Shown here: piece after piece, positions 1-64,000 of the stretch
Position numbering within the stretch: the stretch's first letter is position 1
Layout: every line of letters begins with the position of its first letter
Source of the DNA: a virus
Direction: 5' to 3' (one strand)
Length of the DNA stretch: 64,000 nucleotides
IMG/VR virus record: IMGVR_UViG_3300050019_000176
Coordinates: 11,522 to 75,521 of that record
The notes under the pieces: generated by a model
Seen by the model: the letters and a program-made list of their open reading frames with translations, nothing else
Databases searched by the model: none
What the model was told of the DNA's origin: nothing
Made by a program: the position numbers and the translations under genes

Positions 1-38
1 TCGTAGGAGCAGCACCGTCACCAGACGATAAACCCGGC
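1..38 (-). tRNA. Partial tRNA (5' half), probable anticodon UAC (Val), truncated by window edge
   Basis: Minus strand GCCGGGT-TT-ATCGTC TGGT GACGGT-G-CTGCT CCTACGA: acceptor 5' strand, 6-bp D stem with 4-nt loop, start of anticodon arm. Confidence 0.55.
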
Positions 39-39
39 A

Positions 40-129
40 TGGTCCCCGGCCCAGGTGCCGACCCTGGATCTAGCTCCGATCTGGAGAAACGGTTATAGGC
101 CGTCTTGCGGCGCCGGCCGCCCACCGGGG
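40..129 (-). tRNA. Atypical tRNA with anticodon UAU (nominally Ile, reads AUA), long variable arm
   Basis: Acceptor CCCCGGT/GCCGGGG + ACCA; D arm GCGGC CGGC GCCGC; loop CC-TAT-AA; V arm CTCC..GGAG; T arm CCAGG GTCGGCA CCTGG. Confidence 0.75.
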
Positions 130-665
130 GAAGGTTGATCCTTCAATACAATCAAGCCATCATGGATCTCTCCGTGACAGTTAGCGCATGTGAGCACGCA
201 CTTGTCTAGTTCTTTTTTTATCCGAACCCAAGATGCCGTGACTCGGCTGATCGAAAAATCCTTTTGCGATTGGTCACTGTGGTGGAACCCTAATGAGCGC
301 AAGCACTTAGCATACCCGCAGAATTCGCACGCCCCTCCCTTGTATTCTACCGCCTTGAGCTTTAATCGCTTCCTCCACGCAGTTACCCCACGAACCGATC
401 TAGCTTTTGGATCGGAGGATTGTCTGCTCGCCACCCGCGCGTTATGGCGGCATTGATTGCTGCAATATCGGGAGCGCCTTGTAGAGGGGGAACCGCAGAC
501 TGCGCACTTCCCTTCCGGTTTCCGTTTTGGAAACTTCTTGTTATTGTACTTGGCGGCGCATGACTTATTGCAGAACTTCTTAATCCGAACATCCCGCGCA
601 GACTGCCCATCCATCGCCACAATCTTTCGTCGACATGATCGGCAGTAGTGTTGATTCGAAGCCAT
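93..665 (-). CDS. HNH endonuclease with N-terminal Zn-binding repeats
   Basis: CxxC / FCNKSC / YCSNQC motifs, then KGGACEFCG..LGFHH..ELDKCVLTCANCHGEIH; start MASNQH follows TGT-TAATAT-7nt; stop lies in the anticodon loop of the downstream tRNA. Confidence 0.88.
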   Translation of the reverse strand: MASNQHYCRSCRRKIVAMDGQSARDVRIKKFCNKSCAAKYNNKKFPKRKPEGKCAVCGSPSTRRSRYCSNQCRHNARVASRQSSDPKARSVRGVTAWRKRLKLKAVEYKGGACEFCGYAKCLRSLGFHHSDQSQKDFSISRVTASWVRIKKELDKCVLTCANCHGEIHDGLIVLKDQPSPGGRPAPQDGL

Positions 666-688
666 CAATAATATATTAACACGAAAAC

Positions 689-777
689 TGGCTGGCGGAA
701 GAGGATTCGAACCTCCATGCGGGATCACTCCACGGCAGATTAACAGTCTGCTGCCTTACCAGTTAGGCGATCCGCCA
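689..777 (-). tRNA. tRNA-Asn(GUU) with 18-nt variable arm
   Basis: Acceptor TGGCGGA/TCCGCCA, loop CT-GTT-AA, TTCGAAT T loop, CCA encoded. Confidence 0.92.
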
Positions 778-781
778 ATCT

Positions 782-857
782 TGGTGGGTCCAGCGGGGCT
801 CGAACCCGCACATCCCTGAGTAAGAATCAGGTACGCTGCCACTCGCGTCCTGGACCC
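782..857 (-). tRNA. tRNA-Lys(CUU)
   Basis: Cloverleaf, loop TT-CTT-AC, CCA. Confidence 0.9.
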
Positions 858-863
858 GAAACT

Positions 864-938
864 TGGTAGGGGTGACGCGAATTGAACACGCATCGAGAGA
901 TTGAAAGCCTCTCATCCTAACCATTAGACGACACCCCC
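864..938 (-). tRNA. tRNA-Glu(UUC)
   Basis: Loop CT-TTC-AA, CCA. Confidence 0.9.
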
Positions 939-939
939 A

Positions 940-1015
940 TGGCGTCCCCAGCCGGATTCGAACCGGCGATTTCTGGCGTGAGAAGCCAGCGTCCTTGCCG
1001 CTAGACGATGGGGAC
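940..1015 (-). tRNA. tRNA-Glu(CUC)
   Basis: Loop TT-CTC-AC, GGTTCGAATCC, CCA. Confidence 0.92.
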
Positions 1016-1020
1016 AAACT

Positions 1021-1095
1021 TGGCGCGGTGGACGGGTAACGATCCCGCTTCGTCTCCGTAGACAGCGGAGTGCATATCCTACCTGCCCCCACCGC
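1021..1095 (-). tRNA. tRNA-Asp(GUC)
   Basis: Loop CT-GTC-TA, G73, CCA. Confidence 0.88.
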
Positions 1096-1102
1096 GCAAA
1101 CT

Positions 1103-1138
1103 TGGTCGGCCCGCCGGGATTCGAACCCGGAGGGATAC
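1103..1138 (-). pseudogene. 3' half of interrupted tRNA-Arg(CCG)
   Basis: GTATCCCT-CCGGG TTCGAAT CCCGG-CGGGCCG-A-CCA; the acceptor strand pairs with the orphan 5' half at 1667-1714. Confidence 0.85.
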
Positions 1139-1139
1139 T

Positions 1140-1215
1140 TGGTGATCGTGGCTGGATTCTAACCAGCGACCTCTACCTTCGGAGGGCAGTGCTCTTTACG
1201 CTGAGCTACACGATC
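1140..1215 (-). tRNA. tRNA-Arg(CCG), intact copy inside the insertion
   Basis: Acceptor GATCGTG/CACGATC, loop CT-CCG-AA, T loop TTAGAAT, CCA. Confidence 0.88.
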
Positions 1216-1656
1216 AAGACCTAATACTGTAATCCATTTCCATCCACGCTCAAGAGCAGTCTTGATAGTGTGACACTTCGAACACCGAACATCACACTTG
1301 CTGATCTCTTCTTGCCGTCTGCGTTGACTCCACCCTTGCATATTCGAAACACTGGCGACCTTTTTCCCACGCACGTGATCGAATTGAAGAACGAGCGGGT
1401 TTGATTCACCACAATCTACACACGGGTGTTCACGAAAGAACGGCACCATTTCTGCGAAGAATGCTTCCATCCACTTGTCTCTCGAACGATCCGCCTTCAA
1501 GCGGTAGTATTCTTTGTTTCTCTGGTAATGATCCTTGTTATATGCCCTGTGGCATATTTTGCAGTCATCGGATCTTATGCCGCGGGATTTGTACTTGAAT
1601 GAAAACTCATCGACGTTCTGTTCTTTTCCGCAGCGACAACATGTTTTCTTAGTCAT
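1159..1656 (-). CDS. HNH endonuclease
   Basis: MTKKTCCRCG..DCKIC N-terminus; HPCVDCGESNPLVLQFDHVRG..EEISKCDVRCSKCH; start follows TGG-TATACT-7nt. Confidence 0.9.
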   Translation of the reverse strand: MTKKTCCRCGKEQNVDEFSFKYKSRGIRSDDCKICHRAYNKDHYQRNKEYYRLKADRSRDKWMEAFFAEMVPFFREHPCVDCGESNPLVLQFDHVRGKKVASVSNMQGWSQRRRQEEISKCDVRCSKCHTIKTALERGWKWITVLGLDRVAQRKEHCPPKVEVAG

Positions 1657-1666
1657 CCTCCGAAGT

Positions 1667-1714
1667 ATACCATCCTTCGGAGAGATGTGCCCTGTCCAGT
1701 TGAGCGACAGGCCG
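1667..1714 (-). pseudogene. 5' half of interrupted tRNA-Arg(CCG)
   Basis: CGGCCTG-TC-GCTC AACTGGACA GGGC-A-CATCT CTCCGAA GGATG-GTAT; no T arm follows. Confidence 0.85.
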
Positions 1715-1718
1715 AAAA

Positions 1719-1795
1719 TGGTACGCCCGCGAGGATTCGAACCCCGGTCTGATCGTTCGTAGCGATCTATCCTTTCCGGATTGGACGACGGGCGC
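1719..1795 (-). tRNA. tRNA-Arg(ACG)
   Basis: Loop CT-ACG-AA, CCA. Confidence 0.92.
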
Positions 1796-1803
1796 GCGAA
1801 AAA

Positions 1804-1886
1804 TGGTAAGCACCCACCCAGTGATTCCGACACTGGCTCTGTACCGACTCCCGCCGGTCGAGACTCCATGCCTCCCGTGGGTGCAT
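1804..1886 (-). ncRNA. tRNA-like RNA without a normal anticodon loop
   Basis: 8-bp acceptor-like stem GCACCCAC/GTGGGTGC, D-like arm, ACCGGC GGGA GTCGGT hairpin, 6-bp T-like arm, ends ACCA. Confidence 0.6.
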
Positions 1887-1895
1887 AAGCATAAA

Positions 1896-1971
1896 TGGCT
1901 GGCCGCCCAGGGTACGATCCTGGAACCTCTGCGTTCAGAGCGCAGCGCGCTGCCAATTGCGCCAGCGGCCA
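1896..1971 (-). tRNA. tRNA-Gln(CUG)
   Basis: Loop CT-CTG-AA, U1-A72, CCA. Confidence 0.92.
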
Positions 1972-1972
1972 A

Positions 1973-2046
1973 TGGCCGGGAGGGAGCGAATCGAACGCTC
2001 GAAGCTGGCTTCAAAGACCAGCGGCTTACCATTAACCTACCTCCCG
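1973..2046 (-). tRNA. tRNA-Gln(UUG)
   Basis: Loop CT-TTG-AA, CCA. Confidence 0.9.
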
Positions 2047-2049
2047 AAT

Positions 2050-2123
2050 TGGGGTGACCGATCGGTTCGACCCGACAACCTCCGGGGCCACAACCCGGCG
2101 CTCTACGTTTGAGCTACGGCCAC
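2050..2123 (-). tRNA. tRNA-His(GUG)
   Basis: Loop TT-GTG-GC, C73, CCA; atypical 6-nt T loop, no encoded G-1. Confidence 0.85.
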
Positions 2124-2126
2124 ACT

Positions 2127-2201
2127 TGGTGCCGGAAGCGGCGCTCGAATCCGCGTCACTGGCTTTTCAGACCAATGCTCTACCGTCTGAGCTATTCCGG
2201 C
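2127..2201 (-). tRNA. tRNA-Phe(GAA)
   Basis: Loop CT-GAA-AA, CCA. Confidence 0.9.
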
Positions 2202-2206
2202 GAAAT

Positions 2207-2286
2207 TGGTGGACCTCCAGAGAATTGAACTCTGCTGACTATCTTCCTTGCAAGGGAAGCGACCACCCCATGCAGTCTCGAGGCCC
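2207..2286 (-). tRNA. tRNA-Ala(UGC)
   Basis: Loop CT-TGC-AA, G3:U70 identity pair, 8-nt variable region, CCA. Confidence 0.92.
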
Positions 2287-2291
2287 AAAAT

Positions 2292-2364
2292 TGGTAGCGG
2301 GGGTCGGTGTTGATCCGACGCGGCTGGGTTTATGAGGCCAAGCTGTGAACCGTCTCTCCCCGCA
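2292..2364 (-). tRNA. tRNA-Met(CAU), initiator-like, weak anticodon stem
   Basis: Loop CT-CAT-AA, 1:72 mismatch (U:U), GCGGGG acceptor, CCA. Confidence 0.7.
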
Positions 2365-2372
2365 ATAAATTC

Positions 2373-2452
2373 TGGCATACAACCTCACGGCCCGGTATGC
2401 CGGCGGGTCGCGGCATGGACTGGAGTAGGGCTCACAGCGCCGCAGACGTCGA
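2373..2452 (-). ncRNA. Unassigned structured RNA within tRNA operon
   Basis: Two hairpins (GCGGCG..TGCCGC; GGCATAC..GGCC GTGA GGTT..GTATGCC) filling a tRNA-sized slot and ending in CCA. Confidence 0.4.
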
Positions 2453-2455
2453 ACT

Positions 2456-2529
2456 TGGTGCGTCCCCGAAGAGTTGAACTTCGATTGCTCCCCTATCGAG
2501 GGAGAGTCCTGCTATTGGACGAGGGGCGC
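2456..2529 (-). tRNA. tRNA-Ile(GAU)
   Basis: Loop TC-GAT-AG, CCA. Confidence 0.85.
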
Positions 2530-2530
2530 A

Positions 2531-2606
2531 TGGGGCCGGTGGCGGAACTCGAATCCGCGGATTCTTCCTTACCAAAGAAGCGGTGAACCATCCCACCTCC
2601 ACCGGC
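2531..2606 (-). tRNA. tRNA-Thr(GGU)
   Basis: Loop TT-GGT-AA, GCC acceptor start, CCA. Confidence 0.88.
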
Positions 2607-2611
2607 GAAAC

Positions 2612-2686
2612 TGGGGCCAGATCGGAGAATCGAACTCCGGTCACAGGGATACGAATCCTGCACTCTGCCGACTGAGCTAATCTGGC
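2612..2686 (-). tRNA. tRNA-Thr(CGU)
   Basis: Loop TT-CGT-AT, CCA. Confidence 0.9.
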
Positions 2687-2687
2687 A

Positions 2688-2762
2688 TGGAGCCGGGCGC
2701 CGAACTCGAAGCGGCCTCACTGACTTACAGGGCCAGCGCATCGCCATCTATGCTTGCCCGGC
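2688..2762 (-). tRNA. tRNA-Thr(UGU)
   Basis: Loop CC-TGT-AA, CCA. Confidence 0.88.
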
Positions 2763-2835
2763 TGGAGCGGATGGAGGCATCGAAGCCTCGTATCGACCTT
2801 GGCAAGGTCGCGCTCTACCATTGAGCTACACCCGC
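2763..2835 (-). tRNA. tRNA-Gly(GCC)
   Basis: Loop TT-GCC-AA, GCG start, U73, CCA. Confidence 0.92.
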
Positions 2836-2842
2836 AGAAACT

Positions 2843-2916
2843 TGGAGCGGACGGGGGTACTCGAAACCCCTTCTCTGGGTTGGAGGCCCAGGGCACACCC
2901 TATATACCACGCCCGC
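2843..2916 (-). tRNA. tRNA-Gly(UCC)
   Basis: Loop CC-TCC-AA, GCG start, U73, CCA. Confidence 0.9.
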
Positions 2917-2933
2917 CTTACTGCCTACACTCT

Positions 2934-2974
2934 GTTGTCAAAGACCCTGCCGCGCCTTCATGCCACTGCGCGGC
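2934..2974 (-). promoter_or_regulatory. boxB-like hairpin followed by boxA-like antitermination element
   Basis: GCCGCGC..GCGCGGC hairpin then GGTCTTTGACAAC, resembling rrn boxA (GCTCTTTAACAA). Confidence 0.65.
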
Positions 2975-2979
2975 GAACT

Positions 2980-3056
2980 TGGTCGGGGCGGCAAGATTCG
3001 AACTTGCGACCTTCTGGTCCCAGGCCAGACGGGTTAAACCACTTCCCTACGCCCCG
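2980..3056 (-). tRNA. tRNA-Pro(UGG)
   Basis: CGGGGCG acceptor, loop CC-TGG-GA, CCA; first gene of operon A. Confidence 0.92.
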
Positions 3057-3062
3057 AAAATC

Positions 3063-3091
3063 AAAAAGGCCCGAATCTTTCGATCCGAGCC
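3063..3091 (-). terminator. Intrinsic terminator (attenuator) between leader A and tRNA operon A
   Basis: GGCTCGGATC GAAA GATTCGGGCC followed by TTTTTGATTTT. Confidence 0.85.
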
Positions 3092-3120
3092 CACTGGAAA
3101 ACCGGAAATCCCAAGTGGGC

Positions 3121-3213
3121 TTACGGAGCATCGCGGGCGACTGGATTCATCGCCGGTGCGATGGGTTCCGTCCCCTGCTGCTTCCTTGTGCCGAAATGGA
3201 ATATGTATCTCAT
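3121..3213 (-). CDS. Leader peptide A, 30 aa: MRYIFHFGTRKQQGTEPIAPAMNPVARDAP
   Basis: ATG 10 nt downstream of TATACT; stop overlaps the antiterminator 5' strand; not reported as a separate ORF in the track. Confidence 0.75.
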   Translation of the reverse strand: MRYIFHFGTRKQQGTEPIAPAMNPVARDAP

Positions 3214-3250
3214 GTACGATTTCAGTATATCACGGTTTCGCCGAATGCAA
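3214..3250 (-). promoter_or_regulatory. sigma70-type promoter of tRNA operon A
   Basis: TTGCAT-15nt-TATACT with extended TG; TATACTGAAATCGTA is identical to the operon B promoter. Confidence 0.8.
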
Positions 3251-3258
3251 GCACTTTT

Positions 3259-3343
3259 TGGCGGAAGATGGCCGAATCGAACGACTCCGCTTGCGCGGAC
3301 CCCGGAATTCGAACCCGGTTGCCCACCATGGGCGGCATCTTCC
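3259..3343 (-). tRNA. tRNA-Ser(CGA), 8/4 fold
   Basis: GGAAGATG/CATCTTCC 8-bp acceptor, 4-bp T stem, long V arm, loop TT-CGA-AT. Confidence 0.88.
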
Positions 3344-3347
3344 GAAC

Positions 3348-3432
3348 TGGCGGAGAGCACCAGAGTCGAACTGGCACCCTTTCGGGGCTCCGGTTTTCCA
3401 GGCCGGCCGGGATCCACATCCCCGTACTCTCC
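3348..3432 (-). tRNA. tRNA-Ser(GGA), 8/4 fold
   Basis: GGAGAGTA/TGCTCTCC, T stem CCAG/CTGG, long V arm, loop CT-GGA-AA. Confidence 0.88.
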
Positions 3433-3439
3433 AAACTTA

Positions 3440-3524
3440 TGGCCGCGGGCGAAGGAATCGAACCCTCATCCCGAAGGAGCGCCAGTACTCAAGACTGGTG
3501 GCGGACCATCCGCCCGCGCCCGCG
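3440..3524 (-). tRNA. tRNA-Ser(UGA), 8/4 fold
   Basis: CGCGGGCG/CGCCCGCG, T stem AGGG/CCTT, long V arm, loop CT-TGA-GT, G73. Confidence 0.82.
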
Positions 3525-3525
3525 G

Positions 3526-3599
3526 TGGAATGGGGATCGGGAATCGAACCCGACATAACAGCTTTGCAGGCTGCCCTCTAGCCGATTGAGTTTCCCCAC
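3526..3599 (-). tRNA. tRNA-Cys(GCA)
   Basis: Loop CT-GCA-AA, U73, CCA. Confidence 0.9.
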
Positions 3600-3600
3600 G

Positions 3601-3671
3601 CACCCCAGCGACGATTCGAACGCCGAAAATCCGCTTTGGAGACGGACCACCTCACCATCGGTAACCGGGGC
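3601..3671 (-). tRNA. tRNA-Trp(CCA), no encoded CCA end
   Basis: Loop CT-CCA-AA, G73, abuts tRNA-Cys. Confidence 0.85.
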
Positions 3672-3676
3672 AAACT

Positions 3677-3760
3677 TGGTAGGCTCGGTGGGATTCGAAC
3701 CCACAGGGGAAAACGCTCTTGAGGCGTTTGGTTGTGCCAATTCACCTTATCCACGAGCCT
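3677..3760 (-). tRNA. tRNA-Leu(CAA), short variable region, enlarged D loop
   Basis: Loop CT-CAA-GA, A73, CCA. Confidence 0.85.
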
Positions 3761-3766
3761 AAAACT

Positions 3767-3843
3767 TGGTGCGCCGCCCGAGATTCGAACTCGGAAAAGT
3801 CAGGGCCTAAACCTGATGGATTTGCCAATTTTCCTAGCGGCGC
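3767..3843 (-). tRNA. tRNA-Leu(UAG), short variable region
   Basis: Loop TT-TAG-GC, A73, CCA. Confidence 0.88.
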
Positions 3844-3849
3844 ATAACT

Positions 3850-3937
3850 TGGTGAGTGCGGATGGATTTGAACCACCGTGGCCCCGAAGGACAGAAGGGT
3901 TACAGCCTTCCCGTTTCAGCCGCTCACGCACGCACTC
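3850..3937 (-). tRNA. tRNA-Tyr(GUA)
   Basis: Loop CT-GTA-AC, long V arm, CCA. Confidence 0.92.
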
Positions 3938-3938
3938 A

Positions 3939-3950
3939 TTGTCAAAGATC
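3939..3950 (-). promoter_or_regulatory. boxA-like element
   Basis: GATCTTTGACAA directly after the first tRNA of operon B. Confidence 0.65.
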
Positions 3951-3952
3951 TT

Positions 3953-4041
3953 TGGCGGAGAGCCGGCGACTCGAACGCCGGAGTCCCGAAGGAAGCACGC
4001 GTTTAGCAGACGCGCCGGACGGCCCACTGTCCATGCTCTCC
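3953..4041 (-). tRNA. tRNA-Ser(GCU)
   Basis: GGAGAGC acceptor, loop CT-GCT-AA, long V arm, CCA; first gene of operon B. Confidence 0.92.
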
Positions 4042-4054
4042 GAAACCTGGGCTC

Positions 4055-4153
4055 CTATAAACTCGACAGGGATGATAGGTGCCCGGACGGACACCACAAA
4101 TACTCGGCGGAGCGCCGATAGGAAAGAAATCCGCGATTGGAATTCTTGTGCAT
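4055..4153 (-). CDS. Leader peptide B, 32 aa: MHKNSNRGFLSYRRSAEYLWCPSGHLSSLSSL
   Basis: ATG 9 nt downstream of TATACT and overlapping the upstream stop (TAATG); TAG 13 nt before tRNA-Ser. Confidence 0.75.
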   Translation of the reverse strand: MHKNSNRGFLSYRRSAEYLWCPSGHLSSLSSL

Positions 4154-4458
4154 TACGATTTCAGTATAGCACGGGTACGTTCGGTGTCAAGTGGTATACG
4201 TTTCGAGGCATGGATCGGCGCAAACATGCTTCGCATCCTGCGGCGCTCCTCGGCCCACTTCGGGTCCGCCAGTTCCCGGCGCCGGTCGCGTTCATTCGAT
4301 ATTTCTCCCAACCGATAGAGAGCCTGTCCCTCCCACGAACTTTCTCCGTGATCATCTTCATCCAGCATGCCGACGCCGGCGTCGAGCAATTCCTGTTCCA
4401 GGATATAGAGTTCTGCATCCGTAAAACTTGTGACTTTTGCTTGGTAGAAGTTAGGCAT
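4153..4458 (-). CDS. Hypothetical protein
   Basis: ORF MPNFYQAK.., acidic/helical; stop overlaps leader B ATG. Confidence 0.6.
   Translation of the reverse strand: MPNFYQAKVTSFTDAELYILEQELLDAGVGMLDEDDHGESSWEGQALYRLGEISNERDRRRELADPKWAEERRRMRSMFAPIHASKRIPLDTERTRAILKS
4154..4190 (-). promoter_or_regulatory. sigma70 consensus promoter of tRNA operon B
   Basis: TTGACA-16nt-TATACT with extended TG. Confidence 0.88.
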
Positions 4459-4661
4459 TACCGAGGCTCCGAGGGCCACCCATACCACCGATGGTGCAGG
4501 TCAGCCGGACAGATTTTCTTCTCCTCGCCATCGTGCGGCACGGCGGCATGGAGGATCTTCAAAAGTAGGCGGGGCCATCCGAGAAGAGGTCGGGTGGCCC
4601 CGATGGAGGAGAATAGACGTACCACTTGACTTCATGCTACCACATTTTCTCCAAAATAAAA

Positions 4662-4691
4662 CTGGACATTTGGACAATCCTGACGCACAAT
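4662..4691 (+). promoter_or_regulatory. Putative promoter overlapped by tandem TGGACA half-sites
   Basis: CTGGACATTTGGACA; TGGACA-17nt-CACAAT upstream of AAGGAG..TTG. Confidence 0.5.
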
Positions 4692-4709
4692 CAGGGTAAG
4701 GAGAAGAAC

Positions 4710-5129
4710 TTGACAGCAAATACCCTTCCGACATTCAAGTGCGGGACGTGGTTCGATCCCGAGATTTTCGGCCGGCTCGATGCCGCCATCCAGAAAGAAG
4801 AGGCCGACAAGATTCGCGGCGCTCCGGAGTGCCTGTATTGCGGGCGTCCGTCAACCACCCCGCAAGGCATGTGTGGACATCACTTCGCCCGCAGTCTGCG
4901 TTATGGAGATCCACTCGCCGATGGGCCAATGGATCGGGGGTGCGAATTCCCGGGTTGCACGCGTCCGCATCTCGCCCGTGGCATGTGCGCCACGCACTAT
5001 TCTCGGTGGAAGCGTGGCCGGACTATTCAGACCACGTCTGCGGTGGTGGAGTCCCTACCGGTCCAGATGGACTTCGGGTGGATTGTACCGAACCATGCCG
5101 AGTTATACGCGGCGTCGAGTTGCGTGTAG
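4710..5129 (+). CDS. Zn-binding repeat protein (motif of the type found N-terminal to phage HNH proteins)
   Basis: Two C-x2/4-C-x8/9-GMC-x2-H(F/Y) motifs; RBS AAGGAG before TTG. Confidence 0.65.
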   Translation: MTANTLPTFKCGTWFDPEIFGRLDAAIQKEEADKIRGAPECLYCGRPSTTPQGMCGHHFARSLRYGDPLADGPMDRGCEFPGCTRPHLARGMCATHYSRWKRGRTIQTTSAVVESLPVQMDFGWIVPNHAELYAASSCV

Positions 5130-5677
5130 TTCCGGTCGACGTAGCGTCCAGTGAAGCGGCAATCCCATTCCTCCATCCATTCGTCGACTGGCCAAGTGAT
5201 ATTCCACTCGAACCAGTTCAGTGCACGGCGCCACCACGGCTTTGGTGTTGGCGTTATCAACTGGTAGATCGCTTTCTCCGTAAATACGTAGAGAGATCCG
5301 TTGAGTGATACGGGTTGGCCGGGAGGCATCATGGCGTTACCAAAAACGTATAGCTCTCGATCGCCTGCGCGTCCGCCGTACTCACCACGATTCGCTGAAT
5401 GCCGGGCACGGGGATGGTCAACCGGTGGCTCGGCGATAGCGATGAAGATCTCTCCATCGGGGACCGGGAGCACTGCCGGGAGCGGATCGGGAGACTTGAC
5501 TATCGCCGTCTTCCCCCACGTGGATCCGTAGACGTGGATCAGAAACTTGTCGATTACGCCGGAAAACTTGTTCTCCAGGCAGTAACCACAGATTCCGCGC
5601 ATTTGGCTTGTGCCTTCCCGGAAGATGTAGACGGACTCTCGCATTTCGCAGATACAACACGGTTTCCCGGTTTTCAT
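5027..5677 (-). CDS. Hypothetical protein (N-terminal CxxC..CxxC)
   Basis: 216-aa ORF, ATGA-coupled to the upstream gene. Confidence 0.65.
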   Translation of the reverse strand: MKTGKPCCICEMRESVYIFREGTSQMRGICGYCLENKFSGVIDKFLIHVYGSTWGKTAIVKSPDPLPAVLPVPDGEIFIAIAEPPVDHPRARHSANRGEYGGRAGDRELYVFGNAMMPPGQPVSLNGSLYVFTEKAIYQLITPTPKPWWRRALNWFEWNITWPVDEWMEEWDCRFTGRYVDRNYTQLDAAYNSAWFGTIHPKSIWTGRDSTTADVV

Positions 5678-6030
5678 GAGAGTGGGGGGTAGGGTGCTAG
5701 CGGGAGTGTGGAATCAAAATTCCAGACCTTCATGATAGAATCTTTCGACTGAGTGGAATGGATGGTGAACCCGAAGGTATACCCGCACCGCGTGTTATAT
5801 GCCTGCACCCACAGTCTTGGGTCAGATGCGCGCATGGACCCATCGGGCAATCGATGGATGCTGACGATCTTCTTTGGGCCGCCGTCGATGGAACATGTGA
5901 GCGATCCCACCACTGGGGAGAACTTCCTAAACTGTCGCAATGCCCGCATCTCCGGCGTCCAGGGGATGCGCTTCGCCGCCTTCGCCATGAATGGGGCGAA
6001 CAGTGTTGCCAGAAACCATCGTCTCAACAT
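5674..6030 (-). CDS. Hypothetical protein with RR-hydrophobic N-terminus
   Basis: MLRRWFLATLFAPFMAKAA; TACAAT-6nt-ATG. Confidence 0.6.
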   Translation of the reverse strand: MLRRWFLATLFAPFMAKAAKRIPWTPEMRALRQFRKFSPVVGSLTCSIDGGPKKIVSIHRLPDGSMRASDPRLWVQAYNTRCGYTFGFTIHSTQSKDSIMKVWNFDSTLPLAPYPPLS

Positions 6031-6097
6031 GCCTTCATTGTACACCCGCGTGCAAAGGTTCTGGACATTTGGACAGGACTTGGTTTACCATAAAGGC
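6031..6097. promoter_or_regulatory. Divergent promoter region with tandem TGGACA half-sites
   Basis: Leftward TACAAT (6037-6042), rightward TGGACA-18nt-TACCAT, CTGGACATTTGGACA at 6061-6075; gene orientation switches here. Confidence 0.6.
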
Positions 6098-6120
6098 ATG
6101 GGAATTGTGGGTCGGCGCTG

Positions 6121-6330
6121 ATGGCAAAGAAGCGTGTGAAGGACCCATGCTCCTACTGCCACCGAGCGGCGACGGTGCGGTGTGATGTGGAGGGGTTGAC
6201 CATCGGTTCGCTGGAATGCGGTCGCGCCTGCTGCCCACGGCACTCGACGAAGTTGCCGAACGGGCAGGTACGATGCTTGGGGCATGAGGGCGTTGGGGAG
6301 CAGGTGTCCAATGTCTTGCCCAAGACATGA
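6121..6330 (+). CDS. Small Cys-rich Zn-finger protein
   Basis: CSYC..CD..CGRACCPRH..CLGH. Confidence 0.65.
   Translation: MAKKRVKDPCSYCHRAATVRCDVEGLTIGSLECGRACCPRHSTKLPNGQVRCLGHEGVGEQVSNVLPKT
6305..6327. repeat. Dispersed palindrome copy 1
   Basis: TGTCCAA-TGTCTTGCCCAAGACA. Confidence 0.9.
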
Positions 6331-6512
6331 AGGCTCTTGACTACTGGACAAGCTGTGCCGGGAAAATCCCACTGACCGGGAAGGTGGCGCGGAAGGTGGC
6401 GAAGAGGATGACGAGCCGAGACAAGGAGATATACGTCTGCTATAGATGTAGGTTCTGCGGGGGTGGCACTTGGCACGTGGGGCATAAACGAGAGGATAAA
6501 GTAGATGGATAA
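6327..6512 (+). CDS. Small Zn-binding protein
   Basis: CAGK..YRCRFCGGGTWHVGH; ATGA overlap. Confidence 0.65.
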   Translation: MKALDYWTSCAGKIPLTGKVARKVAKRMTSRDKEIYVCYRCRFCGGGTWHVGHKREDKVDG

Positions 6513-6738
6513 CACTCCAATTACGGGATGTAGTGGATGCGCCACTACGGGTGGCCGGATGGGTTGTCCGCATCACGGGACGCTGGCCATTACACCGCTA
6601 AGTCCAGCAACGGTGGGCTGGGTCTGTCCAAAGTGCGGTAGGGGGAATTCCCCACTATTGATGACCTGTCCATGTAATTTGTTGAAGATGTGGGACTATG
6701 CTCCGCCTCCAGCCAGACCGGGCGGTGGGGGTTGGTAA
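6505..6738 (+). CDS. Small Cys-rich protein
   Basis: GCSGC..GCPHH..GWVCPKCGRGNSP..CPC. Confidence 0.65.
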   Translation: MDNTPITGCSGCATTGGRMGCPHHGTLAITPLSPATVGWVCPKCGRGNSPLLMTCPCNLLKMWDYAPPPARPGGGGW

Positions 6739-6932
6739 TGGCTGAAGACATCTTCGTTTCCCCGGAAAAAGCCAGTGAGATGACGGGCATCTGTGGGCGC
6801 ACGCTGCGCCGATGGATCGAGGCCGGTCGATGTCCTGGCCGGCGCGGGCCGACGGGTCGCTACTCGGTGCCGATGACCTGGATACGCCAGCACCTGAAGG
6901 GGAAGGACGATGCCATTGCTGCCGCTGAGTAA
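6738..6932 (+). CDS. Excisionase/MerR-like winged HTH DNA-binding protein
   Basis: VSPEKASEMTGICGRTLRRWIEAGRCPGRRGPTGRYSV. Confidence 0.8.
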   Translation: MAEDIFVSPEKASEMTGICGRTLRRWIEAGRCPGRRGPTGRYSVPMTWIRQHLKGKDDAIAAAE

Positions 6933-7719
6933 CGAGCAGATGTTGGAGTGCGGGTACGGCACTACCCCGCTGGCCACCGGGAATCTATTTTTCGATCCAG
7001 AGACCGTCCCACCGGTTGGCTCCCGGCTGGTCTGCCTCCGCGAGAACACGATCCTTCAGCTTTTTCCGGCGGACGGTGCCGCGTGGTACGCGTGGTACAT
7101 CTGCGTCTACCTCGTGAAGGGTCGTTTGATTAACGGTACAACGTATCCGGCTGGCTCCAACGGGATTCCGCCGACCATCAGGAACATGTATCGGAACGGG
7201 TTGCTGCCGCGTGACCCTGGATTGCTGCTCACGGAGGGCGGCAGTCGAGATGTCTACCCTGTTCTCTTCGGCGAATGGTACGTGCGAGCGTGTGCCAGAA
7301 CCTGGAGCGCGAACCCCTATCGCCGGACTATGGCGGAACAGCCAGCGTTCTTCGCCCCCGCTGGCGTGGATGCGCCGGAAGAGATTGGCGTGCCGAGCCT
7401 GATCCAGTTTGTGCGAGACGATGGTGAGGAGCCAAACGTGGCCGGACGGCAGGTGGCGGAGGCGATGAAGCGGGAGGATCCAGTACCGGACTGGGGATCG
7501 ACCTGGGCCGGTAACGTCTTCCCTACGTACGGACAACAGTTTCGCTTGCAGACGGACGGTATCCCGTTTAGGACCTACGCGTACTCAGGGACGATGGGTT
7601 CTGGTCCATGGCCATCGACGCCTGTGGTGACACGGGAGGAGCGCCCTCGTCCTTCGGTGCCAATCCCCGACATCACCGAAGCACCTAAGAGAAAAATTCG
7701 TCTATGCGAGGAGAACTGA
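6910..7719 (+). CDS. Hypothetical protein
   Basis: 269-aa ORF with RBS, in operon. Confidence 0.7.
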   Translation: MPLLPLSNEQMLECGYGTTPLATGNLFFDPETVPPVGSRLVCLRENTILQLFPADGAAWYAWYICVYLVKGRLINGTTYPAGSNGIPPTIRNMYRNGLLPRDPGLLLTEGGSRDVYPVLFGEWYVRACARTWSANPYRRTMAEQPAFFAPAGVDAPEEIGVPSLIQFVRDDGEEPNVAGRQVAEAMKREDPVPDWGSTWAGNVFPTYGQQFRLQTDGIPFRTYAYSGTMGSGPWPSTPVVTREERPRPSVPIPDITEAPKRKIRLCEEN

Positions 7720-7771
7720 AGACTTTTTCGTGCTGCGATGGCACAATGAAGGGGTCAATCGATCTTTGAAT

Positions 7772-8020
7772 ATGGCGAAACTTCGACAAAGCGTTTACTA
7801 CGAAGTGAAGTTCCTACGGATGTTGGCCCACAAGAGGCCGGCGGCGTTCCTGAAAGCCGCCAAAATTATCCTGGCCGACCGGCGGGTATGGGATCCAGAC
7901 ATTCTGCAGGCCGAGATCGTCGGTGGCCAGAACGGCGTCGGCCAGATCAAGAACGAGTGCCGGTGTCTGATCGACTGGATTCGGTACGAGGAAGAAAACG
8001 GCAAGGTGAAATCCAAATGA
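7772..8020 (+). CDS. Hypothetical protein
   Basis: ORF coupled to the next gene (ATGA). Confidence 0.6.
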   Translation: MAKLRQSVYYEVKFLRMLAHKRPAAFLKAAKIILADRRVWDPDILQAEIVGGQNGVGQIKNECRCLIDWIRYEEENGKVKSK

Positions 8021-8499
8021 GCGGAAACGAGATTATCCTTATTATTGCGGCGACATTCCTGTTTTGCGCCATCACATTCGGCCTTGGTGCGCTCCTGTGG
8101 CGATACTTGGCGGAGCGCGGCCGCCGAGAGCGCGAGCGCGACGAACTTCTGCGGAAACTGGTGCCGGCGCTCGAAGCCTTCGCCGCGGCGGTAGTGCCGT
8201 TCAGTATTCTCCCCAAGATGTTGGATGGGCTGACAAAGGTGTGCGCCGCGCAGGTAGCCGAGATCACCAAGTTCCGGGAGGCCACCCAGGTAATCGCCGG
8301 GATCTTGGGGCAGAAGCCGCCGAAGGATGAGTTCACGGCGCCGACTGAGGAAGACGCCTACCGGGCCGGCCGGAAGCAGGAGTATCTGATTCGCGGTCTA
8401 TCGCCGGAGGAGGCGGAGACGCAGATGGAAGTCGATGAACAGCAGAAGATCTACGGCGGCGGAGATCCCTCGGTTCTCAACAGTATGATGGAGACGTAA
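8017..8499 (+). CDS. Membrane-anchored hypothetical protein
   Basis: N-terminal TM helix IILIIAATFLFCAITFGLGALLW. Confidence 0.7.
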   Translation: MSGNEIILIIAATFLFCAITFGLGALLWRYLAERGRRERERDELLRKLVPALEAFAAAVVPFSILPKMLDGLTKVCAAQVAEITKFREATQVIAGILGQKPPKDEFTAPTEEDAYRAGRKQEYLIRGLSPEEAETQMEVDEQQKIYGGGDPSVLNSMMET

Positions 8500-8503
8500 T
8501 CCC

Positions 8504-9307
8504 ATGAAGGCATTCGAGAAACTGATCGAGAAGGCGATGGCGAGGACGCAGGGGATGCCACCGCGTGAGCAGTGGGCATCTATCCAGCAGCAGGTGGAGG
8601 TGTTCTTCGACATATTTGAGGATGGCGGCGCGATCGGGTATGCGGGGACGGCTGCGGAAAAATCGGCTGCGGACAAGTTCCGCACGGTGTTGGCATCGGA
8701 CCTTCAGCAAGTCATCCAGAAGGCCAATCCCAATGGGCTGATCCTACTGCCAGGGAGGAAAGAAGACATTGATTCGGCTGTCCCCGTGGGACCTCCGGTC
8801 CGTATCGTCTACGCCGGCGGACCGTCGGCCGGCGACGAAGCGGCGCTTCCGGTGGAACACTGGCTAACCCTCGACGCCTTGGTGGAGGAGGTCCGTCGTG
8901 TGATGCCGACGGTGATTGAACTCGACCTACCGGGCTTCGCACAACCGCTCAAACTCAACCGGAAGATCACCCCCGGTCCGCCAGTCACCGAAGGCGTGAA
9001 GTTCTTACGTTTGCAGTACTTGGCGGAAGGCGCACCGGACGGCCCCGGTGTCTTGTGCAAGACATCGGACAGTTCGGTAGACGTCCAATCCATTCTCAGC
9101 GAGATCCAGGCCGGTGCGGTCGCCCAGTTCAGCGCCACGCAGCGCAAAGTCGAACCGCGGACGCCTTACGTGCGGCCACCTTCCCTCGATGAGCTTCGTC
9201 GGATGATGCCTTCGTCTGATCCCGGTCCAGGGAAAGACGAGGAACGTGCTCCTCATGACGAAGACATCGTCACCGATCGCAACCGATGGGACCGCTATGC
9301 CAAATAG
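8504..9307 (+). CDS. Hypothetical protein
   Basis: 267-aa ORF in operon; contains a copy of the 16-bp palindrome. Confidence 0.75.
   Translation: MKAFEKLIEKAMARTQGMPPREQWASIQQQVEVFFDIFEDGGAIGYAGTAAEKSAADKFRTVLASDLQQVIQKANPNGLILLPGRKEDIDSAVPVGPPVRIVYAGGPSAGDEAALPVEHWLTLDALVEEVRRVMPTVIELDLPGFAQPLKLNRKITPGPPVTEGVKFLRLQYLAEGAPDGPGVLCKTSDSSVDVQSILSEIQAGAVAQFSATQRKVEPRTPYVRPPSLDELRRMMPSSDPGPGKDEERAPHDEDIVTDRNRWDRYAK
9049..9071. repeat. Dispersed palindrome copy 2
   Basis: TGTCTTGTGCAAGACA-TCGGACA. Confidence 0.9.
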
Positions 9308-9396
9308 CTCGGCCACGTTACCCTTGAAGTCGTTGTCATTAAACCACTAGAATAGGGTTGTGGGTGGAGGTGCGCCGCCACCACAGGAGGTCTTGC

Positions 9397-9747
9397 ATGC
9401 AACTCATTCCACTCGGGCAGATTTTGCCGGGGGCTACTTATGCCACTGTTTCCGTTCCTGTCTTGTCGAGCGCCCTATTGGCCGCCCACCCCGAACTGGC
9501 GAATAAAGACGTCAATGTAGTCTCCATCCAGTTCGATCCGGGCAGCACCGGCGGTGGTCGAATCTACATCTGCAACAGCGCTGCTGCACCGGCGTCCAAC
9601 CGTTCCAACGTTATTTATACTATCCAGTCTCCAGGAGACTCATGGCCACTGGTCGGTCACGCGTTGAACGACGTGGAGTTGGGTGGCCTTTACATCGGCG
9701 CCGACAATGCCGACGACTACGCCTGCGGGTACGTGCGGAGGGCCTAA
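9397..9747 (+). CDS. Small beta-rich virion-type protein
   Basis: RBS AGGAGG; beta-strand pattern. Confidence 0.65.
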   Translation: MQLIPLGQILPGATYATVSVPVLSSALLAAHPELANKDVNVVSIQFDPGSTGGGRIYICNSAAAPASNRSNVIYTIQSPGDSWPLVGHALNDVELGGLYIGADNADDYACGYVRRA

Positions 9748-9751
9748 TCCC

Positions 9752-11371
9752 ATGAAGCGCATTGGATTTCTATTCGCGTTGATGTCCTCCCTGTGCTTGG
9801 CACAGAACCCGGTGACATCCAACGCCACAAGCATTTGGGGCAGGCGGATAGCCTCGACCGCGCCCAATGATGGATATACGTTGGTCTGGAGCGCCAGCCA
9901 GGGGAAATGGATCGTCTCCGCCGGCGTAGCGTCGGCCATCGCCTGTGTGGGCACTCCAGGGAATACCACAGGCTCCTACCGCCAGCAGTGTCAAACGACA
10001 GCGGGAGCGGTCTACGCCTGCAACAATGCGGCAGGATGCACGGTGGCGGGAGACTGGGTTGCAGTAGGCGGCGACGCAACCAGCACCCCCGTCTGCAATC
10101 CAACGACGGCCAGTGGCTCAACCTATGCCTGCCCATCCGCCACGCTTTCCACCTACACCGCAGGTGGTTTGGTGGCGTTCACCCCCGATGTGGACTGCGC
10201 GGGCGGTGCAACCACGATTGCCGTGGCTGGGCTGTTGGCGAAGTCGTACAAACTCGCTGACGGGTCCACCAACCCATCGGCAGGGACCTGCACGGCGGGC
10301 AGTTTGCAGATCCTCGAATACGACGGCACTGTGCTTCGGCTCATCTATCCATTCGACGCTACGCATTCCGGCGGTCTATACTTCTCGGGGTTTACGTCCG
10401 GAGGCACCGGCATTGCGGCGCGAGATACGGCGGGGACAGCAATCACGTGGTATCTGCCGACGACGAATGGCTCGGCAGGGCAGGTGCTGTCTGATTCTGG
10501 CGTGGTGGCTTGCGACGCCAAGTTGCCTGCGTTCATGCCGCAGACTTGTCATCTGCTCGCGTGGATAGCGGCTGGATCTGGGACTGGATCTGGGACGGTT
10601 ACTTCTATCGCCACAACCGCGCCACTCACGGGCGGAACGATCACCGGGAGCGGAACCATCGCGCTCGACACAACCAAAGTCCCACAGAAGTATTTTGGCA
10701 CGGCTGCGCCTGGTAGCGTGACCGGAAATCTACCCGGCGATTTCTTTACCGACACGACAGCCCATAACCAGTACGTCTGTAATGCGCCCTCGGGAACTGC
10801 CGCACCAGCCTGCACGTCGGTTACAGCGGCGGGATGGCTGCTGGTGAATGGAGGAGGCGGAACGGGTGTTGGGCGGGCGGTGCTTTCCCCCACCTACACG
10901 GCCATCGGGGACGGCGGATGCCAAGACCAGACCGCGACATGGACCGGAGTCGGTACGGGAGACTCTGTGATCCTCGGTCCTCCCTCCAGTCTTGCGGCTG
11001 GCATGATCGCAAATGGTTGGGTGAGTTCGACGAACAACGTGACCATCCGCCTGTGCAACACCAGCGGGGGCGCGGTGACTCCGGGAGTACTCAGTTTTAA
11101 TGGCACGCTGGCGATCTACAATCTTTCCGCGACAGCAGCCATCGATTTCACCTCCATCGCTGACGGGTCTTGCCTGTCGAACAATCTGACGGTGACCGGT
11201 GCGGCGGCGGGCGATCCAGTGACACCCAAGTGGCCTGCGGCTCTCGAATCCGGATTGATCGGCAGCATGGTCACTTCGGCCACGAGCACTGTAGCGGTTC
11301 GGCTTTGCAATTGGAGTGGCGCGGCAGTCGATCCGGCCAGCGCGACATTTGGGGCGAGCATCGCCAAATAG
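9752..11371 (+). CDS. Tail/head fibre-like protein with signal peptide
   Basis: MKRIGFLFALMSSLCLAQ; G/T/A/S-rich; fibre motifs APNDGYTLVWSASQGKW, GTVTSIATTAPLTGGTITGSGTI; paired Cys. Confidence 0.75.
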   Translation: MKRIGFLFALMSSLCLAQNPVTSNATSIWGRRIASTAPNDGYTLVWSASQGKWIVSAGVASAIACVGTPGNTTGSYRQQCQTTAGAVYACNNAAGCTVAGDWVAVGGDATSTPVCNPTTASGSTYACPSATLSTYTAGGLVAFTPDVDCAGGATTIAVAGLLAKSYKLADGSTNPSAGTCTAGSLQILEYDGTVLRLIYPFDATHSGGLYFSGFTSGGTGIAARDTAGTAITWYLPTTNGSAGQVLSDSGVVACDAKLPAFMPQTCHLLAWIAAGSGTGSGTVTSIATTAPLTGGTITGSGTIALDTTKVPQKYFGTAAPGSVTGNLPGDFFTDTTAHNQYVCNAPSGTAAPACTSVTAAGWLLVNGGGGTGVGRAVLSPTYTAIGDGGCQDQTATWTGVGTGDSVILGPPSSLAAGMIANGWVSSTNNVTIRLCNTSGGAVTPGVLSFNGTLAIYNLSATAAIDFTSIADGSCLSNNLTVTGAAAGDPVTPKWPAALESGLIGSMVTSATSTVAVRLCNWSGAAVDPASATFGASIAK

Positions 11372-11380
11372 GAGACAGTC

Positions 11381-12739
11381 ATGAAAACGAAACTCATTTT
11401 ACTTTGCGCGCTCCTGGCGATGAGCGCCTGGGCGCAGAACGCAGTGAAGCGCGATCTGGGATGCCCTACGGTGTCATCGGGGAGTGCCACAACGTACGCC
11501 TGTAATATTGCCGTGAACCCCACCGCATACGTTGTGGGAGAGACATACTACTTCGTGGCGGATGTCGCGAACACCACCTCTGGCGGAAATCCGACGATCA
11601 ACTTCAACGGCATCGCGGCCAAGAAGATCGTCAAGGTGCAGGGGGCGATTACCACGGAGTTGGTCGCCAACGACATCAGGGTCGGGCAAGTGGTGGTGAT
11701 GCGTTACGACGGCACCAACATGCAGATGACCAGCCCGCTCGGGAATGCTCCGGCAGGCGTCACTAATGGGCATGTGGTCGCGGTCGTGCTCACTTGCGCT
11801 GGCACGAACTCCAGCACCACGGCGGAAGTCTGCAACACTTCGCCCACATTTACTCCGGTAGCTGGCGACACGATCATCTATCAGCCGATCACAGCCAATA
11901 CCTCGACGTACACACTCAACGTGAACTCGCTCGGTGCGAAGGCGGTCACAAAGCGAGGCATGAATGCTCTCATCGCGGGCGACATCGCGGCGTCGCCATT
12001 CCAAGTGCTGGTGACTTACGACGGCATCCAATGGGAGATGCACAACGGAGCAAACCAGGTCGCGTATACGGGCGCGGCGAACACGTTCACGGCGATACAG
12101 ACGTTTAACAATCCTATTCTCGCAGCATATGGGAATGCTAGTAGCGTAAGTTACGGATTCACGGGCACCAACGGGGGACGCACTGGGATGTTCACGACAG
12201 GGGCAGATGTTGTGAAATTTGCGGGAGGCGGATCTTCGATGCTCTCTATATCCGTAAATCAAATGAACCTTCGAGACTCATGGAACGGACTTGGATATAC
12301 TTTGGGCGTAAATGCTGATAACTTCGGCCTTTCCGGTAACTCAAACCGTGCTGGAGGACCACTCATAATTCAGCCTGAAGCGAGCACTGGAAGTGCGTCT
12401 GCTGGGTATTTGTCCCTCCGTGTGGCTCCATCTGGTACGAGCGGAGTCAGCGTGAATCCTTTTATCGAGGTCGTTAGAATACTTGCAACCGGCAAAATAG
12501 GATTTGGTCCCCTTAACACCGCATCCACGAGCACACTGGACATTACTGATAAGACGGCGACTATTGGCGCAACCCTCGTTACCATTGGGCTCGGGGCGGC
12601 AGACTCGGCGACTACCGCTACGTTTGTCAATGCGGGTACCACCAAGTCGGCTGGTTACCAGTCCAGCGATGGAAGCGCAGGTGCAACCGTGACAACATGC
12701 ACCGGCTACAAGAACGGTCTTTGTGTAAGCGGGAGCTAA
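11381..12739 (+). CDS. Tail fibre-like protein with signal peptide
   Basis: MKTKLILLCALLAMSAWAQ; two ANT..TINxN..AK....L.AGDI..YDG modules; C-terminal YKNGLCV. Confidence 0.78.
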   Translation: MKTKLILLCALLAMSAWAQNAVKRDLGCPTVSSGSATTYACNIAVNPTAYVVGETYYFVADVANTTSGGNPTINFNGIAAKKIVKVQGAITTELVANDIRVGQVVVMRYDGTNMQMTSPLGNAPAGVTNGHVVAVVLTCAGTNSSTTAEVCNTSPTFTPVAGDTIIYQPITANTSTYTLNVNSLGAKAVTKRGMNALIAGDIAASPFQVLVTYDGIQWEMHNGANQVAYTGAANTFTAIQTFNNPILAAYGNASSVSYGFTGTNGGRTGMFTTGADVVKFAGGGSSMLSISVNQMNLRDSWNGLGYTLGVNADNFGLSGNSNRAGGPLIIQPEASTGSASAGYLSLRVAPSGTSGVSVNPFIEVVRILATGKIGFGPLNTASTSTLDITDKTATIGATLVTIGLGAADSATTATFVNAGTTKSAGYQSSDGSAGATVTTCTGYKNGLCVSGS

Positions 12740-12749
12740 GGAACTGATC

Positions 12750-13040
12750 ATGAAAACGATCTTGTCTCTTATTCTCGCGGTCGGTTGGTGCGTAATGCTA
12801 GCGCGTGCCGACGAGATCAAGCCACCAGTCAAAGCCGAGATCACGGCGGAACTGCGTGCAAAGTTCTGGCGGGCGAGCGCAGAGAACACTGCGGCGCAGA
12901 TGCAGGCACAGAAGACTACTGCTGCCGTTCAAGTAATCGTAGACAACATGCAGAAGGTCTGTGGGGATGCCCAGTTGACTATCGGACAAGACGGCGAGCC
13001 AGCGTGCGTGGCCAAACCACCCGAAACTAAACCGAAATGA
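12750..13040 (+). CDS. Small secreted coiled-coil protein
   Basis: Signal peptide, helical core, Cys pair. Confidence 0.65.
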   Translation: MKTILSLILAVGWCVMLARADEIKPPVKAEITAELRAKFWRASAENTAAQMQAQKTTAAVQVIVDNMQKVCGDAQLTIGQDGEPACVAKPPETKPK

Positions 13041-16000
13041 AGCGACTTCTCATATTCTGTCTCGCGGCTTCAACTTTCTATGGTCAGGGAATAATTTCTG
13101 GTGGCAGAGTTACGAGTGCGGGAACTGCGCCGGTGGGCATCCCGACGCTTGCCACGTTCAACCTGACCGACCTTTTCAACGCTGCATGGCCCGATCAGCC
13201 TATAGAGTTCCGGTACGACGGGGGTCTGCCTCCATCAGGGACAACGCGCATGGTCGTTGGCGGGACGGAGGTGCCTTACCAGTGGGCCTCGACCTGCGCC
13301 GACCCCAATGCCACTAGCGGGTGCATTGTGGTGCGTGGAGCGTTGGCAGCAAACGCAAACTCAACTTGGACGTTACAAGCCAAGAGCGTGCCGCTGTCCA
13401 GCCCCACGAATCCGGCAGTCGTAGCAACAGTCGGAAACAATCTAGAGGTGACCAACGGGTTAACAGGAGTTCGCATCGTTACTGCGGCAGCGAACGGAAC
13501 GCCCTGGAACAAGGCTCCGATTCAGGGGATTCTGTTGGCTGATGCGACTACGTGGACTGGGGCTGGTGGATCTCCCAATCTCCTTTACTCTGAGCCAAGC
13601 AACCAAGCGGGGAATGTTGGGTGGCCACTTCGCACTCCGATGTACGCGGCCACAGGCTACAGCGCCGCCGTGACCGATGCCGGCCCACTGAAAGTGGTAG
13701 TGACGGCCACGTACACGTTCAATCGACCTCAGTATTCCTATGGCGCTGTCATTATCAACACCGCAGGTGCGGGACACTACACAGCGGTCATTACGCTCTA
13801 CGCGAATTCCAAGTCGATTCTGATCGACGAGGATTCTGATATGCAGTTCGCTTACTACCTGCCGATGTATGCCCAACTGACACCAGACATTGCGCGCTGG
13901 CGGGGCCACGATTCGCTTTCGGGGGCAGGAGTAAGCGATTCGATGTGCGGGTACGAGAGCGCTGATGCAGTTTCAGGCGCGACGAACGCCACGCCTATCG
14001 TCGTCAGCGCTCCGTCCAGTCTATCGAACGGTCAGCCTGTCCTGATCGCTAGTGTTGGAGGGAATACCGCTGCCAACGGTAAATTCTATGCGAAAACAAC
14101 CAGCTACTCTGCTGGTCAGTTCGCGCTGTATTCCGACGCTAACCTCACTGTCCCAATCGCGGGGACCGGGAACTTCACAAGCGGCGGAGTTGTCAAGCCC
14201 GCATATCGGGGGCAAACTCTTTACCCAACTCCAGACGCCTACTTGGACCTGACCTACTCAGGGGACAGACCTGCTTCATATACTTGCAGTGGCACTGACC
14301 TGTCCGGTCCAACCTACAAAAAACTCTTGACCGACTACCCGGCCGCAGCTCATAGCTCTGGCTGGTACTCGATACTCTACAATTCCACTGGAAACTCGGC
14401 CTCGCCAGTGGTTGGCTTTTACACGGGACGGGCATCGCAGCAGGTGCGCTCGGCGCCCGGACCCTCGATGCCTGGCATCTATACCAGCAACAGTCACTGG
14501 ATTACGAGTAGCCAGGATGCCGGAATTCAGATAGACAATCTGCTGCGTGGCCCGGACGCTACGCTCGCGCCTCTAGTTCATCGCAATTGGGCGATTTGGG
14601 TGAGCACCAAAGCTGACCTCTTGGCGCCAGCCGCTCACCAACCAATCGCGGACGATCAGAACAGCCTAACCGGGATCAACCTGTCCAGGCTCTACACTTA
14701 TCAACTAGCATTCCCCGATCCGGCTACTGGGTGGAATTGGCAGTACTTGACCTCCGCCGCTGCAAGCCAGCTTGTTGGTTGGGTGCGGGATGGAACCTCC
14801 AAGTGCGGATCGACGACTTGCTACTACACGCTTCTGTACAATTCTGAGACTTCGACCTGGGGGCGCGGCCTCCTGGACATGTGGAAAGGGAATAGTTCGG
14901 CGGCTGTCCAGACGATGCTCAACGCAGCAACCACGTTTGGGCAGAGGATGGTCAACAACTTCACGTCCGGGGACAACCACTTCGACGCGGCCTTGCATTA
15001 CTACCAGCTTGGCCTGACAACCTCTCCCGCAACGGCAGTGCTTAACGCCATCCTAATGGACTCCAACAGCACGGTGGCACAGAAGCGAACCGCGAAGGCT
15101 TGCCTAGCACTCTTTGGCTCAGTCTTCTGGGACAACGATTGGTTCCCCATCGACAACGCCAGCGGCGAGAGCGTTGGCTTGGCCAATCAGATCCAGCAGT
15201 ATTTGCAGTACCGGGCGCAGTCGGCAGCAGTGATCCCCTCGAATCCGTTTTTGGCGACGAAGCTGGCCCAGGGGAAGGCATCTGTGCTGTCGGACCTTGC
15301 TACAGAATTCAGTGCGACAGGAGCGGCTGGAGCTTCTACACACTACCAGGGCACGTACTTCCAGCCCCTGTATCTGAATTACCAGAACCTATCACTCATC
15401 GGGGAGGAGACGTTCGCCGGGTCCCGCTGGATTCCCTACGCCCAGTGGGAACTCTCGATCCAGACCCCACCAGAGCCACGCTTCGGAAATCTCCGAAAGG
15501 GCTACAGCAACGGTGATGGGAACACAGAAGCGGATGTCCGAACGGGAATGCTGGCGACGGGGATAAACTCTGTAAATCCGACCCTGGCCGGGAATCTAAT
15601 ATGGGCCTGGAATCAGTCAAATAGGGCTGCTATGCTGACCGAAGATATGCAGTTTGTGACTACCATTCCGACCATCGACGTTACCATCACTCCGGTCACG
15701 CCAACTCTCGGCAGCATCAATATCCCTGGCTATCACACGGCAGAACGACACAGTTTTGGCACTGCGAACGAGACAGCACTCTGGTTCATTAATGGAGGCT
15801 TCTACGCGACTGGGGGGCACCGGCACTATGACGATGGTCAGGTAAGCATCTATGCTCATGCCGCTCCATTGGCTATCGACTGGAATGCGAATTTGTACTC
15901 GCCGGATACGCCGGGCCGGTTCATGCATGACTCGATCGTCTACGACTCAGAGCGCATCCCGGCGTGGAGTGACGATAACCCATCCCCAGACGAAGTCTCA

Positions 16001-16951
16001 ACGCTGTTTTCCTCACCAACCAATACGGAGTACGAAGGGTTCACCAGATCCACGCATTCCACGGCGACGTTCACCAAGGCCGACTCTACCATTTGGACTC
16101 GCAACGTTCGCATGATGGCGTTTAACGCGAGCTACCCGATCATCTATGTGGCCGATTCGTTCTCCGGGACCAGTGCGGCAGCAGCGAAGACGCTCACGTG
16201 GAACCTGATGGCCACCGGCGCAGTAACAACGCCCTCTGGCTCCGTGACGCCCACCGCTCGATTCAGCACGGGCTGTCAGTCACCGGCTGGAGCGCTCCCG
16301 TCCAACGGTACGATCTACAATCTGGGGTCCGGGCTCCAACCGTTCAGCTTCACGGGCTACACGTGGGCGCAACACGCTACGGGTGGAATCAACTGGGATC
16401 TGCTGACGCTTTCCGCCGTGACCTCGCAGCAGTTCTTGATCGGTGATTGGGGACATGGATGTCACTCGGGGCGCGAGACTGGCGAATACAGTACCGCCAA
16501 CTCCGCATCGTTCGCGGAGAAGCAACACATCCTGCGGGTCCACGATACCGGACCGTTCACGACGATCATCCTGCCGTACCGCAAGACCGAGACTCCCACG
16601 CGGACGATCACCAGCGAAACGTGCGGGACGCAGATCGTACAGGGCAGCGAGACAACGTGTTTTGACGGTGCCCACGCCACCTGGACGGATCAGACGAACA
16701 GCAACTTGTCGGTGTACGACAACTCAACGCAGACGGCCTTCGGCACCACGGCGGTCGGTGGGCCACAAGAGGTAACCATCACGCCATCTCAGATCGTGTG
16801 GACGATCAGCGGGGCGGCATCGGGCGACCGGAGCCTGACATTGACGGGCACCTGGACGCCAACGCCATCGGTGCCGAAGGTTGGCGGGACGTACACATAC
16901 ACATTTGCGGGTGGATTGCAGGCCGCGCCTGTGACCATTACGTTCAATTGA
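13037..16951 (+). CDS. Large secreted polysaccharide lyase-like protein (heparinase II/III-type C-terminal domain)
   Basis: Signal peptide MKRLLIFCLAASTFYGQ; helical middle region; GHRHYDDGQVSIYAHAAPLAIDW..Y..HDSIVYD resembles the heparinase II/III HxHxD..HN motif. Confidence 0.7.
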   Translation: MKRLLIFCLAASTFYGQGIISGGRVTSAGTAPVGIPTLATFNLTDLFNAAWPDQPIEFRYDGGLPPSGTTRMVVGGTEVPYQWASTCADPNATSGCIVVRGALAANANSTWTLQAKSVPLSSPTNPAVVATVGNNLEVTNGLTGVRIVTAAANGTPWNKAPIQGILLADATTWTGAGGSPNLLYSEPSNQAGNVGWPLRTPMYAATGYSAAVTDAGPLKVVVTATYTFNRPQYSYGAVIINTAGAGHYTAVITLYANSKSILIDEDSDMQFAYYLPMYAQLTPDIARWRGHDSLSGAGVSDSMCGYESADAVSGATNATPIVVSAPSSLSNGQPVLIASVGGNTAANGKFYAKTTSYSAGQFALYSDANLTVPIAGTGNFTSGGVVKPAYRGQTLYPTPDAYLDLTYSGDRPASYTCSGTDLSGPTYKKLLTDYPAAAHSSGWYSILYNSTGNSASPVVGFYTGRASQQVRSAPGPSMPGIYTSNSHWITSSQDAGIQIDNLLRGPDATLAPLVHRNWAIWVSTKADLLAPAAHQPIADDQNSLTGINLSRLYTYQLAFPDPATGWNWQYLTSAAASQLVGWVRDGTSKCGSTTCYYTLLYNSETSTWGRGLLDMWKGNSSAAVQTMLNAATTFGQRMVNNFTSGDNHFDAALHYYQLGLTTSPATAVLNAILMDSNSTVAQKRTAKACLALFGSVFWDNDWFPIDNASGESVGLANQIQQYLQYRAQSAAVIPSNPFLATKLAQGKASVLSDLATEFSATGAAGASTHYQGTYFQPLYLNYQNLSLIGEETFAGSRWIPYAQWELSIQTPPEPRFGNLRKGYSNGDGNTEADVRTGMLATGINSVNPTLAGNLIWAWNQSNRAAMLTEDMQFVTTIPTIDVTITPVTPTLGSINIPGYHTAERHSFGTANETALWFINGGFYATGGHRHYDDGQVSIYAHAAPLAIDWNANLYSPDTPGRFMHDSIVYDSERIPAWSDDNPSPDEVSTLFSSPTNTEYEGFTRSTHSTATFTKADSTIWTRNVRMMAFNASYPIIYVADSFSGTSAAAAKTLTWNLMATGAVTTPSGSVTPTARFSTGCQSPAGALPSNGTIYNLGSGLQPFSFTGYTWAQHATGGINWDLLTLSAVTSQQFLIGDWGHGCHSGRETGEYSTANSASFAEKQHILRVHDTGPFTTIILPYRKTETPTRTITSETCGTQIVQGSETTCFDGAHATWTDQTNSNLSVYDNSTQTAFGTTAVGGPQEVTITPSQIVWTISGAASGDRSLTLTGTWTPTPSVPKVGGTYTYTFAGGLQAAPVTITFN

Positions 16952-17002
16952 GGGCCGCGCTGCCCAGCGGGGAATGGGCAGAATGGAAGTGAGGTAAAGA
17001 CG

Positions 17003-17428
17003 ATGATTATCAGAGCAGCAGACGGAACACTCAGTTACACGAAGGCGGATGGCACGGTAGTCAGTGCCGGGATCTTCGACGAAGCGAAGTACGCCCAACT
17101 GGAAGAGATGGAGACCGTGGAGTCGGGACAGGAACTTCTCAACCAAACCAACCTCAACAACTACAACCGCGACCTCGCCAATGCCCAGGAGTCGGTGGAC
17201 ACAGGTCGGTCGGCCATGGCACCCACAAAGCCGGTTAGGGGCGTCTTGAACTACGACACCGGGAAGATTGTCCCGGCGGATTGGGTACCCCCACTGAAGG
17301 ATCTGGTTCAGCCGGCCACGCCGAACGCGCCGAGCAGCGGACTGATCGCGGTGCCGACCGTCAATGAGGCGCACTTGACGTACCTCATGGTCAAGGCGCT
17401 ATACGCCAAACAGTTCCCTGGAGCGTAA
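17003..17428 (+). CDS. Hypothetical protein
   Basis: RBS GAGGT, 141 aa. Confidence 0.7.
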   Translation: MIIRAADGTLSYTKADGTVVSAGIFDEAKYAQLEEMETVESGQELLNQTNLNNYNRDLANAQESVDTGRSAMAPTKPVRGVLNYDTGKIVPADWVPPLKDLVQPATPNAPSSGLIAVPTVNEAHLTYLMVKALYAKQFPGA

Positions 17429-17432
17429 ACCA

Positions 17433-17759
17433 ATGGGACTGCTTGACGGAACAGTGAAAGACCTCTCCTCCGAAGTTGTCACGCCCGCTCTGGACAAGGT
17501 TCGCACGGAGACTATCCCGGCACTGGGTTCGATGATCAACGCCGAGTTGACTGCCGCCATAGCCCAGACATCGAACGTCATCCAGGGGGCCGAAATCGGG
17601 CTTCAGGCGACAGTGGACAGCGCACTGATGAAACTGTCACCGGTCATTGCGCTGGCGACCGCCTTCCAGCCCGTGGCCGCGGATATCCACGCGCTGCTGG
17701 CGAAGCTAAATGCTGGTGAGACGGTGGAGATCACCGTGCGTCTGGGAGGGAAGGCGTGA
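17433..17759 (+). CDS. Hypothetical amphipathic helical protein
   Basis: 108-aa ORF in operon. Confidence 0.65.
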   Translation: MGLLDGTVKDLSSEVVTPALDKVRTETIPALGSMINAELTAAIAQTSNVIQGAEIGLQATVDSALMKLSPVIALATAFQPVAADIHALLAKLNAGETVEITVRLGGKA

Positions 17760-18232
17760 GACTCCTGCTAATCTCGCTCATGGCATCTATCTGCCTTGCC
17801 CAGGCCCCCGCTCCCGTCACCCTTCCCGCCAACTGGGTGGGGGTGGGCGCGGGGTACACGGCGGGCGCCGTCCCGCCCGTCAACGGGTGGGCCAGTTATG
17901 CCACGCTGATCTCCACCAAAGGCCAAATCTACTCGTTCTCGTCCTACGACTTGATGGCCTCGGCGACCGCCCCACACAATATCACTACCACTGCCCGAAC
18001 AGGCTTCGCTACACTCTTGCGCACCTGGGGTCCAGTATACGTCCTCGGGTTCGGCACGGCCGGCGTAGCGGCCTCTGGGACGGCGACCACCGGAGCATTC
18101 AGCGGCGGAGGCATCGCCGTCCTGAAGATTGGCAAGACCGCTTGGACAATCGAGGGCGGATGGCGCGTGGCCAAGACACCGATGAACGGGACGCAGAACG
18201 TCTACGAATTCGGAACCGGGAGGACGTTCTAA
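17756..18232 (+). CDS. Putative small outer-membrane beta-barrel protein
   Basis: Signal peptide ending AQ, alternating amphipathic strands, C-terminal YEFGTGRTF. Confidence 0.65.
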   Translation: MRLLLISLMASICLAQAPAPVTLPANWVGVGAGYTAGAVPPVNGWASYATLISTKGQIYSFSSYDLMASATAPHNITTTARTGFATLLRTWGPVYVLGFGTAGVAASGTATTGAFSGGGIAVLKIGKTAWTIEGGWRVAKTPMNGTQNVYEFGTGRTF

Positions 18233-18326
18233 TGAAACCCGCGGCGTACTGTCACCATCCACCGTGGATGTGGTGTCCGGGATGCGATCCGAGGCGCGTC
18301 CTGGCCCCGCCGCCGAAGGCAAAACG

Positions 18327-18683
18327 ATGAACTGGTACAAGCGAATTCAACCTGTGAGCGCACGGGATCTCGATGACCTGGAACGAAGGGTGAATAAAAT
18401 TATGGCTACACAACAGGAACAAATCAACGCAATCGCAACCGAACTGTCCGCGACCAAACTGGTTGTGGACAAGACCGCAACGAACGTATCCGTCATCAAA
18501 ACCGGCATCGACAGCCTGAAGTTAAGCGTGGCGGACCTGCAACAGAAAGTGCTGGATCTGCAAGCGCAGAACCCGGCATTGGACCTGACGGCCCTCCAGG
18601 CTGCGGCGAACGCCGTATCGGACGATGTGGCAGGCGTGGAGACGGCAACCGAATCGACGGTGGCCGACCTTCCGGTCGCGTAA
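18327..18683 (+). CDS. Coiled-coil hypothetical protein
   Basis: Heptad pattern. Confidence 0.65.
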   Translation: MNWYKRIQPVSARDLDDLERRVNKIMATQQEQINAIATELSATKLVVDKTATNVSVIKTGIDSLKLSVADLQQKVLDLQAQNPALDLTALQAAANAVSDDVAGVETATESTVADLPVA

Positions 18684-18694
18684 AAGAGGCAACC

Positions 18695-18880
18695 ATGTCG
18701 CCTATCCTGTATTTTCTCTGCGTTCTGACCCTGGTGCTGCTGTTCTTCGCGGCACTGGGGCAGACTTTCTGGTGGCGTCCCCAAGGCCAGCCATGGCACG
18801 GGAACGCCACCTTCGCTTGGGGCGTGTTCTTCCTTGCCGTCTACATCACGTGGCCGACACTCAAAGCGATGGGGGTGTAA
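18695..18880 (+). CDS. Small 2-TM membrane protein
   Basis: Two hydrophobic helices, RBS AAGAGG. Confidence 0.7.
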   Translation: MSPILYFLCVLTLVLLFFAALGQTFWWRPQGQPWHGNATFAWGVFFLAVYITWPTLKAMGV

Positions 18881-18882
18881 TC

Positions 18883-19041
18883 GTGCTTCTTTTACTGATC
18901 GTGCTTCTTCTGTTGTTCGGCGTTCCCGGTTGGCGCTACGGCGGTCCAGGGATCAGCCTCGGTGCTATCGTGTTCATCCTGGTGATCTGGTGGCTGGTTA
19001 TGGGGTTCCCCGGATACCCCGGCCACTACTATCACTGGTAA
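18883..19041 (+). CDS. Small membrane protein (DUF3309-like)
   Basis: LLLIVLLLLFGVPGWRYGGPGISLGAIVFILVIWWL. Confidence 0.6.
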   Translation: MLLLLIVLLLLFGVPGWRYGGPGISLGAIVFILVIWWLVMGFPGYPGHYYHW

Positions 19042-19047
19042 ACCGGT

Positions 19048-19899
19048 ATGGGTGACAGGGACTACGTTCAGCGGACGGTGGCGGTGACCACCGTCTGCGC
19101 GCTGTTGTTGGCCAGTGTGTCTGGCGGCCTGATCATGGCGCAAAATAAAGCCGAGATCAGCGCCGCCGACCTCAAGGATCGGATGGTTCTGATGCAGAAG
19201 ACCATCGACGATGGAAAGGCAGAGCGCGCCCGTATGACTGCGGAACTGGCCAAGGCGAACGCAGCCGCAGCGAGGAATACGCAGACTCTGCGGAGTGTGG
19301 AGGGTATCACCGTAGCAATGAAGGGTGAGGTACTAGCCCGTCAACAGGCCGACGCGCAGGCGAAGCAGGAGCAACTTGTAAAAGATACAGCAGCCGCCGC
19401 ATTGGCAGCGAAGAGTGCGGCGGATTCCACGCATTCCCAAAATGCCGCGCTCCTGATCGTCCAGAGTTTCATGCTTCTGACGCTCATCATCACCATCGGG
19501 GAGAGACTCTGGAACCGCAGAGACGAGCGCCACACTAGGGAGGTCAACCATCAGTGGCAGGTGGCGGCGACGGATCGTGAAAAAAATATCGTGACAGGTA
19601 TTGGGCAGATCCATACGCTGGTGAATAGCGGTTACACGCTGGTGTTGGAGAACACCCTGAAAGCGTTCAAGGCCACACTGGTGTCGTTGCAGAGCAATCT
19701 TTCCCTACTCAAGGCTGCGTCTGGCTCAAGCGCCGAAGACATCGGTTCGGTAACGATGCAAATAGGAGACACTTGGACGAACATCGCTGATCTGACAAAG
19801 CAACTAGCGGAACGACAACAGCAGACAGACGATGCGGCAACCAGGCTGGAGATCGACAAGAAAAATATCGAGAACCACGCACCATTGGTGGTGAATTAA
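19048..19899 (+). CDS. Membrane coiled-coil protein (possible lysis accessory)
   Basis: N-terminal TM/signal, coiled coil, second TM, QIHTLVNS motif. Confidence 0.7.
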   Translation: MGDRDYVQRTVAVTTVCALLLASVSGGLIMAQNKAEISAADLKDRMVLMQKTIDDGKAERARMTAELAKANAAAARNTQTLRSVEGITVAMKGEVLARQQADAQAKQEQLVKDTAAAALAAKSAADSTHSQNAALLIVQSFMLLTLIITIGERLWNRRDERHTREVNHQWQVAATDREKNIVTGIGQIHTLVNSGYTLVLENTLKAFKATLVSLQSNLSLLKAASGSSAEDIGSVTMQIGDTWTNIADLTKQLAERQQQTDDAATRLEIDKKNIENHAPLVVN

Positions 19900-19950
19900 G
19901 TTGAGATATTGGGAGAAATCCCGTGAGACGTTTTACGTCAATTTACGTCA

Positions 19951-20334
19951 ATGACTTTTACCCGCGTTAAAATCTTGGCATTGTCCGGATCTCTGATCTG
20001 GATGGGACTGGCGTTTTCCCAGTCAACGAGAAACTCCCTAAGTACTCAGGATCGTATTCAGGATCTCAACGATAAACTCCAGGATCATCTAGTGACTGCC
20101 GAAGGCAAGATCGCCGAAGTGTCCGACCTGCAACGTAGGGTGAACATCATAGAGGCTGGAGCCAGGGCAGACCGGCTGGATGCCCGCGTGGCGCGCATAG
20201 AATCCAACGTAGAAAGCCTTCACTCGATGTTCTGGGGAATCCTGATTCCTGTTATGCTGATGGGGGCTGAGGCGATCATGCGGTTGATCGTAGCGGCACA
20301 GTCGGCCACAAAAAAACGGCTCGGCTCGGGGTGA
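19951..20334 (+). CDS. Membrane coiled-coil protein (possible holin/spanin-like)
   Basis: Signal/TM, coiled coil, C-terminal TM. Confidence 0.65.
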   Translation: MTFTRVKILALSGSLIWMGLAFSQSTRNSLSTQDRIQDLNDKLQDHLVTAEGKIAEVSDLQRRVNIIEAGARADRLDARVARIESNVESLHSMFWGILIPVMLMGAEAIMRLIVAAQSATKKRLGSG

Positions 20335-20357
20335 TGTCTTGGACAAGACATTGGACA
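20335..20357. repeat. Dispersed palindrome copy 3
   Basis: TGTCTTGGACAAGACA-TTGGACA. Confidence 0.9.
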
Positions 20358-20749
20358 TTTTCGAAGACGTCGAGACACTTCCAGCCATTTCCCCTACGGC
20401 CGAACCACCGGCCAAGAAGAAGCGCTGGTCCCGGAAGAGTCTGCAACGGGAACTGGACTCCAGGACCGCGGAGAAACTCCCTGATGTCCTCGATGCCGCA
20501 CTCAGCAAGGCACTGACGCTCATCAATGGCAACAACGAGAAGGCGGCCACCGCCCTGATCAGCGTGGTGTTCGAAGCCGCTGGGTTGAAGCAGCGCACCG
20601 GGATGACGGTGAACGTGCAGCAGAACAACTCCAATGGCGTCGGCGCTGGCACTAACTTCCGATCTATCGACTCCATCATCCGGGCGCGGGAGCAGGCAGC
20701 GCAGAGAGCCTCGGAGCAGATCATCGATGTGACCCCGGAGAGGAGGTAG
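20339..20749 (+). CDS. Probable terminase small subunit
   Basis: Directly upstream of terL; helical; VNVQQNN and C-terminal IIDVTP tail. Confidence 0.6.
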   Translation: MDKTLDIFEDVETLPAISPTAEPPAKKKRWSRKSLQRELDSRTAEKLPDVLDAALSKALTLINGNNEKAATALISVVFEAAGLKQRTGMTVNVQQNNSNGVGAGTNFRSIDSIIRAREQAAQRASEQIIDVTPERR

Positions 20750-20753
20750 ACCC

Positions 20754-22979
20754 TTGGGCTCGATCGTCACCCCGCGCGGCCCGCTGATCAAGGTCGCCCA
20801 GTACATCCCCGCCGGCCGAGATCTGGAAGTCTACTCCCGCCTCGAATACTTCGACCAACCAAACCTAAAAAACCAGTGGGACCGCCTATCTAAGAAGGAC
20901 CTGAATTGGATCGACGAAGAGGTTGGCCGTATCCAGGACGGGTTCAAGGGGTTCGTCTACGCTGCCCGCAACTACTTCTGGATCAAAACCAAGAAACAGG
21001 GAGAACAGTTATTCTCCCTGTGGCCGTCACAGGAACTGCTGCTCGAAGTATTGACCGAGATGCGGAACAAGGGCCTTCCGCAGAAGGTCATGATCATCAA
21101 GTCTCGGAAACTCGGGTATTCCACGCTCATCGAAGCGCTGCTTGCTTGGCGGACGATGTTTTTCACCAACCAGGAGGGCATGGTGGTCTCGTTCGACCCG
21201 GAGAGTGCCGCCTACCTGTTCGGCATCATGCAGTTGATCTATGACCGGATGCCGTGGTTCCTGAAACCCATGTGCTCGTCTCGCGAGTTCAAGGAAGGGC
21301 TGAAGTTCGAGAACCCCAACTACAAGGGCCGCGGCGATGACCCCGGGCTAAACTCTCTGATCACCGTCCAGGGAGCCAACAAGAAGACCGGTATCGGACA
21401 GGGAATGACACTTTCTGGCGTGCATTTTTCGGAATTCTGTGATGTAGATGACAAGCAATGCAAGCAGATTATCCAGGAAGATATGGGTAACGCTCTCGGG
21501 CAAGGGCCGGGAGTATTCGCTATCCTCGAATCGACGGCGAAGGGTGCTGGCAGGTATGCCCACTGGCTCTGGATGAAGATGTGCGAGTTGGGAGAGAGGG
21601 CGGACTGGCGACCGGAGTTCTTCCCGTCCTTCTTCGATGCTGAGAATTTCCTGGCACCTCCCGGAGGGTGGCAACCGGAGGACAATGAGGCCGGCATCCG
21701 CGCCCAGGCGGCGCAGGAGTGGGTGCGTTGCAATGCCGCAGACTGTCTGCGGTATCAGCGCCGCTACCTGTCCGGGGAAGACCGCAACCAGACGACGTGC
21801 CCATCGTGCGGCGTCGGTGTACTCCAGGACCTGCTAGTGACCAACGGGTTCCTATACTGGATGGAGCGGAAGCGCAAGAACGCCGAAGGGGATGCCGAGT
21901 CGTTATCACTACTTTGGCAAGAACAAGCTGTCACCGCAAGTGATGCGTTTGTGGTGAGTGGCAACCCGGTTTTCCCTGCCGAAGCGCAGAAGTGGGCGGC
22001 GTCGAAGTGCACTGACAACTACGTCGAGGTCTTCATCTCCGCTGACGGGCACTTCCACGGTGTGCACCCCAAGCACAATCATTGTATCGATGCTGACTGC
22101 GAGGAAGACCACAGTTTCGACCGGCGCCCCATCAAACTGTATGAGTTGCCGATCCCCGGTGCGCGGTACGTCTGCGGGGGAGATCCATCCCACGGGAACG
22201 GCGGCGAGGCCGACTACTTCGTGGGTTCAGTGATTCGAGTGCCATCGCAGGGTGCCGATATCCAGGTAGCCGTCGCCCGGGCGAACGACATCGACCCGAC
22301 GGATCAGGCGATGATACTGAACTACTTGGGGCGTCACTACAACGATGCGTTGATGGCGGTGGAAGCAAACAAGTTGGATGTCGTCGCCAGCGATCTTCGG
22401 ACGAAGTGGAACTACCCTAACCTGTACAAGGAGCGAAACCGGTCCACCGGCCAGCCGACTGGCAGGTTCTGCTGGATCACCGATGAAAAGAGTAAGCCGG
22501 CGATCTACCTGCACATGAAGCGGTGGCTTCGCCTGCACCTGTTCGAACCGCGGTCCCGCAACTTCGCCGAGGAGATGAAGTTCTTCCGGAAGGAGGATAC
22601 TGAATCAGACAAGGCCGGCGCGATCCGGAAGTTCAAAGACGACGAGGTGATGGCGTCGTGTGTGGCTCTGTACGTTGCCCACTCCGACGACTGGGATGAG
22701 AACCTGGGGATGATCCGGATTCAGCAGGCGATCACCAACGAGAACTGCACTTGGCACATGTCGTGTGATGCCTGCGGTTTCCATTGGCCTTCCAACGACA
22801 TTGCGGCGGAGAAAGCCTGTGGACAGTGTGGGTCGATGTGTTTCTCGGCGCGGCAGAACCCCGAGTACAAGAAGCCGGAGGAGGAGCCCGCTGAGGAGGA
22901 CTTCTTTGCGGAGTTGAACCGAATGCTCAAGACGACAGACGACACCGACCCCAACAACCCGGACTACGCTCTACTCTGA
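20754..22979 (+). CDS. terL: Terminase large subunit
   Basis: Q motif LWPSQ, Walker A IIKSRKLGYST, Walker B VHFSE, coupling ESTAKG, nuclease GGDPS/AVEAN/DDEVMA. Confidence 0.95.
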   Translation: MGSIVTPRGPLIKVAQYIPAGRDLEVYSRLEYFDQPNLKNQWDRLSKKDLNWIDEEVGRIQDGFKGFVYAARNYFWIKTKKQGEQLFSLWPSQELLLEVLTEMRNKGLPQKVMIIKSRKLGYSTLIEALLAWRTMFFTNQEGMVVSFDPESAAYLFGIMQLIYDRMPWFLKPMCSSREFKEGLKFENPNYKGRGDDPGLNSLITVQGANKKTGIGQGMTLSGVHFSEFCDVDDKQCKQIIQEDMGNALGQGPGVFAILESTAKGAGRYAHWLWMKMCELGERADWRPEFFPSFFDAENFLAPPGGWQPEDNEAGIRAQAAQEWVRCNAADCLRYQRRYLSGEDRNQTTCPSCGVGVLQDLLVTNGFLYWMERKRKNAEGDAESLSLLWQEQAVTASDAFVVSGNPVFPAEAQKWAASKCTDNYVEVFISADGHFHGVHPKHNHCIDADCEEDHSFDRRPIKLYELPIPGARYVCGGDPSHGNGGEADYFVGSVIRVPSQGADIQVAVARANDIDPTDQAMILNYLGRHYNDALMAVEANKLDVVASDLRTKWNYPNLYKERNRSTGQPTGRFCWITDEKSKPAIYLHMKRWLRLHLFEPRSRNFAEEMKFFRKEDTESDKAGAIRKFKDDEVMASCVALYVAHSDDWDENLGMIRIQQAITNENCTWHMSCDACGFHWPSNDIAAEKACGQCGSMCFSARQNPEYKKPEEEPAEEDFFAELNRMLKTTDDTDPNNPDYALL

Positions 22980-23264
22980 GGTGTCCAAATGTCCAATGTC
23001 TTGTGTAAGACATTGGCGCTTCTTCATGATCCGGAGCACCAGATCTTGTGGAGAAACTTCAAACGCTCCAGATGCCACAGCCTTGGTGCGCTTAGAAAGG
23101 CAGATATCGAAGTGCTCCCATGGGGTTCCGGCCTTCTGTATCCACTTCCTCTGGACGCCGATTCGGTCCACCATAGATAATAATTCATCTCTGGTGTCGG
23201 CGATCATGTGGCACATCACCATCCGGCCAAAGGAAGCACCGTAATTATCCACGTATACGGACAA
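22971..23264 (-). CDS. DUF4031-family protein
   Basis: MSVYVD..GRMVMCHMIADTRDELL..IGVQRKWIQ..HFDI..KR..AV..GA. Confidence 0.85.
   Translation of the reverse strand: MSVYVDNYGASFGRMVMCHMIADTRDELLSMVDRIGVQRKWIQKAGTPWEHFDICLSKRTKAVASGAFEVSPQDLVLRIMKKRQCLTQDIGHLDTSE
22982..23012. repeat. Dispersed palindrome copy 4
   Basis: TGTCCAAA-TGTCCAA-TGTCTTGTGTAAGACA (1 mismatch). Confidence 0.9.
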
Positions 23265-23265
23265 T

Positions 23266-23718
23266 TCACTTCTCCCTCGGTGCCTTCTTGTCCTTGAACC
23301 CAGCCTCTCGGCACCATAGGAGAATTGCAGCGATGGTGGTGACCGACCGCTCCTCGTGCTTCATGGCCTCGTCTTGCGCTTGGGAGTTCTCGAAGGTAGG
23401 CGGACCCCACATCCGCATCTCGTTCAGGAGTACGTGGCAGATCTCGTGCCTAACGATGCGGTCCAGTTCCGAGTCGCAATTGCAGGAAATCGCGTCCAGA
23501 TTCCAATGGAAGCAGACCGTATAATACTCCCAGGACACCGAAGCACGGGCGGTTGTCTCCGTGTTGGCATCGTTTCGGTTCCCGCTATCGGCACCGGCGG
23601 TTCCATCCCGGTGCCACATGTGGGTTACGATCCATGAACCCATGCCAGTAGGCGAACTCCATTTGGCGTAGAATTTTAGGACGCGGGCTCGCTGGATTCG
23701 GAATTCTTTATCCGTCAT
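23266..23718 (-). CDS. Zincin-like HExxH protein
   Basis: IVRHEICH..EER. Confidence 0.7.
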   Translation of the reverse strand: MTDKEFRIQRARVLKFYAKWSSPTGMGSWIVTHMWHRDGTAGADSGNRNDANTETTARASVSWEYYTVCFHWNLDAISCNCDSELDRIVRHEICHVLLNEMRMWGPPTFENSQAQDEAMKHEERSVTTIAAILLWCREAGFKDKKAPREK

Positions 23719-23826
23719 ACCTTCATTATCCACCGAATATTCTGGGTGATACCCACCTTTCGCTGCCCCACCTCGGCCACGAACTTGTTGTCCGGCCAAC
23801 CACTTCGCGTCAAAATAGAGGTAGCT

Positions 23827-24405
23827 ATGGCAACCAAGCAGGATACCGTCAATTTCAACCTTCCCCTCGATCTACCCAAGGGTGACTTCGAGGCGATAGC
23901 CAAAATCTCCAAAAGCGATGCCATCACCACCCTGAAATCCTGGGTTCCTTGGTGGCTGAAGAACCACCTCGGCGGTGGCATCATGCTCCAGCCAGAGCAT
24001 GTGACCTACCTCAACAAGCTGAAACCGGACGGCACGGCCTTCCGGGAGGCTACCGAGATCGTGAAGTGCGTCGAGAAGGCGTTGGGCCGGGAGGAAGGCC
24101 AATTCACCTTCCAGGTGGCCGTCGACCCGGCGCGGATTCCGGGCATCGAGCAGCGGGCGAAGGAGTGCTCCGTCGAGCCGCTCGACCTGATTCAGCGGGC
24201 GATCATGATCGCGCTGACGCACCCCGACCTGATGAATATCGCTTCCTCCATGGACCAGTCGCTGATTTTCGACAGGGACCAGTATCGAGAACTGGCGAAG
24301 CTGACTGGGACCGGGACGCCCTTCGGGGCGGACGTCCTGGCGGCGCTCCGTAAGTTGGTGCCGGCCGAGGCCGACCAACCGGAGCCTGCCGGGACGAAGG
24401 GGTGA
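23827..24405 (+). CDS. Hypothetical protein
   Basis: RBS GAGGT, 192 aa. Confidence 0.7.
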   Translation: MATKQDTVNFNLPLDLPKGDFEAIAKISKSDAITTLKSWVPWWLKNHLGGGIMLQPEHVTYLNKLKPDGTAFREATEIVKCVEKALGREEGQFTFQVAVDPARIPGIEQRAKECSVEPLDLIQRAIMIALTHPDLMNIASSMDQSLIFDRDQYRELAKLTGTGTPFGADVLAALRKLVPAEADQPEPAGTKG

Positions 24406-24408
24406 GCA

Positions 24409-24834
24409 ATGCCGATTTTCGAATTGGTCTGTCGCTCGGCACCAACCTGCCCGAACTACGGCAAGGTGGAGGAGGTGCTTCAGCACTTCGATGCGCAGGA
24501 CCCGTTCTGCCCGGAATGCGGCATCCAGATGAAGCGGCGGATCAGTGCTCCGCACGTCATCTGGACTAGACCGCTCGCCGCCTATGGTGATCCAAAAAAA
24601 GAGACTTATGAAAAAGATCTTCGTCGCGGGGGGCACTGGGTTGCGCGTAAGCGGAGCGGTGGAGGAACGCCAGAAAATCCCAAGTTCGAGTTGATTCGGA
24701 CACGGCAAGACCAAATCGCTTATTGCAAATCCGAGGGCCTAAGCGACCCTACTGATTTTTCCCCCAACGTGCGGGTTTCGCAGGACGGAAAGTCGTTCTC
24801 TTCTGGCGTTGGTGAACCAGGATGTTGGACGTGA
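24409..24834 (+). CDS. FmdB-like zinc-ribbon protein
   Basis: MPIFELVC..C..CPECG..MKRRISAP. Confidence 0.8.
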   Translation: MPIFELVCRSAPTCPNYGKVEEVLQHFDAQDPFCPECGIQMKRRISAPHVIWTRPLAAYGDPKKETYEKDLRRGGHWVARKRSGGGTPENPKFELIRTRQDQIAYCKSEGLSDPTDFSPNVRVSQDGKSFSSGVGEPGCWT

Positions 24835-24845
24835 AGGGAGTTGTG

Positions 24846-25061
24846 ATGAAGCCATCTTTGTGCAGGTGTGTCATTTTCTGCGAGAAGCGCGACGGTGCTC
24901 GGGCCGGTATGGAGTCCGCCGCCATCATTCACGGCGTCGGTGACATGACCGTCGATCTCACGGTATTCGGGCCTGGGTATGGGGCGCCGCGCATGATCTG
25001 CGACGTGCTCTACAACGAAGACGGGAAACCGGGGACCTGGCACTGGCCGGTGAAGGTCTAA
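24846..25061 (+). CDS. Small phage hypothetical protein
   Basis: AAII..VDLTVF..PGTWHWP. Confidence 0.7.
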   Translation: MKPSLCRCVIFCEKRDGARAGMESAAIIHGVGDMTVDLTVFGPGYGAPRMICDVLYNEDGKPGTWHWPVKV

Positions 25062-25074
25062 CGAGGTCTAAACT

Positions 25075-26937
25075 ATGTATGCGCTGCCCCGTGGTTCCAT
25101 TTACCGCGAAGATGGAGAGACCCAGTTTGACACAGGGTCTGGGTCATCTGGCTACATTCGGGCACTGGGAACGTGGCAGCAGGGTGCGGCTGAGGAAGCT
25201 ACCCGCACCGCCCGACTGAACGTCGAACTCGATCACATCGCCCGCTACATCAGTTTCATTCAGGGGAACCATTGGGATCCGCGCCGACCGCGGTACAAGT
25301 CCAGATTCGTGGACAATCGCGTGGGGAAGACCCGCTTCGATGTGCTGTCTCTGCTGACCAACCCCCGCCCCGTATTCGATGTTGGCACGAAGGTGGCAGA
25401 GTATCAGGACACCGCCGATGCCATCGAAGGGGTCATCCGCCACGAATGGCTCCACAACGATATGGACCTGAGCCTTGTGACGGCCACCGACATCTGCATG
25501 GCCTACGGAACGTCGTTCTGGAAGCAAGGTGCTTGCAAGCCCGGGATGATGAGGGTTTCGCCGTGTGGGCCGGATCAGGTTATGCCGATCCAACCGGGAA
25601 TGCACATCCAGGAATCCTCGGCTGTCTTGTACAAGACATACAAGCCGGTCCACTGGGCGCGGTCGCGGTTCCCCTTCCGGGCGGAGGACATTGAGCGAGA
25701 GGCGGCAGCGATCGACATCCGAACGGCCGCCGGCACGTCGACGTATGCGCGTCCAGGCCATATCGAGGAGTACGTCTGGCAGGGATTATCTCCGCAAATG
25801 CGGAGAATCGTCGGTGTGCGGCAGGAACCAACCGCCGCCGGCCAGGACTTCTTCAAGTCCTTGGAGATCAGGGAGTTCTACGTCGATGACCCAGAAGTGA
25901 ATGAGTCGAAGGAAACGGTGATCATGCGTGACCCGTACCTTTCGCTCGATGCCCACAACTGGTGGTACAGGGTCCGTCCCGGAGAGCGACTGTACCCACG
26001 GAAGCGGTTGCTGATCTTCGCTGGGCGCCGCGTCCTGTACGATGGCCCATCGCCGTTCATCCACGGGCTCTACCCCTTCTCGATGCTTCGGCTGAACCCG
26101 GTGTTCTATTCGTTCTGGGGTCTGTCGAAGTACCGTGATCTGATCCCATTGAACATGGCGATCAACGAGATCGTGGCCGGCGGACTGGACATGATCAAGC
26201 GGACACTGAATCCGCAGGCCATTACCAAGGAGAACGCCGTCAGCCAATCTGCGTGGCGCGAGTTCTTCAGCGATATGCCGGGTGCCAAGTTGCGCCTGCA
26301 GAACAACGCCAACCCCGCGACGGACTTCAAGTACCTGGATTCGCCGAAGATCTCGGCGGATGTCTTCACGATGTTGCAGGGTTGGTTGGATCCGGAGTAC
26401 CAGAAGATGTCCGGCATGTTCGATGTGACCGGCCTGATGGGAAAGAACCAAGTCCCCGGCGGCGACACGGTCGAGCAGATGCGCGATTCGCAGCAGACCG
26501 GTACCCAACTGGAGGGCCGCTACCTGGAAGCGTTCATCCGCGATGCCGGTGTCCAGGCCGTTCCGAACGTGGTCCAGTTCTACACCGCCAGCCGGACGAT
26601 GCAGATCCTCGGTGCCGCTGGGCTGGTACTGGCGCACGCCGATTGCAAGCCGGGAGAATTCACGCCGGCGGGTGTCGACCAAAGCCTATTCGCGAAGACG
26701 TTCGAGATGTCCATCGAACCGGGATCGCTGAGAAGTGGACACCATGATCGCGACAAACAGGTAGCAATTCAACTTGTAGCGATGGGCCTGATACCGATCA
26801 AAAAATTCTACCGGATCATGGAGTTCACGGACGCCGACCAAATGCTGGAAGAACTCAAAGAGCAATCGTCGGCCGGAATTTCTCCCGGTGCTGGTCCCAG
26901 GATGACGCGGGGCCAGAAAAACGGCCAAGCGGCCTGA
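25075..26937 (+). CDS. Portal protein (P22-like)
   Basis: 620 aa between terL and scaffold; G.HW..VDNR, YG.SFWK, YPF..FWGLS..DLIPLN..IN motifs. Confidence 0.9.
   Translation: MYALPRGSIYREDGETQFDTGSGSSGYIRALGTWQQGAAEEATRTARLNVELDHIARYISFIQGNHWDPRRPRYKSRFVDNRVGKTRFDVLSLLTNPRPVFDVGTKVAEYQDTADAIEGVIRHEWLHNDMDLSLVTATDICMAYGTSFWKQGACKPGMMRVSPCGPDQVMPIQPGMHIQESSAVLYKTYKPVHWARSRFPFRAEDIEREAAAIDIRTAAGTSTYARPGHIEEYVWQGLSPQMRRIVGVRQEPTAAGQDFFKSLEIREFYVDDPEVNESKETVIMRDPYLSLDAHNWWYRVRPGERLYPRKRLLIFAGRRVLYDGPSPFIHGLYPFSMLRLNPVFYSFWGLSKYRDLIPLNMAINEIVAGGLDMIKRTLNPQAITKENAVSQSAWREFFSDMPGAKLRLQNNANPATDFKYLDSPKISADVFTMLQGWLDPEYQKMSGMFDVTGLMGKNQVPGGDTVEQMRDSQQTGTQLEGRYLEAFIRDAGVQAVPNVVQFYTASRTMQILGAAGLVLAHADCKPGEFTPAGVDQSLFAKTFEMSIEPGSLRSGHHDRDKQVAIQLVAMGLIPIKKFYRIMEFTDADQMLEELKEQSSAGISPGAGPRMTRGQKNGQAA
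25623..25638. repeat. Dispersed palindrome copy 5
   Basis: TGTCTTGTACAAGACA inside the portal gene. Confidence 0.85.
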
Positions 26938-27042
26938 AAGAACATCCTCGGCAAGAAATTTGTGGACGCCAATTTCTCCACAGGCGAAAATAGGGTTGTG
27001 GAAGGTAACAGAAACAAGTAGTTGCGCCGATACTGAGCGCGG

Positions 27043-27321
27043 ATGGTACAAACTATGAAAAATCAGCAATCCTTTGGCGAGAAGGCACCCTTGAAGAAAG
27101 GCCCGAACTCAATGGAGCGTGAAGGGTTCACGGGCGGCCACACCCAGAGTTTCGCGACCAAGGCGCCGCTGGTGAAGAATGCGCCGAAGGCCGACACCTA
27201 CACCGGGTGCCCCGACGGCACGCGCCAGTCCTTCGGCGAGAAGGCTAAGTTGGATCGGACCCCGCGCCGGGAGTGGGACAGTTTCTCGACGCCGGCCTCG
27301 ACGGACCGGTCGACGAAGTAA
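27043..27321 (+). CDS. Small basic protein with three QSFGEKA-like repeats
   Basis: QSFGEKAPL / QSFATKAPL / QSFGEKAKL. Confidence 0.65.
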   Translation: MVQTMKNQQSFGEKAPLKKGPNSMEREGFTGGHTQSFATKAPLVKNAPKADTYTGCPDGTRQSFGEKAKLDRTPRREWDSFSTPASTDRSTK

Positions 27322-27338
27322 CCCCGGCTTGCCGGGAA

Positions 27339-27362
27339 TGTCTTGGGCAAGACATCTGGACA
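27339..27362. repeat. Dispersed palindrome copy 6
   Basis: TGTCTTGGGCAAGACA-TCTGGACA. Confidence 0.9.
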
Positions 27363-27387
27363 TCGACCCAAGACTTGAGGTGCGTCT

Positions 27388-27792
27388 ATGGCTCCTTCGG
27401 GAAGCTCGGGAAGGGATTATTCGATGCCGCCGCTGCCGCCGGATGTGACGGCGCAGCAGCAACCGCCGATCGCCCGCTATGCGCAGGCGCAGCAGACCGG
27501 TAACTCCGGCCCGGCGAGCACTCCGGACCCGTCGCACGGCGATGGGGCGAACATGGGATTCGTCAATGACTGCATGGGGCAAATCGCCCAGTTATTGACC
27601 AAGGTCGTGAAGGTAGTCGAAGTGGCACGGCCTGAACTGATGCCGATCTTGCAGCGAATGGCGCAGATGGGCAGCATGTTGACAAACGAAATTCAGTCGT
27701 CGAAGTCTCCGCAAGGAACGGGTTCCTCGCTGGCTCCCCCACAGGCGCAAATGGCCCCAGGGGAAGGCGCGGGTTCGGTCGGGATGTCGTAA
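27388..27792 (+). CDS. Pro/Gln-rich head morphogenesis protein
   Basis: RBS GAGGTG; lies between portal and scaffold. Confidence 0.65.
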   Translation: MAPSGSSGRDYSMPPLPPDVTAQQQPPIARYAQAQQTGNSGPASTPDPSHGDGANMGFVNDCMGQIAQLLTKVVKVVEVARPELMPILQRMAQMGSMLTNEIQSSKSPQGTGSSLAPPQAQMAPGEGAGSVGMS

Positions 27793-27835
27793 CTGTCCCA
27801 GATCCCCGAACTGGCTGCGTGTAGGCTAAGTCTCT

Positions 27836-28723
27836 ATGGCAAAAAACAATAACGCTTTTGACAATCTGCTGGCGTCGGCTTCCTGGGGAACCCCGGAGAG
27901 TCGGCAGGCATTCGAGGAACTGGCCACCAAGGAGCCATTTCTCAAAGAAGCGGTCATGTTGCGGTCGGACTACTCCAGGAATCTGGACGAACTCAAGCCC
28001 AAACTGGCGAAAGCCGAGGCGTGGGACACGTGGGAATCCGATAACTGGGATTTCGAACACAACATGACGAAAGCTGAGTACGTGCTGACACAGCGGAATC
28101 TGGACATCCAGACCAGCCTGGAGACGGCCGCACTGGGAAAAGGGGGCGAAGTGACATTCGACGATTTGAACAAGCACCTGGATGCAAAGATCAAGGCGCT
28201 GGGGATCGACCCGGCGAAACTCGTGAAGCAGGAAGATTTCGACAAGGCAGTCGGCAGCAAGGTTGAGGAAGCGCGGAACTACAACAACTACACCGCGAAT
28301 CTGGCCACCCGGGCGACGTACTGCATGCTGAAGCACAAAGAAGAATTCGGCGAGATTCTGGATCCGAACGATCTGTTCAAGTTCGCGCAGGAGAAGGGCA
28401 TCAGCGACATCGATGACGCCCACGCCAAGATGGTCGCGGACAAACGGCAGGCGAGGATCGACGCCAAGATCGCCGACGAGAAGAAGGCCGAACGTGAAGC
28501 CGGCCGGAAGGAAGGGCTCCAGGAGCGCGCGATGGGTGAATCGAACATGCCCACCGCCGACGGCTCCCCAGACATGGGGCACTTCCAGAAACGGCTGCTT
28601 TCCATCGGCGAGAAGAAAGACGGCGCCGGCGTGGTCGACGAAAGCGTTGGCCTCGGCCAGGGTGTCGCACAGCATGCTGCTCGGGTGTACGAGCAGAGGG
28701 CTATCGAGCAACGTAGCGCCTGA
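27836..28723 (+). CDS. Probable capsid scaffolding protein
   Basis: Charged helical 295 aa, LRSDYSR motif, just upstream of the capsid gene. Confidence 0.75.
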   Translation: MAKNNNAFDNLLASASWGTPESRQAFEELATKEPFLKEAVMLRSDYSRNLDELKPKLAKAEAWDTWESDNWDFEHNMTKAEYVLTQRNLDIQTSLETAALGKGGEVTFDDLNKHLDAKIKALGIDPAKLVKQEDFDKAVGSKVEEARNYNNYTANLATRATYCMLKHKEEFGEILDPNDLFKFAQEKGISDIDDAHAKMVADKRQARIDAKIADEKKAEREAGRKEGLQERAMGESNMPTADGSPDMGHFQKRLLSIGEKKDGAGVVDESVGLGQGVAQHAARVYEQRAIEQRSA

Positions 28724-28796
28724 ACTCCCGGCGTGGCGCGTTGACTTCGGTGGCGAACATAGGGGTAGTTTTAACTGAGCCTTGTGAGGGGTATCC

Positions 28797-30628
28797 ATGG
28801 CACTCTCTATCACCGAAGTCAATGCGTTCACCCAACAGGAGTTGGTTCCGCGAACCACTGACGTAATCTTCAAGCAGTCGCCGCTGTTCGTGCGTTTGAT
28901 GAATCGCCGGGCGATCAAGATCGACGGCGGCACGCAGATAAACTAAGAGGTAGCCTGTGTCTGCGTTAAATCTGGCTATATCGGTGGAACTCCTTGAACA
29001 ACCGGGCTACAACGGGCACGGCAAGGACAATACCGAGGTAAGACTGGGCTGAAATGAAAGAAATCAACCAACTCACGGAACCGCAGGTAGCGTACCTGGC
29101 AGGCTTGATCGACGGCGAAGGCACGATCTGCATGTCCAAGTGTAACCACGCAACCGGCGACCGTAAGGTTCGGTATCGGGTGAGGCTTACGGTCGTGGCG
29201 ACCACCTCGCTGGAAATGCTGGACTGGTTGGTCTCTGAAATTGGCGCTATACCCACCAAGGTCGGCACCCCAAAGTCTCCCAAGCATAGGCAGGGATGGA
29301 GGGTTTCTCTAGCCGAGAAGCAGGCGGAACAGCTTCTTGAGCGGGCGATGCCGTACCTGGTGATCAAAAAGCGCCAAGCAGGTCTCTACTTGCGATACCG
29401 GAGTCTCCAGAAAGCGTGTGGCAATCCAGCGCTCCGGTTGTCCAAGGAAAAGATGAAGGCAATGCGAGTGATCCGAGACTGCTTCTTGCAGGAATTCCGG
29501 AAACTGAATGCCAAAGGCCCAGAAACCGTATCGACTAATACGCCAGACATGATTTCCGAGTTTGAAATCATGAAGATAGAGTCAGGACTGCATGGTAACA
29601 TGCAGAGGGTAAACGGTGACGTTGCCCCGCCTACGGTACTGCAGTAACCCGTAGGTCATCAAGTAACAGAGCGTCAACGCCCGATCCAATACGCGAAACT
29701 AAACGGCGGGTTCTTCCAGCGCGGCGATTCCTTCAATACCGCCTTCGTGCAGACCGACACGGCCTTCCTTGTCAACTGGAAGCACGCGTACGTCAACATC
29801 ACGCTTTACGGCACCGATGACGTGCTGAACCGCGGGCGCAACGCCGCGTTCTCCCAGGTGGAGTCGAAGTTCTCCAACGCGTCGATGCGTATTGCCGAGA
29901 TCATCGCCAAGTCCATGTACATGGACGGCCAGGCGACCGTCGGCGCCACCGGCACCACCGGCAGCGATCCGTACTTCACGCCGGCCACGTCCCTGGACGG
30001 ACTGGCGGCCTGGATCGACGATGGCAACAGCAATTCCACCACGTACTCCGCCGCGACGACTCTGTTGAAGTCGTATCTGGCGGTGGGCGGCATCACCCGC
30101 AGCGACCTGTTTGCGACGGCCCCGACCTTCACCGGTGCGGTCACCCCGAACTCCGCAGTCGCCGGTGCCAATGCCTACACTCTGCGCAGTTTCAATTCGT
30201 TCACGCTGTTGGACGTGCAGAACGCCTTCGGCGCCGCGTGGTACGGCAACGAGTACCCCGACCTGATCGTCTGCAACATGAACGCGTTCAATAAGTTCTG
30301 GAATGCCGTCCAGTCCCTGCAACGCTACAACGACGAGCAGGCGGACGTGGCCAAGGTCGGCTTCCGGACCTTCCGGTTCAACGGCCTAACCGAAGTGACG
30401 GTGGACAAGTACATCCCCGACGATGGCACCAACGGCATGCTGTTCGGCCTGAACACCAACTACGTGGAACTGTACACCACCAGCAATCCGCGGTTCCAGT
30501 TCGGGTTCACCGGCTTCAAGGACGACCAGAAGACCATCGACCTCGCGGGACAGTTCCTGTGGGCCGGAAATTTGGTCTGCGCCAACCCAAGGACCTCGTT
30601 CAAGATGGTGGGAACTGCTTTGCTGTAA
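28797..30628 (+). CDS. Major capsid protein, spliced (exon 1 28797-28939, exon 2 29674-30628; 365 aa)
   Basis: Joined exons give 1098 nt in frame: MALSITEVNAFTQQELVP..SPLF..IDGGTQI|QRPIQYAKL..LDGL..PDLIV..GFRTFRFNG. Confidence 0.88.
28940..29673 (+). mobile_element. Group I self-splicing intron
   Basis: P1 ACGCAGAU/GUCUGCGU with U.G at the 5' splice site; P3 TCTGGC/GCCAGA; ATATCGGTG/AATACCGAG; P7 CGACTA/AAGATAGAGTC; terminal G. Confidence 0.9.
29054..29647 (+). CDS. Intron-encoded LAGLIDADG homing endonuclease
   Basis: AYLAGLIDGEGTI..PYLVIKKRQA. Confidence 0.93.
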   Translation: MKEINQLTEPQVAYLAGLIDGEGTICMSKCNHATGDRKVRYRVRLTVVATTSLEMLDWLVSEIGAIPTKVGTPKSPKHRQGWRVSLAEKQAEQLLERAMPYLVIKKRQAGLYLRYRSLQKACGNPALRLSKEKMKAMRVIRDCFLQEFRKLNAKGPETVSTNTPDMISEFEIMKIESGLHGNMQRVNGDVAPPTVLQ

Positions 30629-30686
30629 ACGACTTAGCGATGTGGGCTGCACTCAAATGTAGCCCACATAAACTGAGGAATTTGCC

Positions 30687-31304
30687 ATGAATAGGCTCAA
30701 CATCTTCGAAGACGTCACCTCGCTTGCAGCGTCCACCACGCTAGGCTACGGTCCGGGGCAAACCATCCCGGCCAGCCTGATGCTGGTCACTGCTGCCGCT
30801 ACGATTACCCTGCCGCCGATCCTGACCTCGACGCAGACGGTACTTCCCGGTCTCGTGACCGAGGGCGCTGGCTCTATCGAGATCACAATCCGCAGCGCAG
30901 TGGCTGGCACTGTGGCGCTGGCCGCCGCGTCCGGCGACACGCTGAACGATGCCTACAACCTGTCCGAGGTTGGCGCCCTGGTCACGCTTCGGTCCAATCC
31001 TTCGGATCGGAAGTGGTATCGGGTAAGGTCCGGCCTGACCAAAGGCTACCGGACGGTGGCAACCGGCGGAACCCTGTCGGCCAATGACCGAATCGTCACC
31101 ATCATCGGCGCCGGAACGACGGTTGTGCCAGCGCCATCCGCTGTCGAAGTTGGCATGCCGCTGACCATCCTGAATGTCACAGCAAGCCAAACTATCAATC
31201 CTTCGGTGAGTGAGACCTTCGATGGATTGGCTCACGTTACGCTCGCCGGGTATGGCAAGGTAACGCTGGTCACCGATGGCACCAACTGGATTTCCATCGC
31301 CTAA
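30687..31304 (+). CDS. Putative head decoration protein, copy 1
   Basis: Follows the capsid gene; two beta modules ITLP..W and TDGTNW. Confidence 0.7.
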   Translation: MNRLNIFEDVTSLAASTTLGYGPGQTIPASLMLVTAAATITLPPILTSTQTVLPGLVTEGAGSIEITIRSAVAGTVALAAASGDTLNDAYNLSEVGALVTLRSNPSDRKWYRVRSGLTKGYRTVATGGTLSANDRIVTIIGAGTTVVPAPSAVEVGMPLTILNVTASQTINPSVSETFDGLAHVTLAGYGKVTLVTDGTNWISIA

Positions 31305-31318
31305 GAGAGGAAAATATC

Positions 31319-31936
31319 ATGAACAGGCTCAACATCTTCGACGACGTCACCTCGCTTGCGGCGAGCACCACGCTGGGTTATGGACCGGGGCAGACGATCC
31401 CCGCCAGCCTCATGTTGGTCACCGCCGCCGCTACCATCACCCTCCCACCCATTCTGACCTCGACCCAGACGGTGCTCCCCGGCCTTGTGACCGAGGGTTG
31501 CGGATCGATCGAGTTCACGATTCGCAGTGCCGTCGCCGGCACTGTCGTCCTGGCCGCTGCATCCGGCGACACGCTGAACGACAGTTACAATCTGTCACAG
31601 GTCGGCTCCCAGGTTACCCTAAAGGCCAACCCGGCAGACCGGAAGTGGTACCGAACCAATGCCGGCGGAACCAAGGGATACCGAACGGTCGGCACCGGCG
31701 GAACTCTGACGGCTAACGACCAGGTCGTCAGCATCCAGGCCGCGGGCACGACCACGATGCCGGCGCCGGCTACGCTACAGATCGGCCAACCGCTGACCAT
31801 TTACAATGTGGCGGCCAGCCAAACCCTGGCACCGGCGTCCGGCGAGAACTTCAACGGCGCAGCCAATATCACGCTCGGTGCGTTGGGCAAGGTGACGCTG
31901 ATCACCGATGGCACCAACTGGCTGTCCATCGCGTAA
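31319..31936 (+). CDS. Putative head decoration protein, copy 2 (tandem paralog)
   Basis: Same length (205 aa), nearly identical N-terminal half. Confidence 0.7.
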   Translation: MNRLNIFDDVTSLAASTTLGYGPGQTIPASLMLVTAAATITLPPILTSTQTVLPGLVTEGCGSIEFTIRSAVAGTVVLAAASGDTLNDSYNLSQVGSQVTLKANPADRKWYRTNAGGTKGYRTVGTGGTLTANDQVVSIQAAGTTTMPAPATLQIGQPLTIYNVAASQTLAPASGENFNGAANITLGALGKVTLITDGTNWLSIA

Positions 31937-32000
31937 CCCGAACATTCGGGAAAGCGGCGCTGGTCGTTGCGGGTTACAAGCCCGCCGCGGCCAGCGCCGA

Positions 32001-32031
32001 TGTCTTGCACAAGACATTGGACATTTGGACA
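32001..32031. repeat. Dispersed palindrome copy 7
   Basis: TGTCTTGCACAAGACA-TTGGACA-TTTGGACA. Confidence 0.9.
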
Positions 32032-32053
32032 AAATAAGTGAAACAGGTGAACC

Positions 32054-33214
32054 GTGCAGTACAACGATACGCTGCAAAGTATGATCGGCTACGTCCGGAA
32101 TGTCAAACCTAACTGTCCGGCCCCACTTTGTCGGCAATTTTTGAACTCGCGTATACGCCAGATCATTGATGCCAAGCCTAATTGGGCCGGACTGATCAAG
32201 TACACCACAGTCAAAATCCCAGATGCTTTTGTCAGCGGTTCCATCAATCTAACGTCCGGTTCCCCAGTCGTGGCAGGCGTTGCAGCCACGTTCCCCACCG
32301 ATGACGTAGTCAATAGTGTCATTGCTGCTGGCGTAACAAGCACCGGCCTGCAATGGGTGGCTCCGGCATCGATGGACGGCATCACCGCGGACACCATCCT
32401 CTACGTCGATGCAGGTGGGACGAATCCCGAAATCGTCCCGGTCACCGAAGTCAGGTCCACCACGTTTCGGGCAAACTTCCGTTCGCCGCACAATGCGAAC
32501 GTCCCCATCACCTGCTCCAGCCTATCGGGCCGGCAATTGGTCACCGGTCTGACCTACCCCATTTTCACGGTTCTGGCCGTCAAGGACAGTTCCACGCTCA
32601 TCCTCGATGCTAAATGGAGCGGGACGTCACTGGCCAACATGTCGTACAGTATCCTGGGGATCTACTACACCTTCGCCACCGATATTAAGGAAATCCTCAG
32701 CATCGTGGACCCGATCCAACCGCTGGAGCTTTCGATCCACGTTCCACAGCGGTACATCGCTGTCCGCGACCCGCGGCGACAGACTGTCGGCTCGGCGCCG
32801 GAACTCTTCCTGGACCGTTCACCGAACCTGTGCGGAAATATGCAGTACGAGATCTACCCGCCGCAGTCCGCAGCCCGGCAGTTGAATATGCTCTATTACC
32901 AGCAGTGGCCGGACCTGGAAGCGCCCGGGGATCGACCACCGACGTTCATCAATCCCGGCGTGATACTTGATGGAGCGATGGCGGACGCGAAGCGGCACAA
33001 GGCGGAAGCGAACGACATCTACTACGATCTTGCGGCAGCACAGTACTACGAGCAGCGATTCATGATGGGTCTCGGCGATGCGATGAACGCCGACAACACC
33101 AAGGCGCAACAGCAACTGGAATGGAACTACCGGCAGTTGTACGGGATGGGCGGATTCGCCAGTAGCGGATCGTTCGCACAACAGCATGACGTTGGAGGTT
33201 ACCTTGACTACTAA
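32054..33214 (+). CDS. Probable head-tail adaptor with inserted beta domains
   Basis: Adaptor-like N-terminus (FLN..I..NW) and C-terminus (IYPP..YY..L..D.PP..ILDGA). Confidence 0.65.
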   Translation: MQYNDTLQSMIGYVRNVKPNCPAPLCRQFLNSRIRQIIDAKPNWAGLIKYTTVKIPDAFVSGSINLTSGSPVVAGVAATFPTDDVVNSVIAAGVTSTGLQWVAPASMDGITADTILYVDAGGTNPEIVPVTEVRSTTFRANFRSPHNANVPITCSSLSGRQLVTGLTYPIFTVLAVKDSSTLILDAKWSGTSLANMSYSILGIYYTFATDIKEILSIVDPIQPLELSIHVPQRYIAVRDPRRQTVGSAPELFLDRSPNLCGNMQYEIYPPQSAARQLNMLYYQQWPDLEAPGDRPPTFINPGVILDGAMADAKRHKAEANDIYYDLAAAQYYEQRFMMGLGDAMNADNTKAQQQLEWNYRQLYGMGGFASSGSFAQQHDVGGYLDY

Positions 33215-33233
33215 GGAACGCATAACCCAGGAG

Positions 33234-33527
33234 ATGTTATCGCCGGACACGCAGTTGGGTGGCCAGATCCACACCCCGCTCTCCGGGGCGCTGTTGGAGC
33301 GTCCGGAGACGGAAGACTATGGAGGCGACGGCATGTTCTCGGCACCGTCGCAGGCGCAGGCGAAGCAATACAGCGATGACTGTGCGAAGTACTATAGTGC
33401 CCGCCAGTCATGGAGCGACCACACACAGCCCGGTGGCAAGACATTCGACTTCTCGGATGACGGCAACGACCGGATGGCGGAGTGCACGGCGGCCGTTCCG
33501 TCGAGGGATGACGCGGAAGAGGTTTGA
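33234..33527 (+). CDS. Hypothetical acidic protein
   Basis: ORF in operon. Confidence 0.55.
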   Translation: MLSPDTQLGGQIHTPLSGALLERPETEDYGGDGMFSAPSQAQAKQYSDDCAKYYSARQSWSDHTQPGGKTFDFSDDGNDRMAECTAAVPSRDDAEEV

Positions 33528-33817
33528 TGGAGAGGTCTATGAATAAAGATATGAGTGGTGATTCCTGGCTTGTTGTGGAACTCGGCTTGGCGCTATTGGT
33601 CATCACGGTGTTCTCCTTCTTCTTCAGCCCGACCTACGCGAAATCAGTGGACCGAATCACCGACGTCCTGGCCATCGCGTTCACCTCCGTGATTAGTTAC
33701 AAATTCGGTCGCACGATGCCACAACAAGCATCCGACCCGAAAGTAGGGCAGGCGTCAACGAGCGACGTCCATCAATCATCCACGCAATTGCCACCAGAAG
33801 TAGTCCCTGGAAAATGA
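33524..33817 (+). CDS. Holin-like 2-TM protein
   Basis: Two TM helices, VISYKFG. Confidence 0.55.
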   Translation: MMERSMNKDMSGDSWLVVELGLALLVITVFSFFFSPTYAKSVDRITDVLAIAFTSVISYKFGRTMPQQASDPKVGQASTSDVHQSSTQLPPEVVPGK

Positions 33818-33823
33818 AACACC

Positions 33824-34471
33824 ATGCCGCTGCTGACATTGAATTCGCTCGACCAAATGGTTCTCGGATGTCTGGAGAATAACGACACTCTATATCTCCT
33901 GCGCGAGCGTACTGCGGCCATCAACGAAGCCATCAAGATCATCAATCTGCACACCGGATTCCTCCATACTTCGGCGAACATGGCCGGATGGAGTGTGGCC
34001 GGACGGCACTTCTATGACGTCCCTGCCGGAATGCTGATCCCGCTACGTATGGAATTCGAGGGACGCTACCTGCCACCCATCGGACTTCGGGCGATTGGCC
34101 AGTCTTACCCGGACTGGATGAAGGAGACCACAGCGAACACTGGATGCCCCGTGGCGCGCTGGGTGCGCGCCGGCCTGAAGCGCATTGCGATCCATCCGGC
34201 CGATTCCATTGGTGGGCAGGACATGCTGTTCTACGGAGTGGCGGAGCCGACTCCGCTGGTCAATCCCACCGATACCATTCCACTGAACGACGAACTCGCC
34301 GATGAGATCAAGGACTACGCCGCGCACATCCTGCCATTCAAGGAGGGCGGGGCTATCTTCGCCGCGGCCAGCCTCTACTACCAGGAGTTTATTCGCAAGC
34401 GTAAGAAGACGGAGAGGTGGCGCCAGATGGAGTGGCCGGCCTACTACGTCGAAATGAAGGTGGCAGCATGA
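33824..34471 (+). CDS. Head-tail adaptor-like protein
   Basis: AINEA..YDVP..IHP..IKDYAA pattern. Confidence 0.7.
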   Translation: MPLLTLNSLDQMVLGCLENNDTLYLLRERTAAINEAIKIINLHTGFLHTSANMAGWSVAGRHFYDVPAGMLIPLRMEFEGRYLPPIGLRAIGQSYPDWMKETTANTGCPVARWVRAGLKRIAIHPADSIGGQDMLFYGVAEPTPLVNPTDTIPLNDELADEIKDYAAHILPFKEGGAIFAAASLYYQEFIRKRKKTERWRQMEWPAYYVEMKVAA

Positions 34472-35274
34472 CCAACGTAAACGACATTTACGTAGAAACG
34501 TGTGATGCGTTTCTGGAACCAAATGGTCTCCAACTCGGACTGATCACCGAGGCAGACTTCCTGAAGTTCCTGTTCGAGACACTGTCGGATTTCCTGATGA
34601 CCGGACTCATCTGGAAGATGGTCTGTCTGGAGGGGCACGCTGGGCAGACAGATTACATTGAGCCTGACCAGATCACGGACATCAGCGAAGCCTTTTGGAA
34701 CGACGGATTCCTCAACGATACTAGCTCGTTCTCGCTGGACAATGCTGGCAGCGGTGAGGAGCCGGAACCGGGCAATCCGGAGGCGTGGTACGAAGACCAC
34801 CTTCCGGTCAAGCGCATCCGCGTGTTGCCTCCGCCGGACGTGGAGGGATTCCAGGTGGGTGTGACCGGCGCTGGTTACGGTCTCCCGGCGAAGACTTCAG
34901 CGGCTAACGACTTCGATGTGGTCAGTGCTCCAGGCGGCCCATATTACGGAACAGTGGCTGGAGCACCGAAGGGGGCTGTCTTCGCGGAATCGCTCCAGGC
35001 AGGATACGGAATTCCGGCCAACATCGTGCCCAGCACCGGAAATCTGAAACTGGTAGGTACCGCTATACCTACCATCCTGACTCTCACACTGGACACGCCG
35101 ATCGAGTTCGTTCCGGACAGCTTCATCCCTTATTTGAAGTGGGGAGTTCTGGAGAAGATCCATTCAGTCGACGGAGAGGCCAAAAATTTGGCTTCCGCCA
35201 AGTATGCGGCGGCCAGGTACCTGGAAGGGAAAAATCTTGTAAACGCGATTTTCGGAGAGCCCACGGAGGCGTGA
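34468..35274 (+). CDS. Head-tail adaptor-like protein
   Basis: GQTDY..P..WY..IRVLPPP..VPDSFIPYLKWG..A.Y pattern. Confidence 0.7.
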   Translation: MTNVNDIYVETCDAFLEPNGLQLGLITEADFLKFLFETLSDFLMTGLIWKMVCLEGHAGQTDYIEPDQITDISEAFWNDGFLNDTSSFSLDNAGSGEEPEPGNPEAWYEDHLPVKRIRVLPPPDVEGFQVGVTGAGYGLPAKTSAANDFDVVSAPGGPYYGTVAGAPKGAVFAESLQAGYGIPANIVPSTGNLKLVGTAIPTILTLTLDTPIEFVPDSFIPYLKWGVLEKIHSVDGEAKNLASAKYAAARYLEGKNLVNAIFGEPTEA

Positions 35275-35276
35275 TT

Positions 35277-35507
35277 ATGGCAGATAGCGTAGTTATCCAA
35301 TTCAGAAAGATCGTTCAGGAGGACTTCGCGTCCAGCGCCACTGCGGATGGGGCTACCACGACAACCATTATGGGGATCGGCGATGGTGTGCCGGTGCACG
35401 CGTTCATCGCTGCGGCGAACGATGCGGCGGCGGCGGCGCTGAACTGCGCTGTTGGGCAGGTTTACTGGTCGACGACGCTGAACGCGTTGGCGGTGAGGTT
35501 GATATGA
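35277..35507 (+). CDS. Small hypothetical protein
   Basis: RBS GGAGG; in operon. Confidence 0.55.
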   Translation: MADSVVIQFRKIVQEDFASSATADGATTTTIMGIGDGVPVHAFIAAANDAAAAALNCAVGQVYWSTTLNALAVRLI

Positions 35508-38500
35508 TTCGAAAAATGTCCAATGTCTTGGGCAAGACATTGCCCTTCGCGATCTTCCTGCTGGTGGCCAGTACTCTACGTGGCCAAGGTGTCACTAGGT
35601 CCACGCCCCTACAGGTTACTAGGATATACAACATCACATCGACCTGGGCCGGAGAGTGCGGTGCGGGAGTGATTGACAATCGTTCTCTGGTGGCCGGCCG
35701 CACCAACAATTACCACTCTGTCTATGCTACTGGCTCCGGTTCCTGGACCGTCGCCATCAACTACTCCGACACATCCTGTTCCGGTTCTTGGACATCCTTC
35801 GGATCGACATCTTCGATCTCTCAAGCTAGCAACCCTCCGATCGCCTACGCCAACGGTAACCACTCGTTCATTCAGATTGTAGTCACTGGCAACGCCTCGG
35901 TGACCTATTCCGCAGCCAAGGACTTCTTCCTGGCCACCTCGGTCGGTTCAGTGTCTTTCCCTGTCACTGTCCCGCAGGGTGGTACTGGCCTAGCCACGCT
36001 TCCATTGCACAGTATTATGCTAGGCAACGGGAACTCGACTCCAAATACAATTACCCCAGGGGATGCGGGAACGGTGTTGACTTCCAACGGTCCAGGGGCT
36101 GATCCAAGCTACAAAGTATCGTCTCCCGTCTCTACTGATTACGATTACGCGGCGCAGTATCCGGGAACCACTCTGATCGCCCTGGGATCAAACCAGACGA
36201 TTACCATGACGCCGTGCCCGAAAGGCATTTACGCAAACGGCATCTGGGCGCCCGTGTATCTGTCTGGTGGTACGGGGACCGCCGAGCATCTAGTGCCGAT
36301 CGGTGGAACCTGCACCTCGGGAGCAACCACTGGGACAATTATCCTCACGCCGACATACGGGCATTCGAACGCCTATACGGTACAGTCCTACACCGCTGGA
36401 ATTCAGGAAGCCGTGAACGCGAATCCAGGGAAAACCATTAAGATTCCACCTGGACAGCACTCGGTAGGTAACGTCAGGATCACGACCAACAGCACTTACC
36501 TGGAAGGTGGCGGAGACCCTGGGGGCGGGGACAACGGCCTTGGCACGGTAATTGTTCCCTTGGTTAGTTCGGGTTGCGTCTTCGAATGGACGACGGCGGT
36601 GAACCACCAGATCATCATCGGCGGCGGGATGTCCAAACTGGGATTCGCCAAACCCGCGTATGCCGCAGGTACAGAGATCGCCGTCTGCGTGCATGGCGAG
36701 GCAGCGAACCAAACCTACGGGATGCGCTTCACTGAACTAACAACGCACTACGTGGGTCGCGCACTCGAAACGATTTACGACCAAGGATCCTATTATTCAG
36801 ATTCCGGCTTCAGCGGCACGACCCCAGGCCAAAATGTCATCGGAATCGGCAGCGGGCTCGCTCGCTATTTTCGAGGGATCACAACCTACAACGGATCCGG
36901 CCCTCTCGGATCTCCTTCTTCCGTCTCCACGGCATCTTGGGCTACTGGTACGGCAACCTATACGGTCGGGACGCACGCGATCCTACTGGGCCAAGTGGTT
37001 GGGATTACGGGGATCACCCCATCTGGATATAACGTCGCGTGGGCGACCGTTACCGGGATCACCCCAACCACAATCAGCGTTTCCATTGTCAGCGACCCGG
37101 GTTCTTACTCGACCGGGGGGTCTGTGCAACCAACCGGGCTAGCTGGGACGGTTATCGACATTACCGAGGATGCTGGTGATGATTTTGCATCTCTCAACCC
37201 GATGGGGGCGGACACCGTAATCAAGCTCCATCCCGCCTCCGGGAAAAGCACAAGTTGGAACGAGTTCACCGCGGTCAACGTGGATTCTTCGCTTCACGGC
37301 ATCGTCATAGCTCCTGAGACTGGTGGAACGGCGAACATCAATTCTTTCAGCAATATGTGGTTCTCGTCGATGCTTGTGGGTAGTGCTATCTCTCTCGAAG
37401 GCACAGGCACAATTGGCGACACCAACTTCACTGGAGGTCGCATCCGAGCGAGCAAAGGTCCCGTCATCAGTATCACGAACAGCAGTGTAGTCAACTTCAA
37501 GGTTACGGGAGCACAGATTGGCGACGGTCTCGACGATGGCATTCTCATCGCGGCCGGGTCAGGCATTTCTCTAATTGGAAACTCGATCACGGGCAACGTC
37601 AAGAACGGCATCCACATCACTGGTGGCTACAACATCCACATATCCAGTAACACCATCACGGGGAACTCGGTCTCACCGAGCACCTCCGGTCAGTATGACG
37701 GCATCCGAATTACCGGTGGTCCGCAAGGTATCGACATGCCCGGCAACAAACTGTGCACTCTCTATGGCGAAACCCAAGGGTGGGGCCTTAACTGGGGGGG
37801 CACGGGCGATGCTGGCTCATTCACAGGCGGATCGGCTGGACCGGGGTGCGTCAATGGGCCATTTACCTACAGTTCAACAGGCGGTAATTTCATCTATGGC
37901 GGCGTGCAGGGAATTGATAATGGTGTCCAGTCCTGCACAAACGGAGCCAGTGAATGCGTAGTATCAGGATCGACTATCACAGTCACCCCGAAGAAAACGA
38001 TCAATTTGCTGAGTTCTGCCACCGTCCTAAACATCGTTGACCCATCGCATTTCGAAGGCAAAACGATCCACATCGTCGCCGCCGCAAGCCCACCAGCATC
38101 GCCGACGCTTCAAGCCGGAGGCACTCTGGGGTCCGGGTTCGCCGAAAATCTGACTTTAGCGCGGTATCAAATGGCAGATTGCACGTACTCCACCATCGAC
38201 TACTCCTACCACTGCACTGCGAAAAATAGGGAAAACGTTCGTGATTATGGGGCTAAGGGAGACGGGTCCACCGACGACACTTCGGCGATCAATTCCGCTT
38301 TGGCCCGGTGTCCTAACGCGACGATCTATTTTCCGGACGGGACCTACAAAATCACCGCACCTCTTAGCGCTGTCGGTAACGGCTGCAACGTCGTCGGTGC
38401 CGGACGCGGAGCCACCGTAGTCAATCAGGCAACGGCAGGACAGGACGCCTTTGACTTCTCAGGGAGCGGATATTTTTCTTCCATCCAGGATATGACGATC

Positions 38501-39889
38501 TCTGCGACCACGGGGACCTCTGGTACCGCCGGATGGGCGATCAACGCCAACACGGTGTTCTGGCTGACCGTAAAGAATCTACACATCACCGGATTCCCGA
38601 ATGGCATCAACCTGTACGACGCTTCCTCGACCCACATCACTCAGTCGGATATCCGAATTATGGCGCCAACGACAGGGATAGGTCTACAGGTTAGCGGCAG
38701 CACCAGTTTCGATGGTTCGGTGGACGTATGGATGGACCATTCAATAATCGCAGGAGATACCTCTAACATGGCTGCTGCTGGGGTAGTTTTGATCAATTCC
38801 AGCGGATTCAACATGGACCACGTTGGGGTCCTCGGAAACGCCATTGGTCTATGGGCGAAGCCGGGCACTAACCAGATCGTGCAATGGACCTTTTTGAGCC
38901 ACGTTCAGTTTGACACCAATAATCTCGGGGTGAAACTGGCACCCACGGTTTCCAGTATTATGGTCCGCGGATTTAACGGCACAGATGTCTGGATGAGCGG
39001 TAGCCAAACTGGCGACGGCATGCAGTTGGCCCCAGTTGGCGGAGCCTTTGTCACGGGTGTGGACTTTGGAAACTGCTACGTGTATTCGAACGCCAAACAC
39101 GGCATTGACATTGCCGGGCCGGGTACGGTGGAGAACGTCGATTTTCACGGTTGTCACATCGGTGGCAACGGGAAACTACCGGCCGCTGGTTCTGGGTCGG
39201 ACATATACGTCGCTGCCAACCAGAACAACTGGACCGTTCGGGATTCCAGAATTGGCGTGATTGATTCGACCGGCGACATCCAGCCGACCGAGACGAAAGG
39301 AATCCAGGTTGCCGCTGGGACATCTTCGCATTTCTCGATCACCAACAATACCTTTGTCATCCCGGCCACCGCCAGTACAGTGACAGTGTCCGGCACTACC
39401 GCTGTCCACGTGACGGCGGGGTCGGGCTTCGACCAGCGCCTGGCGGGAAGCACTGTGCTGCTGAATGGCGTCCTACTTCCCGTCCTTACGGTTACCAATT
39501 CCACCGACTTAGTGCTGGCGACTCCGACCAGCAACGGAACCGGCTTGTCCCTTACGGCATTCTATGACATCGACGACCAGAGCACCGGCGTCAACAAGAC
39601 GATCTCTGGCAACCAGACCTCTACCGACGCCCCGCAGACCCTGGCCTCGGCCACCACGTTGAACCTTCCCGCCTGGCAGGACGAAATCTATTTTGTGACG
39701 GGCAACGCCGTTATTGCGACGTTGGGAGGCGGTTGGAATCAGCGGACGGTGACGCTGATCCCGGCATCGTCACCTCCGTTTACGTTGACCACAGGGGGCA
39801 ATATCGCCGCTGCCGTGACGCCGGTTCAGTTCTCCCGGGTGGTTTGCACCTACACCGGTGGAACGACCGCCTGGTATTGCAGCAAATAG
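35504..39889 (+). CDS. Tailspike with two right-handed beta-helix (pectin-lyase-like) domains, signal peptide
   Basis: TAGIQEAVNA..IKIPPG and NVRDYGAKGDGSTDDTSAINSAL..IYFPDGTY; Asn/Gly/Ile ladders; N-terminal LPFAIFLLVASTLRGQ. Confidence 0.85.
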   Translation: MIRKMSNVLGKTLPFAIFLLVASTLRGQGVTRSTPLQVTRIYNITSTWAGECGAGVIDNRSLVAGRTNNYHSVYATGSGSWTVAINYSDTSCSGSWTSFGSTSSISQASNPPIAYANGNHSFIQIVVTGNASVTYSAAKDFFLATSVGSVSFPVTVPQGGTGLATLPLHSIMLGNGNSTPNTITPGDAGTVLTSNGPGADPSYKVSSPVSTDYDYAAQYPGTTLIALGSNQTITMTPCPKGIYANGIWAPVYLSGGTGTAEHLVPIGGTCTSGATTGTIILTPTYGHSNAYTVQSYTAGIQEAVNANPGKTIKIPPGQHSVGNVRITTNSTYLEGGGDPGGGDNGLGTVIVPLVSSGCVFEWTTAVNHQIIIGGGMSKLGFAKPAYAAGTEIAVCVHGEAANQTYGMRFTELTTHYVGRALETIYDQGSYYSDSGFSGTTPGQNVIGIGSGLARYFRGITTYNGSGPLGSPSSVSTASWATGTATYTVGTHAILLGQVVGITGITPSGYNVAWATVTGITPTTISVSIVSDPGSYSTGGSVQPTGLAGTVIDITEDAGDDFASLNPMGADTVIKLHPASGKSTSWNEFTAVNVDSSLHGIVIAPETGGTANINSFSNMWFSSMLVGSAISLEGTGTIGDTNFTGGRIRASKGPVISITNSSVVNFKVTGAQIGDGLDDGILIAAGSGISLIGNSITGNVKNGIHITGGYNIHISSNTITGNSVSPSTSGQYDGIRITGGPQGIDMPGNKLCTLYGETQGWGLNWGGTGDAGSFTGGSAGPGCVNGPFTYSSTGGNFIYGGVQGIDNGVQSCTNGASECVVSGSTITVTPKKTINLLSSATVLNIVDPSHFEGKTIHIVAAASPPASPTLQAGGTLGSGFAENLTLARYQMADCTYSTIDYSYHCTAKNRENVRDYGAKGDGSTDDTSAINSALARCPNATIYFPDGTYKITAPLSAVGNGCNVVGAGRGATVVNQATAGQDAFDFSGSGYFSSIQDMTISATTGTSGTAGWAINANTVFWLTVKNLHITGFPNGINLYDASSTHITQSDIRIMAPTTGIGLQVSGSTSFDGSVDVWMDHSIIAGDTSNMAAAGVVLINSSGFNMDHVGVLGNAIGLWAKPGTNQIVQWTFLSHVQFDTNNLGVKLAPTVSSIMVRGFNGTDVWMSGSQTGDGMQLAPVGGAFVTGVDFGNCYVYSNAKHGIDIAGPGTVENVDFHGCHIGGNGKLPAAGSGSDIYVAANQNNWTVRDSRIGVIDSTGDIQPTETKGIQVAAGTSSHFSITNNTFVIPATASTVTVSGTTAVHVTAGSGFDQRLAGSTVLLNGVLLPVLTVTNSTDLVLATPTSNGTGLSLTAFYDIDDQSTGVNKTISGNQTSTDAPQTLASATTLNLPAWQDEIYFVTGNAVIATLGGGWNQRTVTLIPASSPPFTLTTGGNIAAAVTPVQFSRVVCTYTGGTTAWYCSK
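35517..35539. repeat. Dispersed palindrome copy 8
   Basis: TGTCCAA-TGTCTTGGGCAAGACA. Confidence 0.9.
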
Positions 39890-39930
39890 GAGACCGCACG
39901 AGTGGAATTCTCCTGTGTGGGGAACTGACT

Positions 39931-42900
39931 ATGGCAGACGCTCAAACCAAAATCTTCCCGTTCAGCAACAAGGGCTGGGTCCAGAAATTAGACCCGGCCC
40001 AACTCGGAGATGGGCAGTACCAACTCCTGCAGAACGCGCAGAGCTTCCAGGAGGGAACCATCTCATCGAGGAATGGGTCCAAGCGTCTGACAGCAGCATC
40101 TCCCGCCAGTGTATCGTCCACGGTCTTCATCAATTCGTTGGCGAAACTGCGCGTGGATTCGACTCACACCTATCGGTATTTCGGGCACAACACCAATCTC
40201 TACCGATCCGGCAACAGCGGATACTCCACCATCGCTCCCGGAAATTTCCTCGATACGCTAACGTTTGTCACCATCGCTGCCGGACTCTGTTCTTCCGCCA
40301 GCGACCGAATCGCCGGAATTCAGTATGACTCCGGACCATCGGGGATCCCGGTAGCCTACTTTGGCGGCTCCGCAGCGATGAAGATGGACGATGGCACCCG
40401 GGCGGCGCCGGCGCTTCGTTGGGGTATCATGCCGTTGGACCAGGCGGTGGTCGCCACCGCTGTCATCGCCAGCCTTGGGATTTCTGGAATCAGCATCGAT
40501 ACGGCGGCCGAGGTGACCACCGCGGCACCACATGGGCTTTCTACTGGGACGATGGTCACGATCTCTGGGGCCGTGGGAACTGGGTGGACGGACGTCAATG
40601 CGACGTGGCAAATTAGCGTCACTGGAGCCAGCACATTCACGATCCCGATAGACTCCAGTGGCTTCGGAGCATTGAGTGGCACAATTGTATACACCACCGG
40701 CGGTTCGGATCTGTTGGTTCCTTACTCATACTGTGCGACGGCACGCGATCCAGTGACCGGCTCCGAGGGAAACCCGAGCCCGCTGATGATCGATGCGCTA
40801 CAGATTACGCAGGTTGGTGCATCTGGCGTTTCACTTGCCATTGGCGGCATCGATTCTGACAATGGCAGAATCTCCACGACCAGTGGAGATAAGAGCATTG
40901 CGGTCTACCGTGCCGGCGGGACCCTAGATGATGGCCTATACCGAAAGATAGGGTACACCACCAACCCCGGATCAGGGAGCACGGTGACGTATGTCGATAC
41001 GGCACAAGACATCGACATCGTCAATGGAGACATCCTGGAGTTCGACAATGATCCGCCGGTACCCAGCGCGCTGAAGATCCCTCTGGTATCGCCGATCAAC
41101 TATTCATCCTCAACCCTTCACCACGGAGCGGTGAGTACGTTTCATATCGATACGGCAGACATGCCAACCGGCATCACAGACCTGCGCACCGTGCTAACTC
41201 CAGGAAGCATCGTGAGGATCACGGGGATACAGTGGTGGCCCGGACCGCCGAGCGTGGAGAACATAACGGAGTCTGCAATTATTCGGTCGGTCACCACAGC
41301 AAACGAGTTCACGGCATACACCCAGCAGCAGTTCTGGGATGGGGGAACATCCGTCCCGATCACGGTGGAGGTTACCACGGCCTGCGCCCACGGGGCAAAT
41401 ATTGGCTGCTCGGCGTTCGAGAACATCTTCCTGGCCGGCGACGATGCCAATCCGAGCGTCCTGTACAAGTGCAAGAATGGGCGCCCGGAATCCTGGCCGT
41501 TGCTGAATATGACCAGTGGGTCCGTCCAGCAATTGCGCGTCGGAAGTCCATCGAATCCGATTCGCGGCATCACGGAATTCAACGGAGAACTGGTCTGTCT
41601 GAACGCCGCCAACATTTTTGTGGTTGGATTCGCAGCGAACGGAAAGGACATGCGGCAGGCCAGCGCCACGCCGGCCACGCACGGGGTGGTTGGCAAAGAG
41701 GCTTGGGTCAAGGCAGACAACCAGATCTGGTACGTCGGGGCAGACGGATTGTACTCATGGCGTGGCGGTCAGGAGACGTTGCGCAGTCTCGCGGTGGAGT
41801 TCATGTTCCGTGGATTGACGGTCAACGGGATTGCTCCAATTAACATGACCAAACCCGAGAAGATCATCGTCGGGTACCACCAGAACATAGTTTTCATCTC
41901 GTTCGAGGACACCAGCGGTAAGCCACACCGGATGCGATACGAAACCCTGTTTGATCGCTGGAACTATGATATAGTGGACGATTTCGGAACAGCCTCTACC
42001 GTTGGGGCTACGGCCATGCTGACCGAGACGGACACCAATCTTCTTACCTCGGCTAAGTTGACAGGGAGCACGGAATGCCGTATTCACCAGGAGAATGTAG
42101 GGTTCACCGATGGTTGGGTGACAGATCCGGCATCTGCCAGCGATGGTATCCCGCCAACATTCATTGTTGATACGGCAGCCTACGATCTTGGAGACCGCCT
42201 ACTGGACAAGCAATTCTCAGAACTCGGATTGGAAGCCGTTGCCAACGGTTCTTGTCTGGTGGAAACGTTCTATGACTACGGTTCGTCGATAGATGAAACA
42301 TTTTCATTCCCAAACTCAGTAGTTAGATCACGCGCATCGTTTTCGATCCAGTCTGGATCTGGCAAGGAAGCATCGGTAATGTCTTTCCGGATCACCGGTG
42401 GTGGAGGATCAGTAAGGACGACGCTCTACTCGATGCTATTCAATACGATCCCGTTGACGCGCATCCAGGTAGGCGCGGCGACGGATTGGACGGACTGCGG
42501 ACACCCGTTCGATAAACGCTTCTATCAACTACTGATCGAGTACAACACTTCTGGGACGGATGTTGTGATGAACGTGGACACGATATCCGGGATAACCGGG
42601 GCCACGCACACCAGCGCGGTCGCCACGTTCACATTAAACAGCGCCGTCCGTGCCCAGGCCACGTTGCCATTCCCGGATGGAGTGATTGCCAAGAAGGTTC
42701 GCCTTCGCCCGACGGTCGGCTCGACCACCTTCCGCGTATGGCGGACCGACTTCAAGGTAGAGAAGTACCCGGAGGACATCGTCGCCTTCACCGAAACGGA
42801 GGACGGCGGCACGCCGGAGTTGAAGTACGGTGAACAGATCACTTTCAACGTCGACACGGGCGGGAAAGACGTCCCCGTGAAGATCCAGGCGGACGGAACC

Positions 42901-44961
42901 ACGGTGCAGACTCTGACGGTGAACTCAACCGCTACGGACCGGGAACGGCGCTACACGCTTCTCCCTAACCTGTCGGGACGCCGGTGGCGTTTGTACGTGG
43001 ACACCACCACTGTGCCCAGCGGAGGGAAATTCCAGTTATTCGACCATCAATTCAAGTTCCTGCCGGCGGACAAGGGTCCGGTGGCCCACACCTACGACTG
43101 GGATGACTTGGGGCACCCGTACGACAAGCGGCTATACACCGTGGCGATGGAGTGGGACAACGTCGGCGGTGCTGCGGTCACAATGGCGATGGACACCCTT
43201 TCGGGCATCGATGGTGCGACGATCGCCGCGGCGGTGGAAACATTCTCCCTGCCCCCCGGAACCCGCCAGCAGAAGACGTTCCCAATCACCGATGGGCTGA
43301 TCGTCAAAAAGGTAAAGTTTTATCCGCAAGGGACGCCAGGAACGGCTTTCCGCCTGTGGTGGTACAAGGTCACTGCGGAGAATTATCCTCCCGACGTGGT
43401 GCCGTTCACGGAACCAGAGGACGGCGGGTATCCGTCCGAGAAGTACGCCCAGGAGTTATTCCTGGACGTGGACACCGCCGGCCATCCGGTACCAGTACAG
43501 GTCCAGGCTGACGGCACAACGCTCCAGACCCTGATAATGACGACGACCCCCACTGATCGTCGGCGCCGGTTGACCCTCTCGCCGGAACTGTCTGGTCGCC
43601 AATGGCGCTTGCTGGTCGACCCATCGCTGATCCCGGCCGGCGGGAAGTTCCAGTTGTTCGCTCACCAGTTCAAGTTCCTGCCAGTCGACAAGGGGCCTGT
43701 GGAGCACAGCGCCGGCTGGGATGATATTGGGCACCCGTTCGACAAGCGGTTGAAGACCGTCACTATCGACTTCAACACATCTGGGACGGACACGACGATG
43801 GAGATGGATACGATCTCCGGAATCAATGGCAATACGACGAATCTGGCTGTGGCCTCATTCGTTTTGTCTGGTGCTGATCGAGCGCAGAAGACCTTCGCCG
43901 TCCCGGACGGCAACGTTGTCAAGAAGATCCGCCTGCGCCCTCTCGGAGACAACACGCTGTTCAAAATGTGGGGGTACCAATTCGATCTGGAAAAGTATCC
44001 AGCAGACTCTATCGCCGCAACGGAGTATTCGGATCTCGGGCATCCATACGAGAAGAACCCGAAGAACCTATGCCTCAACGTGGACACAGGTGGCGTGGCC
44101 GCTACGGTAGAGGTATGGACGGACGGGGCCATCGTGCAGACCTTTAGTGTCGACACGACGGCCAGCACGCGCCGATGGGAAGGGTCTTTCGACCGGGACA
44201 TCTTCGGCAAGATCTGGCGCCTACTTATCACACCCGGGGCCGGCGGAAAGTTCCAGATGTGGGAGTGGAAGATCGAGGCCACAAATGAACCGTCCTATTC
44301 GGTTGAGTTCACTGACTGGAACGACTTCGGCTATCCTTACGAGAAGGTAGCCCGCAACTTGGTGTTGAACTGCAATTCTGGCGGCGAGGCGGCAACAGTT
44401 CAGGTCGAGGGGGATGGAATCGTTCTCCAGACATTCTACGTTACAACCACCAACGAGAACCGGCAGATCGTTCTGCCATTCGATACCGAAAAAATCGCGC
44501 GCCGATTCCGACTGCTTGTCACTCCTGGAACAGCCCATCAGCAGTTCAAATTATACAGTTGGAACATCAACTATGTAAGGGAACCGGCGACGGTAACGTA
44601 CTGGAACTCCCTGCCGATGTTGTTCGGGTTCGCTGGCCACAAGCTCATAAAGCAGATCTGGATAGAGTACCGGTGCGCTTCTGCCCCAACGTTCTCAATA
44701 TATCGCGACAACGGACAACTCTTCTGGCAAGAGACCCTGCCGATCCATGCTTGGAGAGACATTGAGCGCTTTTACCTTCCGCCGATCAACGGGTTAGCAT
44801 TGAACAAATCGAAAACCTACGAGTTTACGATGTCAGCGGCCACTCCATTCGCCTTCTACCGAGATGGAACCAGGATCGAAGTCAAGTCCCTGTCCGGAGA
44901 CCAACGTTCGGCTTACGAGCAAAAGTACCTGTTCGAGAGTCAAAATGGACCAGACTCGTGA
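39931..44961 (+). CDS. Tail hub/stabilization protein (P22 gp10-like) with tandemly repeated C-terminal domains
   Basis: N-terminal GW..DP..L.DGQ..LQN..SRNG; propeller motif LYKCK..PESWP; about nine D.G.P..K modules. Confidence 0.75.
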   Translation: MADAQTKIFPFSNKGWVQKLDPAQLGDGQYQLLQNAQSFQEGTISSRNGSKRLTAASPASVSSTVFINSLAKLRVDSTHTYRYFGHNTNLYRSGNSGYSTIAPGNFLDTLTFVTIAAGLCSSASDRIAGIQYDSGPSGIPVAYFGGSAAMKMDDGTRAAPALRWGIMPLDQAVVATAVIASLGISGISIDTAAEVTTAAPHGLSTGTMVTISGAVGTGWTDVNATWQISVTGASTFTIPIDSSGFGALSGTIVYTTGGSDLLVPYSYCATARDPVTGSEGNPSPLMIDALQITQVGASGVSLAIGGIDSDNGRISTTSGDKSIAVYRAGGTLDDGLYRKIGYTTNPGSGSTVTYVDTAQDIDIVNGDILEFDNDPPVPSALKIPLVSPINYSSSTLHHGAVSTFHIDTADMPTGITDLRTVLTPGSIVRITGIQWWPGPPSVENITESAIIRSVTTANEFTAYTQQQFWDGGTSVPITVEVTTACAHGANIGCSAFENIFLAGDDANPSVLYKCKNGRPESWPLLNMTSGSVQQLRVGSPSNPIRGITEFNGELVCLNAANIFVVGFAANGKDMRQASATPATHGVVGKEAWVKADNQIWYVGADGLYSWRGGQETLRSLAVEFMFRGLTVNGIAPINMTKPEKIIVGYHQNIVFISFEDTSGKPHRMRYETLFDRWNYDIVDDFGTASTVGATAMLTETDTNLLTSAKLTGSTECRIHQENVGFTDGWVTDPASASDGIPPTFIVDTAAYDLGDRLLDKQFSELGLEAVANGSCLVETFYDYGSSIDETFSFPNSVVRSRASFSIQSGSGKEASVMSFRITGGGGSVRTTLYSMLFNTIPLTRIQVGAATDWTDCGHPFDKRFYQLLIEYNTSGTDVVMNVDTISGITGATHTSAVATFTLNSAVRAQATLPFPDGVIAKKVRLRPTVGSTTFRVWRTDFKVEKYPEDIVAFTETEDGGTPELKYGEQITFNVDTGGKDVPVKIQADGTTVQTLTVNSTATDRERRYTLLPNLSGRRWRLYVDTTTVPSGGKFQLFDHQFKFLPADKGPVAHTYDWDDLGHPYDKRLYTVAMEWDNVGGAAVTMAMDTLSGIDGATIAAAVETFSLPPGTRQQKTFPITDGLIVKKVKFYPQGTPGTAFRLWWYKVTAENYPPDVVPFTEPEDGGYPSEKYAQELFLDVDTAGHPVPVQVQADGTTLQTLIMTTTPTDRRRRLTLSPELSGRQWRLLVDPSLIPAGGKFQLFAHQFKFLPVDKGPVEHSAGWDDIGHPFDKRLKTVTIDFNTSGTDTTMEMDTISGINGNTTNLAVASFVLSGADRAQKTFAVPDGNVVKKIRLRPLGDNTLFKMWGYQFDLEKYPADSIAATEYSDLGHPYEKNPKNLCLNVDTGGVAATVEVWTDGAIVQTFSVDTTASTRRWEGSFDRDIFGKIWRLLITPGAGGKFQMWEWKIEATNEPSYSVEFTDWNDFGYPYEKVARNLVLNCNSGGEAATVQVEGDGIVLQTFYVTTTNENRQIVLPFDTEKIARRFRLLVTPGTAHQQFKLYSWNINYVREPATVTYWNSLPMLFGFAGHKLIKQIWIEYRCASAPTFSIYRDNGQLFWQETLPIHAWRDIERFYLPPINGLALNKSKTYEFTMSAATPFAFYRDGTRIEVKSLSGDQRSAYEQKYLFESQNGPDS

Positions 44962-44969
44962 GGTGATTG

Positions 44970-46628
44970 ATGGCTTCCAATAACGCACCTCCGGGATTCC
45001 CCAAGTTCGACCCCGTCGACATCATCGGCGAACAGCTTGCTGCACAGTACCCAAACCTTGACCTGTCGAAACTCAACCGGATGTTCACTAACATCCTCAC
45101 GGAACTACAGGATTCCCAGTCCGCCGCAGCGACGGCACAGACTACCGCCAACACCGCTTCCGCAACCATGGGTGCAAAAACCGGGACACACGCACAACGG
45201 ATCGGCTTACCGGTCCCGGATAATGGCACGATCTTCGTTGAGACCGACCGCAATGATGTCGCCTATCAAGTCCAAGGAGGAGTGTGGCGATACGTTCTCG
45301 GGGAGATGTTTGGGGTGCTGTCCGGCAGGCCAACGGACCTTGGGGCGAACGATGAGGGATTCCTGTACTCGGCATCGAATGCGCTGGACTACCGATGGAG
45401 CGGAACCGCCTGGGTGAGCCTGGATACCGTGCGCGGCGGGACGGCGCTGGTGGATGTCGGTCGGCTGATAAAGGTGGGCGCCACTGGAACGCTTGGAGAA
45501 ACGGCGTTCGCGGATAGCGCCGTGGTTTTGGGTGCAACCAACCTGACGCACGCCAACCATCTTCTGAAGGTAGATGGGTCAAGCGGGACAGCTACGGAGA
45601 GCGTAGTCACCGACGACGGGACGACGGTTGTTATCAACAAAAATACCGTCGCACCCGCCGCAGCAGCGGCGGGAACGATTTTGCAGTTGGCTGGAGCAGA
45701 CGCCGCTGCCGCCCGAGCCCTCATCGATGCCTATGGCGGCTTTGTAACGATTAGCGGACGGAGGGCAAACGGCACAGCCGCTGCCCCATCGGCATTGGCC
45801 GCCCTTGATGTCATCGCCGGATACCAAGCGCGTGGGTACGGGGCGACGGGATATTCGGCCACCAGCCGCGCCCAAATGGCTCTTGCCGCCGCAGAGGCTT
45901 GGTCGGATACCGCTCAGGGAACACGGATTGACTTCTATACCACTCTGAACGGCACGGTCACGACCATCCTACGGATGACCATCGCTGACGACGGAAAAGT
46001 CGGTGTCAACTGCGTCCCGGCCTACCAGTTCGATGTGGGTGGAGGCATCAACACTAGCACCGAATACCGACTCGGCGGAACGGTGGTGATTGCATCTACC
46101 GAAGCGGCGAACACCTTCCTACGCGGGCCGACCAGCGGCGCGGCTGCGCTCCCTTCCTTCGGGGCACTTGTAAGTGCAGACATCCCGAACAATGCCGCCG
46201 ACACCTCTGGGACTTCCGGGAACACCACAAAAGTTAACGGGGCATCCGTGCCCGCTTCGGCCGGATTCCTCGGTAGCAACGGGTCCAGCCAGTTGGTGTC
46301 CGTATCGTCGCCTACTATCCTAACCGGCCAATCCGTCGTGACGGGAAGTAGGAACCTCACCTCGATATACCAAAACACTGGGGCGAAGCCAATTTACGTT
46401 CTAGTGACACTGGCCTGTACGGCGGCCGGCGGAGCCAATTTCGGGCAGGCCGAGGCCAGGACGGACGCATCCGCCACGCCGACGACGACGGTGGGCAGCA
46501 CGTTCAATGGATCTGCCACGGCGACCGTCAACCAGCAGATGGCCTTCTGGGTGCTCCCAGGGAACTATTACCGCGTCGTCGTCGTGACCACCACCGTTAC
46601 CCTGTCCTGTTGGACAGAGTGGAGTTGA
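44970..46628 (+). CDS. Tail fibre protein
   Basis: G/A/T-rich; RRANGT..P.A..D.I..RGY, AEAWSDTAQGTRIDFYTT, RMTI..GKVG; C-terminal YQNTGAKPI..VLPGNYYRV..W.EW. Confidence 0.8.
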   Translation: MASNNAPPGFPKFDPVDIIGEQLAAQYPNLDLSKLNRMFTNILTELQDSQSAAATAQTTANTASATMGAKTGTHAQRIGLPVPDNGTIFVETDRNDVAYQVQGGVWRYVLGEMFGVLSGRPTDLGANDEGFLYSASNALDYRWSGTAWVSLDTVRGGTALVDVGRLIKVGATGTLGETAFADSAVVLGATNLTHANHLLKVDGSSGTATESVVTDDGTTVVINKNTVAPAAAAAGTILQLAGADAAAARALIDAYGGFVTISGRRANGTAAAPSALAALDVIAGYQARGYGATGYSATSRAQMALAAAEAWSDTAQGTRIDFYTTLNGTVTTILRMTIADDGKVGVNCVPAYQFDVGGGINTSTEYRLGGTVVIASTEAANTFLRGPTSGAAALPSFGALVSADIPNNAADTSGTSGNTTKVNGASVPASAGFLGSNGSSQLVSVSSPTILTGQSVVTGSRNLTSIYQNTGAKPIYVLVTLACTAAGGANFGQAEARTDASATPTTTVGSTFNGSATATVNQQMAFWVLPGNYYRVVVVTTTVTLSCWTEWS

Positions 46629-46632
46629 GCCA

Positions 46633-46656
46633 TGTCTTGTGCAAGACTTTTGGACA
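46633..46656. repeat. Dispersed palindrome copy 9
   Basis: TGTCTTGTGCAAGACT-TTTGGACA (1 mismatch). Confidence 0.88.
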
Positions 46657-46707
46657 TCAGGGACGGCGGCAACGCTATTGTAGAATCTAGCAGTTGCAAG
46701 TGGGAAA

Positions 46708-47286
46708 ATGGGGATGCGGGGGTGTGTCTTGCAGGAATATGAAAAACAGGACGGAATCTATCGGATAGGCAGTCTGATCGTTGCGCCAAACCTTCCAGAG
46801 GTTGTGGTGGCTGGGGCCTACCTGCGGTTCGCCAAAGAAGACCTGCTGGGGCAGATTTTCTACGAAGGTATCCCGTCGATGGTGTGGTTCCTGAACGAGT
46901 TTCGGAAGCCAGATACCCACCTTCTCGGATGTTACCAACGCGTTGGTGATATGGCCGATCTCCGCGGCCTGGGTTGGGTCAACAAGATCACCGCAGGAGC
47001 GGACGGGTTCCGGCGGGCGGAAGTGGGAATCGCGTTTTTCCGGGGAACCACCCTTCGATCGGTGAAGTTCGGCGGCATGATGGTGGACTGGATCTTCGAG
47101 AACTGCAAACTCGACATGATCTACGGGACCACCCCCGTGCCCAACGAGCCAGCCTGGAAGTACGCTCGGGCGCTCGGGATGACGCTCGCCGGGCCGGTTC
47201 CGAATTTCACTTCCTGGAATGGAGAACTGTGCGGGGTATGGATTTCCAGCCTGTCCCGGAAAGATTGGCAGACGATGCGGGGGTAA
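46708..47286 (+). CDS. GNAT-fold virion assembly protein
   Basis: AEVGIAF..IYGTTPVPN..A..LG; sits before the ejection genes like P22 gp14 / T7 gp13. Confidence 0.65.
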   Translation: MGMRGCVLQEYEKQDGIYRIGSLIVAPNLPEVVVAGAYLRFAKEDLLGQIFYEGIPSMVWFLNEFRKPDTHLLGCYQRVGDMADLRGLGWVNKITAGADGFRRAEVGIAFFRGTTLRSVKFGGMMVDWIFENCKLDMIYGTTPVPNEPAWKYARALGMTLAGPVPNFTSWNGELCGVWISSLSRKDWQTMRG

Positions 47287-47291
47287 TTCTT

Positions 47292-48134
47292 ATGGGCGGA
47301 AATAACGACGCAACGAACCAGGAAAACTCGATTGCCCAGCAACAGATTGGCATAGCGCAACAGGCTAACACGCTGTCGCAACAGCAAATGGCACAGCGTC
47401 AAGCGCTTCAGGCGCCAGCCATTGACCAGTTGACGAAGATCATCTCCGGAGACAAGAATGCGTTGACCTCTGCCACATCGGTGCCCATCGGTCAACTCGC
47501 CAAATCGGCGCAGGCGACGAAGGAGAACATCTACGACCAAATTCCGGCTGGAGCCGGACGCGATGTCGCCTTGGCGCAGAACACGATGAACAAAAACACC
47601 GGAGTGGCATCGTTCCTGAACGATACCTACATGAAGGCTTTCCCAGCGCTGGCGCAGATGGGTTCGGAGAGCGGTAACGTGGGACTTCAGGCACTCGGCG
47701 GATCCGAGAACGCATTCAGCGGGGCATCGAGTACCACCGGGCAGGTAATGCAGGCTGATTCCGCGAACAAGGCCAGCACGATGGGGTTGTTGGGATCGTT
47801 GGCCGGAGCGGGTGGGATGGCAGCAATGGGTAAGAGTGATGCACGGCTGAAAGAGAACGTCGAGACTCTCGACGGAACCCTTGATAAACTCGATTCGATC
47901 CGTGGTGTTCACTTTGACTTCATCGGTGAAAACCCACGCCCTGGTGGCAACATCGGTGTCATCGCCCAGGAAGTTCTGGAAGTCTTCCCGGAACTCGTCA
48001 CGACTGACCCATACGACGGCATGTACCGTGTCGACTATGGTGCCCTTTCGGCGGTGGCGATTCAGGCCGTGAAGGAACTACACCAGCAGGTGAAGGCGCT
48101 TCAGGAGCGCCTTACTGCGCTGGAGGTGAGGTAA
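47292..48134 (+). CDS. DNA ejection-type protein with C-terminal peptidase S74 / intramolecular chaperone domain
   Basis: MGG start, Q/A/G-rich; SDARLKENV..GVIAQEV..FPELV..VDY..AVKEL. Confidence 0.85.
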   Translation: MGGNNDATNQENSIAQQQIGIAQQANTLSQQQMAQRQALQAPAIDQLTKIISGDKNALTSATSVPIGQLAKSAQATKENIYDQIPAGAGRDVALAQNTMNKNTGVASFLNDTYMKAFPALAQMGSESGNVGLQALGGSENAFSGASSTTGQVMQADSANKASTMGLLGSLAGAGGMAAMGKSDARLKENVETLDGTLDKLDSIRGVHFDFIGENPRPGGNIGVIAQEVLEVFPELVTTDPYDGMYRVDYGALSAVAIQAVKELHQQVKALQERLTALEVR

Positions 48135-48138
48135 CGCC

Positions 48139-50082
48139 ATGGCAACCAGTCAACCAACTCCGGGTATGAGTTTTGGGCCGTTCAGCAGCATGCTGACCGC
48201 GCCAACGTACTCCGCGCAGAATCTGCCACAGAACCACGTCTCCGGGTTCACCGGTCCGGCCGGACAGGTCGCCAACATCCTCGATCAGTTTATGAAAGGT
48301 GCGGCTCTGGGACGCTTCCAGCAGTTCCAGCAGAATGAACTGGCGAAGGCGAAGCGTCACGATGGCATCAACGACCTGATGGCGACGATGTCTAGACCCG
48401 GGTTTGACCAAAGCATCGCGGCCCAATATCAACCGCAGTTGCTGGCGTGGCAGTCTCAGGACGTGCTGGATTCTACCAAAAAAGCAGACGACAAGACTCC
48501 ACCCGGAGCGTTCCATAAAGCGATAGCCGGGGCGCTCAGCGGTATCCTTGGCCCCAAAGCGGAGAAGATTGAACCGCTAAATCCAGATCTCCTATTGGAG
48601 ATGCAACAGGCCATCAAAAATCCGAACAACTGGAAACTAGGTGCGATGCCGGGGGTGGCAACGCACGACCTCCCTACTGCGCCTCCTCCCAGTCAGGCCA
48701 CACCGCAGATCTCCGGACCTCCGATCCCGCAGCAGTCCGCGCCGCCCCCGGGAATGCCGGCGGTGGCGGCGGCTCCTCCGATGGCTCCCCTCGGTCCGGT
48801 AGTGAACGGTAAGCCGGCGGCCGGTCCGCCGGAGGCGGTCGAACCCTCCGCTCCAGTGACAACCCCGCCACCCACGGTATCTCCGGTCGCGGCGCCCATC
48901 GCCTACGATCCTACCGCGGCGGTCCAATCCACCCCGCCTCCGGGGGCTCCGCCGAAGCAGACGGTGTATCAGCAGGACTACATCAATCGGGTCATGGCCA
49001 GCCCGGACTACGCGGAGTACGCAAGGTACGGCAGGAACCTACTGGACAGTTCGCAGGTGAAGGCAACGCTCGCTACGCTGCCGGTGCGTCCAACAGAGGA
49101 GCAGAGGGCTGACATCGCGGAACGTGGCGCACGGACGAACCAGTACAACGCAAACGCGGAGTACATGCGGGGAGGGATGAAGAATCCCGTGAACATGATC
49201 GTCACCACGCCAGACGGTAGATCCACCTCCCATTCGGTGTACAGTTCTTCCACCGCAGACGGAAGGATGCAGACGATGGATGTTGCCACAGGGCAACCCC
49301 TTGTGATTCCCCCAGGCGCATCGACATCGTTCGAGAAGGCCGCGGCTCCGGGAGCGGCGAAGACCATCTCGACGGCCAACGGGTTCTATCAGGTGATGCG
49401 CAACGGAACCACGCGGGCGTTGACGGACGAAGGCGACGAAGCGCTGATGCCGCAAGTCAAGATGCTCCCGAAAGTCGACCAGAACGGTCAACTGAGGATG
49501 GTGAATCCGGTGGACGGAACCTCGATGCAGGCGACCGACGAGGACGGCCAACCCATCAAGATGACCACGGAACTCCAGAAGATCATCACCCGCGAGGGAT
49601 ACATCGACAATCGCTTCTGGCAGCGCACGGATACCCAACTCGCCGTGGCATTAGGCAAGACACGGCAACAGCAGGCGGCACTTACGGGGAGCCTAAAGAC
49701 CATTAAGAACCCAGCACTGCGGGCGGCCACGCAGGGGCAGATCAACGACCTGATGGATCAGGAACGCGCTCAACTCGAAGCCTACCGTGCCAGCACTGGA
49801 GCGGGAACTCCGGCACGCGGCGGGGCAAAGCCAACAGCGAAGACCACTCCACCTCCGGGTGCTCCAAAACCCGCGCTGTCCGCTCAGGATTATGCGGCTG
49901 CGGCAGCGGCGGGCGGAAAGGCTCCGGCTTCCTCGGCTCCGCCGGCGGCGGGCGGACGCGGTGGCAGGCAGGTTACCGGCGGAGCCGGGAAAATCAACGT
50001 TACTGCGCCGGATGGATCAGTGCATCCATTTGACACACAGGAGCAGGCTGACAATTTCAAGAAAATGGCGGGGATCAAGTAA
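48139..50082 (+). CDS. Probable DNA ejection / internal virion protein
   Basis: 647 aa, Pro/Ala/Gln-rich, no Cys, position in module. Confidence 0.7.
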   Translation: MATSQPTPGMSFGPFSSMLTAPTYSAQNLPQNHVSGFTGPAGQVANILDQFMKGAALGRFQQFQQNELAKAKRHDGINDLMATMSRPGFDQSIAAQYQPQLLAWQSQDVLDSTKKADDKTPPGAFHKAIAGALSGILGPKAEKIEPLNPDLLLEMQQAIKNPNNWKLGAMPGVATHDLPTAPPPSQATPQISGPPIPQQSAPPPGMPAVAAAPPMAPLGPVVNGKPAAGPPEAVEPSAPVTTPPPTVSPVAAPIAYDPTAAVQSTPPPGAPPKQTVYQQDYINRVMASPDYAEYARYGRNLLDSSQVKATLATLPVRPTEEQRADIAERGARTNQYNANAEYMRGGMKNPVNMIVTTPDGRSTSHSVYSSSTADGRMQTMDVATGQPLVIPPGASTSFEKAAAPGAAKTISTANGFYQVMRNGTTRALTDEGDEALMPQVKMLPKVDQNGQLRMVNPVDGTSMQATDEDGQPIKMTTELQKIITREGYIDNRFWQRTDTQLAVALGKTRQQQAALTGSLKTIKNPALRAATQGQINDLMDQERAQLEAYRASTGAGTPARGGAKPTAKTTPPPGAPKPALSAQDYAAAAAAGGKAPASSAPPAAGGRGGRQVTGGAGKINVTAPDGSVHPFDTQEQADNFKKMAGIK

Positions 50083-50085
50083 TCC

Positions 50086-53000
50086 ATGGCCGACGTCGAC
50101 TACAGCGTACTGGCCCAGCAGGCGAGGGACGCCACCCCGCCGCCGCCGGACTATGCGGCGATGGCCCAACAGGCGAGGGACGCCACCCCGCCGCCGCCGG
50201 ACTATGCGGCGATGGCCCAACAGGCGAGGACGTCTGCGCCAATTGACTACAACGCGCTCGCACAACAGGCCCGTAGCATAACAACTACGCCGCGCACCAA
50301 CCCGGAGGGAATCCTGGAGGGTGTCGGTAAAGATCTCAGCATCGGCTTCCGAACTGGCGTAGCCGACATCGCGCACACCGCCGCCAATGTCTTGGACAAG
50401 ACACCGTTCACCGACTTCGCCGACCGCACTCGTGCCTTCGCCGCCGAAGAGGAGCCAAAGCCGGAGGAGACGGTTGACCGCGGCGGATTCGGTAATGCCC
50501 TGGTACAGGGGGTTGGTGGGCTGGTTCCTTCGGCCGTAAAATATGCTCCGGCGATGGTGGCCAAGAAGTGGGCACCACTCGTGGCCGGTGCTATCGAGGC
50601 AGCGGGGAAGGCCGACGAAGGGCTGGTCCCAGCGATCAAGGCTGGAGTGAAGGGTGCTGCCCAGTTCGCTTTGGTTGGCAAAGCGGCAGACCTACCCACC
50701 CGGGCGCAACGCGCGATCGGCATGTCTGCGGCGATGGCCACGCCGGCGCTGATCGAATCAAAGGGGAACACCGCACAGACCGCCTCCGCCGCGGTACTCG
50801 GCGCAGCGATGGGTGGGTTATCCAAAGCGCCAAAGGGCGAGACATCGCCGGTCATGGATGAAGCCATCTCCGCCGGAAAGCAGTTGGCGGATAACTTCAA
50901 GAGTGTCTTCGACCCACAGTCGCGCGAGTTCAAGGGGAGCACAGCCCCACCGAATGCCGCTGCACAGACAGCGACAGTGGCCCGCGCTCACCTTGGCGAG
51001 ATGTGGCAGAAGGGCGTTCAGGTGGAAGATTCGCTAAGGAAGTTGAGTGACTTCTTCGACGAGCAGGCACCAGATCCAAGATTCCCCGAAGGCCCATCGA
51101 CGCCGGCCATCGACTTCATGATGGCAATCCGTAAGGGGAATGTTGACCAGTTGCCGGAAATGATGCAGCCGTTCGCCAAGGTGGTGCGGGACACGTACGA
51201 CAATCGCGCCGAAGTCATGCAGCAGAAGGGCATCCTGAAAAGCTACGTCGACAACTATTTCGGTCTGTTATGGAAGCGCGGTGGCGACAATCCGGACTTC
51301 CAAGCCATCGCCAAGAAACCCCTGGAGGGGCAGAAGGGATTTGCCAAGCAACACGTTTTCGACGATGTGATGGAAGGACTGGAGTACGCGCAACAGAACC
51401 CAGACTCCGGGTTGCAATTGGCCTTCAATAACCCGGTCGACTTGGTGATGAGCAAGGTCCGGGAGATGGACAAAGCCATCATGGCGCACGATACGCTTTC
51501 GGAGATGCGGGACATGGGACTCTCGCAATTCGTGCGGCAGGGTACTCGGGCACCGGATGGTTGGACGCAGATTGATGACAAGACGTCGACGGTGATGTTC
51601 AAAGACCCCCGGACGGACATGTGGACGCTGGCGGGACACTGGTTCTCACCGGAACCGGCGGCGAAGGTAATCAATAATTATCTCTCGCCCGGACTGGGAA
51701 AGAACGCTGCTTTCCGCGGATACAAACTGGCCGCCAACACCATGAACCAATTCCAATTGGGATGGTCGGCGTTCCACCTTGGATTCACCACGTACGATGC
51801 CATGCTATCCCAGTTCGCGCTCTCGGCGGAGGAAGCCGCCACCGGCCTTGCACGCAAAGACCCGGCTCTCATGGCGAAGGCGGCAGGGCATGCACTCACC
51901 GCACCATTCGCCGCGTTCGAACCCATCGTGGCCGCTGCAGCGCACCAAATCTCCCCTGAACTTGGGAAGATGTTCCGCTCGAATCAACTCATGCAGGAAT
52001 GGCGAAATCCTGGATCGTTCCCCCAACTGGCTCCCATTGTGGAGTATGCCAAGCAGGCCGGCGCCCGCTTCGAATTGGACCCATTCTACAAAAACGATCT
52101 CTGGCGCAACATGAAGCAGACGTACTACGAAGGCAATGCCCTCGGTGCTGCGCTGAAGTTGCCCACGGCGATAACCGAGCAGTTGGCGAAGCCCATCATG
52201 GAGTACGTGGTACCGCGCCAGAAGGCGGCAGTATTCGCCAAACTGACGGAGTTCGAGGTAGGGAAACTGGGGCCGAACGCGACACAGATGCAGGTACGCA
52301 GTGCGGTACAGTCGGCATGGAATAGCGTCGATAACCGAATGGGGCAACTCGTTTATGACAACCTGTTCTGGAATCGGACGGCAAAGGATCTGGCGATGAC
52401 CAGCATCCGGAGCGTGGGTTGGAACCTGGGAACGTGGCGAGAACTCGGCGGCGGCATGAAGGATTGGGCGAATGCCGTGCTGAATGTCACTACCGGAGGA
52501 CGGGTTGGCAAGATGCCGGAAGCCTACCACCGGATGGCATACGCTGCCACCCTGCCGGTAGTCACCGGACTGATCGGCGGAATCACCACCTATCTGGCTT
52601 CCGGTCAAGCCCCACAGTCTCTGACGGATCTCTACTTCCCGAAGACCGGTGGAACGGATGAATATGGTCGACCGGAGCGGATCTCCCTGCCTTCGTACAT
52701 GAAGGATGTGTACCATTACGGGAGCGGATTCGGCGAAGGGTTAAGATCCGGCGTCCGCCAGATGGGTAAGACAGTGGCGGGGAAAATGCACCCTATGATC
52801 CAGTTGATGGCCGACATGTACGAGAACTCCGACTGGCAAGGGAATAAACTCTGGAACGAAGACGATCCGATGATGAAGCAGTTGTACGGCGCCGTGCAAC
52901 ACACCGGATCGCAACTAATGCCGTTTGGTCTGCGCCGAGCCATCGAAGATACGGTCAACACCGAAGTGCGCGGAGTGCCGCCGCGGTACGGAGCATTGGA

Positions 53001-53541
53001 ACGGTACGCCCCGTTCGTGGGCGTCACGCCAGCACCGGCGGACATCAAAAAGACCGATGCGGAACTCCACCTCGACAGGAATCAGAACTATCGGCAGGGC
53101 GAACGCACGCAGCAGTCGGCCACGCGGTTTGATCGGATCGCGGAGATGGAGCGGGCGCTACGTAAGGGCGACACGGCATCGGCGGAACTGATCTCCCAGA
53201 AAGCCATCGCTTCCGGTGAAGCACCGGAAGGCGCTCTCGCCCAGGCCGAGAAGCGTGCCGCCGAAGTCCCACTGCTACGGAAATTCAAGATGGCCAGTCT
53301 TGGTACGGCACTCGGGGCCTACGCGCGGGCGCTACCAGACAGCAACATCCCGACCGATCAACTCGCGCAGATCAAAGAACTCATGCAGGACAAAGTCGAT
53401 AACAAACTGGATGAGATTCTTGCCCTGCCAAAAGATAATACTGATCGTATCAAGACCATGGCGCAGATTCGGCGCTTGGGGCTTGATACGCATGGGCTTG
53501 AGGTGGAGACAGCTCCGCCTCCGGCGAACTTACCGAGGTAA
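50086..53541 (+). CDS. Large internal virion / ejection protein
   Basis: 1151 aa, helical, Cys-free; C-terminal region typical of large podovirus ejection proteins. Confidence 0.75.
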   Translation: MADVDYSVLAQQARDATPPPPDYAAMAQQARDATPPPPDYAAMAQQARTSAPIDYNALAQQARSITTTPRTNPEGILEGVGKDLSIGFRTGVADIAHTAANVLDKTPFTDFADRTRAFAAEEEPKPEETVDRGGFGNALVQGVGGLVPSAVKYAPAMVAKKWAPLVAGAIEAAGKADEGLVPAIKAGVKGAAQFALVGKAADLPTRAQRAIGMSAAMATPALIESKGNTAQTASAAVLGAAMGGLSKAPKGETSPVMDEAISAGKQLADNFKSVFDPQSREFKGSTAPPNAAAQTATVARAHLGEMWQKGVQVEDSLRKLSDFFDEQAPDPRFPEGPSTPAIDFMMAIRKGNVDQLPEMMQPFAKVVRDTYDNRAEVMQQKGILKSYVDNYFGLLWKRGGDNPDFQAIAKKPLEGQKGFAKQHVFDDVMEGLEYAQQNPDSGLQLAFNNPVDLVMSKVREMDKAIMAHDTLSEMRDMGLSQFVRQGTRAPDGWTQIDDKTSTVMFKDPRTDMWTLAGHWFSPEPAAKVINNYLSPGLGKNAAFRGYKLAANTMNQFQLGWSAFHLGFTTYDAMLSQFALSAEEAATGLARKDPALMAKAAGHALTAPFAAFEPIVAAAAHQISPELGKMFRSNQLMQEWRNPGSFPQLAPIVEYAKQAGARFELDPFYKNDLWRNMKQTYYEGNALGAALKLPTAITEQLAKPIMEYVVPRQKAAVFAKLTEFEVGKLGPNATQMQVRSAVQSAWNSVDNRMGQLVYDNLFWNRTAKDLAMTSIRSVGWNLGTWRELGGGMKDWANAVLNVTTGGRVGKMPEAYHRMAYAATLPVVTGLIGGITTYLASGQAPQSLTDLYFPKTGGTDEYGRPERISLPSYMKDVYHYGSGFGEGLRSGVRQMGKTVAGKMHPMIQLMADMYENSDWQGNKLWNEDDPMMKQLYGAVQHTGSQLMPFGLRRAIEDTVNTEVRGVPPRYGALERYAPFVGVTPAPADIKKTDAELHLDRNQNYRQGERTQQSATRFDRIAEMERALRKGDTASAELISQKAIASGEAPEGALAQAEKRAAEVPLLRKFKMASLGTALGAYARALPDSNIPTDQLAQIKELMQDKVDNKLDEILALPKDNTDRIKTMAQIRRLGLDTHGLEVETAPPPANLPR
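50098..50275 (+). repeat. 51-nt coding tandem repeat (DYAAMAQQARDATPPPP)
   Basis: Two near-perfect units plus degenerate flanks. Confidence 0.9.
50388..50403. repeat. Dispersed palindrome copy 10
   Basis: (CCAA)TGTCTTGGACAAGACA. Confidence 0.88.
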
Positions 53542-53547
53542 CCAACA

Positions 53548-56500
53548 ATGGCCGACTGGACTCCCACACCGCCAACACCAAGCGAATCGCAGGACCTGAA
53601 GAACCTGTCTTCGATGCCGGGGATCTCTACCCTGTCGCCGCAGAGTCGTCGCGATGCGTACCGTCGCGCCGTGCCATCGTTGGCGGGAGCCCCAGATCAG
53701 TTCCTCGATCAAGTCCACCAGAGCCTCGCTGGTCCCCCGCAGAGCGCCCCGCCTCCCGGCGCGTCAATGCCGCAGGCGTTCCATACTTCCACAGTAGTTC
53801 CGGGGATGACGGCTCCAGTTCCCATGACCGGCAGTCGAGCGCGGTCGATTGTAAATGTCCCCGGTGCACCGCTGGACATGCAGCAGGTCAGTCGGTCCTC
53901 GGTATTCACGGATGCGGCGAAGGCAGCGGTCACCGTTGCCGGACCGATGGGGATGGGAGCGAAACTTGCCAACCTGACGGGTCCATTGATCTCCAAAGAC
54001 TACCAGCAGGTTCCGGAAACAGCGACCGATACTTGGGACAAAGCCTGGGGCGGATTGATGGATAGGTTCGCCGGAAGCGATGTGGCACAGGCGGGAGTTA
54101 AGACGGCATCCAAAATCACCGGTTTGCCGATCGAGAATGCCGTTCGAACCGTTGCCGGCGCAGGCCGCTCCGTAATGAAGATGTCGGACTTCCTTCAGAG
54201 TCCAGTTGGTGGGTTGACGGTCGCCGGCGCCGCAGCGTTTCCCGCAGTCGGACTCGCCGCCATCGGCATGGGGGCCTGGAATACGATCAACGAAGGTATG
54301 GCTGCGCTGGACAACCCCACACCCGAAAAGGTGGGAGAGGTTATCACCGACGCGTTGCTTCTGTACGGAGCCAAGAAGGGAATCACAAAGACTAGGGTAG
54401 CGCCGACAGAACCCGGTGGACAGCCGGGGATGATCGGGAAAATATCCAAGAACGTGCTCGATGGACTCATTCGCCGAATCTCGCAGAGGTTCTCGGGGAC
54501 TGACCCGCGCTCCGTGCAGATGCGGGCGAGTCTCGATGCCATCGCGGCCGAGACGGAATCGCGTGGGGTCCAGCCCGGAACCGCCTCGAAGGGCACGGGC
54601 ACGGTGACGCCGCCAACAGGTGGTGGACCAACCCCTAGCACTCCTACAACGGAGAATCCACTGGCTCCGCGCGGCGATATCCGAACTGCCACCGGCGAAC
54701 AGATCAGTGCTGCGTGGGATGCTGCCAGAGCCAAATCCCCGAACGCCCCATCTGGTGCTAAGACCTTAGCGCAGGCTACTCCAGCCGACATCGATGCCGC
54801 ATGGAATGATGGCGGAAATCCCACTCCTCGGCCATCGGCCCCGCCGCGTCCAGCGGGTAACGTTGAAACGCAGAACATTGTAGGACCCGATGGGCGCGTC
54901 CAACAGGTACAGGTACAGACTTTGGCCGAAGGGCCACCCCCAGGTAAGGGGAACACGCTGGAAACGATAACGGAATCCCCAAATACCAGCCTACTTGATC
55001 AGATCGCCGAAGGGGGTGGTGCGCTACGATCTTCGCCGCCTCCGGGTGCGGTTTCGGCAGGCACCAAGGCTCCATCCGCCGTGACGAAACTGTCCAGTCC
55101 GGCTCTCATCAGCCTCCTGCAGGTTGAGCAGGACCGGAACAAGCGCAACGTCCTTCTCGACGAAGCCACCCGCCGAGGGCTCCACCCGCCGGACTACCGC
55201 GGGCTCACCGATGACGCGCTGCGCGCCCAGTGGGGAGTGGAAAGCAATCCACAAAAACTTCAGAACCTGAACATCGAAGCGCAGGCGCGCGGTTTGGATC
55301 TCGGGGCTCCGCCGCAACGCCCGATGGAGCAGGGAGAAGCCGCGACCGACCAAGCGGCGAACGCCGGGGCATTCGGCTATCAGGCCAACCGCGCCTTCGA
55401 GCAATCCCGGCAGAAGGCTCCGGGAGCATCCGTACCGGCCACTGGCGAAGACGATCTCGACCAGCGCGCCCGCGCTATAGCCGACGGCTACAAGGTGGAC
55501 TACGACACCCTGGACGATGGCGACAAGCAGGCGCTGCGTGATCTGGCGAGTCAGGGCCTGGGGAGCGTAACCCCTCCCGCGCCAGCGGCCCCGCGACAAG
55601 TCGGTGTCCAATTGTCCAATGTCTTGCCCAAGACATCGCCGCCGCCGAAGACTCCGCCGCCGACTGCCGCGCCACCTGTCAAGGAACCCTTGACAACTCC
55701 CCCCGTGTCACCCGCCGCCGCGCAAGAGCAGCCATCGGTGCCCGAGTCTCCCACTCCCCAGGTTCCGGCAGAAGTGGCCGGTCAGACTCCCCTGCCAAGC
55801 GTAGGTGGAAATCAGGGGGCGCCGCCGGCCGCCGCGCCCCTCGCAGAACCCGCCTCCGGGGTGATCACGGACAATGGCAACCCGCCACCAAAGATCGAAG
55901 GTGCTCCGTGGTCCAATCCAGAACACGATTCCCGCTACATTGAGGAGTCGGCCAGGAACGCTATGTACGTTCAGCCGGGCGTCCCCGGCGTTGCGCCGCC
56001 GCCGAGCGGCGACCAACTGAAGTTCCCCACCTCCTTCATCGAAGCCGACCCCGATCGCTTCCAGTACAAGATCGGTGCCGTTGGTAAGGGCGGGACTACA
56101 GACGAGATGCGGGATATCCAGAACTGGGATCCGACCAAGGCTGGAACGATCCTGGTCTGGAAAAACCCCGAGGACGGCAAGGTCTACGTGACCAACGGAC
56201 ACCACCGTCTGGAACGCGCTAAGGCCCTCGGTGTGCCGTGGATGGACGTTCGGTTCACCAACGATCAGGCTCCGGACGCTGCCTCGGCGCGGGCGGTCGG
56301 CGCGATGGCGAACATCGCCGAAGGGCGTGGCACCTCGGTGGATGCCGCCAAGGTATTCCGCGACGGCAAACTGACACCAGAAGCGCTCGCCAAAGAAAAC
56401 GTTCCCATCCGCGGCAAGATCGCGCAGCAGGGAATGGCACTCGCCCAACTGGCACCGGCCATCTTCTCGCAAGTGGTCAATGGCGATCTCACCCCAGAGC

Positions 56501-59500
56501 GCGGCGCGCTTATCGGCGAAATGCTTCCCGACCATGAGCAGCAGTTGGCCGCACTGAAAGTCCTTGACATGGGAGAGCGCAAAGGCAAACTACTCAGCGA
56601 CAAGGAATTGCGCGACATGATCGCGCGAGTGCAGCGCGGTCCACAGAAACTGGAAACGAGTGCCGACCGAGCGCAGGGGGAGATGTGGGACTTCGGCGAT
56701 GTGATGCGCAGCTACGCATTCGAGGCCGCCCAACTTTCCAGTTACGTGCGCGAGCGTATCGGCAAGGAAAAGCGCCTGTTTGGAACCGTAGGCGCTAACG
56801 CCGGAGCGCTGGGTAAGGCGGGCAACAAGATCGACGTTGCCAAGAGTGAGCAGATCGCCGAAGATGCCAAGGTGGCTAAGGCGATGTACGACAAGCTGTA
56901 TGATAAAGATGCACAGATCGAAGCGGCCATTAACGAAGGAGCCCGGCAGGTCGCTGAGAAGGAGGCAAGCTACAATGACGTCGCCGACAATCTCTACAAC
57001 TGGGTCCGGGACCGGCTCGAAGGCATCCTCAACCCCAACCGCAAAGGCACCGAATCTGGCAAAGTCGCTCAGGTGGCTTTTGGAAAACAACCTGGTGCGG
57101 AACAACCAGTTCGACCTACAGGACAAGCCGAACCAGAAAGCAAAGTAGAACCAGCCCCCGCGCCGAAGCCAACGCCACCGAAGAAAGCTAAACCGGCACC
57201 AGCGCCGGCGAAAAAGGCCGAACCGCCGACGAAATCCACTCCACCGCCAGCCGAACCGGCGAAAAAACTGTCCGACATGTCGATGGAGGAGGCGTTCGAC
57301 GCCTACCAGCAGGCTAAAAAAAAAGTAGGTAGTGGACCGCCCCAACAGCGGGCCGCGCAATCCGACCAACCAGCCATCCAGTTCAGCGAAGCGCCACCCA
57401 ACGCGATGTCTGCTGAGTACCGAGAGTTTCTGGACTGGTATGAGACAATGATATCAGCGGAGTTCGCTAACGGAGATATCTCCCCGGACTCCTCCAAAGC
57501 GGAGAAATTCTACAAAATCTTCCCCACCATCGGTGAAAAGTATGCACCAAAGAAAGCCAATGCACCGAAAGGCAGTAACCAGCCCGCCGCCGCAGGAACC
57601 GTGGACGTCGGTTCAAAACCCAACGCAGGAGCAAATGCGGTCGGCGGACCAGAACCCGGAGAGCCTGGACTGGAATCGCCTGGCAGCGATGGAGTGCCTC
57701 TCCTCAATAAAACAATCGTCTCCGTCGGCAACCCTCCGGACGTCGACACCTCCTCCGTCCCCAAGCCACGAACCGCAACCCTAGCACCGCACCAAGCGAA
57801 AGCTATTGCTGCATCTATACGGGCAATGGATAAGATAGGCGGTTTCCTAAATTCCTCTGGCGCTGGTTCAGGCAAGAGTACGAATGCTGCCGCAGTAGCC
57901 CGCCATTATCTCGATGCGGGAAAATCCGTATTCTTGGTGGCCCCCGCCGAAGTGATGAAGTTCAAAAACCAAACCACCGGGATGCCGTCGTCCTCCTATA
58001 AGTTCTGGTTTGACGAATATGGTCTAGCCCCGGATCGCTACATCGCGCAGCAGACCTTCGAGCCGGGTAAGATGTACGTTTCCACATACGACAAGTTTTC
58101 CGAAGCCCCAGTTAACGCAGGTACCGTCCTGATATTCGACGAATCCCACGCACTTCGCAATCTAGGGGACTCGCAGCGATCCGAGTATGGGGCGAACCTC
58201 ATTGATCGTGCTGGCCATGTTTTGTTCATGTCTGCCACCCCAGCCGACAAACCGTATCAGATCGGATACTTGAAAAAGATGGGGCTACTGGAAGACAAAT
58301 CAGAAGCACAGGCCATCGCCGATCTCGGCATGGAGTTGCAGCAGAAGGTCAACAAGAAGACCGGCAAGACGTTCCAGAAGTGGGAGGTCCGGGAGGGAGT
58401 CGACCCACGAACGATCAGGAAACGTTTTGTGGATTTGTTCACCCGCATGATCGAGAACGGCAACATGCGGAAGGACGAAATCCTGCTCGATGGTCTTGAC
58501 ATCCAGGCGATGAATATCCACCTCCCCGAGGAAGGACACGAAGTCCAACGGTTTTTGACGAAGGAGATGAACTCGCCGAACACGGCGGTGCGTCTGATGC
58601 ACCTTCGACGCCAGCAGGAGCCGTTCAAAATCGACGCCACGATTGATCTCGTCAAGCACGAGCTCCGGCAGGGGCGGAAGGTCGTGGTATTCGCGGCGCG
58701 GGTTAATGCCAGCGATGTGATCAACCGGCACCGAGACCCCTATTCCGGGGATGTAATCGAGGACGTGATCTACTCCTCCGAGGGGACGTTGAAGACGCTG
58801 AAGCGCCGTTTCCAAGAGGAAGGGATTACCCGCATCGCGGAATTGCACGGAGCGGCCGAAGAGAAGGGTGCCGCGGCGATGGATCGGTTCCAGGCCGGCG
58901 GTGCCGACGTTATCATCGCAACATCTAAGTCCGGTGGAACCGGGATTGACCTGGATGATACCAAGGGAGATGCACCACGGTCTGTAGTGGTCATGACCCC
59001 AGACTTCGATGCTTTGTCCAATGTCCAGTTGATGGGCCGCATCTACCGGATGTCCACCAAATCCAATGGGCGGGTGTTCTACCTATTCGCCGATACGCCG
59101 GTGGACCGCTGGAACGCCGGAATCTTCAGCGAGAAGATGAAGACCCTCGCGTCCGTTGTGCAGGGCGAGTCCAAGAAGATGGACGTGGCGCAGTTCTTCG
59201 GCAATGCCGCCGATGACGAACTGCGGGAGTACCTGAAGGGCAGTGCGCCGAAGGAAGCGAAGGCACGCCCGCTCCGCGGCGCACGGTACGGCGACTACAT
59301 CGAGTTCTTCGGTGACGACGCGCACACCGTAGCGGATGCCACTGGCCTGCCAATCCATAAGGCAAGGAACGGAAAGGAGATCGCCGGGTTCCCGGTGAAA
59401 GACCTTTCGTTGTACCAGAAGCAACTAAACGATAAGGGCATATCCTTTAATTACATCGACCGATCGGCAGACAACATGTGGCACCGAAGGCCGGCGGTCA

Positions 59501-61152
59501 ACACCGACCGGGGCTACAAGTTCCCCGAGCAACCCCTCCTCCAGCGGAGCGCGCCGACCCCATCCGCCGACCAGGGCGACCTGTTCGACAAAGCCCTCCG
59601 GGAAGTCGATCTCTCGCCGGAGGCCCGACGTGCGGCGCGCGGTGCCGTCCGCTACCAGCCCCAGGTGCTGGAGCGGTGGACGGACCGGGCAGGCAAGGAG
59701 ATCGAGATCCGCAAGCTCGACGAGCACTCCTTCTGGAAGTACCTGACCAACCAGGACCCAGGCGTCGAGACGTACGCCGACTTCCAGGCCAAGTACCCTT
59801 CGGCGAAGTACTACTCGGTCTACCGAAACCCCAAGGGGTACGTGTTCAATCTCTCTGCCGTTTCACGGAGCATGAACAACCTGCGTCCAAGGGGCGGCGA
59901 GAAGGTGGAGAAGTTCACCTCGCCGATGCCCGACGCACATCTGGACATCGCGTCCCACTTCATTGAGCAGTCCCAGCCGCCGCACGGGTATGCCAAACAT
60001 ACCCCGGAGGAATGGCAGCGAAGGCGCGTGGCGAACGAGCCAGCATCGGGCATGCCGCCGATGTGGCAAAAGTCTGATGTCCAGATGTCCAATGTCTTGC
60101 CCAAGACATCACCACCGCCGGGCTCCGTGGAGACGCTCAACATGTTCCCCGACGGCGAGGCGGAGCGCCTGGAGCAGGAGCACACGCTCGACCGCGCCAT
60201 CCTGGAGGCACAGCGTCTGTCTGCGGAGTTTGGTTCGCCGCTTACCCGCACCAATCTACGTAAGGCACTAAAGAAGGCCAAACTTCCAGAGCAGGGCGAC
60301 ATCTTCGCTGGCCCGCTGGAGGAAGACGAAGGCAATGGCTTGCTGTTCTCCAAGCCGTTCTCCGACGTTCCTTACGACCGGACGAAGGGTCCGGACGCCA
60401 TGATCGAGAGCGCCCGCATGCGGTACTATCCACCGAGGTCTGGCCGCCCGGGTAGGGTGTACATCAACCAAGCCGGGGTCCAGATCCTTCGCGGCGTGTT
60501 CAGCCGGATCGGGTGGGATTCCGGCGGTATGGACGGAATCCAACTTGAACCGCGGAGCGTTGCGCAGATCAACGGAGTTCTTCGCCACACCAAGTCCCGT
60601 GCCACCATGTCCGAAGGCGCGGTGCAGGTGTTGGATCAATTAGCCGACATGCTGGACACTGCCGTAAGAGACAATGGAGAATTCGCTGTGATCCGCGCCG
60701 GCGACGGGCGCACCATCGCTGAAATCAAGGCCACCGTCAGCCACGAAATGTCGCACGTAGTCCAACAGTGGTTCAGGACAGAAGACCCAGAGGGAGTGTA
60801 TTTTACGCTGGCCGCCTCACGCTCACTGCCGAACTACCAAAAGGCAGAGCGGCAACTGATTGACCAGTGGAGATACCCGGACAAGAAGATCGAACTCTTC
60901 CAGGAGATTCTGTCCCATACTCTCGCAGGCCAGCACGGTAGGCTGGATCTCACCGAAGAGGAATCCACGGCGCTGTTGTTCGCTATCCGCCGTAACGCGC
61001 TAGAATATATAGAGGGGAACGCTGATGAACTATTCAAGTACGGTCGCCCAGGAATCCGAAAAGCCATATCCGGGGGATTTGTTCCCCGGACAAGCCTCCC
61101 TCCAGGAGCTTCTCGCTACGCTGGACAGGGCAGTGTTGGCGAACGACCGTGA
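53548..61152 (+). CDS. Giant polyvalent (DarB-like) protein: ParB-like domain, SF2 helicase (Strawberry-notch-like), MutS domain I-like, HExxH peptidase-like
   Basis: DPDRFQYK..VTNGHHRL; SGAGSGKST, FDESH, MSATP, GGTGIDL, QLMGRIYR; YGDYIEFFGDDA..AGFP; SHEMSH. Confidence 0.85.
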   Translation: MADWTPTPPTPSESQDLKNLSSMPGISTLSPQSRRDAYRRAVPSLAGAPDQFLDQVHQSLAGPPQSAPPPGASMPQAFHTSTVVPGMTAPVPMTGSRARSIVNVPGAPLDMQQVSRSSVFTDAAKAAVTVAGPMGMGAKLANLTGPLISKDYQQVPETATDTWDKAWGGLMDRFAGSDVAQAGVKTASKITGLPIENAVRTVAGAGRSVMKMSDFLQSPVGGLTVAGAAAFPAVGLAAIGMGAWNTINEGMAALDNPTPEKVGEVITDALLLYGAKKGITKTRVAPTEPGGQPGMIGKISKNVLDGLIRRISQRFSGTDPRSVQMRASLDAIAAETESRGVQPGTASKGTGTVTPPTGGGPTPSTPTTENPLAPRGDIRTATGEQISAAWDAARAKSPNAPSGAKTLAQATPADIDAAWNDGGNPTPRPSAPPRPAGNVETQNIVGPDGRVQQVQVQTLAEGPPPGKGNTLETITESPNTSLLDQIAEGGGALRSSPPPGAVSAGTKAPSAVTKLSSPALISLLQVEQDRNKRNVLLDEATRRGLHPPDYRGLTDDALRAQWGVESNPQKLQNLNIEAQARGLDLGAPPQRPMEQGEAATDQAANAGAFGYQANRAFEQSRQKAPGASVPATGEDDLDQRARAIADGYKVDYDTLDDGDKQALRDLASQGLGSVTPPAPAAPRQVGVQLSNVLPKTSPPPKTPPPTAAPPVKEPLTTPPVSPAAAQEQPSVPESPTPQVPAEVAGQTPLPSVGGNQGAPPAAAPLAEPASGVITDNGNPPPKIEGAPWSNPEHDSRYIEESARNAMYVQPGVPGVAPPPSGDQLKFPTSFIEADPDRFQYKIGAVGKGGTTDEMRDIQNWDPTKAGTILVWKNPEDGKVYVTNGHHRLERAKALGVPWMDVRFTNDQAPDAASARAVGAMANIAEGRGTSVDAAKVFRDGKLTPEALAKENVPIRGKIAQQGMALAQLAPAIFSQVVNGDLTPERGALIGEMLPDHEQQLAALKVLDMGERKGKLLSDKELRDMIARVQRGPQKLETSADRAQGEMWDFGDVMRSYAFEAAQLSSYVRERIGKEKRLFGTVGANAGALGKAGNKIDVAKSEQIAEDAKVAKAMYDKLYDKDAQIEAAINEGARQVAEKEASYNDVADNLYNWVRDRLEGILNPNRKGTESGKVAQVAFGKQPGAEQPVRPTGQAEPESKVEPAPAPKPTPPKKAKPAPAPAKKAEPPTKSTPPPAEPAKKLSDMSMEEAFDAYQQAKKKVGSGPPQQRAAQSDQPAIQFSEAPPNAMSAEYREFLDWYETMISAEFANGDISPDSSKAEKFYKIFPTIGEKYAPKKANAPKGSNQPAAAGTVDVGSKPNAGANAVGGPEPGEPGLESPGSDGVPLLNKTIVSVGNPPDVDTSSVPKPRTATLAPHQAKAIAASIRAMDKIGGFLNSSGAGSGKSTNAAAVARHYLDAGKSVFLVAPAEVMKFKNQTTGMPSSSYKFWFDEYGLAPDRYIAQQTFEPGKMYVSTYDKFSEAPVNAGTVLIFDESHALRNLGDSQRSEYGANLIDRAGHVLFMSATPADKPYQIGYLKKMGLLEDKSEAQAIADLGMELQQKVNKKTGKTFQKWEVREGVDPRTIRKRFVDLFTRMIENGNMRKDEILLDGLDIQAMNIHLPEEGHEVQRFLTKEMNSPNTAVRLMHLRRQQEPFKIDATIDLVKHELRQGRKVVVFAARVNASDVINRHRDPYSGDVIEDVIYSSEGTLKTLKRRFQEEGITRIAELHGAAEEKGAAAMDRFQAGGADVIIATSKSGGTGIDLDDTKGDAPRSVVVMTPDFDALSNVQLMGRIYRMSTKSNGRVFYLFADTPVDRWNAGIFSEKMKTLASVVQGESKKMDVAQFFGNAADDELREYLKGSAPKEAKARPLRGARYGDYIEFFGDDAHTVADATGLPIHKARNGKEIAGFPVKDLSLYQKQLNDKGISFNYIDRSADNMWHRRPAVNTDRGYKFPEQPLLQRSAPTPSADQGDLFDKALREVDLSPEARRAARGAVRYQPQVLERWTDRAGKEIEIRKLDEHSFWKYLTNQDPGVETYADFQAKYPSAKYYSVYRNPKGYVFNLSAVSRSMNNLRPRGGEKVEKFTSPMPDAHLDIASHFIEQSQPPHGYAKHTPEEWQRRRVANEPASGMPPMWQKSDVQMSNVLPKTSPPPGSVETLNMFPDGEAERLEQEHTLDRAILEAQRLSAEFGSPLTRTNLRKALKKAKLPEQGDIFAGPLEEDEGNGLLFSKPFSDVPYDRTKGPDAMIESARMRYYPPRSGRPGRVYINQAGVQILRGVFSRIGWDSGGMDGIQLEPRSVAQINGVLRHTKSRATMSEGAVQVLDQLADMLDTAVRDNGEFAVIRAGDGRTIAEIKATVSHEMSHVVQQWFRTEDPEGVYFTLAASRSLPNYQKAERQLIDQWRYPDKKIELFQEILSHTLAGQHGRLDLTEEESTALLFAIRRNALEYIEGNADELFKYGRPGIRKAISGGFVPRTSLPPGASRYAGQGSVGERP
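55605..55635. repeat. Dispersed palindrome copy 11
   Basis: TGTCCAAT-TGTCCAA-TGTCTTGCCCAAGACA. Confidence 0.9.
60078..60108. repeat. Dispersed palindrome copy 12
   Basis: TGTCCAGA-TGTCCAA-TGTCTTGCCCAAGACA. Confidence 0.9.
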
Positions 61153-61237
61153 GGTCTTCGGTGCCACGCTGAAGGAGATCCAGACGGTGTACGGCCCGTG
61201 CGTCCAGCCGGACATCACGGGACACGAGTAGGATTGG

Positions 61238-61420
61238 CTATTTCTTCTTCCCGCCGCGCTTGGCCGTTCCGCCAACCACTGCGTTTGCCTGCCGAATAGC
61301 AGACGAATCCGACTGCCCACGGGCAAGTGCGCTGTCGGCAACGTCCGCCCACTGCCGCTGCTTCTTCGGCGTGTCGGCTTTGTGGGTCTTCTTCTGTGCG
61401 TCTTTTGCTGTCCAAGGCAT
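61238..61420 (-). CDS. Small basic phage protein (ChaB-like)
   Basis: MPWT..RQWADVA.SAL..AIRQANAVV; RBS AAGGAG. Confidence 0.7.
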   Translation of the reverse strand: MPWTAKDAQKKTHKADTPKKQRQWADVADSALARGQSDSSAIRQANAVVGGTAKRGGKKK

Positions 61421-61467
61421 AGTGTGTTCACTCCTTACGGACAATATGTTGTCCATATACCGTTAGT

Positions 61468-62118
61468 TCAAGACTTTGCGGATAATATGTAGGCCAGATA
61501 GCGTTCGGGTCCGATCTCCAGCGAGAAGTCGATATTGGTTGCCGCCACGATCTCGAAGCCGGCCCGACGGAACAACTCCTCCCACATAATGGGCGAGAAT
61601 AGCGACCAGTGGGATGGATTGGTTTCATGGTGGGAGCAGGTTCCTTCAATCGGAACTTCGGCGTAAACCCAACCACCGGGACGCAGAATAGACTTGATCT
61701 CGCGCAGCACAAAAAACGGGATTGGGCTATGCTCCAGGGCGTGGCGGATCCACACGAAGTCCATCGAGGAAGTGCAGACACCCATCGCGTGCATGTCTCG
61801 AAGGTAGACATGCCACCCCTTTCCACCGTTGAGTTCGTCTGCCGCGGTGTAGTCGGCCTCGTTGCAGGTGATGCCACAGGCGTCGTATCCCTCATCACGG
61901 AACATTCTCAGCGCCGTCCCGGGACCGCACCCGATGTCCAGGATTTCCGCTCCCTTCGGCAGGGTGATATGCTTTTTGACCCACCCCCACATTGTGACCG
62001 TCAACCGATCATGGAGTTCGCAGGACTCCTCGGGGACGGTGACGTTCTGCAGGTCGGCGAAGAGATCATCGAGGTGTCGGATCGCCTTCGGTGTGAGCAC
62101 TTTCAGATTACTGTCCAT
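61468..62118 (-). CDS. Class I SAM-dependent methyltransferase
   Basis: ILDIGCGPG, DMH, HALEH..P, ILRPGG. Confidence 0.9.
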   Translation of the reverse strand: MDSNLKVLTPKAIRHLDDLFADLQNVTVPEESCELHDRLTVTMWGWVKKHITLPKGAEILDIGCGPGTALRMFRDEGYDACGITCNEADYTAADELNGGKGWHVYLRDMHAMGVCTSSMDFVWIRHALEHSPIPFFVLREIKSILRPGGWVYAEVPIEGTCSHHETNPSHWSLFSPIMWEELFRRAGFEIVAATNIDFSLEIGPERYLAYILSAKS

Positions 62119-62272
62119 CTGGATTCCTTCGCGCCATGTGGGCGAGTTCGCAAGTCATGGCTCCAGCTATCCACTGTACCGCCCCGCGGGCCTCTGGGAC
62201 ACCCATCCAGGCGCCGGCCATGCAGACGAACAAAAGCACGAAAAAGCTGACGATGATGATCCACGGTTTCAT
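62108..62272 (-). CDS. Small 2-TM protein
   Basis: MKPWIIIVSFFVLLFVCMAGAW; ATGA coupling. Confidence 0.55.
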   Translation of the reverse strand: MKPWIIIVSFFVLLFVCMAGAWMGVPEARGAVQWIAGAMTCELAHMARRNPDGQ

Positions 62273-62508
62273 AACGGGCACTTGATGCTCGGCTTGACGG
62301 GCTGCGGTCGGCCGGTGAAGGTCCACAGTTGAATCCAGACATCACCGAAGAGAAGGACGCGCAGGCGCTCCCAAAATGTGAGACGCCATCGGCTAGTTAC
62401 GATAGCGTCGTCATCGTCGCTTCGGTGCGCCGGAAGGGGAATGTACTGCGGTTGATCCTTGGCGAAGATAATGGTTGGGATGTTCCTGCCGGGATGGATT
62501 GGTTTCAT
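62269..62508 (-). CDS. Phage hypothetical protein
   Basis: AKDQPQYIPLPAH..SRWRLTFWERLRVL..TF..QP. Confidence 0.7.
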   Translation of the reverse strand: MKPIHPGRNIPTIIFAKDQPQYIPLPAHRSDDDDAIVTSRWRLTFWERLRVLLFGDVWIQLWTFTGRPQPVKPSIKCPL

Positions 62509-63629
62509 TGTGTCAGTACCTCGTAGAACTTCTTTGCCGCCGCCGCCCAGGTGAACTGCTGCATCCGCTGGCGGTTGAGTTCGCCGGCTACGGACGGGCC
62601 GCCGTGCGCGTAGGCTAGTTCCAGTTTGTCCACCACTTCATCGATGTCCGGCTCTGGCCATGTGGCGACGTGCTGGCCACCGTCGTAGATTGGCGTTTCC
62701 GTGTACCGTTCCAGTGACAGCGTGGCGGTTGCGTCCACCACATCGGCATGGCCAGTACCCGTGGACGCCACACACGGCAGGCCACAGGCGAACGCTTCCA
62801 TTAGGACTAAATTTGTCCCACCTTCACATCGGCAGGGGAAGCATCCGACGTTGCAGTTGGCAATCAGTTCCGCCACGGCGGGACCGTGCTGGACCGGCTG
62901 CTCAACGGGGATGACACGATCTAGAGGGATGCCGTTTTCGGTGAGTGCGGTGTAGATGATCTTCTCGTAACTGCTGGCGAAGGACGAGATTTTGATGTGC
63001 TTCGACTTGGCCATCGACAGCATTGTCTGCGTCCAAGGATTGTACCAAAGCGGTAGCAGCATCACGTCGGAGTGCCGCTCCATCATGATGGCGGTGGCCC
63101 GGATGACGATATCCTGTCCCTTGCGGTACTCGAACTTTCCGCCGCTGAAGATCACAAACGAGTCTCTCCAGCGAGTGCGCCCCATGGGTTTGAACACATC
63201 CACATCGACGCCCTGTACTACGGTGGAGACATTGTTCAGGCCAGCCTCGCGCAGCACGTCCTCCAACCACGTTGAACCGGCAAAGATGTGCTCAAAATAT
63301 CGGCGACCGTTTGGAGCGAAGTCTCGGATACGGATGTTATTCTCCGCGAATATGTATCCACCGTTTTTCTCGCTACTCCACAGATTCTGGCGCACAGGAA
63401 GGAGGTTTTCCCCTTGAATAGCTTGGAGGAGTGGGGACGCTACCACCAGCGGGAAACCAGCGTCAAGGCGCCGGTAGAGTGGCGAGGTCTGCCCGAAGAT
63501 GTCAGTGGGACCGCTGGGCGGGAAGGCCACCAGCCAACCATCAGCAAGGGGAGAGATTGCGCGATTCAGCGCATCGCCGCAAATCCCCCATCCGTGATAG
63601 TTCCCCGAGGGGAGGCATGTGTTAATCAC
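62505..63629 (-). CDS. Glycosyltransferase, GT-B fold (GT4-like)
   Basis: GVD..FKP, GKFEYRKGQD, FP..EGGTNLVLMEAFACGLP, FTW. Confidence 0.9.
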   Translation of the reverse strand: MINTCLPSGNYHGWGICGDALNRAISPLADGWLVAFPPSGPTDIFGQTSPLYRRLDAGFPLVVASPLLQAIQGENLLPVRQNLWSSEKNGGYIFAENNIRIRDFAPNGRRYFEHIFAGSTWLEDVLREAGLNNVSTVVQGVDVDVFKPMGRTRWRDSFVIFSGGKFEYRKGQDIVIRATAIMMERHSDVMLLPLWYNPWTQTMLSMAKSKHIKISSFASSYEKIIYTALTENGIPLDRVIPVEQPVQHGPAVAELIANCNVGCFPCRCEGGTNLVLMEAFACGLPCVASTGTGHADVVDATATLSLERYTETPIYDGGQHVATWPEPDIDEVVDKLELAYAHGGPSVAGELNRQRMQQFTWAAAAKKFYEVLTQ

Positions 63630-64000
63630 CGTATCACCTTTGCCTGTAAGTGCTTCGGCACCTTGACCGTGCAGCCGGTGAGGTAGAGGCTCCCGCCGAC
63701 GGAGAGGCCCTGGGGCAACGCCTTGAGCCCGGTGCAGCCGGAGAGGTCGAGGCCCCAGCTGACGGAGAGGCCCTGGGGCAACTCCTTGAGCCCAGTGCAG
63801 CCGTAGAGGTCGAGGTTCCCGCCGACGGAGAGGCCCTGGGGCAACGCCTTGAGCCCGGTGCAGCCGGAGAGGGAGAGGTTCCCGCGGACGGAGAGGTCCT
63901 GGGGCAACGCCTTGAGCCCGGTGCAGCCGGTGAGGTTGAGCCACCCGCCGACGGAGAGGCCCTGGGGCAACGCCTTGAGCCCGGTGCAGCCGGTGAGGTA
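63626..64000 (-). CDS. LRR-like 22-aa repeat protein (5' end outside window)
   Basis: Repeats of LPQGLSVGGxLxLxGCTGLKA. Confidence 0.85.
   Translation of the reverse strand, partial: YLTGCTGLKALPQGLSVGGWLNLTGCTGLKALPQDLSVRGNLSLSGCTGLKALPQGLSVGGNLDLYGCTGLKELPQGLSVSWGLDLSGCTGLKALPQGLSVGGSLYLTGCTVKVPKHLQAKVIR
63670..64000 (-). repeat. 66-nt coding tandem repeat, at least 5 units
   Basis: ACGGAGAGGCCCTGGGGCAACGCCTTGAGCCCGGTGCAGCCG recurs every 66 nt. Confidence 0.95.

Follow-up and report, generated by a model that had tools for sequence, protein, structure and literature searches.

Locus organization

The window is a 64,000-nt stretch (positions 11,522 to 75,521) of a 75.5-kb IMG/VR virus record, IMGVR_UViG_3300050019_000176, which is of peat origin and ~77% complete. 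The left end of the window encodes 27 co-oriented tRNA genes on the minus strand, and 30 are encoded across the whole record. Rfam searches of positions 1..7000 detected tRNAs only. All features described below are on the minus strand.

The tRNA array is divided into sub-operons that begin with short leader reading frames. Upstream of sub-operon B, a gene encoding a 101-aa protein (4153..4458) has a GGAG Shine-Dalgarno sequence. Its stop codon overlaps the leader B start codon (TAATG), and this overlap, noted in a preliminary description of the sequence, is real. The 101-aa protein has a single homologue (56% identity), on a 1.6-kb ENA contig, and no relatives were found among viral contigs or JGI metagenomes. 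Promoter P_B (4163..4190) lies within the last codons of this gene and consists of TTGACA, a 16-nt spacer, and the extended -10 element TG-c-TATACT. It scores 11/12 sigma-70 matches plus the TG and is the sole such site in 7 kb.

The leader B ORF (4055..4153) contains 32 codons and a TAG stop. It is followed by tRNA-Ser(GCU) (3953..4041), the first gene of sub-operon B. A boxA-type element, AGATCTTTGACAAT (3938..3951), lies in the spacer between tRNA-Ser(GCU) and tRNA-Tyr. The remainder of sub-operon B (3259..3937) encodes Tyr, Leu(UAG), a CAA-anticodon tRNA-like gene (3760..3677) missed by ARAGORN, Trp, Cys, Ser(UGA), Ser(GGA), and Ser(CGA). The leader A unit (3057..3234) contains a promoter/start cassette like that of leader B, an ORF, an antiterminator, and a terminator. 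A second boxA-type element, TCTTTGACAACAGA (2931..2944), lies between tRNA-Pro and tRNA-Gly.

Pfam returned no family for the leader B ORF or its neighbours, and no HNH match for the ORFs inside the phage tRNA array. From their Cys/His motifs, the ORFs in the array can be read as HNH-type. Four other peat/lake sequencing runs gave no coverage of 4059..4180.

Leader B reading frame

The leader B codons (4153..4055) are ATG CAC AAG AAT TCC AAT CGC GGA TTT CTT TCC TAT CGG CGC TCC GCC GAG TAT TTG TGG TGT CCG TCC GGG CAC CTA TCA TCC CTG TCG AGT TTA TAG, and their translation is MHKNSNRGFLSYRRSAEYLWCPSGHLSSLSSL. Every codon statement made about this frame in the preliminary description proved correct on direct reading. 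The Leu codons are CUU, UUG, CUA, CUG, and UUA, and the Ser codons are UCC (five times), UCA, UCG, and AGU. The four Ser tRNAs said to lie downstream (GCU, UGA, GGA, and CGA) are present in the tRNA listing. The stop codon is 13 nt short of tRNA-Ser(GCU), which starts at 4041, and the gap between them lacks a stem plus U-tract, as had been described. Seven rare Leu/Ser codons close the frame at 4058..4078 (CUA UCA UCC CUG UCG AGU UUA). The codons UAU UUG UGG UGU (Tyr-Leu-Trp-Cys, 4091..4102) follow the order of the downstream tRNA genes Tyr, Leu, Trp, and Cys, a match that is a post hoc observation.

Leader B has no Shine-Dalgarno sequence. Its ATG begins at the 10th nucleotide past the -10 element (a 9-nt gap), and the transcript is predicted to start at ~4156. 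From this promoter geometry, the predicted 5′ UTR is 0–3 nt, and leader B is predicted to be near-leaderless.

Codon composition was compared with chance in tests framed post hoc, after the pattern had been noticed, and the P values are guides. Ser, Leu, Tyr, Trp, and Cys account for 17/31 codons in frame vs 4/30 and 6/30 in the other frames. Shuffled sequences reached 17 with P = 0.0002 (dinucleotide) and P = 0.0055 (mononucleotide), and the composition falls in the top 0.09% of 78,056 stop-free 31-codon windows in the phage genome. Given phage codon usage, the spread of 5 Leu codons over all five isoacceptor classes has P = 0.006, and the spread of eight Ser codons over four Ser classes is unremarkable (P = 0.32). 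For codon commonness, the last seven codons are among the bottom 0.5% of windows of that length. Leu tRNAs of the phage comprise the UAG gene and the CAA tRNA-like gene, and CUU and UUA have no phage tRNA. We consider that leader B is probably translated and selected for its codon content.

Homologous arrays in Acidobacteria

Protein-based searches for related phages failed, and homologues were recovered using a 30-mer from tRNA-Ser(UGA). Several other queries were rejected. The 'terminase' query (9683..11371) encodes a fibre-like protein and retrieved only short shared domains. A 17-mer from tRNA-Ser gave only chance matches in viral contigs, as did the 15-mer from the promoter, for which the two-copy contig L007 carries an unrelated duplicated gene. 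The leader-core pattern had no match in viral contigs, and in GTDB genomes one of 35 matches was true (L151).

The 30-mer identified 40 metagenome contigs, and 39 have the same ordered tRNA array. The bacterial arrays encode 34–35 tRNAs in the order Ser-GCU, Tyr, Leu (four genes), Trp, Cys, Ser (three genes), Pro, and onward. The array is also found in a Candidatus Solibacter MAG, whose other contigs add a further 28 tRNA matches, and in two further genomes of that family. Flanking genes are ordinary Acidobacteria chromosomal genes, encoding a PEP-CTERM protein, DUF3738, glycine-cleavage T protein, and alcohol dehydrogenase. Leader B was found in 3/301 family-level genomes, including the Solibacter MAG, and in 1/400 other genomes sampled across the phylum, where the match is marginal. 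The phage array is a diverged copy of an accessory, patchily distributed long tRNA array of peat and soil Acidobacteria, and we infer that Acidobacteria is the likely host phylum of the phage.

Homologous leader ORFs are seen in >30 arrays. In the main clade (~30 contigs), TTGACT, 17 nt, TATAGT, and six variable bases precede the ATG. The main-clade ORF has 26 codons (MATTTQRLHLTLSCPSSALSSLSLYW and variants) and ends 8–10 nt before tRNA-Ser(GCU). Two diverged bacterial lineages encode MDTTTKRLSGLLSCPRLSYLSSQLYW and MDTATKRLQLSPSCTRLSYLSSRLYW, each with a promoter (TATGAT and TAAGAT) and a six-base spacer of its own. All three bacterial lineages have an ORF of 26 codons, and in each the ATG is the 7th base past the -10, the expected +1. 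Across the homologues, the ATG is invariant, exactly 6 nt behind four different -10 boxes with different spacers. Insertions and deletions within the homologous ORFs are multiples of three, and just past the stop codon they are +1 or +2.

Between lineages, pN/pS is 0.75–1.3 while Ser, Leu, Tyr, Cys, and Trp hold steady at 14–15 of 25 residues in the bacterial ORFs, which indicates that composition and translatability, rather than peptide sequence, are conserved. The phage C-terminal half, WCPSGHLSSLSSL, is homologous to the bacterial SCPSSALSSLSLYW, and the N-terminal halves are unrelated. Phage and bacteria differ synonymously at CCG/CCC, CUA/UUA, CUG/CUA, and UCG/UCA, and at one position Leu CUU gives way to Ser AGU, a step of three base changes. 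Within the rare-codon run, the core UCAUCCC is invariant and common to all bacterial homologues. In the close clade, variable columns number 6/5/8 across the codon positions, and the distinct changes are 9 synonymous and 13 non-synonymous, with the recurrent ones synonymous. This substitution pattern appears weakly coding-like.

The preliminary description held that homologues keeping the RNA hairpin and losing frame or codon diversity would speak against its proposal. The opposite was seen: the frame and the Ser/Leu diversity are kept and the hairpin is not. Its statement that each Leu isoacceptor class is represented by one codon is true of the phage ORF, but the homologues cover three to four classes.

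Leader A

A 15-mer, TATACTGAAATCGTA, spans the -10 and start region at leader B and has one exact recurrence, at leader A (3229..3215). The leader A ATG is one base further from the shared 15-mer than that of leader B, and similarity between the two leaders ends at the ATG. The leader A ORF has 30 codons (3213..3121). It is followed by a strong terminator (3092..3067) whose T-tract abuts tRNA-Pro. Ser, Leu, Tyr, Trp, and Cys account for 1/29 residues of phage leader A, and the split in composition between leaders B and A is significant in the phage (Fisher P = 1e-5) and in the bacterial arrays (2e-4). Leader A is conserved with its terminator in the bacterial arrays and is again poor in these amino acids (5/37 and 1/29 residues).

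The statement that leader B has no intrinsic terminator is borne out. Leader A is a textbook attenuator in phage and bacteria, and leader B lacks a terminator in every homologue. The terminator-less leader B is a conserved difference from leader A.

RNA folding

No intrinsic terminator was found between leader B and the tRNA in any lineage, phage or homologue. The hairpin drawn in the preliminary description, GGGCACCUAU...AUAGGAGCCC (4049..4084), can be drawn, but it is absent from the minimum-energy and centroid folds (z = -1.5) and has no stable bacterial counterpart. A competing hairpin, GGUGUCC/GGGCACC (4095..4078), wins over it. No mutually exclusive terminator/antiterminator pair was found at leader B: there are two competing hairpins, neither of them a terminator and neither conserved.

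A third hairpin in mid-ORF (UCGGCG-CUC-CGCCGA, 4104..4118, then GUAUUUGUGG) is weakly terminator-like or pause-like. It is present in the centroid fold and was flagged in the terminator scan with the tail GTATTTGTGG; the scan gave 7 such sites vs 6.6 expected in shuffles.

Bacterial leaders form a 5′ hairpin (ACAAC.../...GUUGU) that is kept through changes. Their 3′ halves are unstructured and pyrimidine-rich, with folding energies of -2 to -3 kcal/mol that are no better than shuffles.

Control through folding of the first tRNA, one of the outputs proposed earlier, fared badly. The acceptor stem had a predicted probability of 0.08, which increased when a ribosome occupied the last codons, but equally low cloverleaf probabilities were predicted for 38% of shuffled leaders. 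Leader-tRNA misfolding was rejected as evidence for such control.

boxA, Rho, and Nus factors

The 15-nt spacer after tRNA-Ser(GCU) consists of an A plus AGATCTTTGACAAT. The shared form TCTTTGACAA occurs in 2 copies in the window vs 0.07 expected. Searching three genomes with a loose boxA pattern did no better than the control, and five of the matches carried no rRNA. The boxA assignment is based instead on reading the rRNA leaders directly. AGATCTTTGACAAT equals a motif located 60–114 nt 5′ of 16S at 6/8 rRNA loci in the bacterial family that bears the array. In that family the motif upstream of 16S reads GATCTTTGACAAT(CTGG), and a 16S-23S spacer motif, GATCTTTGACAA(C/T), is present at 5/8 loci. 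The region upstream of 16S and the 16S-23S spacer are the classical positions of boxA. The phage spacer element is identical over 14 nt to the rRNA-leader boxA of this family, and a boxA is kept after the first tRNA in 31/33 homologous arrays. The rrn-type boxA consensus of gamma-proteobacteria is GYTCTTTAANA, and boxA has also been reported for suhB (PMC5725501). AGATCTTTGACAAT matches 9/11 positions of this gamma-proteobacterial consensus.

By sequence, the spacer after tRNA-Ser(GCU) is an rrn-type boxA, and it is a candidate site for Nus-factor antitermination. The earlier proposal of boxA antitermination thereby gains real support, with the putative element (3951..3938) lying after tRNA-Ser(GCU), outside the stretch originally described. 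NusB genes are encoded in array-bearing genomes, and the Rho RNA-binding domain is found in 2/3 of them, the genomes being incomplete.

The presence of boxA suggests that Rho threatens transcription of the long untranslated array. Rho loading, also raised in the preliminary description, is made plausible by boxA and by the main bacterial clade, whose leaders are C-rich, G-poor, and unstructured, with a C/G of 2.6 and a C-over-G skew in the top 0.7%. The phage leader, however, is not C-rich (C/G 1.2, 31st percentile for C-over-G skew), and no Rho loading site is evident from its composition. The two diverged bacterial lineages have C-over-G skew at 6–8% (4–8% over the lineages outside the main clade).

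Proposed mechanism and alternatives

Since a boxA is present and the leader and first tRNA lie in an unprotected stretch before it, Rho would be the simplest terminator-free read-out. We propose that leader B is a translated gauge of ribosome speed that is read out by Rho before boxA. A ribosome would load at the 5′ AUG of leader B as the RNA emerges. It would then decode the rare Ser/Leu tail plus Tyr, Trp, and Cys, the amino acids of the nine following tRNAs. The read-out, which would use no intrinsic terminator, would most likely fall within the ~105 nt from the leader B stop to boxA. By lingering on the unstructured 3′ half of the leader, a slow ribosome would block Rho entry, and a polymerase that reaches boxA would become termination-resistant via Nus factors and complete sub-operon B. 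With fast decoding, the ribosome would be gone, the leader would be bare, and more transcripts would end early. What the sequences show is the promoter, the ORF with its composition and rare-codon tail, the missing terminator, the conserved frame and start position, and a boxA equal to that of host-family rRNA. That the ORF is translated, that ribosomes stall on it, that Rho acts, and in which direction the response runs are inferred.

We put the odds of the full chain at about one in three, because the skew expected of a Rho site fits the main clade and not the phage or the diverged lineages. Further points count against the gauge. The predicted phage 5′ UTR is 3 nt and not 0, about half of the leader B codons are for amino acids of the other sub-operon, and cleavage by RNase P would sever leader and transcript, which could happen before Rho acts. 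The interpretation offered in the preliminary description is partly supported: the terminator-less leader and the homologue comparison stand, and first-tRNA folding gains no support.

The first alternative is a translated ORF without a switch. Sub-operon B would be constitutive from a strong promoter, with only sub-operon A gated. Translation might then do no more than shield the 5′ leader before RNase P cuts it off, or the ORF could be what is left of an older attenuator in slow decay. It fits the finding that no lineage has a terminator, an antiterminator, or a significant alternative fold, and that the peptide sequence evolves almost neutrally; boxA alone could shield the array from Rho. 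A functionless ORF is nevertheless disfavoured, because the frame, the +1 start, and the skewed composition would be expected to be lost and are all kept, over four promoter contexts and in the phage. The rare-codon tail and the three-base replacement of Leu by Ser argue further for selection on codon identity. We regard the no-switch reading as unlikely, though the most probable of the alternatives.

Alternatively, the leader could act as untranslated RNA, in which a pyrimidine-rich single-stranded tract, a target of Rho, RNase E, or some protein, reads as Ser/Leu codons in one frame by chance. Consistent with this, UCAUCCC and UUUAU(U/A)GG are conserved at the base level, and in the phage a 1-nt shift near the ORF end puts UUUAU in another frame. 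The missing Shine-Dalgarno sequence and the lack of clear three-periodicity in within-clade substitutions point the same way. Against chance speak an ATG that is invariant at the predicted +1 despite variable spacers, indels within the ORF that are all in-frame, and equal ORF length in three lineages. The enrichment is also frame-specific after dinucleotide shuffling, and the phage leader is not pyrimidine-rich, yet its Ser/Leu codons are kept, AGU included. An untranslated leader is improbable on this evidence.

In a third reading, a ribosome at the ORF end, 8–13 nt from the tRNA, would govern access of RNase P or RNase E and thereby precursor maturation or decay. With the stop codon 13 nt (phage) or 8–10 nt (bacteria) away from where RNase P cuts, a ribosome terminating there would sit over that site, and an AU-rich single-stranded UUUAU lies at the ORF end in all lineages. 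Such control would, however, delay output rather than set it and would affect the first tRNA alone, and the predicted leader-tRNA misfolding is no better than in shuffled leaders. We hold this reading to be distinctly improbable.

Least probable, and hardly credible, is pyrBI-like coupling attenuation, in which a close ribosome would prevent the mid-ORF hairpin (4118..4104 plus GUAUUUGUGG) and a late or absent one would permit it: the hairpin is terminator-like in the scan and in the centroid fold, and Leu-Ser-Tyr codons 10–12 lie just 5′ of its stem, but its U-tract is poor, the scan frequency is no higher than in shuffles, bacterial homologues have a different hairpin without a U-tract, and the Ser/Leu tail, downstream of the hairpin, would play no part.

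The ribosome-speed gauge can be extended to a two-tier circuit common to the Acidobacteria and phage arrays. Each sub-operon would carry a leaderless mini-ORF that mirrors its codons, and an rrn-type boxA after its first tRNA would lock it into termination-resistant transcription, and leader B would be a Rho-dependent attenuator sensing the supply of Ser/Leu (and Tyr/Trp/Cys) tRNAs. We offer this broader model tentatively and with considerable doubt.

Relation to known systems

Leader-peptide attenuation is textbook regulation, exemplified by hisL, leuL with its rare CUA codons, thrL, ilvL, and multivalent types. Leader A of the phage array has the full design of these amino-acid-operon attenuators. 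Leader B resembles them as a short ORF at the transcript start that is rich in clustered, rare codons linked to the operon's products. It differs in that it lacks a terminator/antiterminator pair, its ORF is predicted to be leaderless, it precedes tRNA genes and not genes for biosynthetic enzymes, and it samples several amino acids and isoacceptors. As in the pyrBI and pyrE leaders, the leader B ORF runs through a hairpin, where the distance between ribosome and polymerase would matter. The pyrBI and pyrE leaders, unlike leader B, have a genuine intrinsic terminator at their end and respond to UTP and not to tRNA.

Rho-dependent leader-ORF attenuators include tnaC of tnaCAB, mgtL/mgtP, corL, and toiL-topAI, and in tna a boxA-like sequence lies beside the stop codon. 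Leader B is like the tnaC type in being a short ORF whose putative Rho entry site, at or beside the 3′ end, would be masked by a stalled ribosome, with no intrinsic terminator needed. Unlike that type, the phage leader has no C-over-G skew, the RNA downstream is structured tRNA, and the action of Rho is proposed. The stall signal would be tRNA supply and not a small molecule or peptide arrest.

Antitermination by rrn-type boxA has also been reported for CRISPR arrays. The phage element resembles the rrn boxA as a 12–14 nt motif, equal to the rRNA leader/spacer boxA of the host family, that is located early in a long untranslated array. It differs in following the first tRNA of each sub-operon, not directly behind the promoter, and in lying in a tRNA array and in a phage.

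The arrays are like L-arrays in having ~30–35 supernumerary co-oriented tRNA genes, a patchy distribution, associated putative homing endonuclease genes, and phage copies (PMC8421152). The trn operon of Anabaena is an L-array induced by translational stress, and direct repeats over its -10 and start site are probably a repressor site (PMC8421152). Leader ORFs, attenuators, and boxA do not figure in that paper. A literature search turned up no paper that describes leader peptides or boxA elements for tRNA operons or arrays, the nearest being that on the Anabaena array, and its promoter operator was the only published control of an accessory tRNA array found (PMC8421152). The conserved terminator-less leader B is new, as is the presence of the system in bacteria (Acidobacteria) as well as viruses. 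The rrn-type boxA after the first tRNA of each sub-operon is also new, and the predicted leaderless start of the leader ORFs would be.

How individual tRNA levels are set in cells and phages is poorly understood. The locus provides a conserved test bed of ~250 nt, with a promoter, a predicted leaderless ORF, a first tRNA, and a boxA, in a phage and its likely host phylum. It allows one to ask whether the pace of ribosomes on given codons influences transcription of the tRNA genes in return, whether long untranslated tRNA arrays are policed by Rho and Nus factors in the way that rRNA and CRISPR arrays are, and how a leader ORF regulates without an intrinsic terminator. If the two-tier circuit is true, tRNA genes would receive feedback from how fast their own codons are decoded. 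If the proposed gauge is true, the phage would have a tRNA supply on demand, for example upon depletion of host tRNAs.

Two short ORFs, leader A (30 codons) and leader B (32 codons, Ser/Leu-rich), head the sub-operons of the phage tRNA array, and each is preceded by the same single promoter/start cassette, CCGTGnTATACTGAAATCGTA(C)ATG (window 3211-3234 and 4151-4173, minus strand). In the homologous bacterial arrays, by contrast, the two leaders follow two dissimilar promoters. Because one cassette in the phage stands against two unlike promoters in the bacteria, comparison of the sequences suggests that the phage exchanged both promoters and kept the ORFs. L133, a metagenome contig with a bacterial array, carries a variant leader. 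About 210 nt upstream of the tRNA-Ser(GCU) in this contig, the 3′ half of the leader ORF and the N-terminal helix-turn-helix of a LysR-type regulator form an in-frame fusion, and the usual leader promoter is absent.

Each sub-operon of the phage array contains one rrn-type boxA element, placed directly after the first tRNA (window 3938-3951 and 2931-2944, minus strand). Both elements share 12-14 nt identity with the motif upstream of 16S and with the 16S-23S spacer motif in the array-bearing bacterial family. Bacterial leaders (contig L102 and others) have AGUUGUC at codons 13-15, which is complementary to ACAACU at codons 4-5, forming the leader hairpin, and also to boxA GACAACU about 150 nt downstream. 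The probability of this double complementarity arising by chance is approximately 0.04, and it is absent from the phage.

At window 3677-3760 on the minus strand, a tRNA-like gene carries the anticodon CAA (Leu, UUG). Its acceptor, anticodon, and T arms are good and a 3′ ACCA is present, but its D region is over-long. The gene was not detected using ARAGORN, and its Rfam tRNA score of 27.8 bits is slightly below the cut-off of 29. Comparison of window 3767-3843 with bacterial contigs L102, L103, and L114 identified Leu tRNAs GAG, CAG, CAA, and UAA in the bacterial arrays, whereas the phage retains only UAG and the CAA-like gene. CUU, CUG, and UUA are still used in phage leader B despite this reduced set.

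A GC-rich palindrome, GGGGCCACCCGACCTCTTCTCGGATGGCCCC (window 4548-4590, both strands), is located between divergent genes at 4626..5129 (plus strand) and 4458..4156 (minus strand), and is followed by a weak T-run on the minus strand only. A 562-aa ORF (window 9683-11371, plus strand) was initially read as a terminase. It has no Pfam family. Its matches are numerous soil and peat proteins of fibre-like or PEP-CTERM-neighbour type, with an Acidobacteriota MAG among the sources, and they share only 10-29% of its length.

Reads over window 3255-3528 from other peat runs (records X2-4 and X5-29) include variants of the Ser tRNA block with 87-91% identity and 151-nt pieces identical to the phage. 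Judged from these reads, peat samples repeatedly contain the phage and arrays related to it.

Follow-up and report, generated by a model that had tools for sequence, protein, structure and literature searches.

The stretch of DNA under study, referred to here as the window, is 64 kb long and comprises bases 11522-75521 of a 75,521-base viral contig from IMG/VR whose estimated completeness is 77%; the complete genome of the phage is probably about 100 kb. A nucleotide search of a phage collection with this phage returned no relatives, and the clade in which it falls is uncultured, podovirus-like and characterized by genomes of roughly 100 kb. Because neither an integrase nor a ParA was found, the phage is judged to be probably lytic. 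The genes in the window include those for the large terminase, the portal protein and the tailspike and, following the tail genes, a 2534-aa ORF (53548-61152), and the window is punctuated by a 16-letter palindrome, TGTCTTGNNCAAGACA, which is present in 10 exact copies (6312, 9049, 20335, 25623, 27339, 32001, 35524, 50388, 55620 and 60093) and 2 one-mismatch copies (22997 and 46633), compared with 0.01 copies expected from shuffled sequences. All twelve had been listed in a preliminary description of this DNA and were found again at the same positions. No further cores with two or three mismatches exist in the window, compared with 2.19 expected by chance at three mismatches, so the palindrome set is sharply bounded. 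Two more cores lie upstream of the window, at genome position 484 (exact) and genome position 5627 (one mismatch, with two flank units), which brings the total to 14 and the density to about one core per 5 kb. The arms of the cores are invariant while the central two positions vary freely, and the spacing is over-dispersed, with a minimum gap of 1716 bp (P=0.007).

The cores are accompanied by heptad units with the sequence TGTCCAA (TTGGACA in the other orientation), and 15 of the 27 exact heptads in the genome lie no more than 24 nt from a core, i.e. within 1.2% of the sequence. The units lie on one side only, as the preliminary description had recognized; they are present at an offset of 0-1 at 10-11 of the 14 cores, and five cores have a second unit 8 nt further out; either orientation occurs. 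Within the plus-strand gene block, 5 sites have their flank units on the left and 5 on the right, so that the orientation of the units is independent of the direction of transcription. Units also occur without an adjoining core. The pair CTGGACATTTGGACA is found on the plus strand at 4662-4676, upstream of the ORF starting at 4710, and at 6061-6075, upstream of the ORF 6121-6330; both pairs had earlier been placed on putative promoters, and both do overlap sigma-70-like matches, which are weak (9/12 positions). Inverted extension-type units, TGTCC-TGTT-GGACA, are present at 46603-46616, 16 nt upstream of the core at 46633. By inspection and in a promoter scan of 4-10 kb, no consistent -10/-35 partner was seen beside the sites, and the possibility that the TTGGACA units beside the cores are themselves sigma-70 promoters was rejected because no -10 partner is present at the right spacing.

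Placement of the sites relative to genes and codons

Gene junctions hold seven of the twelve window cores, and the other five lie deep inside genes. At 6305-6327 one TGTCCAA and an exact core encode the SNVLPKT end of a 69-aa Cys-rich ORF (6121-6330) and overlap the next ATG (6327). At 20335-20357 an exact core with one TTGGACA lies where ORF 20092-20334 stops and the gene ahead of the large terminase starts (TTG at 20339 or 20351), and 18 nt past the large-terminase stop (22979) two TGTCCAA units and a one-mismatch core follow at 22982-23012. The exact core with CTGGACA at 27339-27362 is intergenic, 18 nt past a stop and 34 nt ahead of the start at 27388; so is the exact core with two TTGGACA units at 32001-32031, which ends 22 nt ahead of the GTG (32054) of a conserved 386-aa structural gene. 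At 35517-35539 one TGTCCAA and an exact core make up codons 5-12 of the tailspike gene (ATG 35504), encoding SNVLGKT, and the one-mismatch core with one TTGGACA at 46633-46656 is again intergenic, 5 nt past a stop and about 60 nt ahead of the next start. A start codon lies within about 70 nt of seven of the twelve window sites, compared with 13% at random (P=3e-4), and several sites overlap RBS or start codons instead of recognisable promoters.

The copies within genes comprise an exact core with a degenerate unit, TCGGACA, at 9049-9071 in the 267-aa ORF 8504-9307, where it encodes VLCKT; a bare exact core at 25623-25638 in the portal gene, at the family-conserved AVLY(K/R)TWK; a bare exact core at 50388-50403 in a 1151-aa ORF, where it encodes VLDKT; and two exact cores in the 2534-aa gene, one preceded by two TGTCCAA units (55605-55635) and the other by TGTCCAG and TGTCCAA (60078-60108), both of which encode SNVLPKT. 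The earlier observation that the cores dictate protein sequence, with SNVLPKT twice in the 2534-aa protein, SNVLGKT at the tailspike start and VLYKT in the portal, is therefore accurate, and all 6 VLxKT peptides in the proteome are encoded by the motif, compared with 0.36 expected. A peptide-level meaning of (M)SNVLxKT was rejected, since the DNA motif and codon usage between them generate the peptide: the GC3 is 0.70, and under a codon-usage model 84% of chance placements fall in the frame used by the intragenic copies, so the frame that they share is due to codon usage. The portal copy aligns without gaps to the AVLY(K/R)TWK of 25 homologues and is therefore not an insertion, which removes repetitive extragenic palindromes and miniature mobile elements from consideration. 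It is the DNA sequence that is under selection, and the five copies within genes arise through codon choice.

Palindrome lattices of related phages

A scan of relatives, which the preliminary description had suggested, found lattices in them, but with a different palindrome in each phage. These relatives, whose portal proteins are 35-51% identical to that of the present phage (closer portal fragments, 94% and 84% identical, are also known), bear palindromes of up to 25 copies, many of them of the form GTC-N8-GAC, including GTCCAAYRTTGGAC (25 copies), GTCCGR..YCGGAC (17), GTCCCA..TGGGAC (13), TCCAG..CTGGA (19) and GTCTYT..ARAGAC (10). The lattice is clade-wide, and the palindrome is specific to each phage. 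Relatives' palindromes often directly precede an RBS; in the complete relative G001, 18 of 25 sites lie no more than 60 nt from a gene boundary (P=1e-6). Over-dispersed spacing is found in three genomes, the present one included (P=0.007, 0.0001 and 0.006). The constraint on codon choice in conserved structural genes, together with the evolution of a separate word by each phage, points to strong continuing selection.

A ParB-like protein encoded on its own is present in four relatives (G001, G003, G015 and G017), recognised through TIGR00180 (E=1e-4), sulfiredoxin (E=0.006) and an alignment with Spo0J. The recognition helix of its HTH tracks the palindrome half-site: a helix with ..AD.RRG goes with GTCCAA in two phages in which the protein shares 36% identity, GEIRRG goes with GTCCCA, and GQMRSG with GTCCGR. 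The complete relatives G008 and G010 have lattices and no detectable ParB-like gene, and a tblastn comparison across 12 genomes found no gene whose presence follows the lattice type. Most early genes were left unnamed by Pfam, PHROGs and NCBIfam.

Candidate readers and competing explanations

The reading of the sites to which we attach an even chance is that the palindromes form a genome-wide operator lattice for a dimeric HTH protein of the phage's own, gating transcription in a manner like that of KorB/OB or of stoperators. One phage-encoded, sequence-specific protein of this kind would dock on double-stranded DNA at each palindrome, with each monomer reading one TGTCTTG arm and the central two bases left unread, and the TGTCCAA units would be auxiliary half-sites for the one-sided recruitment of additional copies or of a partner protein. 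There would be about one site per gene block, at or just before RBS and start codons, and in long genes the sites would be written into coding sequence via codon choice; the bound protein would gate transcription across the whole genome, either by promoter occlusion or by a block of elongating polymerase. The anatomy, placement and spacing of the sites, the selection on their DNA sequence and the clade-wide occurrence of the lattice are read directly from the DNA; that a protein binds the sites, which protein this is and what it does to regulation are inferred. Invariant arms, a free centre and flank units split 5/5 in a region transcribed in one direction indicate recognition of double-stranded DNA rather than RNA, and the same features, with a flank orientation independent of transcription, sustain the earlier reading of the palindrome as a site for a dimeric protein. 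Several points weigh against an operator lattice: a pure promoter or operator role has no need of the five window sites deep inside genes, several sites fall on RBS or start codons and show no consistent -10/-35 partner, the even spacing would suit a structural role as well, and the lattice-bearing relatives lack a homologue of the local candidate described below, just as G008 and G010 lack a detectable ParB-like gene.

That candidate, g2, is an HTH/coiled-coil protein encoded at contig bases 500-820, just outside the window, and we put it forward tentatively as the reader. The palindrome at genome 484 overlaps the g2 start, and the structure model of the protein consists of a three-helix HTH and a long helix. 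Homologues are very few among 1.8 billion representatives, with three at about 50% identity; one of the homologues sits on one of only five metagenome contigs that contain the exact 23-mer, and has TGTCTTGGAAGACA directly before its RBS. No g2 homologue was found in the lattice-bearing relatives and no g2 relative in viral contigs, and it is somewhat less probable, though still quite possible, that something else is the reader. A ParB-like protein encoded in the missing 23% of the genome is an unlikely reader, and the ParB-like module of the polyvalent protein a more doubtful one, g2 being the better local candidate of the two. Nothing ties to the sites the Xis/MerR-type HTH_17 protein of 64 aa (6738-6932, plus strand) that had been named earlier as a candidate binder. 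The resolvase-type serine recombinase of 193 aa (genome 8272-8853) was rejected as reader because it is absent from lattice-bearing relatives.

The ParB-like domain placed at 56030-56640 by the preliminary description is real as a fold but doubtful as the binder. The ParB/Noc/KorB-like N-domain and HTH, a candidate reader, occupy 56146-56599 on the plus strand, about 500 bp downstream of the site at 55605-55635, and an AlphaFold model of window positions 55849-56820 matches Noc, ParB, KorB and Spo0J across both the N-domain and the HTH, with the best match to Noc (7nfu, E=2e-7) and others to ParB (6t1f), KorB (8qa9), Noc-DNA (6y93) and SopB-DNA (3mky). The same module is present at 24 other viral loci, 20 of which have no repeated palindrome within 10 kb on either side. 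The Pfam models ParB_N, KorB and HTH_ParB have zero matches in the contig, and where canonical ParB-type clamps have their CTP-binding box, of the GERRxRA type, the module reads NGHHRLERAK. The surrounding 2534-aa protein matches ResIII, Helicase_C and MutS_I and has at least 120 homologues among proteins of 1.4-4.4 kaa with LPD and ART-PolyVal domains, and it fits a polyvalent protein with a DdrB-like ParB domain (Iyer et al. 2017, PMC5512222). Polyvalent proteins of this kind are predicted to be packaged and injected (PMC5512222).

These properties underlie an alternative that we regard as unlikely, though by no means negligible, in which a ParB/Noc/KorB-like clamp has a non-transcriptional role: after loading at the palindromes it would slide or form bridges, and in this way organise, compact, tether or shield the phage DNA. 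The reader would be either the module of the polyvalent protein, arriving by injection, or a separate ParB-like gene that has escaped notice, and TGTCCAA would be a stop or partner site. The 7-2-7 format of the palindrome is that of ParB-family sites (SopB, parS, NBS), the modelled ParB N-domain and HTH and the predicted packaging and injection of the protein are in keeping with a clamp, the relatives G005 and G006 have both the polyvalent module and palindromes of their own, and in four relatives the stand-alone ParB-like protein varies together with the sites. A structural lattice would likewise account for even spacing and for copies within genes, but it has no need of the strong bias towards gene starts; the 20 module loci without a repeated palindrome, the DGHHR-type motif in place of GERRxRA and the silence of the Pfam models on this contig also count against a clamp.

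It is very unlikely that the sites act at the RNA level, as short hairpins at cistron 5' ends that would regulate translation or the stability of the mRNA, perhaps with the help of an RNA-binding protein. The copies at 484 (genome), 20335, 22997 and 35524 overlap or abut RBS or start codons, and the position of relatives' palindromes immediately before RBS would fit such a role; but the hairpin would have only 6 pairs and a 4-nt loop, which is weak for a genome of 58% G+C, and proteins that recognise RNA hairpins mostly do so in the reverse way, not through an invariant stem with a free loop. The RNAs would differ between sites, since flank units may precede or follow the core in the direction of transcription, GTC...GAC is kept across relatives even though an RNA stem could vary, and copies lie deep inside genes. 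Intrinsic terminators were rejected on account of weak stems and the lack of a U-tract.

The prospect that a host nucleoid-occlusion, partition or global regulator reads the palindrome and is hijacked by the phage is slimmer again. Five metagenome contigs that show no other relationship to the phage have an identical 23-30-bp element, and one of them encodes a response regulator and another integrases, which would be consistent with a host factor; against this, the core occurs at most twice in any of 800 bacterial genomes from two phyla, an 18-base version gives 11 chance-like single matches across 185,579 species genomes, and the palindrome differs in each related phage. The exact 23-mer is absent from the viral contigs and species genomes searched. 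By these searches the motif is phage-specific and not cellular.

The least credible explanation, a dispersed partition centromere of an N15-like plasmid prophage or a set of recombination sites for the serine recombinase, draws on the dispersed SopB sites of N15, the 193-aa enzyme and the TGTCY with which resolvase half-sites begin, but no ParA-type ATPase (PF13614, six-frame) was found in the 77%-complete contig or in G001, G003, G005 and G017, whereas 14 of 14 control genomes match, and no match to the tyrosine integrase model PF00589 was obtained for this contig, which has only the small resolvase, or for three complete relatives; direct terminal repeats occur in one relative, the resolvase is missing from lattice-bearing relatives, a 16-bp site is too short for resolvase crossover, and 14 such sites would scramble the genome. 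Without a ParA-type ATPase or an integrase in this contig and the three complete relatives, the centromere proposed in the preliminary description is left unsupported, while its account of sites that are dispersed over the genome and embedded even in coding sequence stands.

Known systems and biological meaning

The operator lattice proposed here may be compared with KorB/OB of the IncP plasmid RK2, a mobile genome across which about a dozen copies of a short palindrome are dispersed, some at promoters and others at a distance from them (PMC11790492). KorB is an HTH protein of the ParB family without a partition-only role, with 12 OB operators on RK2, and the OA site of a second protein, KorA, beside some of these operators sets where the KorB clamp acts (PMC11790492); the one-sided TGTCCAA units may be analogous to KorA/OA sites. 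The present phage shares with this system a dispersed identical palindrome, in 14 copies, at gene starts and deep inside genes. It differs in that no KorB, ParB_N or HTH_ParB profile matches the contig and no KorA was identified, and in that the genome is that of a phage rather than a plasmid, with evenly spaced sites written into conserved coding sequence. The stoperators of Cluster A mycobacteriophages such as L5 are similar in being repressor sites distributed genome-wide, mostly in short intergenic gaps at gene starts, where tens of identical sites block transcription throughout the genome (PMC9283540, PMC6550527). They are asymmetric 13-bp sequences, read by a monomer, oriented with transcription and used in lysogenic immunity (PMC9283540, PMC6550527), whereas the sites described here are palindromic and orientation-independent and occur in a clade without integrase.

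Noc/NBS and chromosomal ParB-parS also involve palindromes of 14-16 bp scattered over a replicon and often intragenic, but no amphipathic N-terminus and no ParA is shown in the phage. Those systems are cellular; they number about 70 sites per chromosome and serve in membrane tethering or partition. Among phages, the P1 C1 operators, the conserved inverted repeats of phiC31 and the SopB sites of N15 are cases in which one protein has many sites over the genome, including late-gene regions, and all serve lysogeny or the maintenance of a plasmid prophage; to our knowledge, none of these sets has been reported as evenly spaced or as clade-wide, phage-specific palindromes. The heptads of the Omega repressor (pSM19035) and BoxA/BoxB of P1 ParB are adjacent 7-bp units, direct and inverted, whose number and arrangement set the binding strength. 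Unlike these, the present units flank a strict 16-bp palindrome on one side only, and no ribbon-helix-helix protein was identified.

A narrow literature search brought up no account of lytic phages with lattices of this kind. It is conceivable, though we consider it improbable, that evenly spaced, phage-specific palindrome lattices are a widespread and undescribed form of self-marking by apparently lytic phages for a ParB/KorB-type or other dimeric HTH reader, which here might be the ParB-type module that the polyvalent protein would bring in on injection; from entry onwards the phage genome would be marked out as self and receive effector domains, or else be silenced and organised. A lattice whose reader had been worked out could also supply orthogonal sets of DNA-binding proteins and operators. 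As far as the narrow literature search extends, a global switch or scaffold of this kind is not yet described for this uncultured phage clade, and if one protein does read some 15-25 identical sites over an apparently lytic genome, it would provide just such a simple device.

Copies, placement and reading of the palindrome

The 16-bp palindrome TGTCTTGNNCAAGACA (the core) is dispersed through the window as the preliminary description had it, with ten exact copies (6312, 9049, 20335, 25623, 27339, 32001, 35524, 50388, 55620 and 60093) and two copies with one mismatch (22997 and 46633), compared to 0.01 expected from shuffled sequence. Raising the tolerance to three mismatches yields no additional copy, which means that each of the 14 specified bases is strongly constrained. 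Two further cores lie on the contig upstream of the window, at genome positions 484 and 5627. The one-sided extensions are equally real: ten or eleven of the 14 cores have a unit, the heptad TGTCCAA/TTGGACA, abutting one side only (the left at five sites, the right at five), and at five cores a second unit follows 8 nt further out. Genome-wide, 15 of 27 exact heptads are within 24 nt of a core; core-less unit pairs do occur at 4662 and 6061, and there is one inverted pair at 46603.

Seven of the 12 window cores (6312, 20335, 22997, 27339, 32001, 35524 and 46633) are located at gene junctions, no more than about 70 nt from a start codon (13% for random positions, P=3e-4), and several run across the start codon or the opening codons. 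The remaining five lie deep within genes of 0.8-7.6 kb. The smallest core-to-core gap is 1716 bp (P=0.007).

The intragenic copies bear on whether DNA or protein is the object of selection. The portal core encodes VLYKT and aligns without gaps to AVLY(K/R)TWK, a stretch conserved across 25 homologues (45-54% identity), and it therefore represents a choice of codons over pre-existing residues with no insertion. The predicted proteome has six VLxKT peptides, every one of them encoded by the motif, against 0.36 expected. The single reading frame common to all intragenic cores is attributable to codon usage (GC3 = 0.70; in a codon model, 84% of placements fall in that frame), so that the repeated appearance of (M)SNVLxKT is a side effect of the DNA motif. 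The central two bases vary freely, the arms are invariant and the flanks occur in either orientation; all three features point to a site read in double-stranded DNA by a dimeric protein, not to an RNA hairpin.

The phage, its relatives and their lattices

The window takes in bases 11522-75521 of a 75,521-base IMG/VR viral contig. This contig, of 77% estimated completeness, is a novel podovirus-like phage for which a nucleotide search of a phage collection found no relative. Its landmarks are a large terminase (20754-22979), a portal of P22/SU10 type (25075-26937), a major head protein (29747-30628), a pectate-lyase-type tailspike (35504-39889), a helicase-bearing giant protein of 2534 aa (53548-61152) and a minus-strand array of 27 tRNA genes (40-4041). 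Upstream of this array, on the minus strand, is a sigma-70-type promoter near consensus (TTGACA-16-TATACT with an upstream TG, 4190-4163), which suggests that the host uses ordinary sigma-70 promoters. A 63-bp tandem repeat of 5.3 copies (63669-64000) runs off the contig end, and its unit recurs about seven times in the same orientation within a 247-aa ORF upstream of the window (contig bases about 3560-3990); the repeats at the two contig ends probably belong to two paralogous proteins with 21-aa repeats.

Between terminase and portal, a 141-aa protein with an N-terminal CxxC...CxxC zinc ribbon (24409-24834), which we take to resemble the FmdB type, has no match in PHROGs and is kept in all 11 relatives examined at 29-39% identity. 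In the early region, immediately ahead of an HTH_17 gene, come three successive small ORFs (69, 61 and 77 aa; 6121-6738) that are Cys-rich and zinc-ribbon-like; none matches a Pfam family. The tRNA/HNH region contains a small serine recombinase (contig bases 8272-8853; Resolvase plus HTH, E=3e-43) which the relatives examined lack. The 92-aa product of 33539-33817, a predicted membrane protein, is 62-69% identical to its counterpart in the relative G001, as against only about 31-38% for the structural proteins shared with that phage, and this difference suggests recent exchange.

There are many portal homologues at about 35-51% identity, and eleven relatives' genomes were put together from separate pieces for comparison. 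Most carry a repeated palindrome of their own: GTCCAAYRTTGGAC in 25 copies in the complete genome G001, GTCCGR..YCGGAC in 17 in G003, GTCC(C/A)A..TGGGAC in 13 in G017, TCCAG..CTGGA in 19 in G002, GTCTYT..ARAGAC in ten in G008 and GTCCGC...GCGGAC in eight in G004, with smaller sets in G005, G006, G010 and G015; no repeated palindrome was found in G009. Shuffling the relatives' genomes leaves at most two copies of any such family. Many of these palindromes have GTC-N8-GAC in common, 18 of the 25 G001 sites are no more than 60 nt from a gene boundary (P=1e-6), and spacing is over-dispersed in relatives also (G001, P=0.0001; G003, P=0.006). The closest complete relative, G005, has a second repeat family, AGCGCAGATCTGCGCT, in five copies (e.g. 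contig positions 9564, 10920 and 14384); all are intergenic, T-rich tracts follow some of them, and their appearance is that of intrinsic terminators, not docking sites.

Among 241 million metagenome records, the exact 23-mer is present on only five contigs. One, L109, encodes a homologue of g2, an HTH/coiled-coil protein of this phage, with TGTCTTGGAAGACA directly before the RBS; the others look like mobile elements. L108 encodes integrases and a DnaB-type helicase and has, some 180 bp downstream of the site, an HTH_3 gene. At L108 3200-3620 variants with altered spacing (TGTCTT-N6-AAGACA at 3205) and a single TTGGACA occur alongside the exact site and its two units, upstream of the HTH_3 gene of 85 aa, an arrangement that resembles a compound operator region.

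Candidate readers

Three proteins are candidates for binding the cores. The first is a stand-alone ParB-like protein of 282-343 aa encoded about 5 kb upstream of the terminase in G001, G003, G015 and G017, in which a DGFHR ParB/Srx core is followed by an HTH (TIGR00180, E=1e-4; sulfiredoxin, E=0.006; Spo0J alignment) and whose predicted recognition helix varies in step with the half-site among these four phages. No such gene is found in the available 75.5 kb of the present phage, nor in several complete relatives.

The second candidate is the ParB-like stretch flagged earlier within the giant protein, which contains NGHHRLERAK and is upheld by structural modelling: the model of 55849-56820, made with two homologues (pLDDT 75-86 over residues 100-250), matches Noc, ParB, KorB and Spo0J across the N-domain and the DNA-binding domain, as well as the DNA-bound domains of Noc and SopB. 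The segment is a representative of the DdrB-like ParB module known from polyvalent proteins (PMC5512222), and the 2534-aa protein is itself polyvalent: this module is joined there by a MutS-I-like stretch and a helicase of ResIII/Helicase_C type. The more than 120 homologues of the protein measure 1.4-4.4 kaa and differ in the effector domains they carry. Of 24 other viral loci with the same module, 20 show no repeated palindrome within 10 kb on either side, so the module is not generally a lattice reader. The association of this phage's ParB-like fold with its sites is weak.

The third is g2 itself (contig bases 500-820, just outside the window; about 106 aa), whose start is overlapped by the core at genome position 484. 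It is modelled as a three-helix HTH followed by a long helix, with fold matches to generic HTH domains only, and its homologues among 1.8 billion representatives are three at about 50% identity together with weak low-identity matches.

Proposed function of the lattice

The sites are a real, strongly selected and evenly spaced lattice of putative docking sites. In 800 cellular genomes of two phyla, which may not include the host's, the core is present in at most two copies per genome, which is chance level, and hits in 185,579 species genomes are likewise only chance-like. The earlier proposal of a dispersed centromere is unlikely, as is a lysogenic immunity system, because neither a ParA-type ATPase nor a tyrosine integrase was found in this contig or in three complete relatives, and because one relative has direct terminal repeats.

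In its working the lattice would be most like the KorB regulator of the IncP plasmid RK2 with its OB operators, and the stoperators, the dispersed repressor sites of Cluster A mycobacteriophages. Unlike these systems, it belongs to a phage clade in which integrase and ParA were not found and which is, for that reason, probably lytic. Judged by the genomes compared, the palindrome is phage-specific, with a separate one in each phage of the clade.
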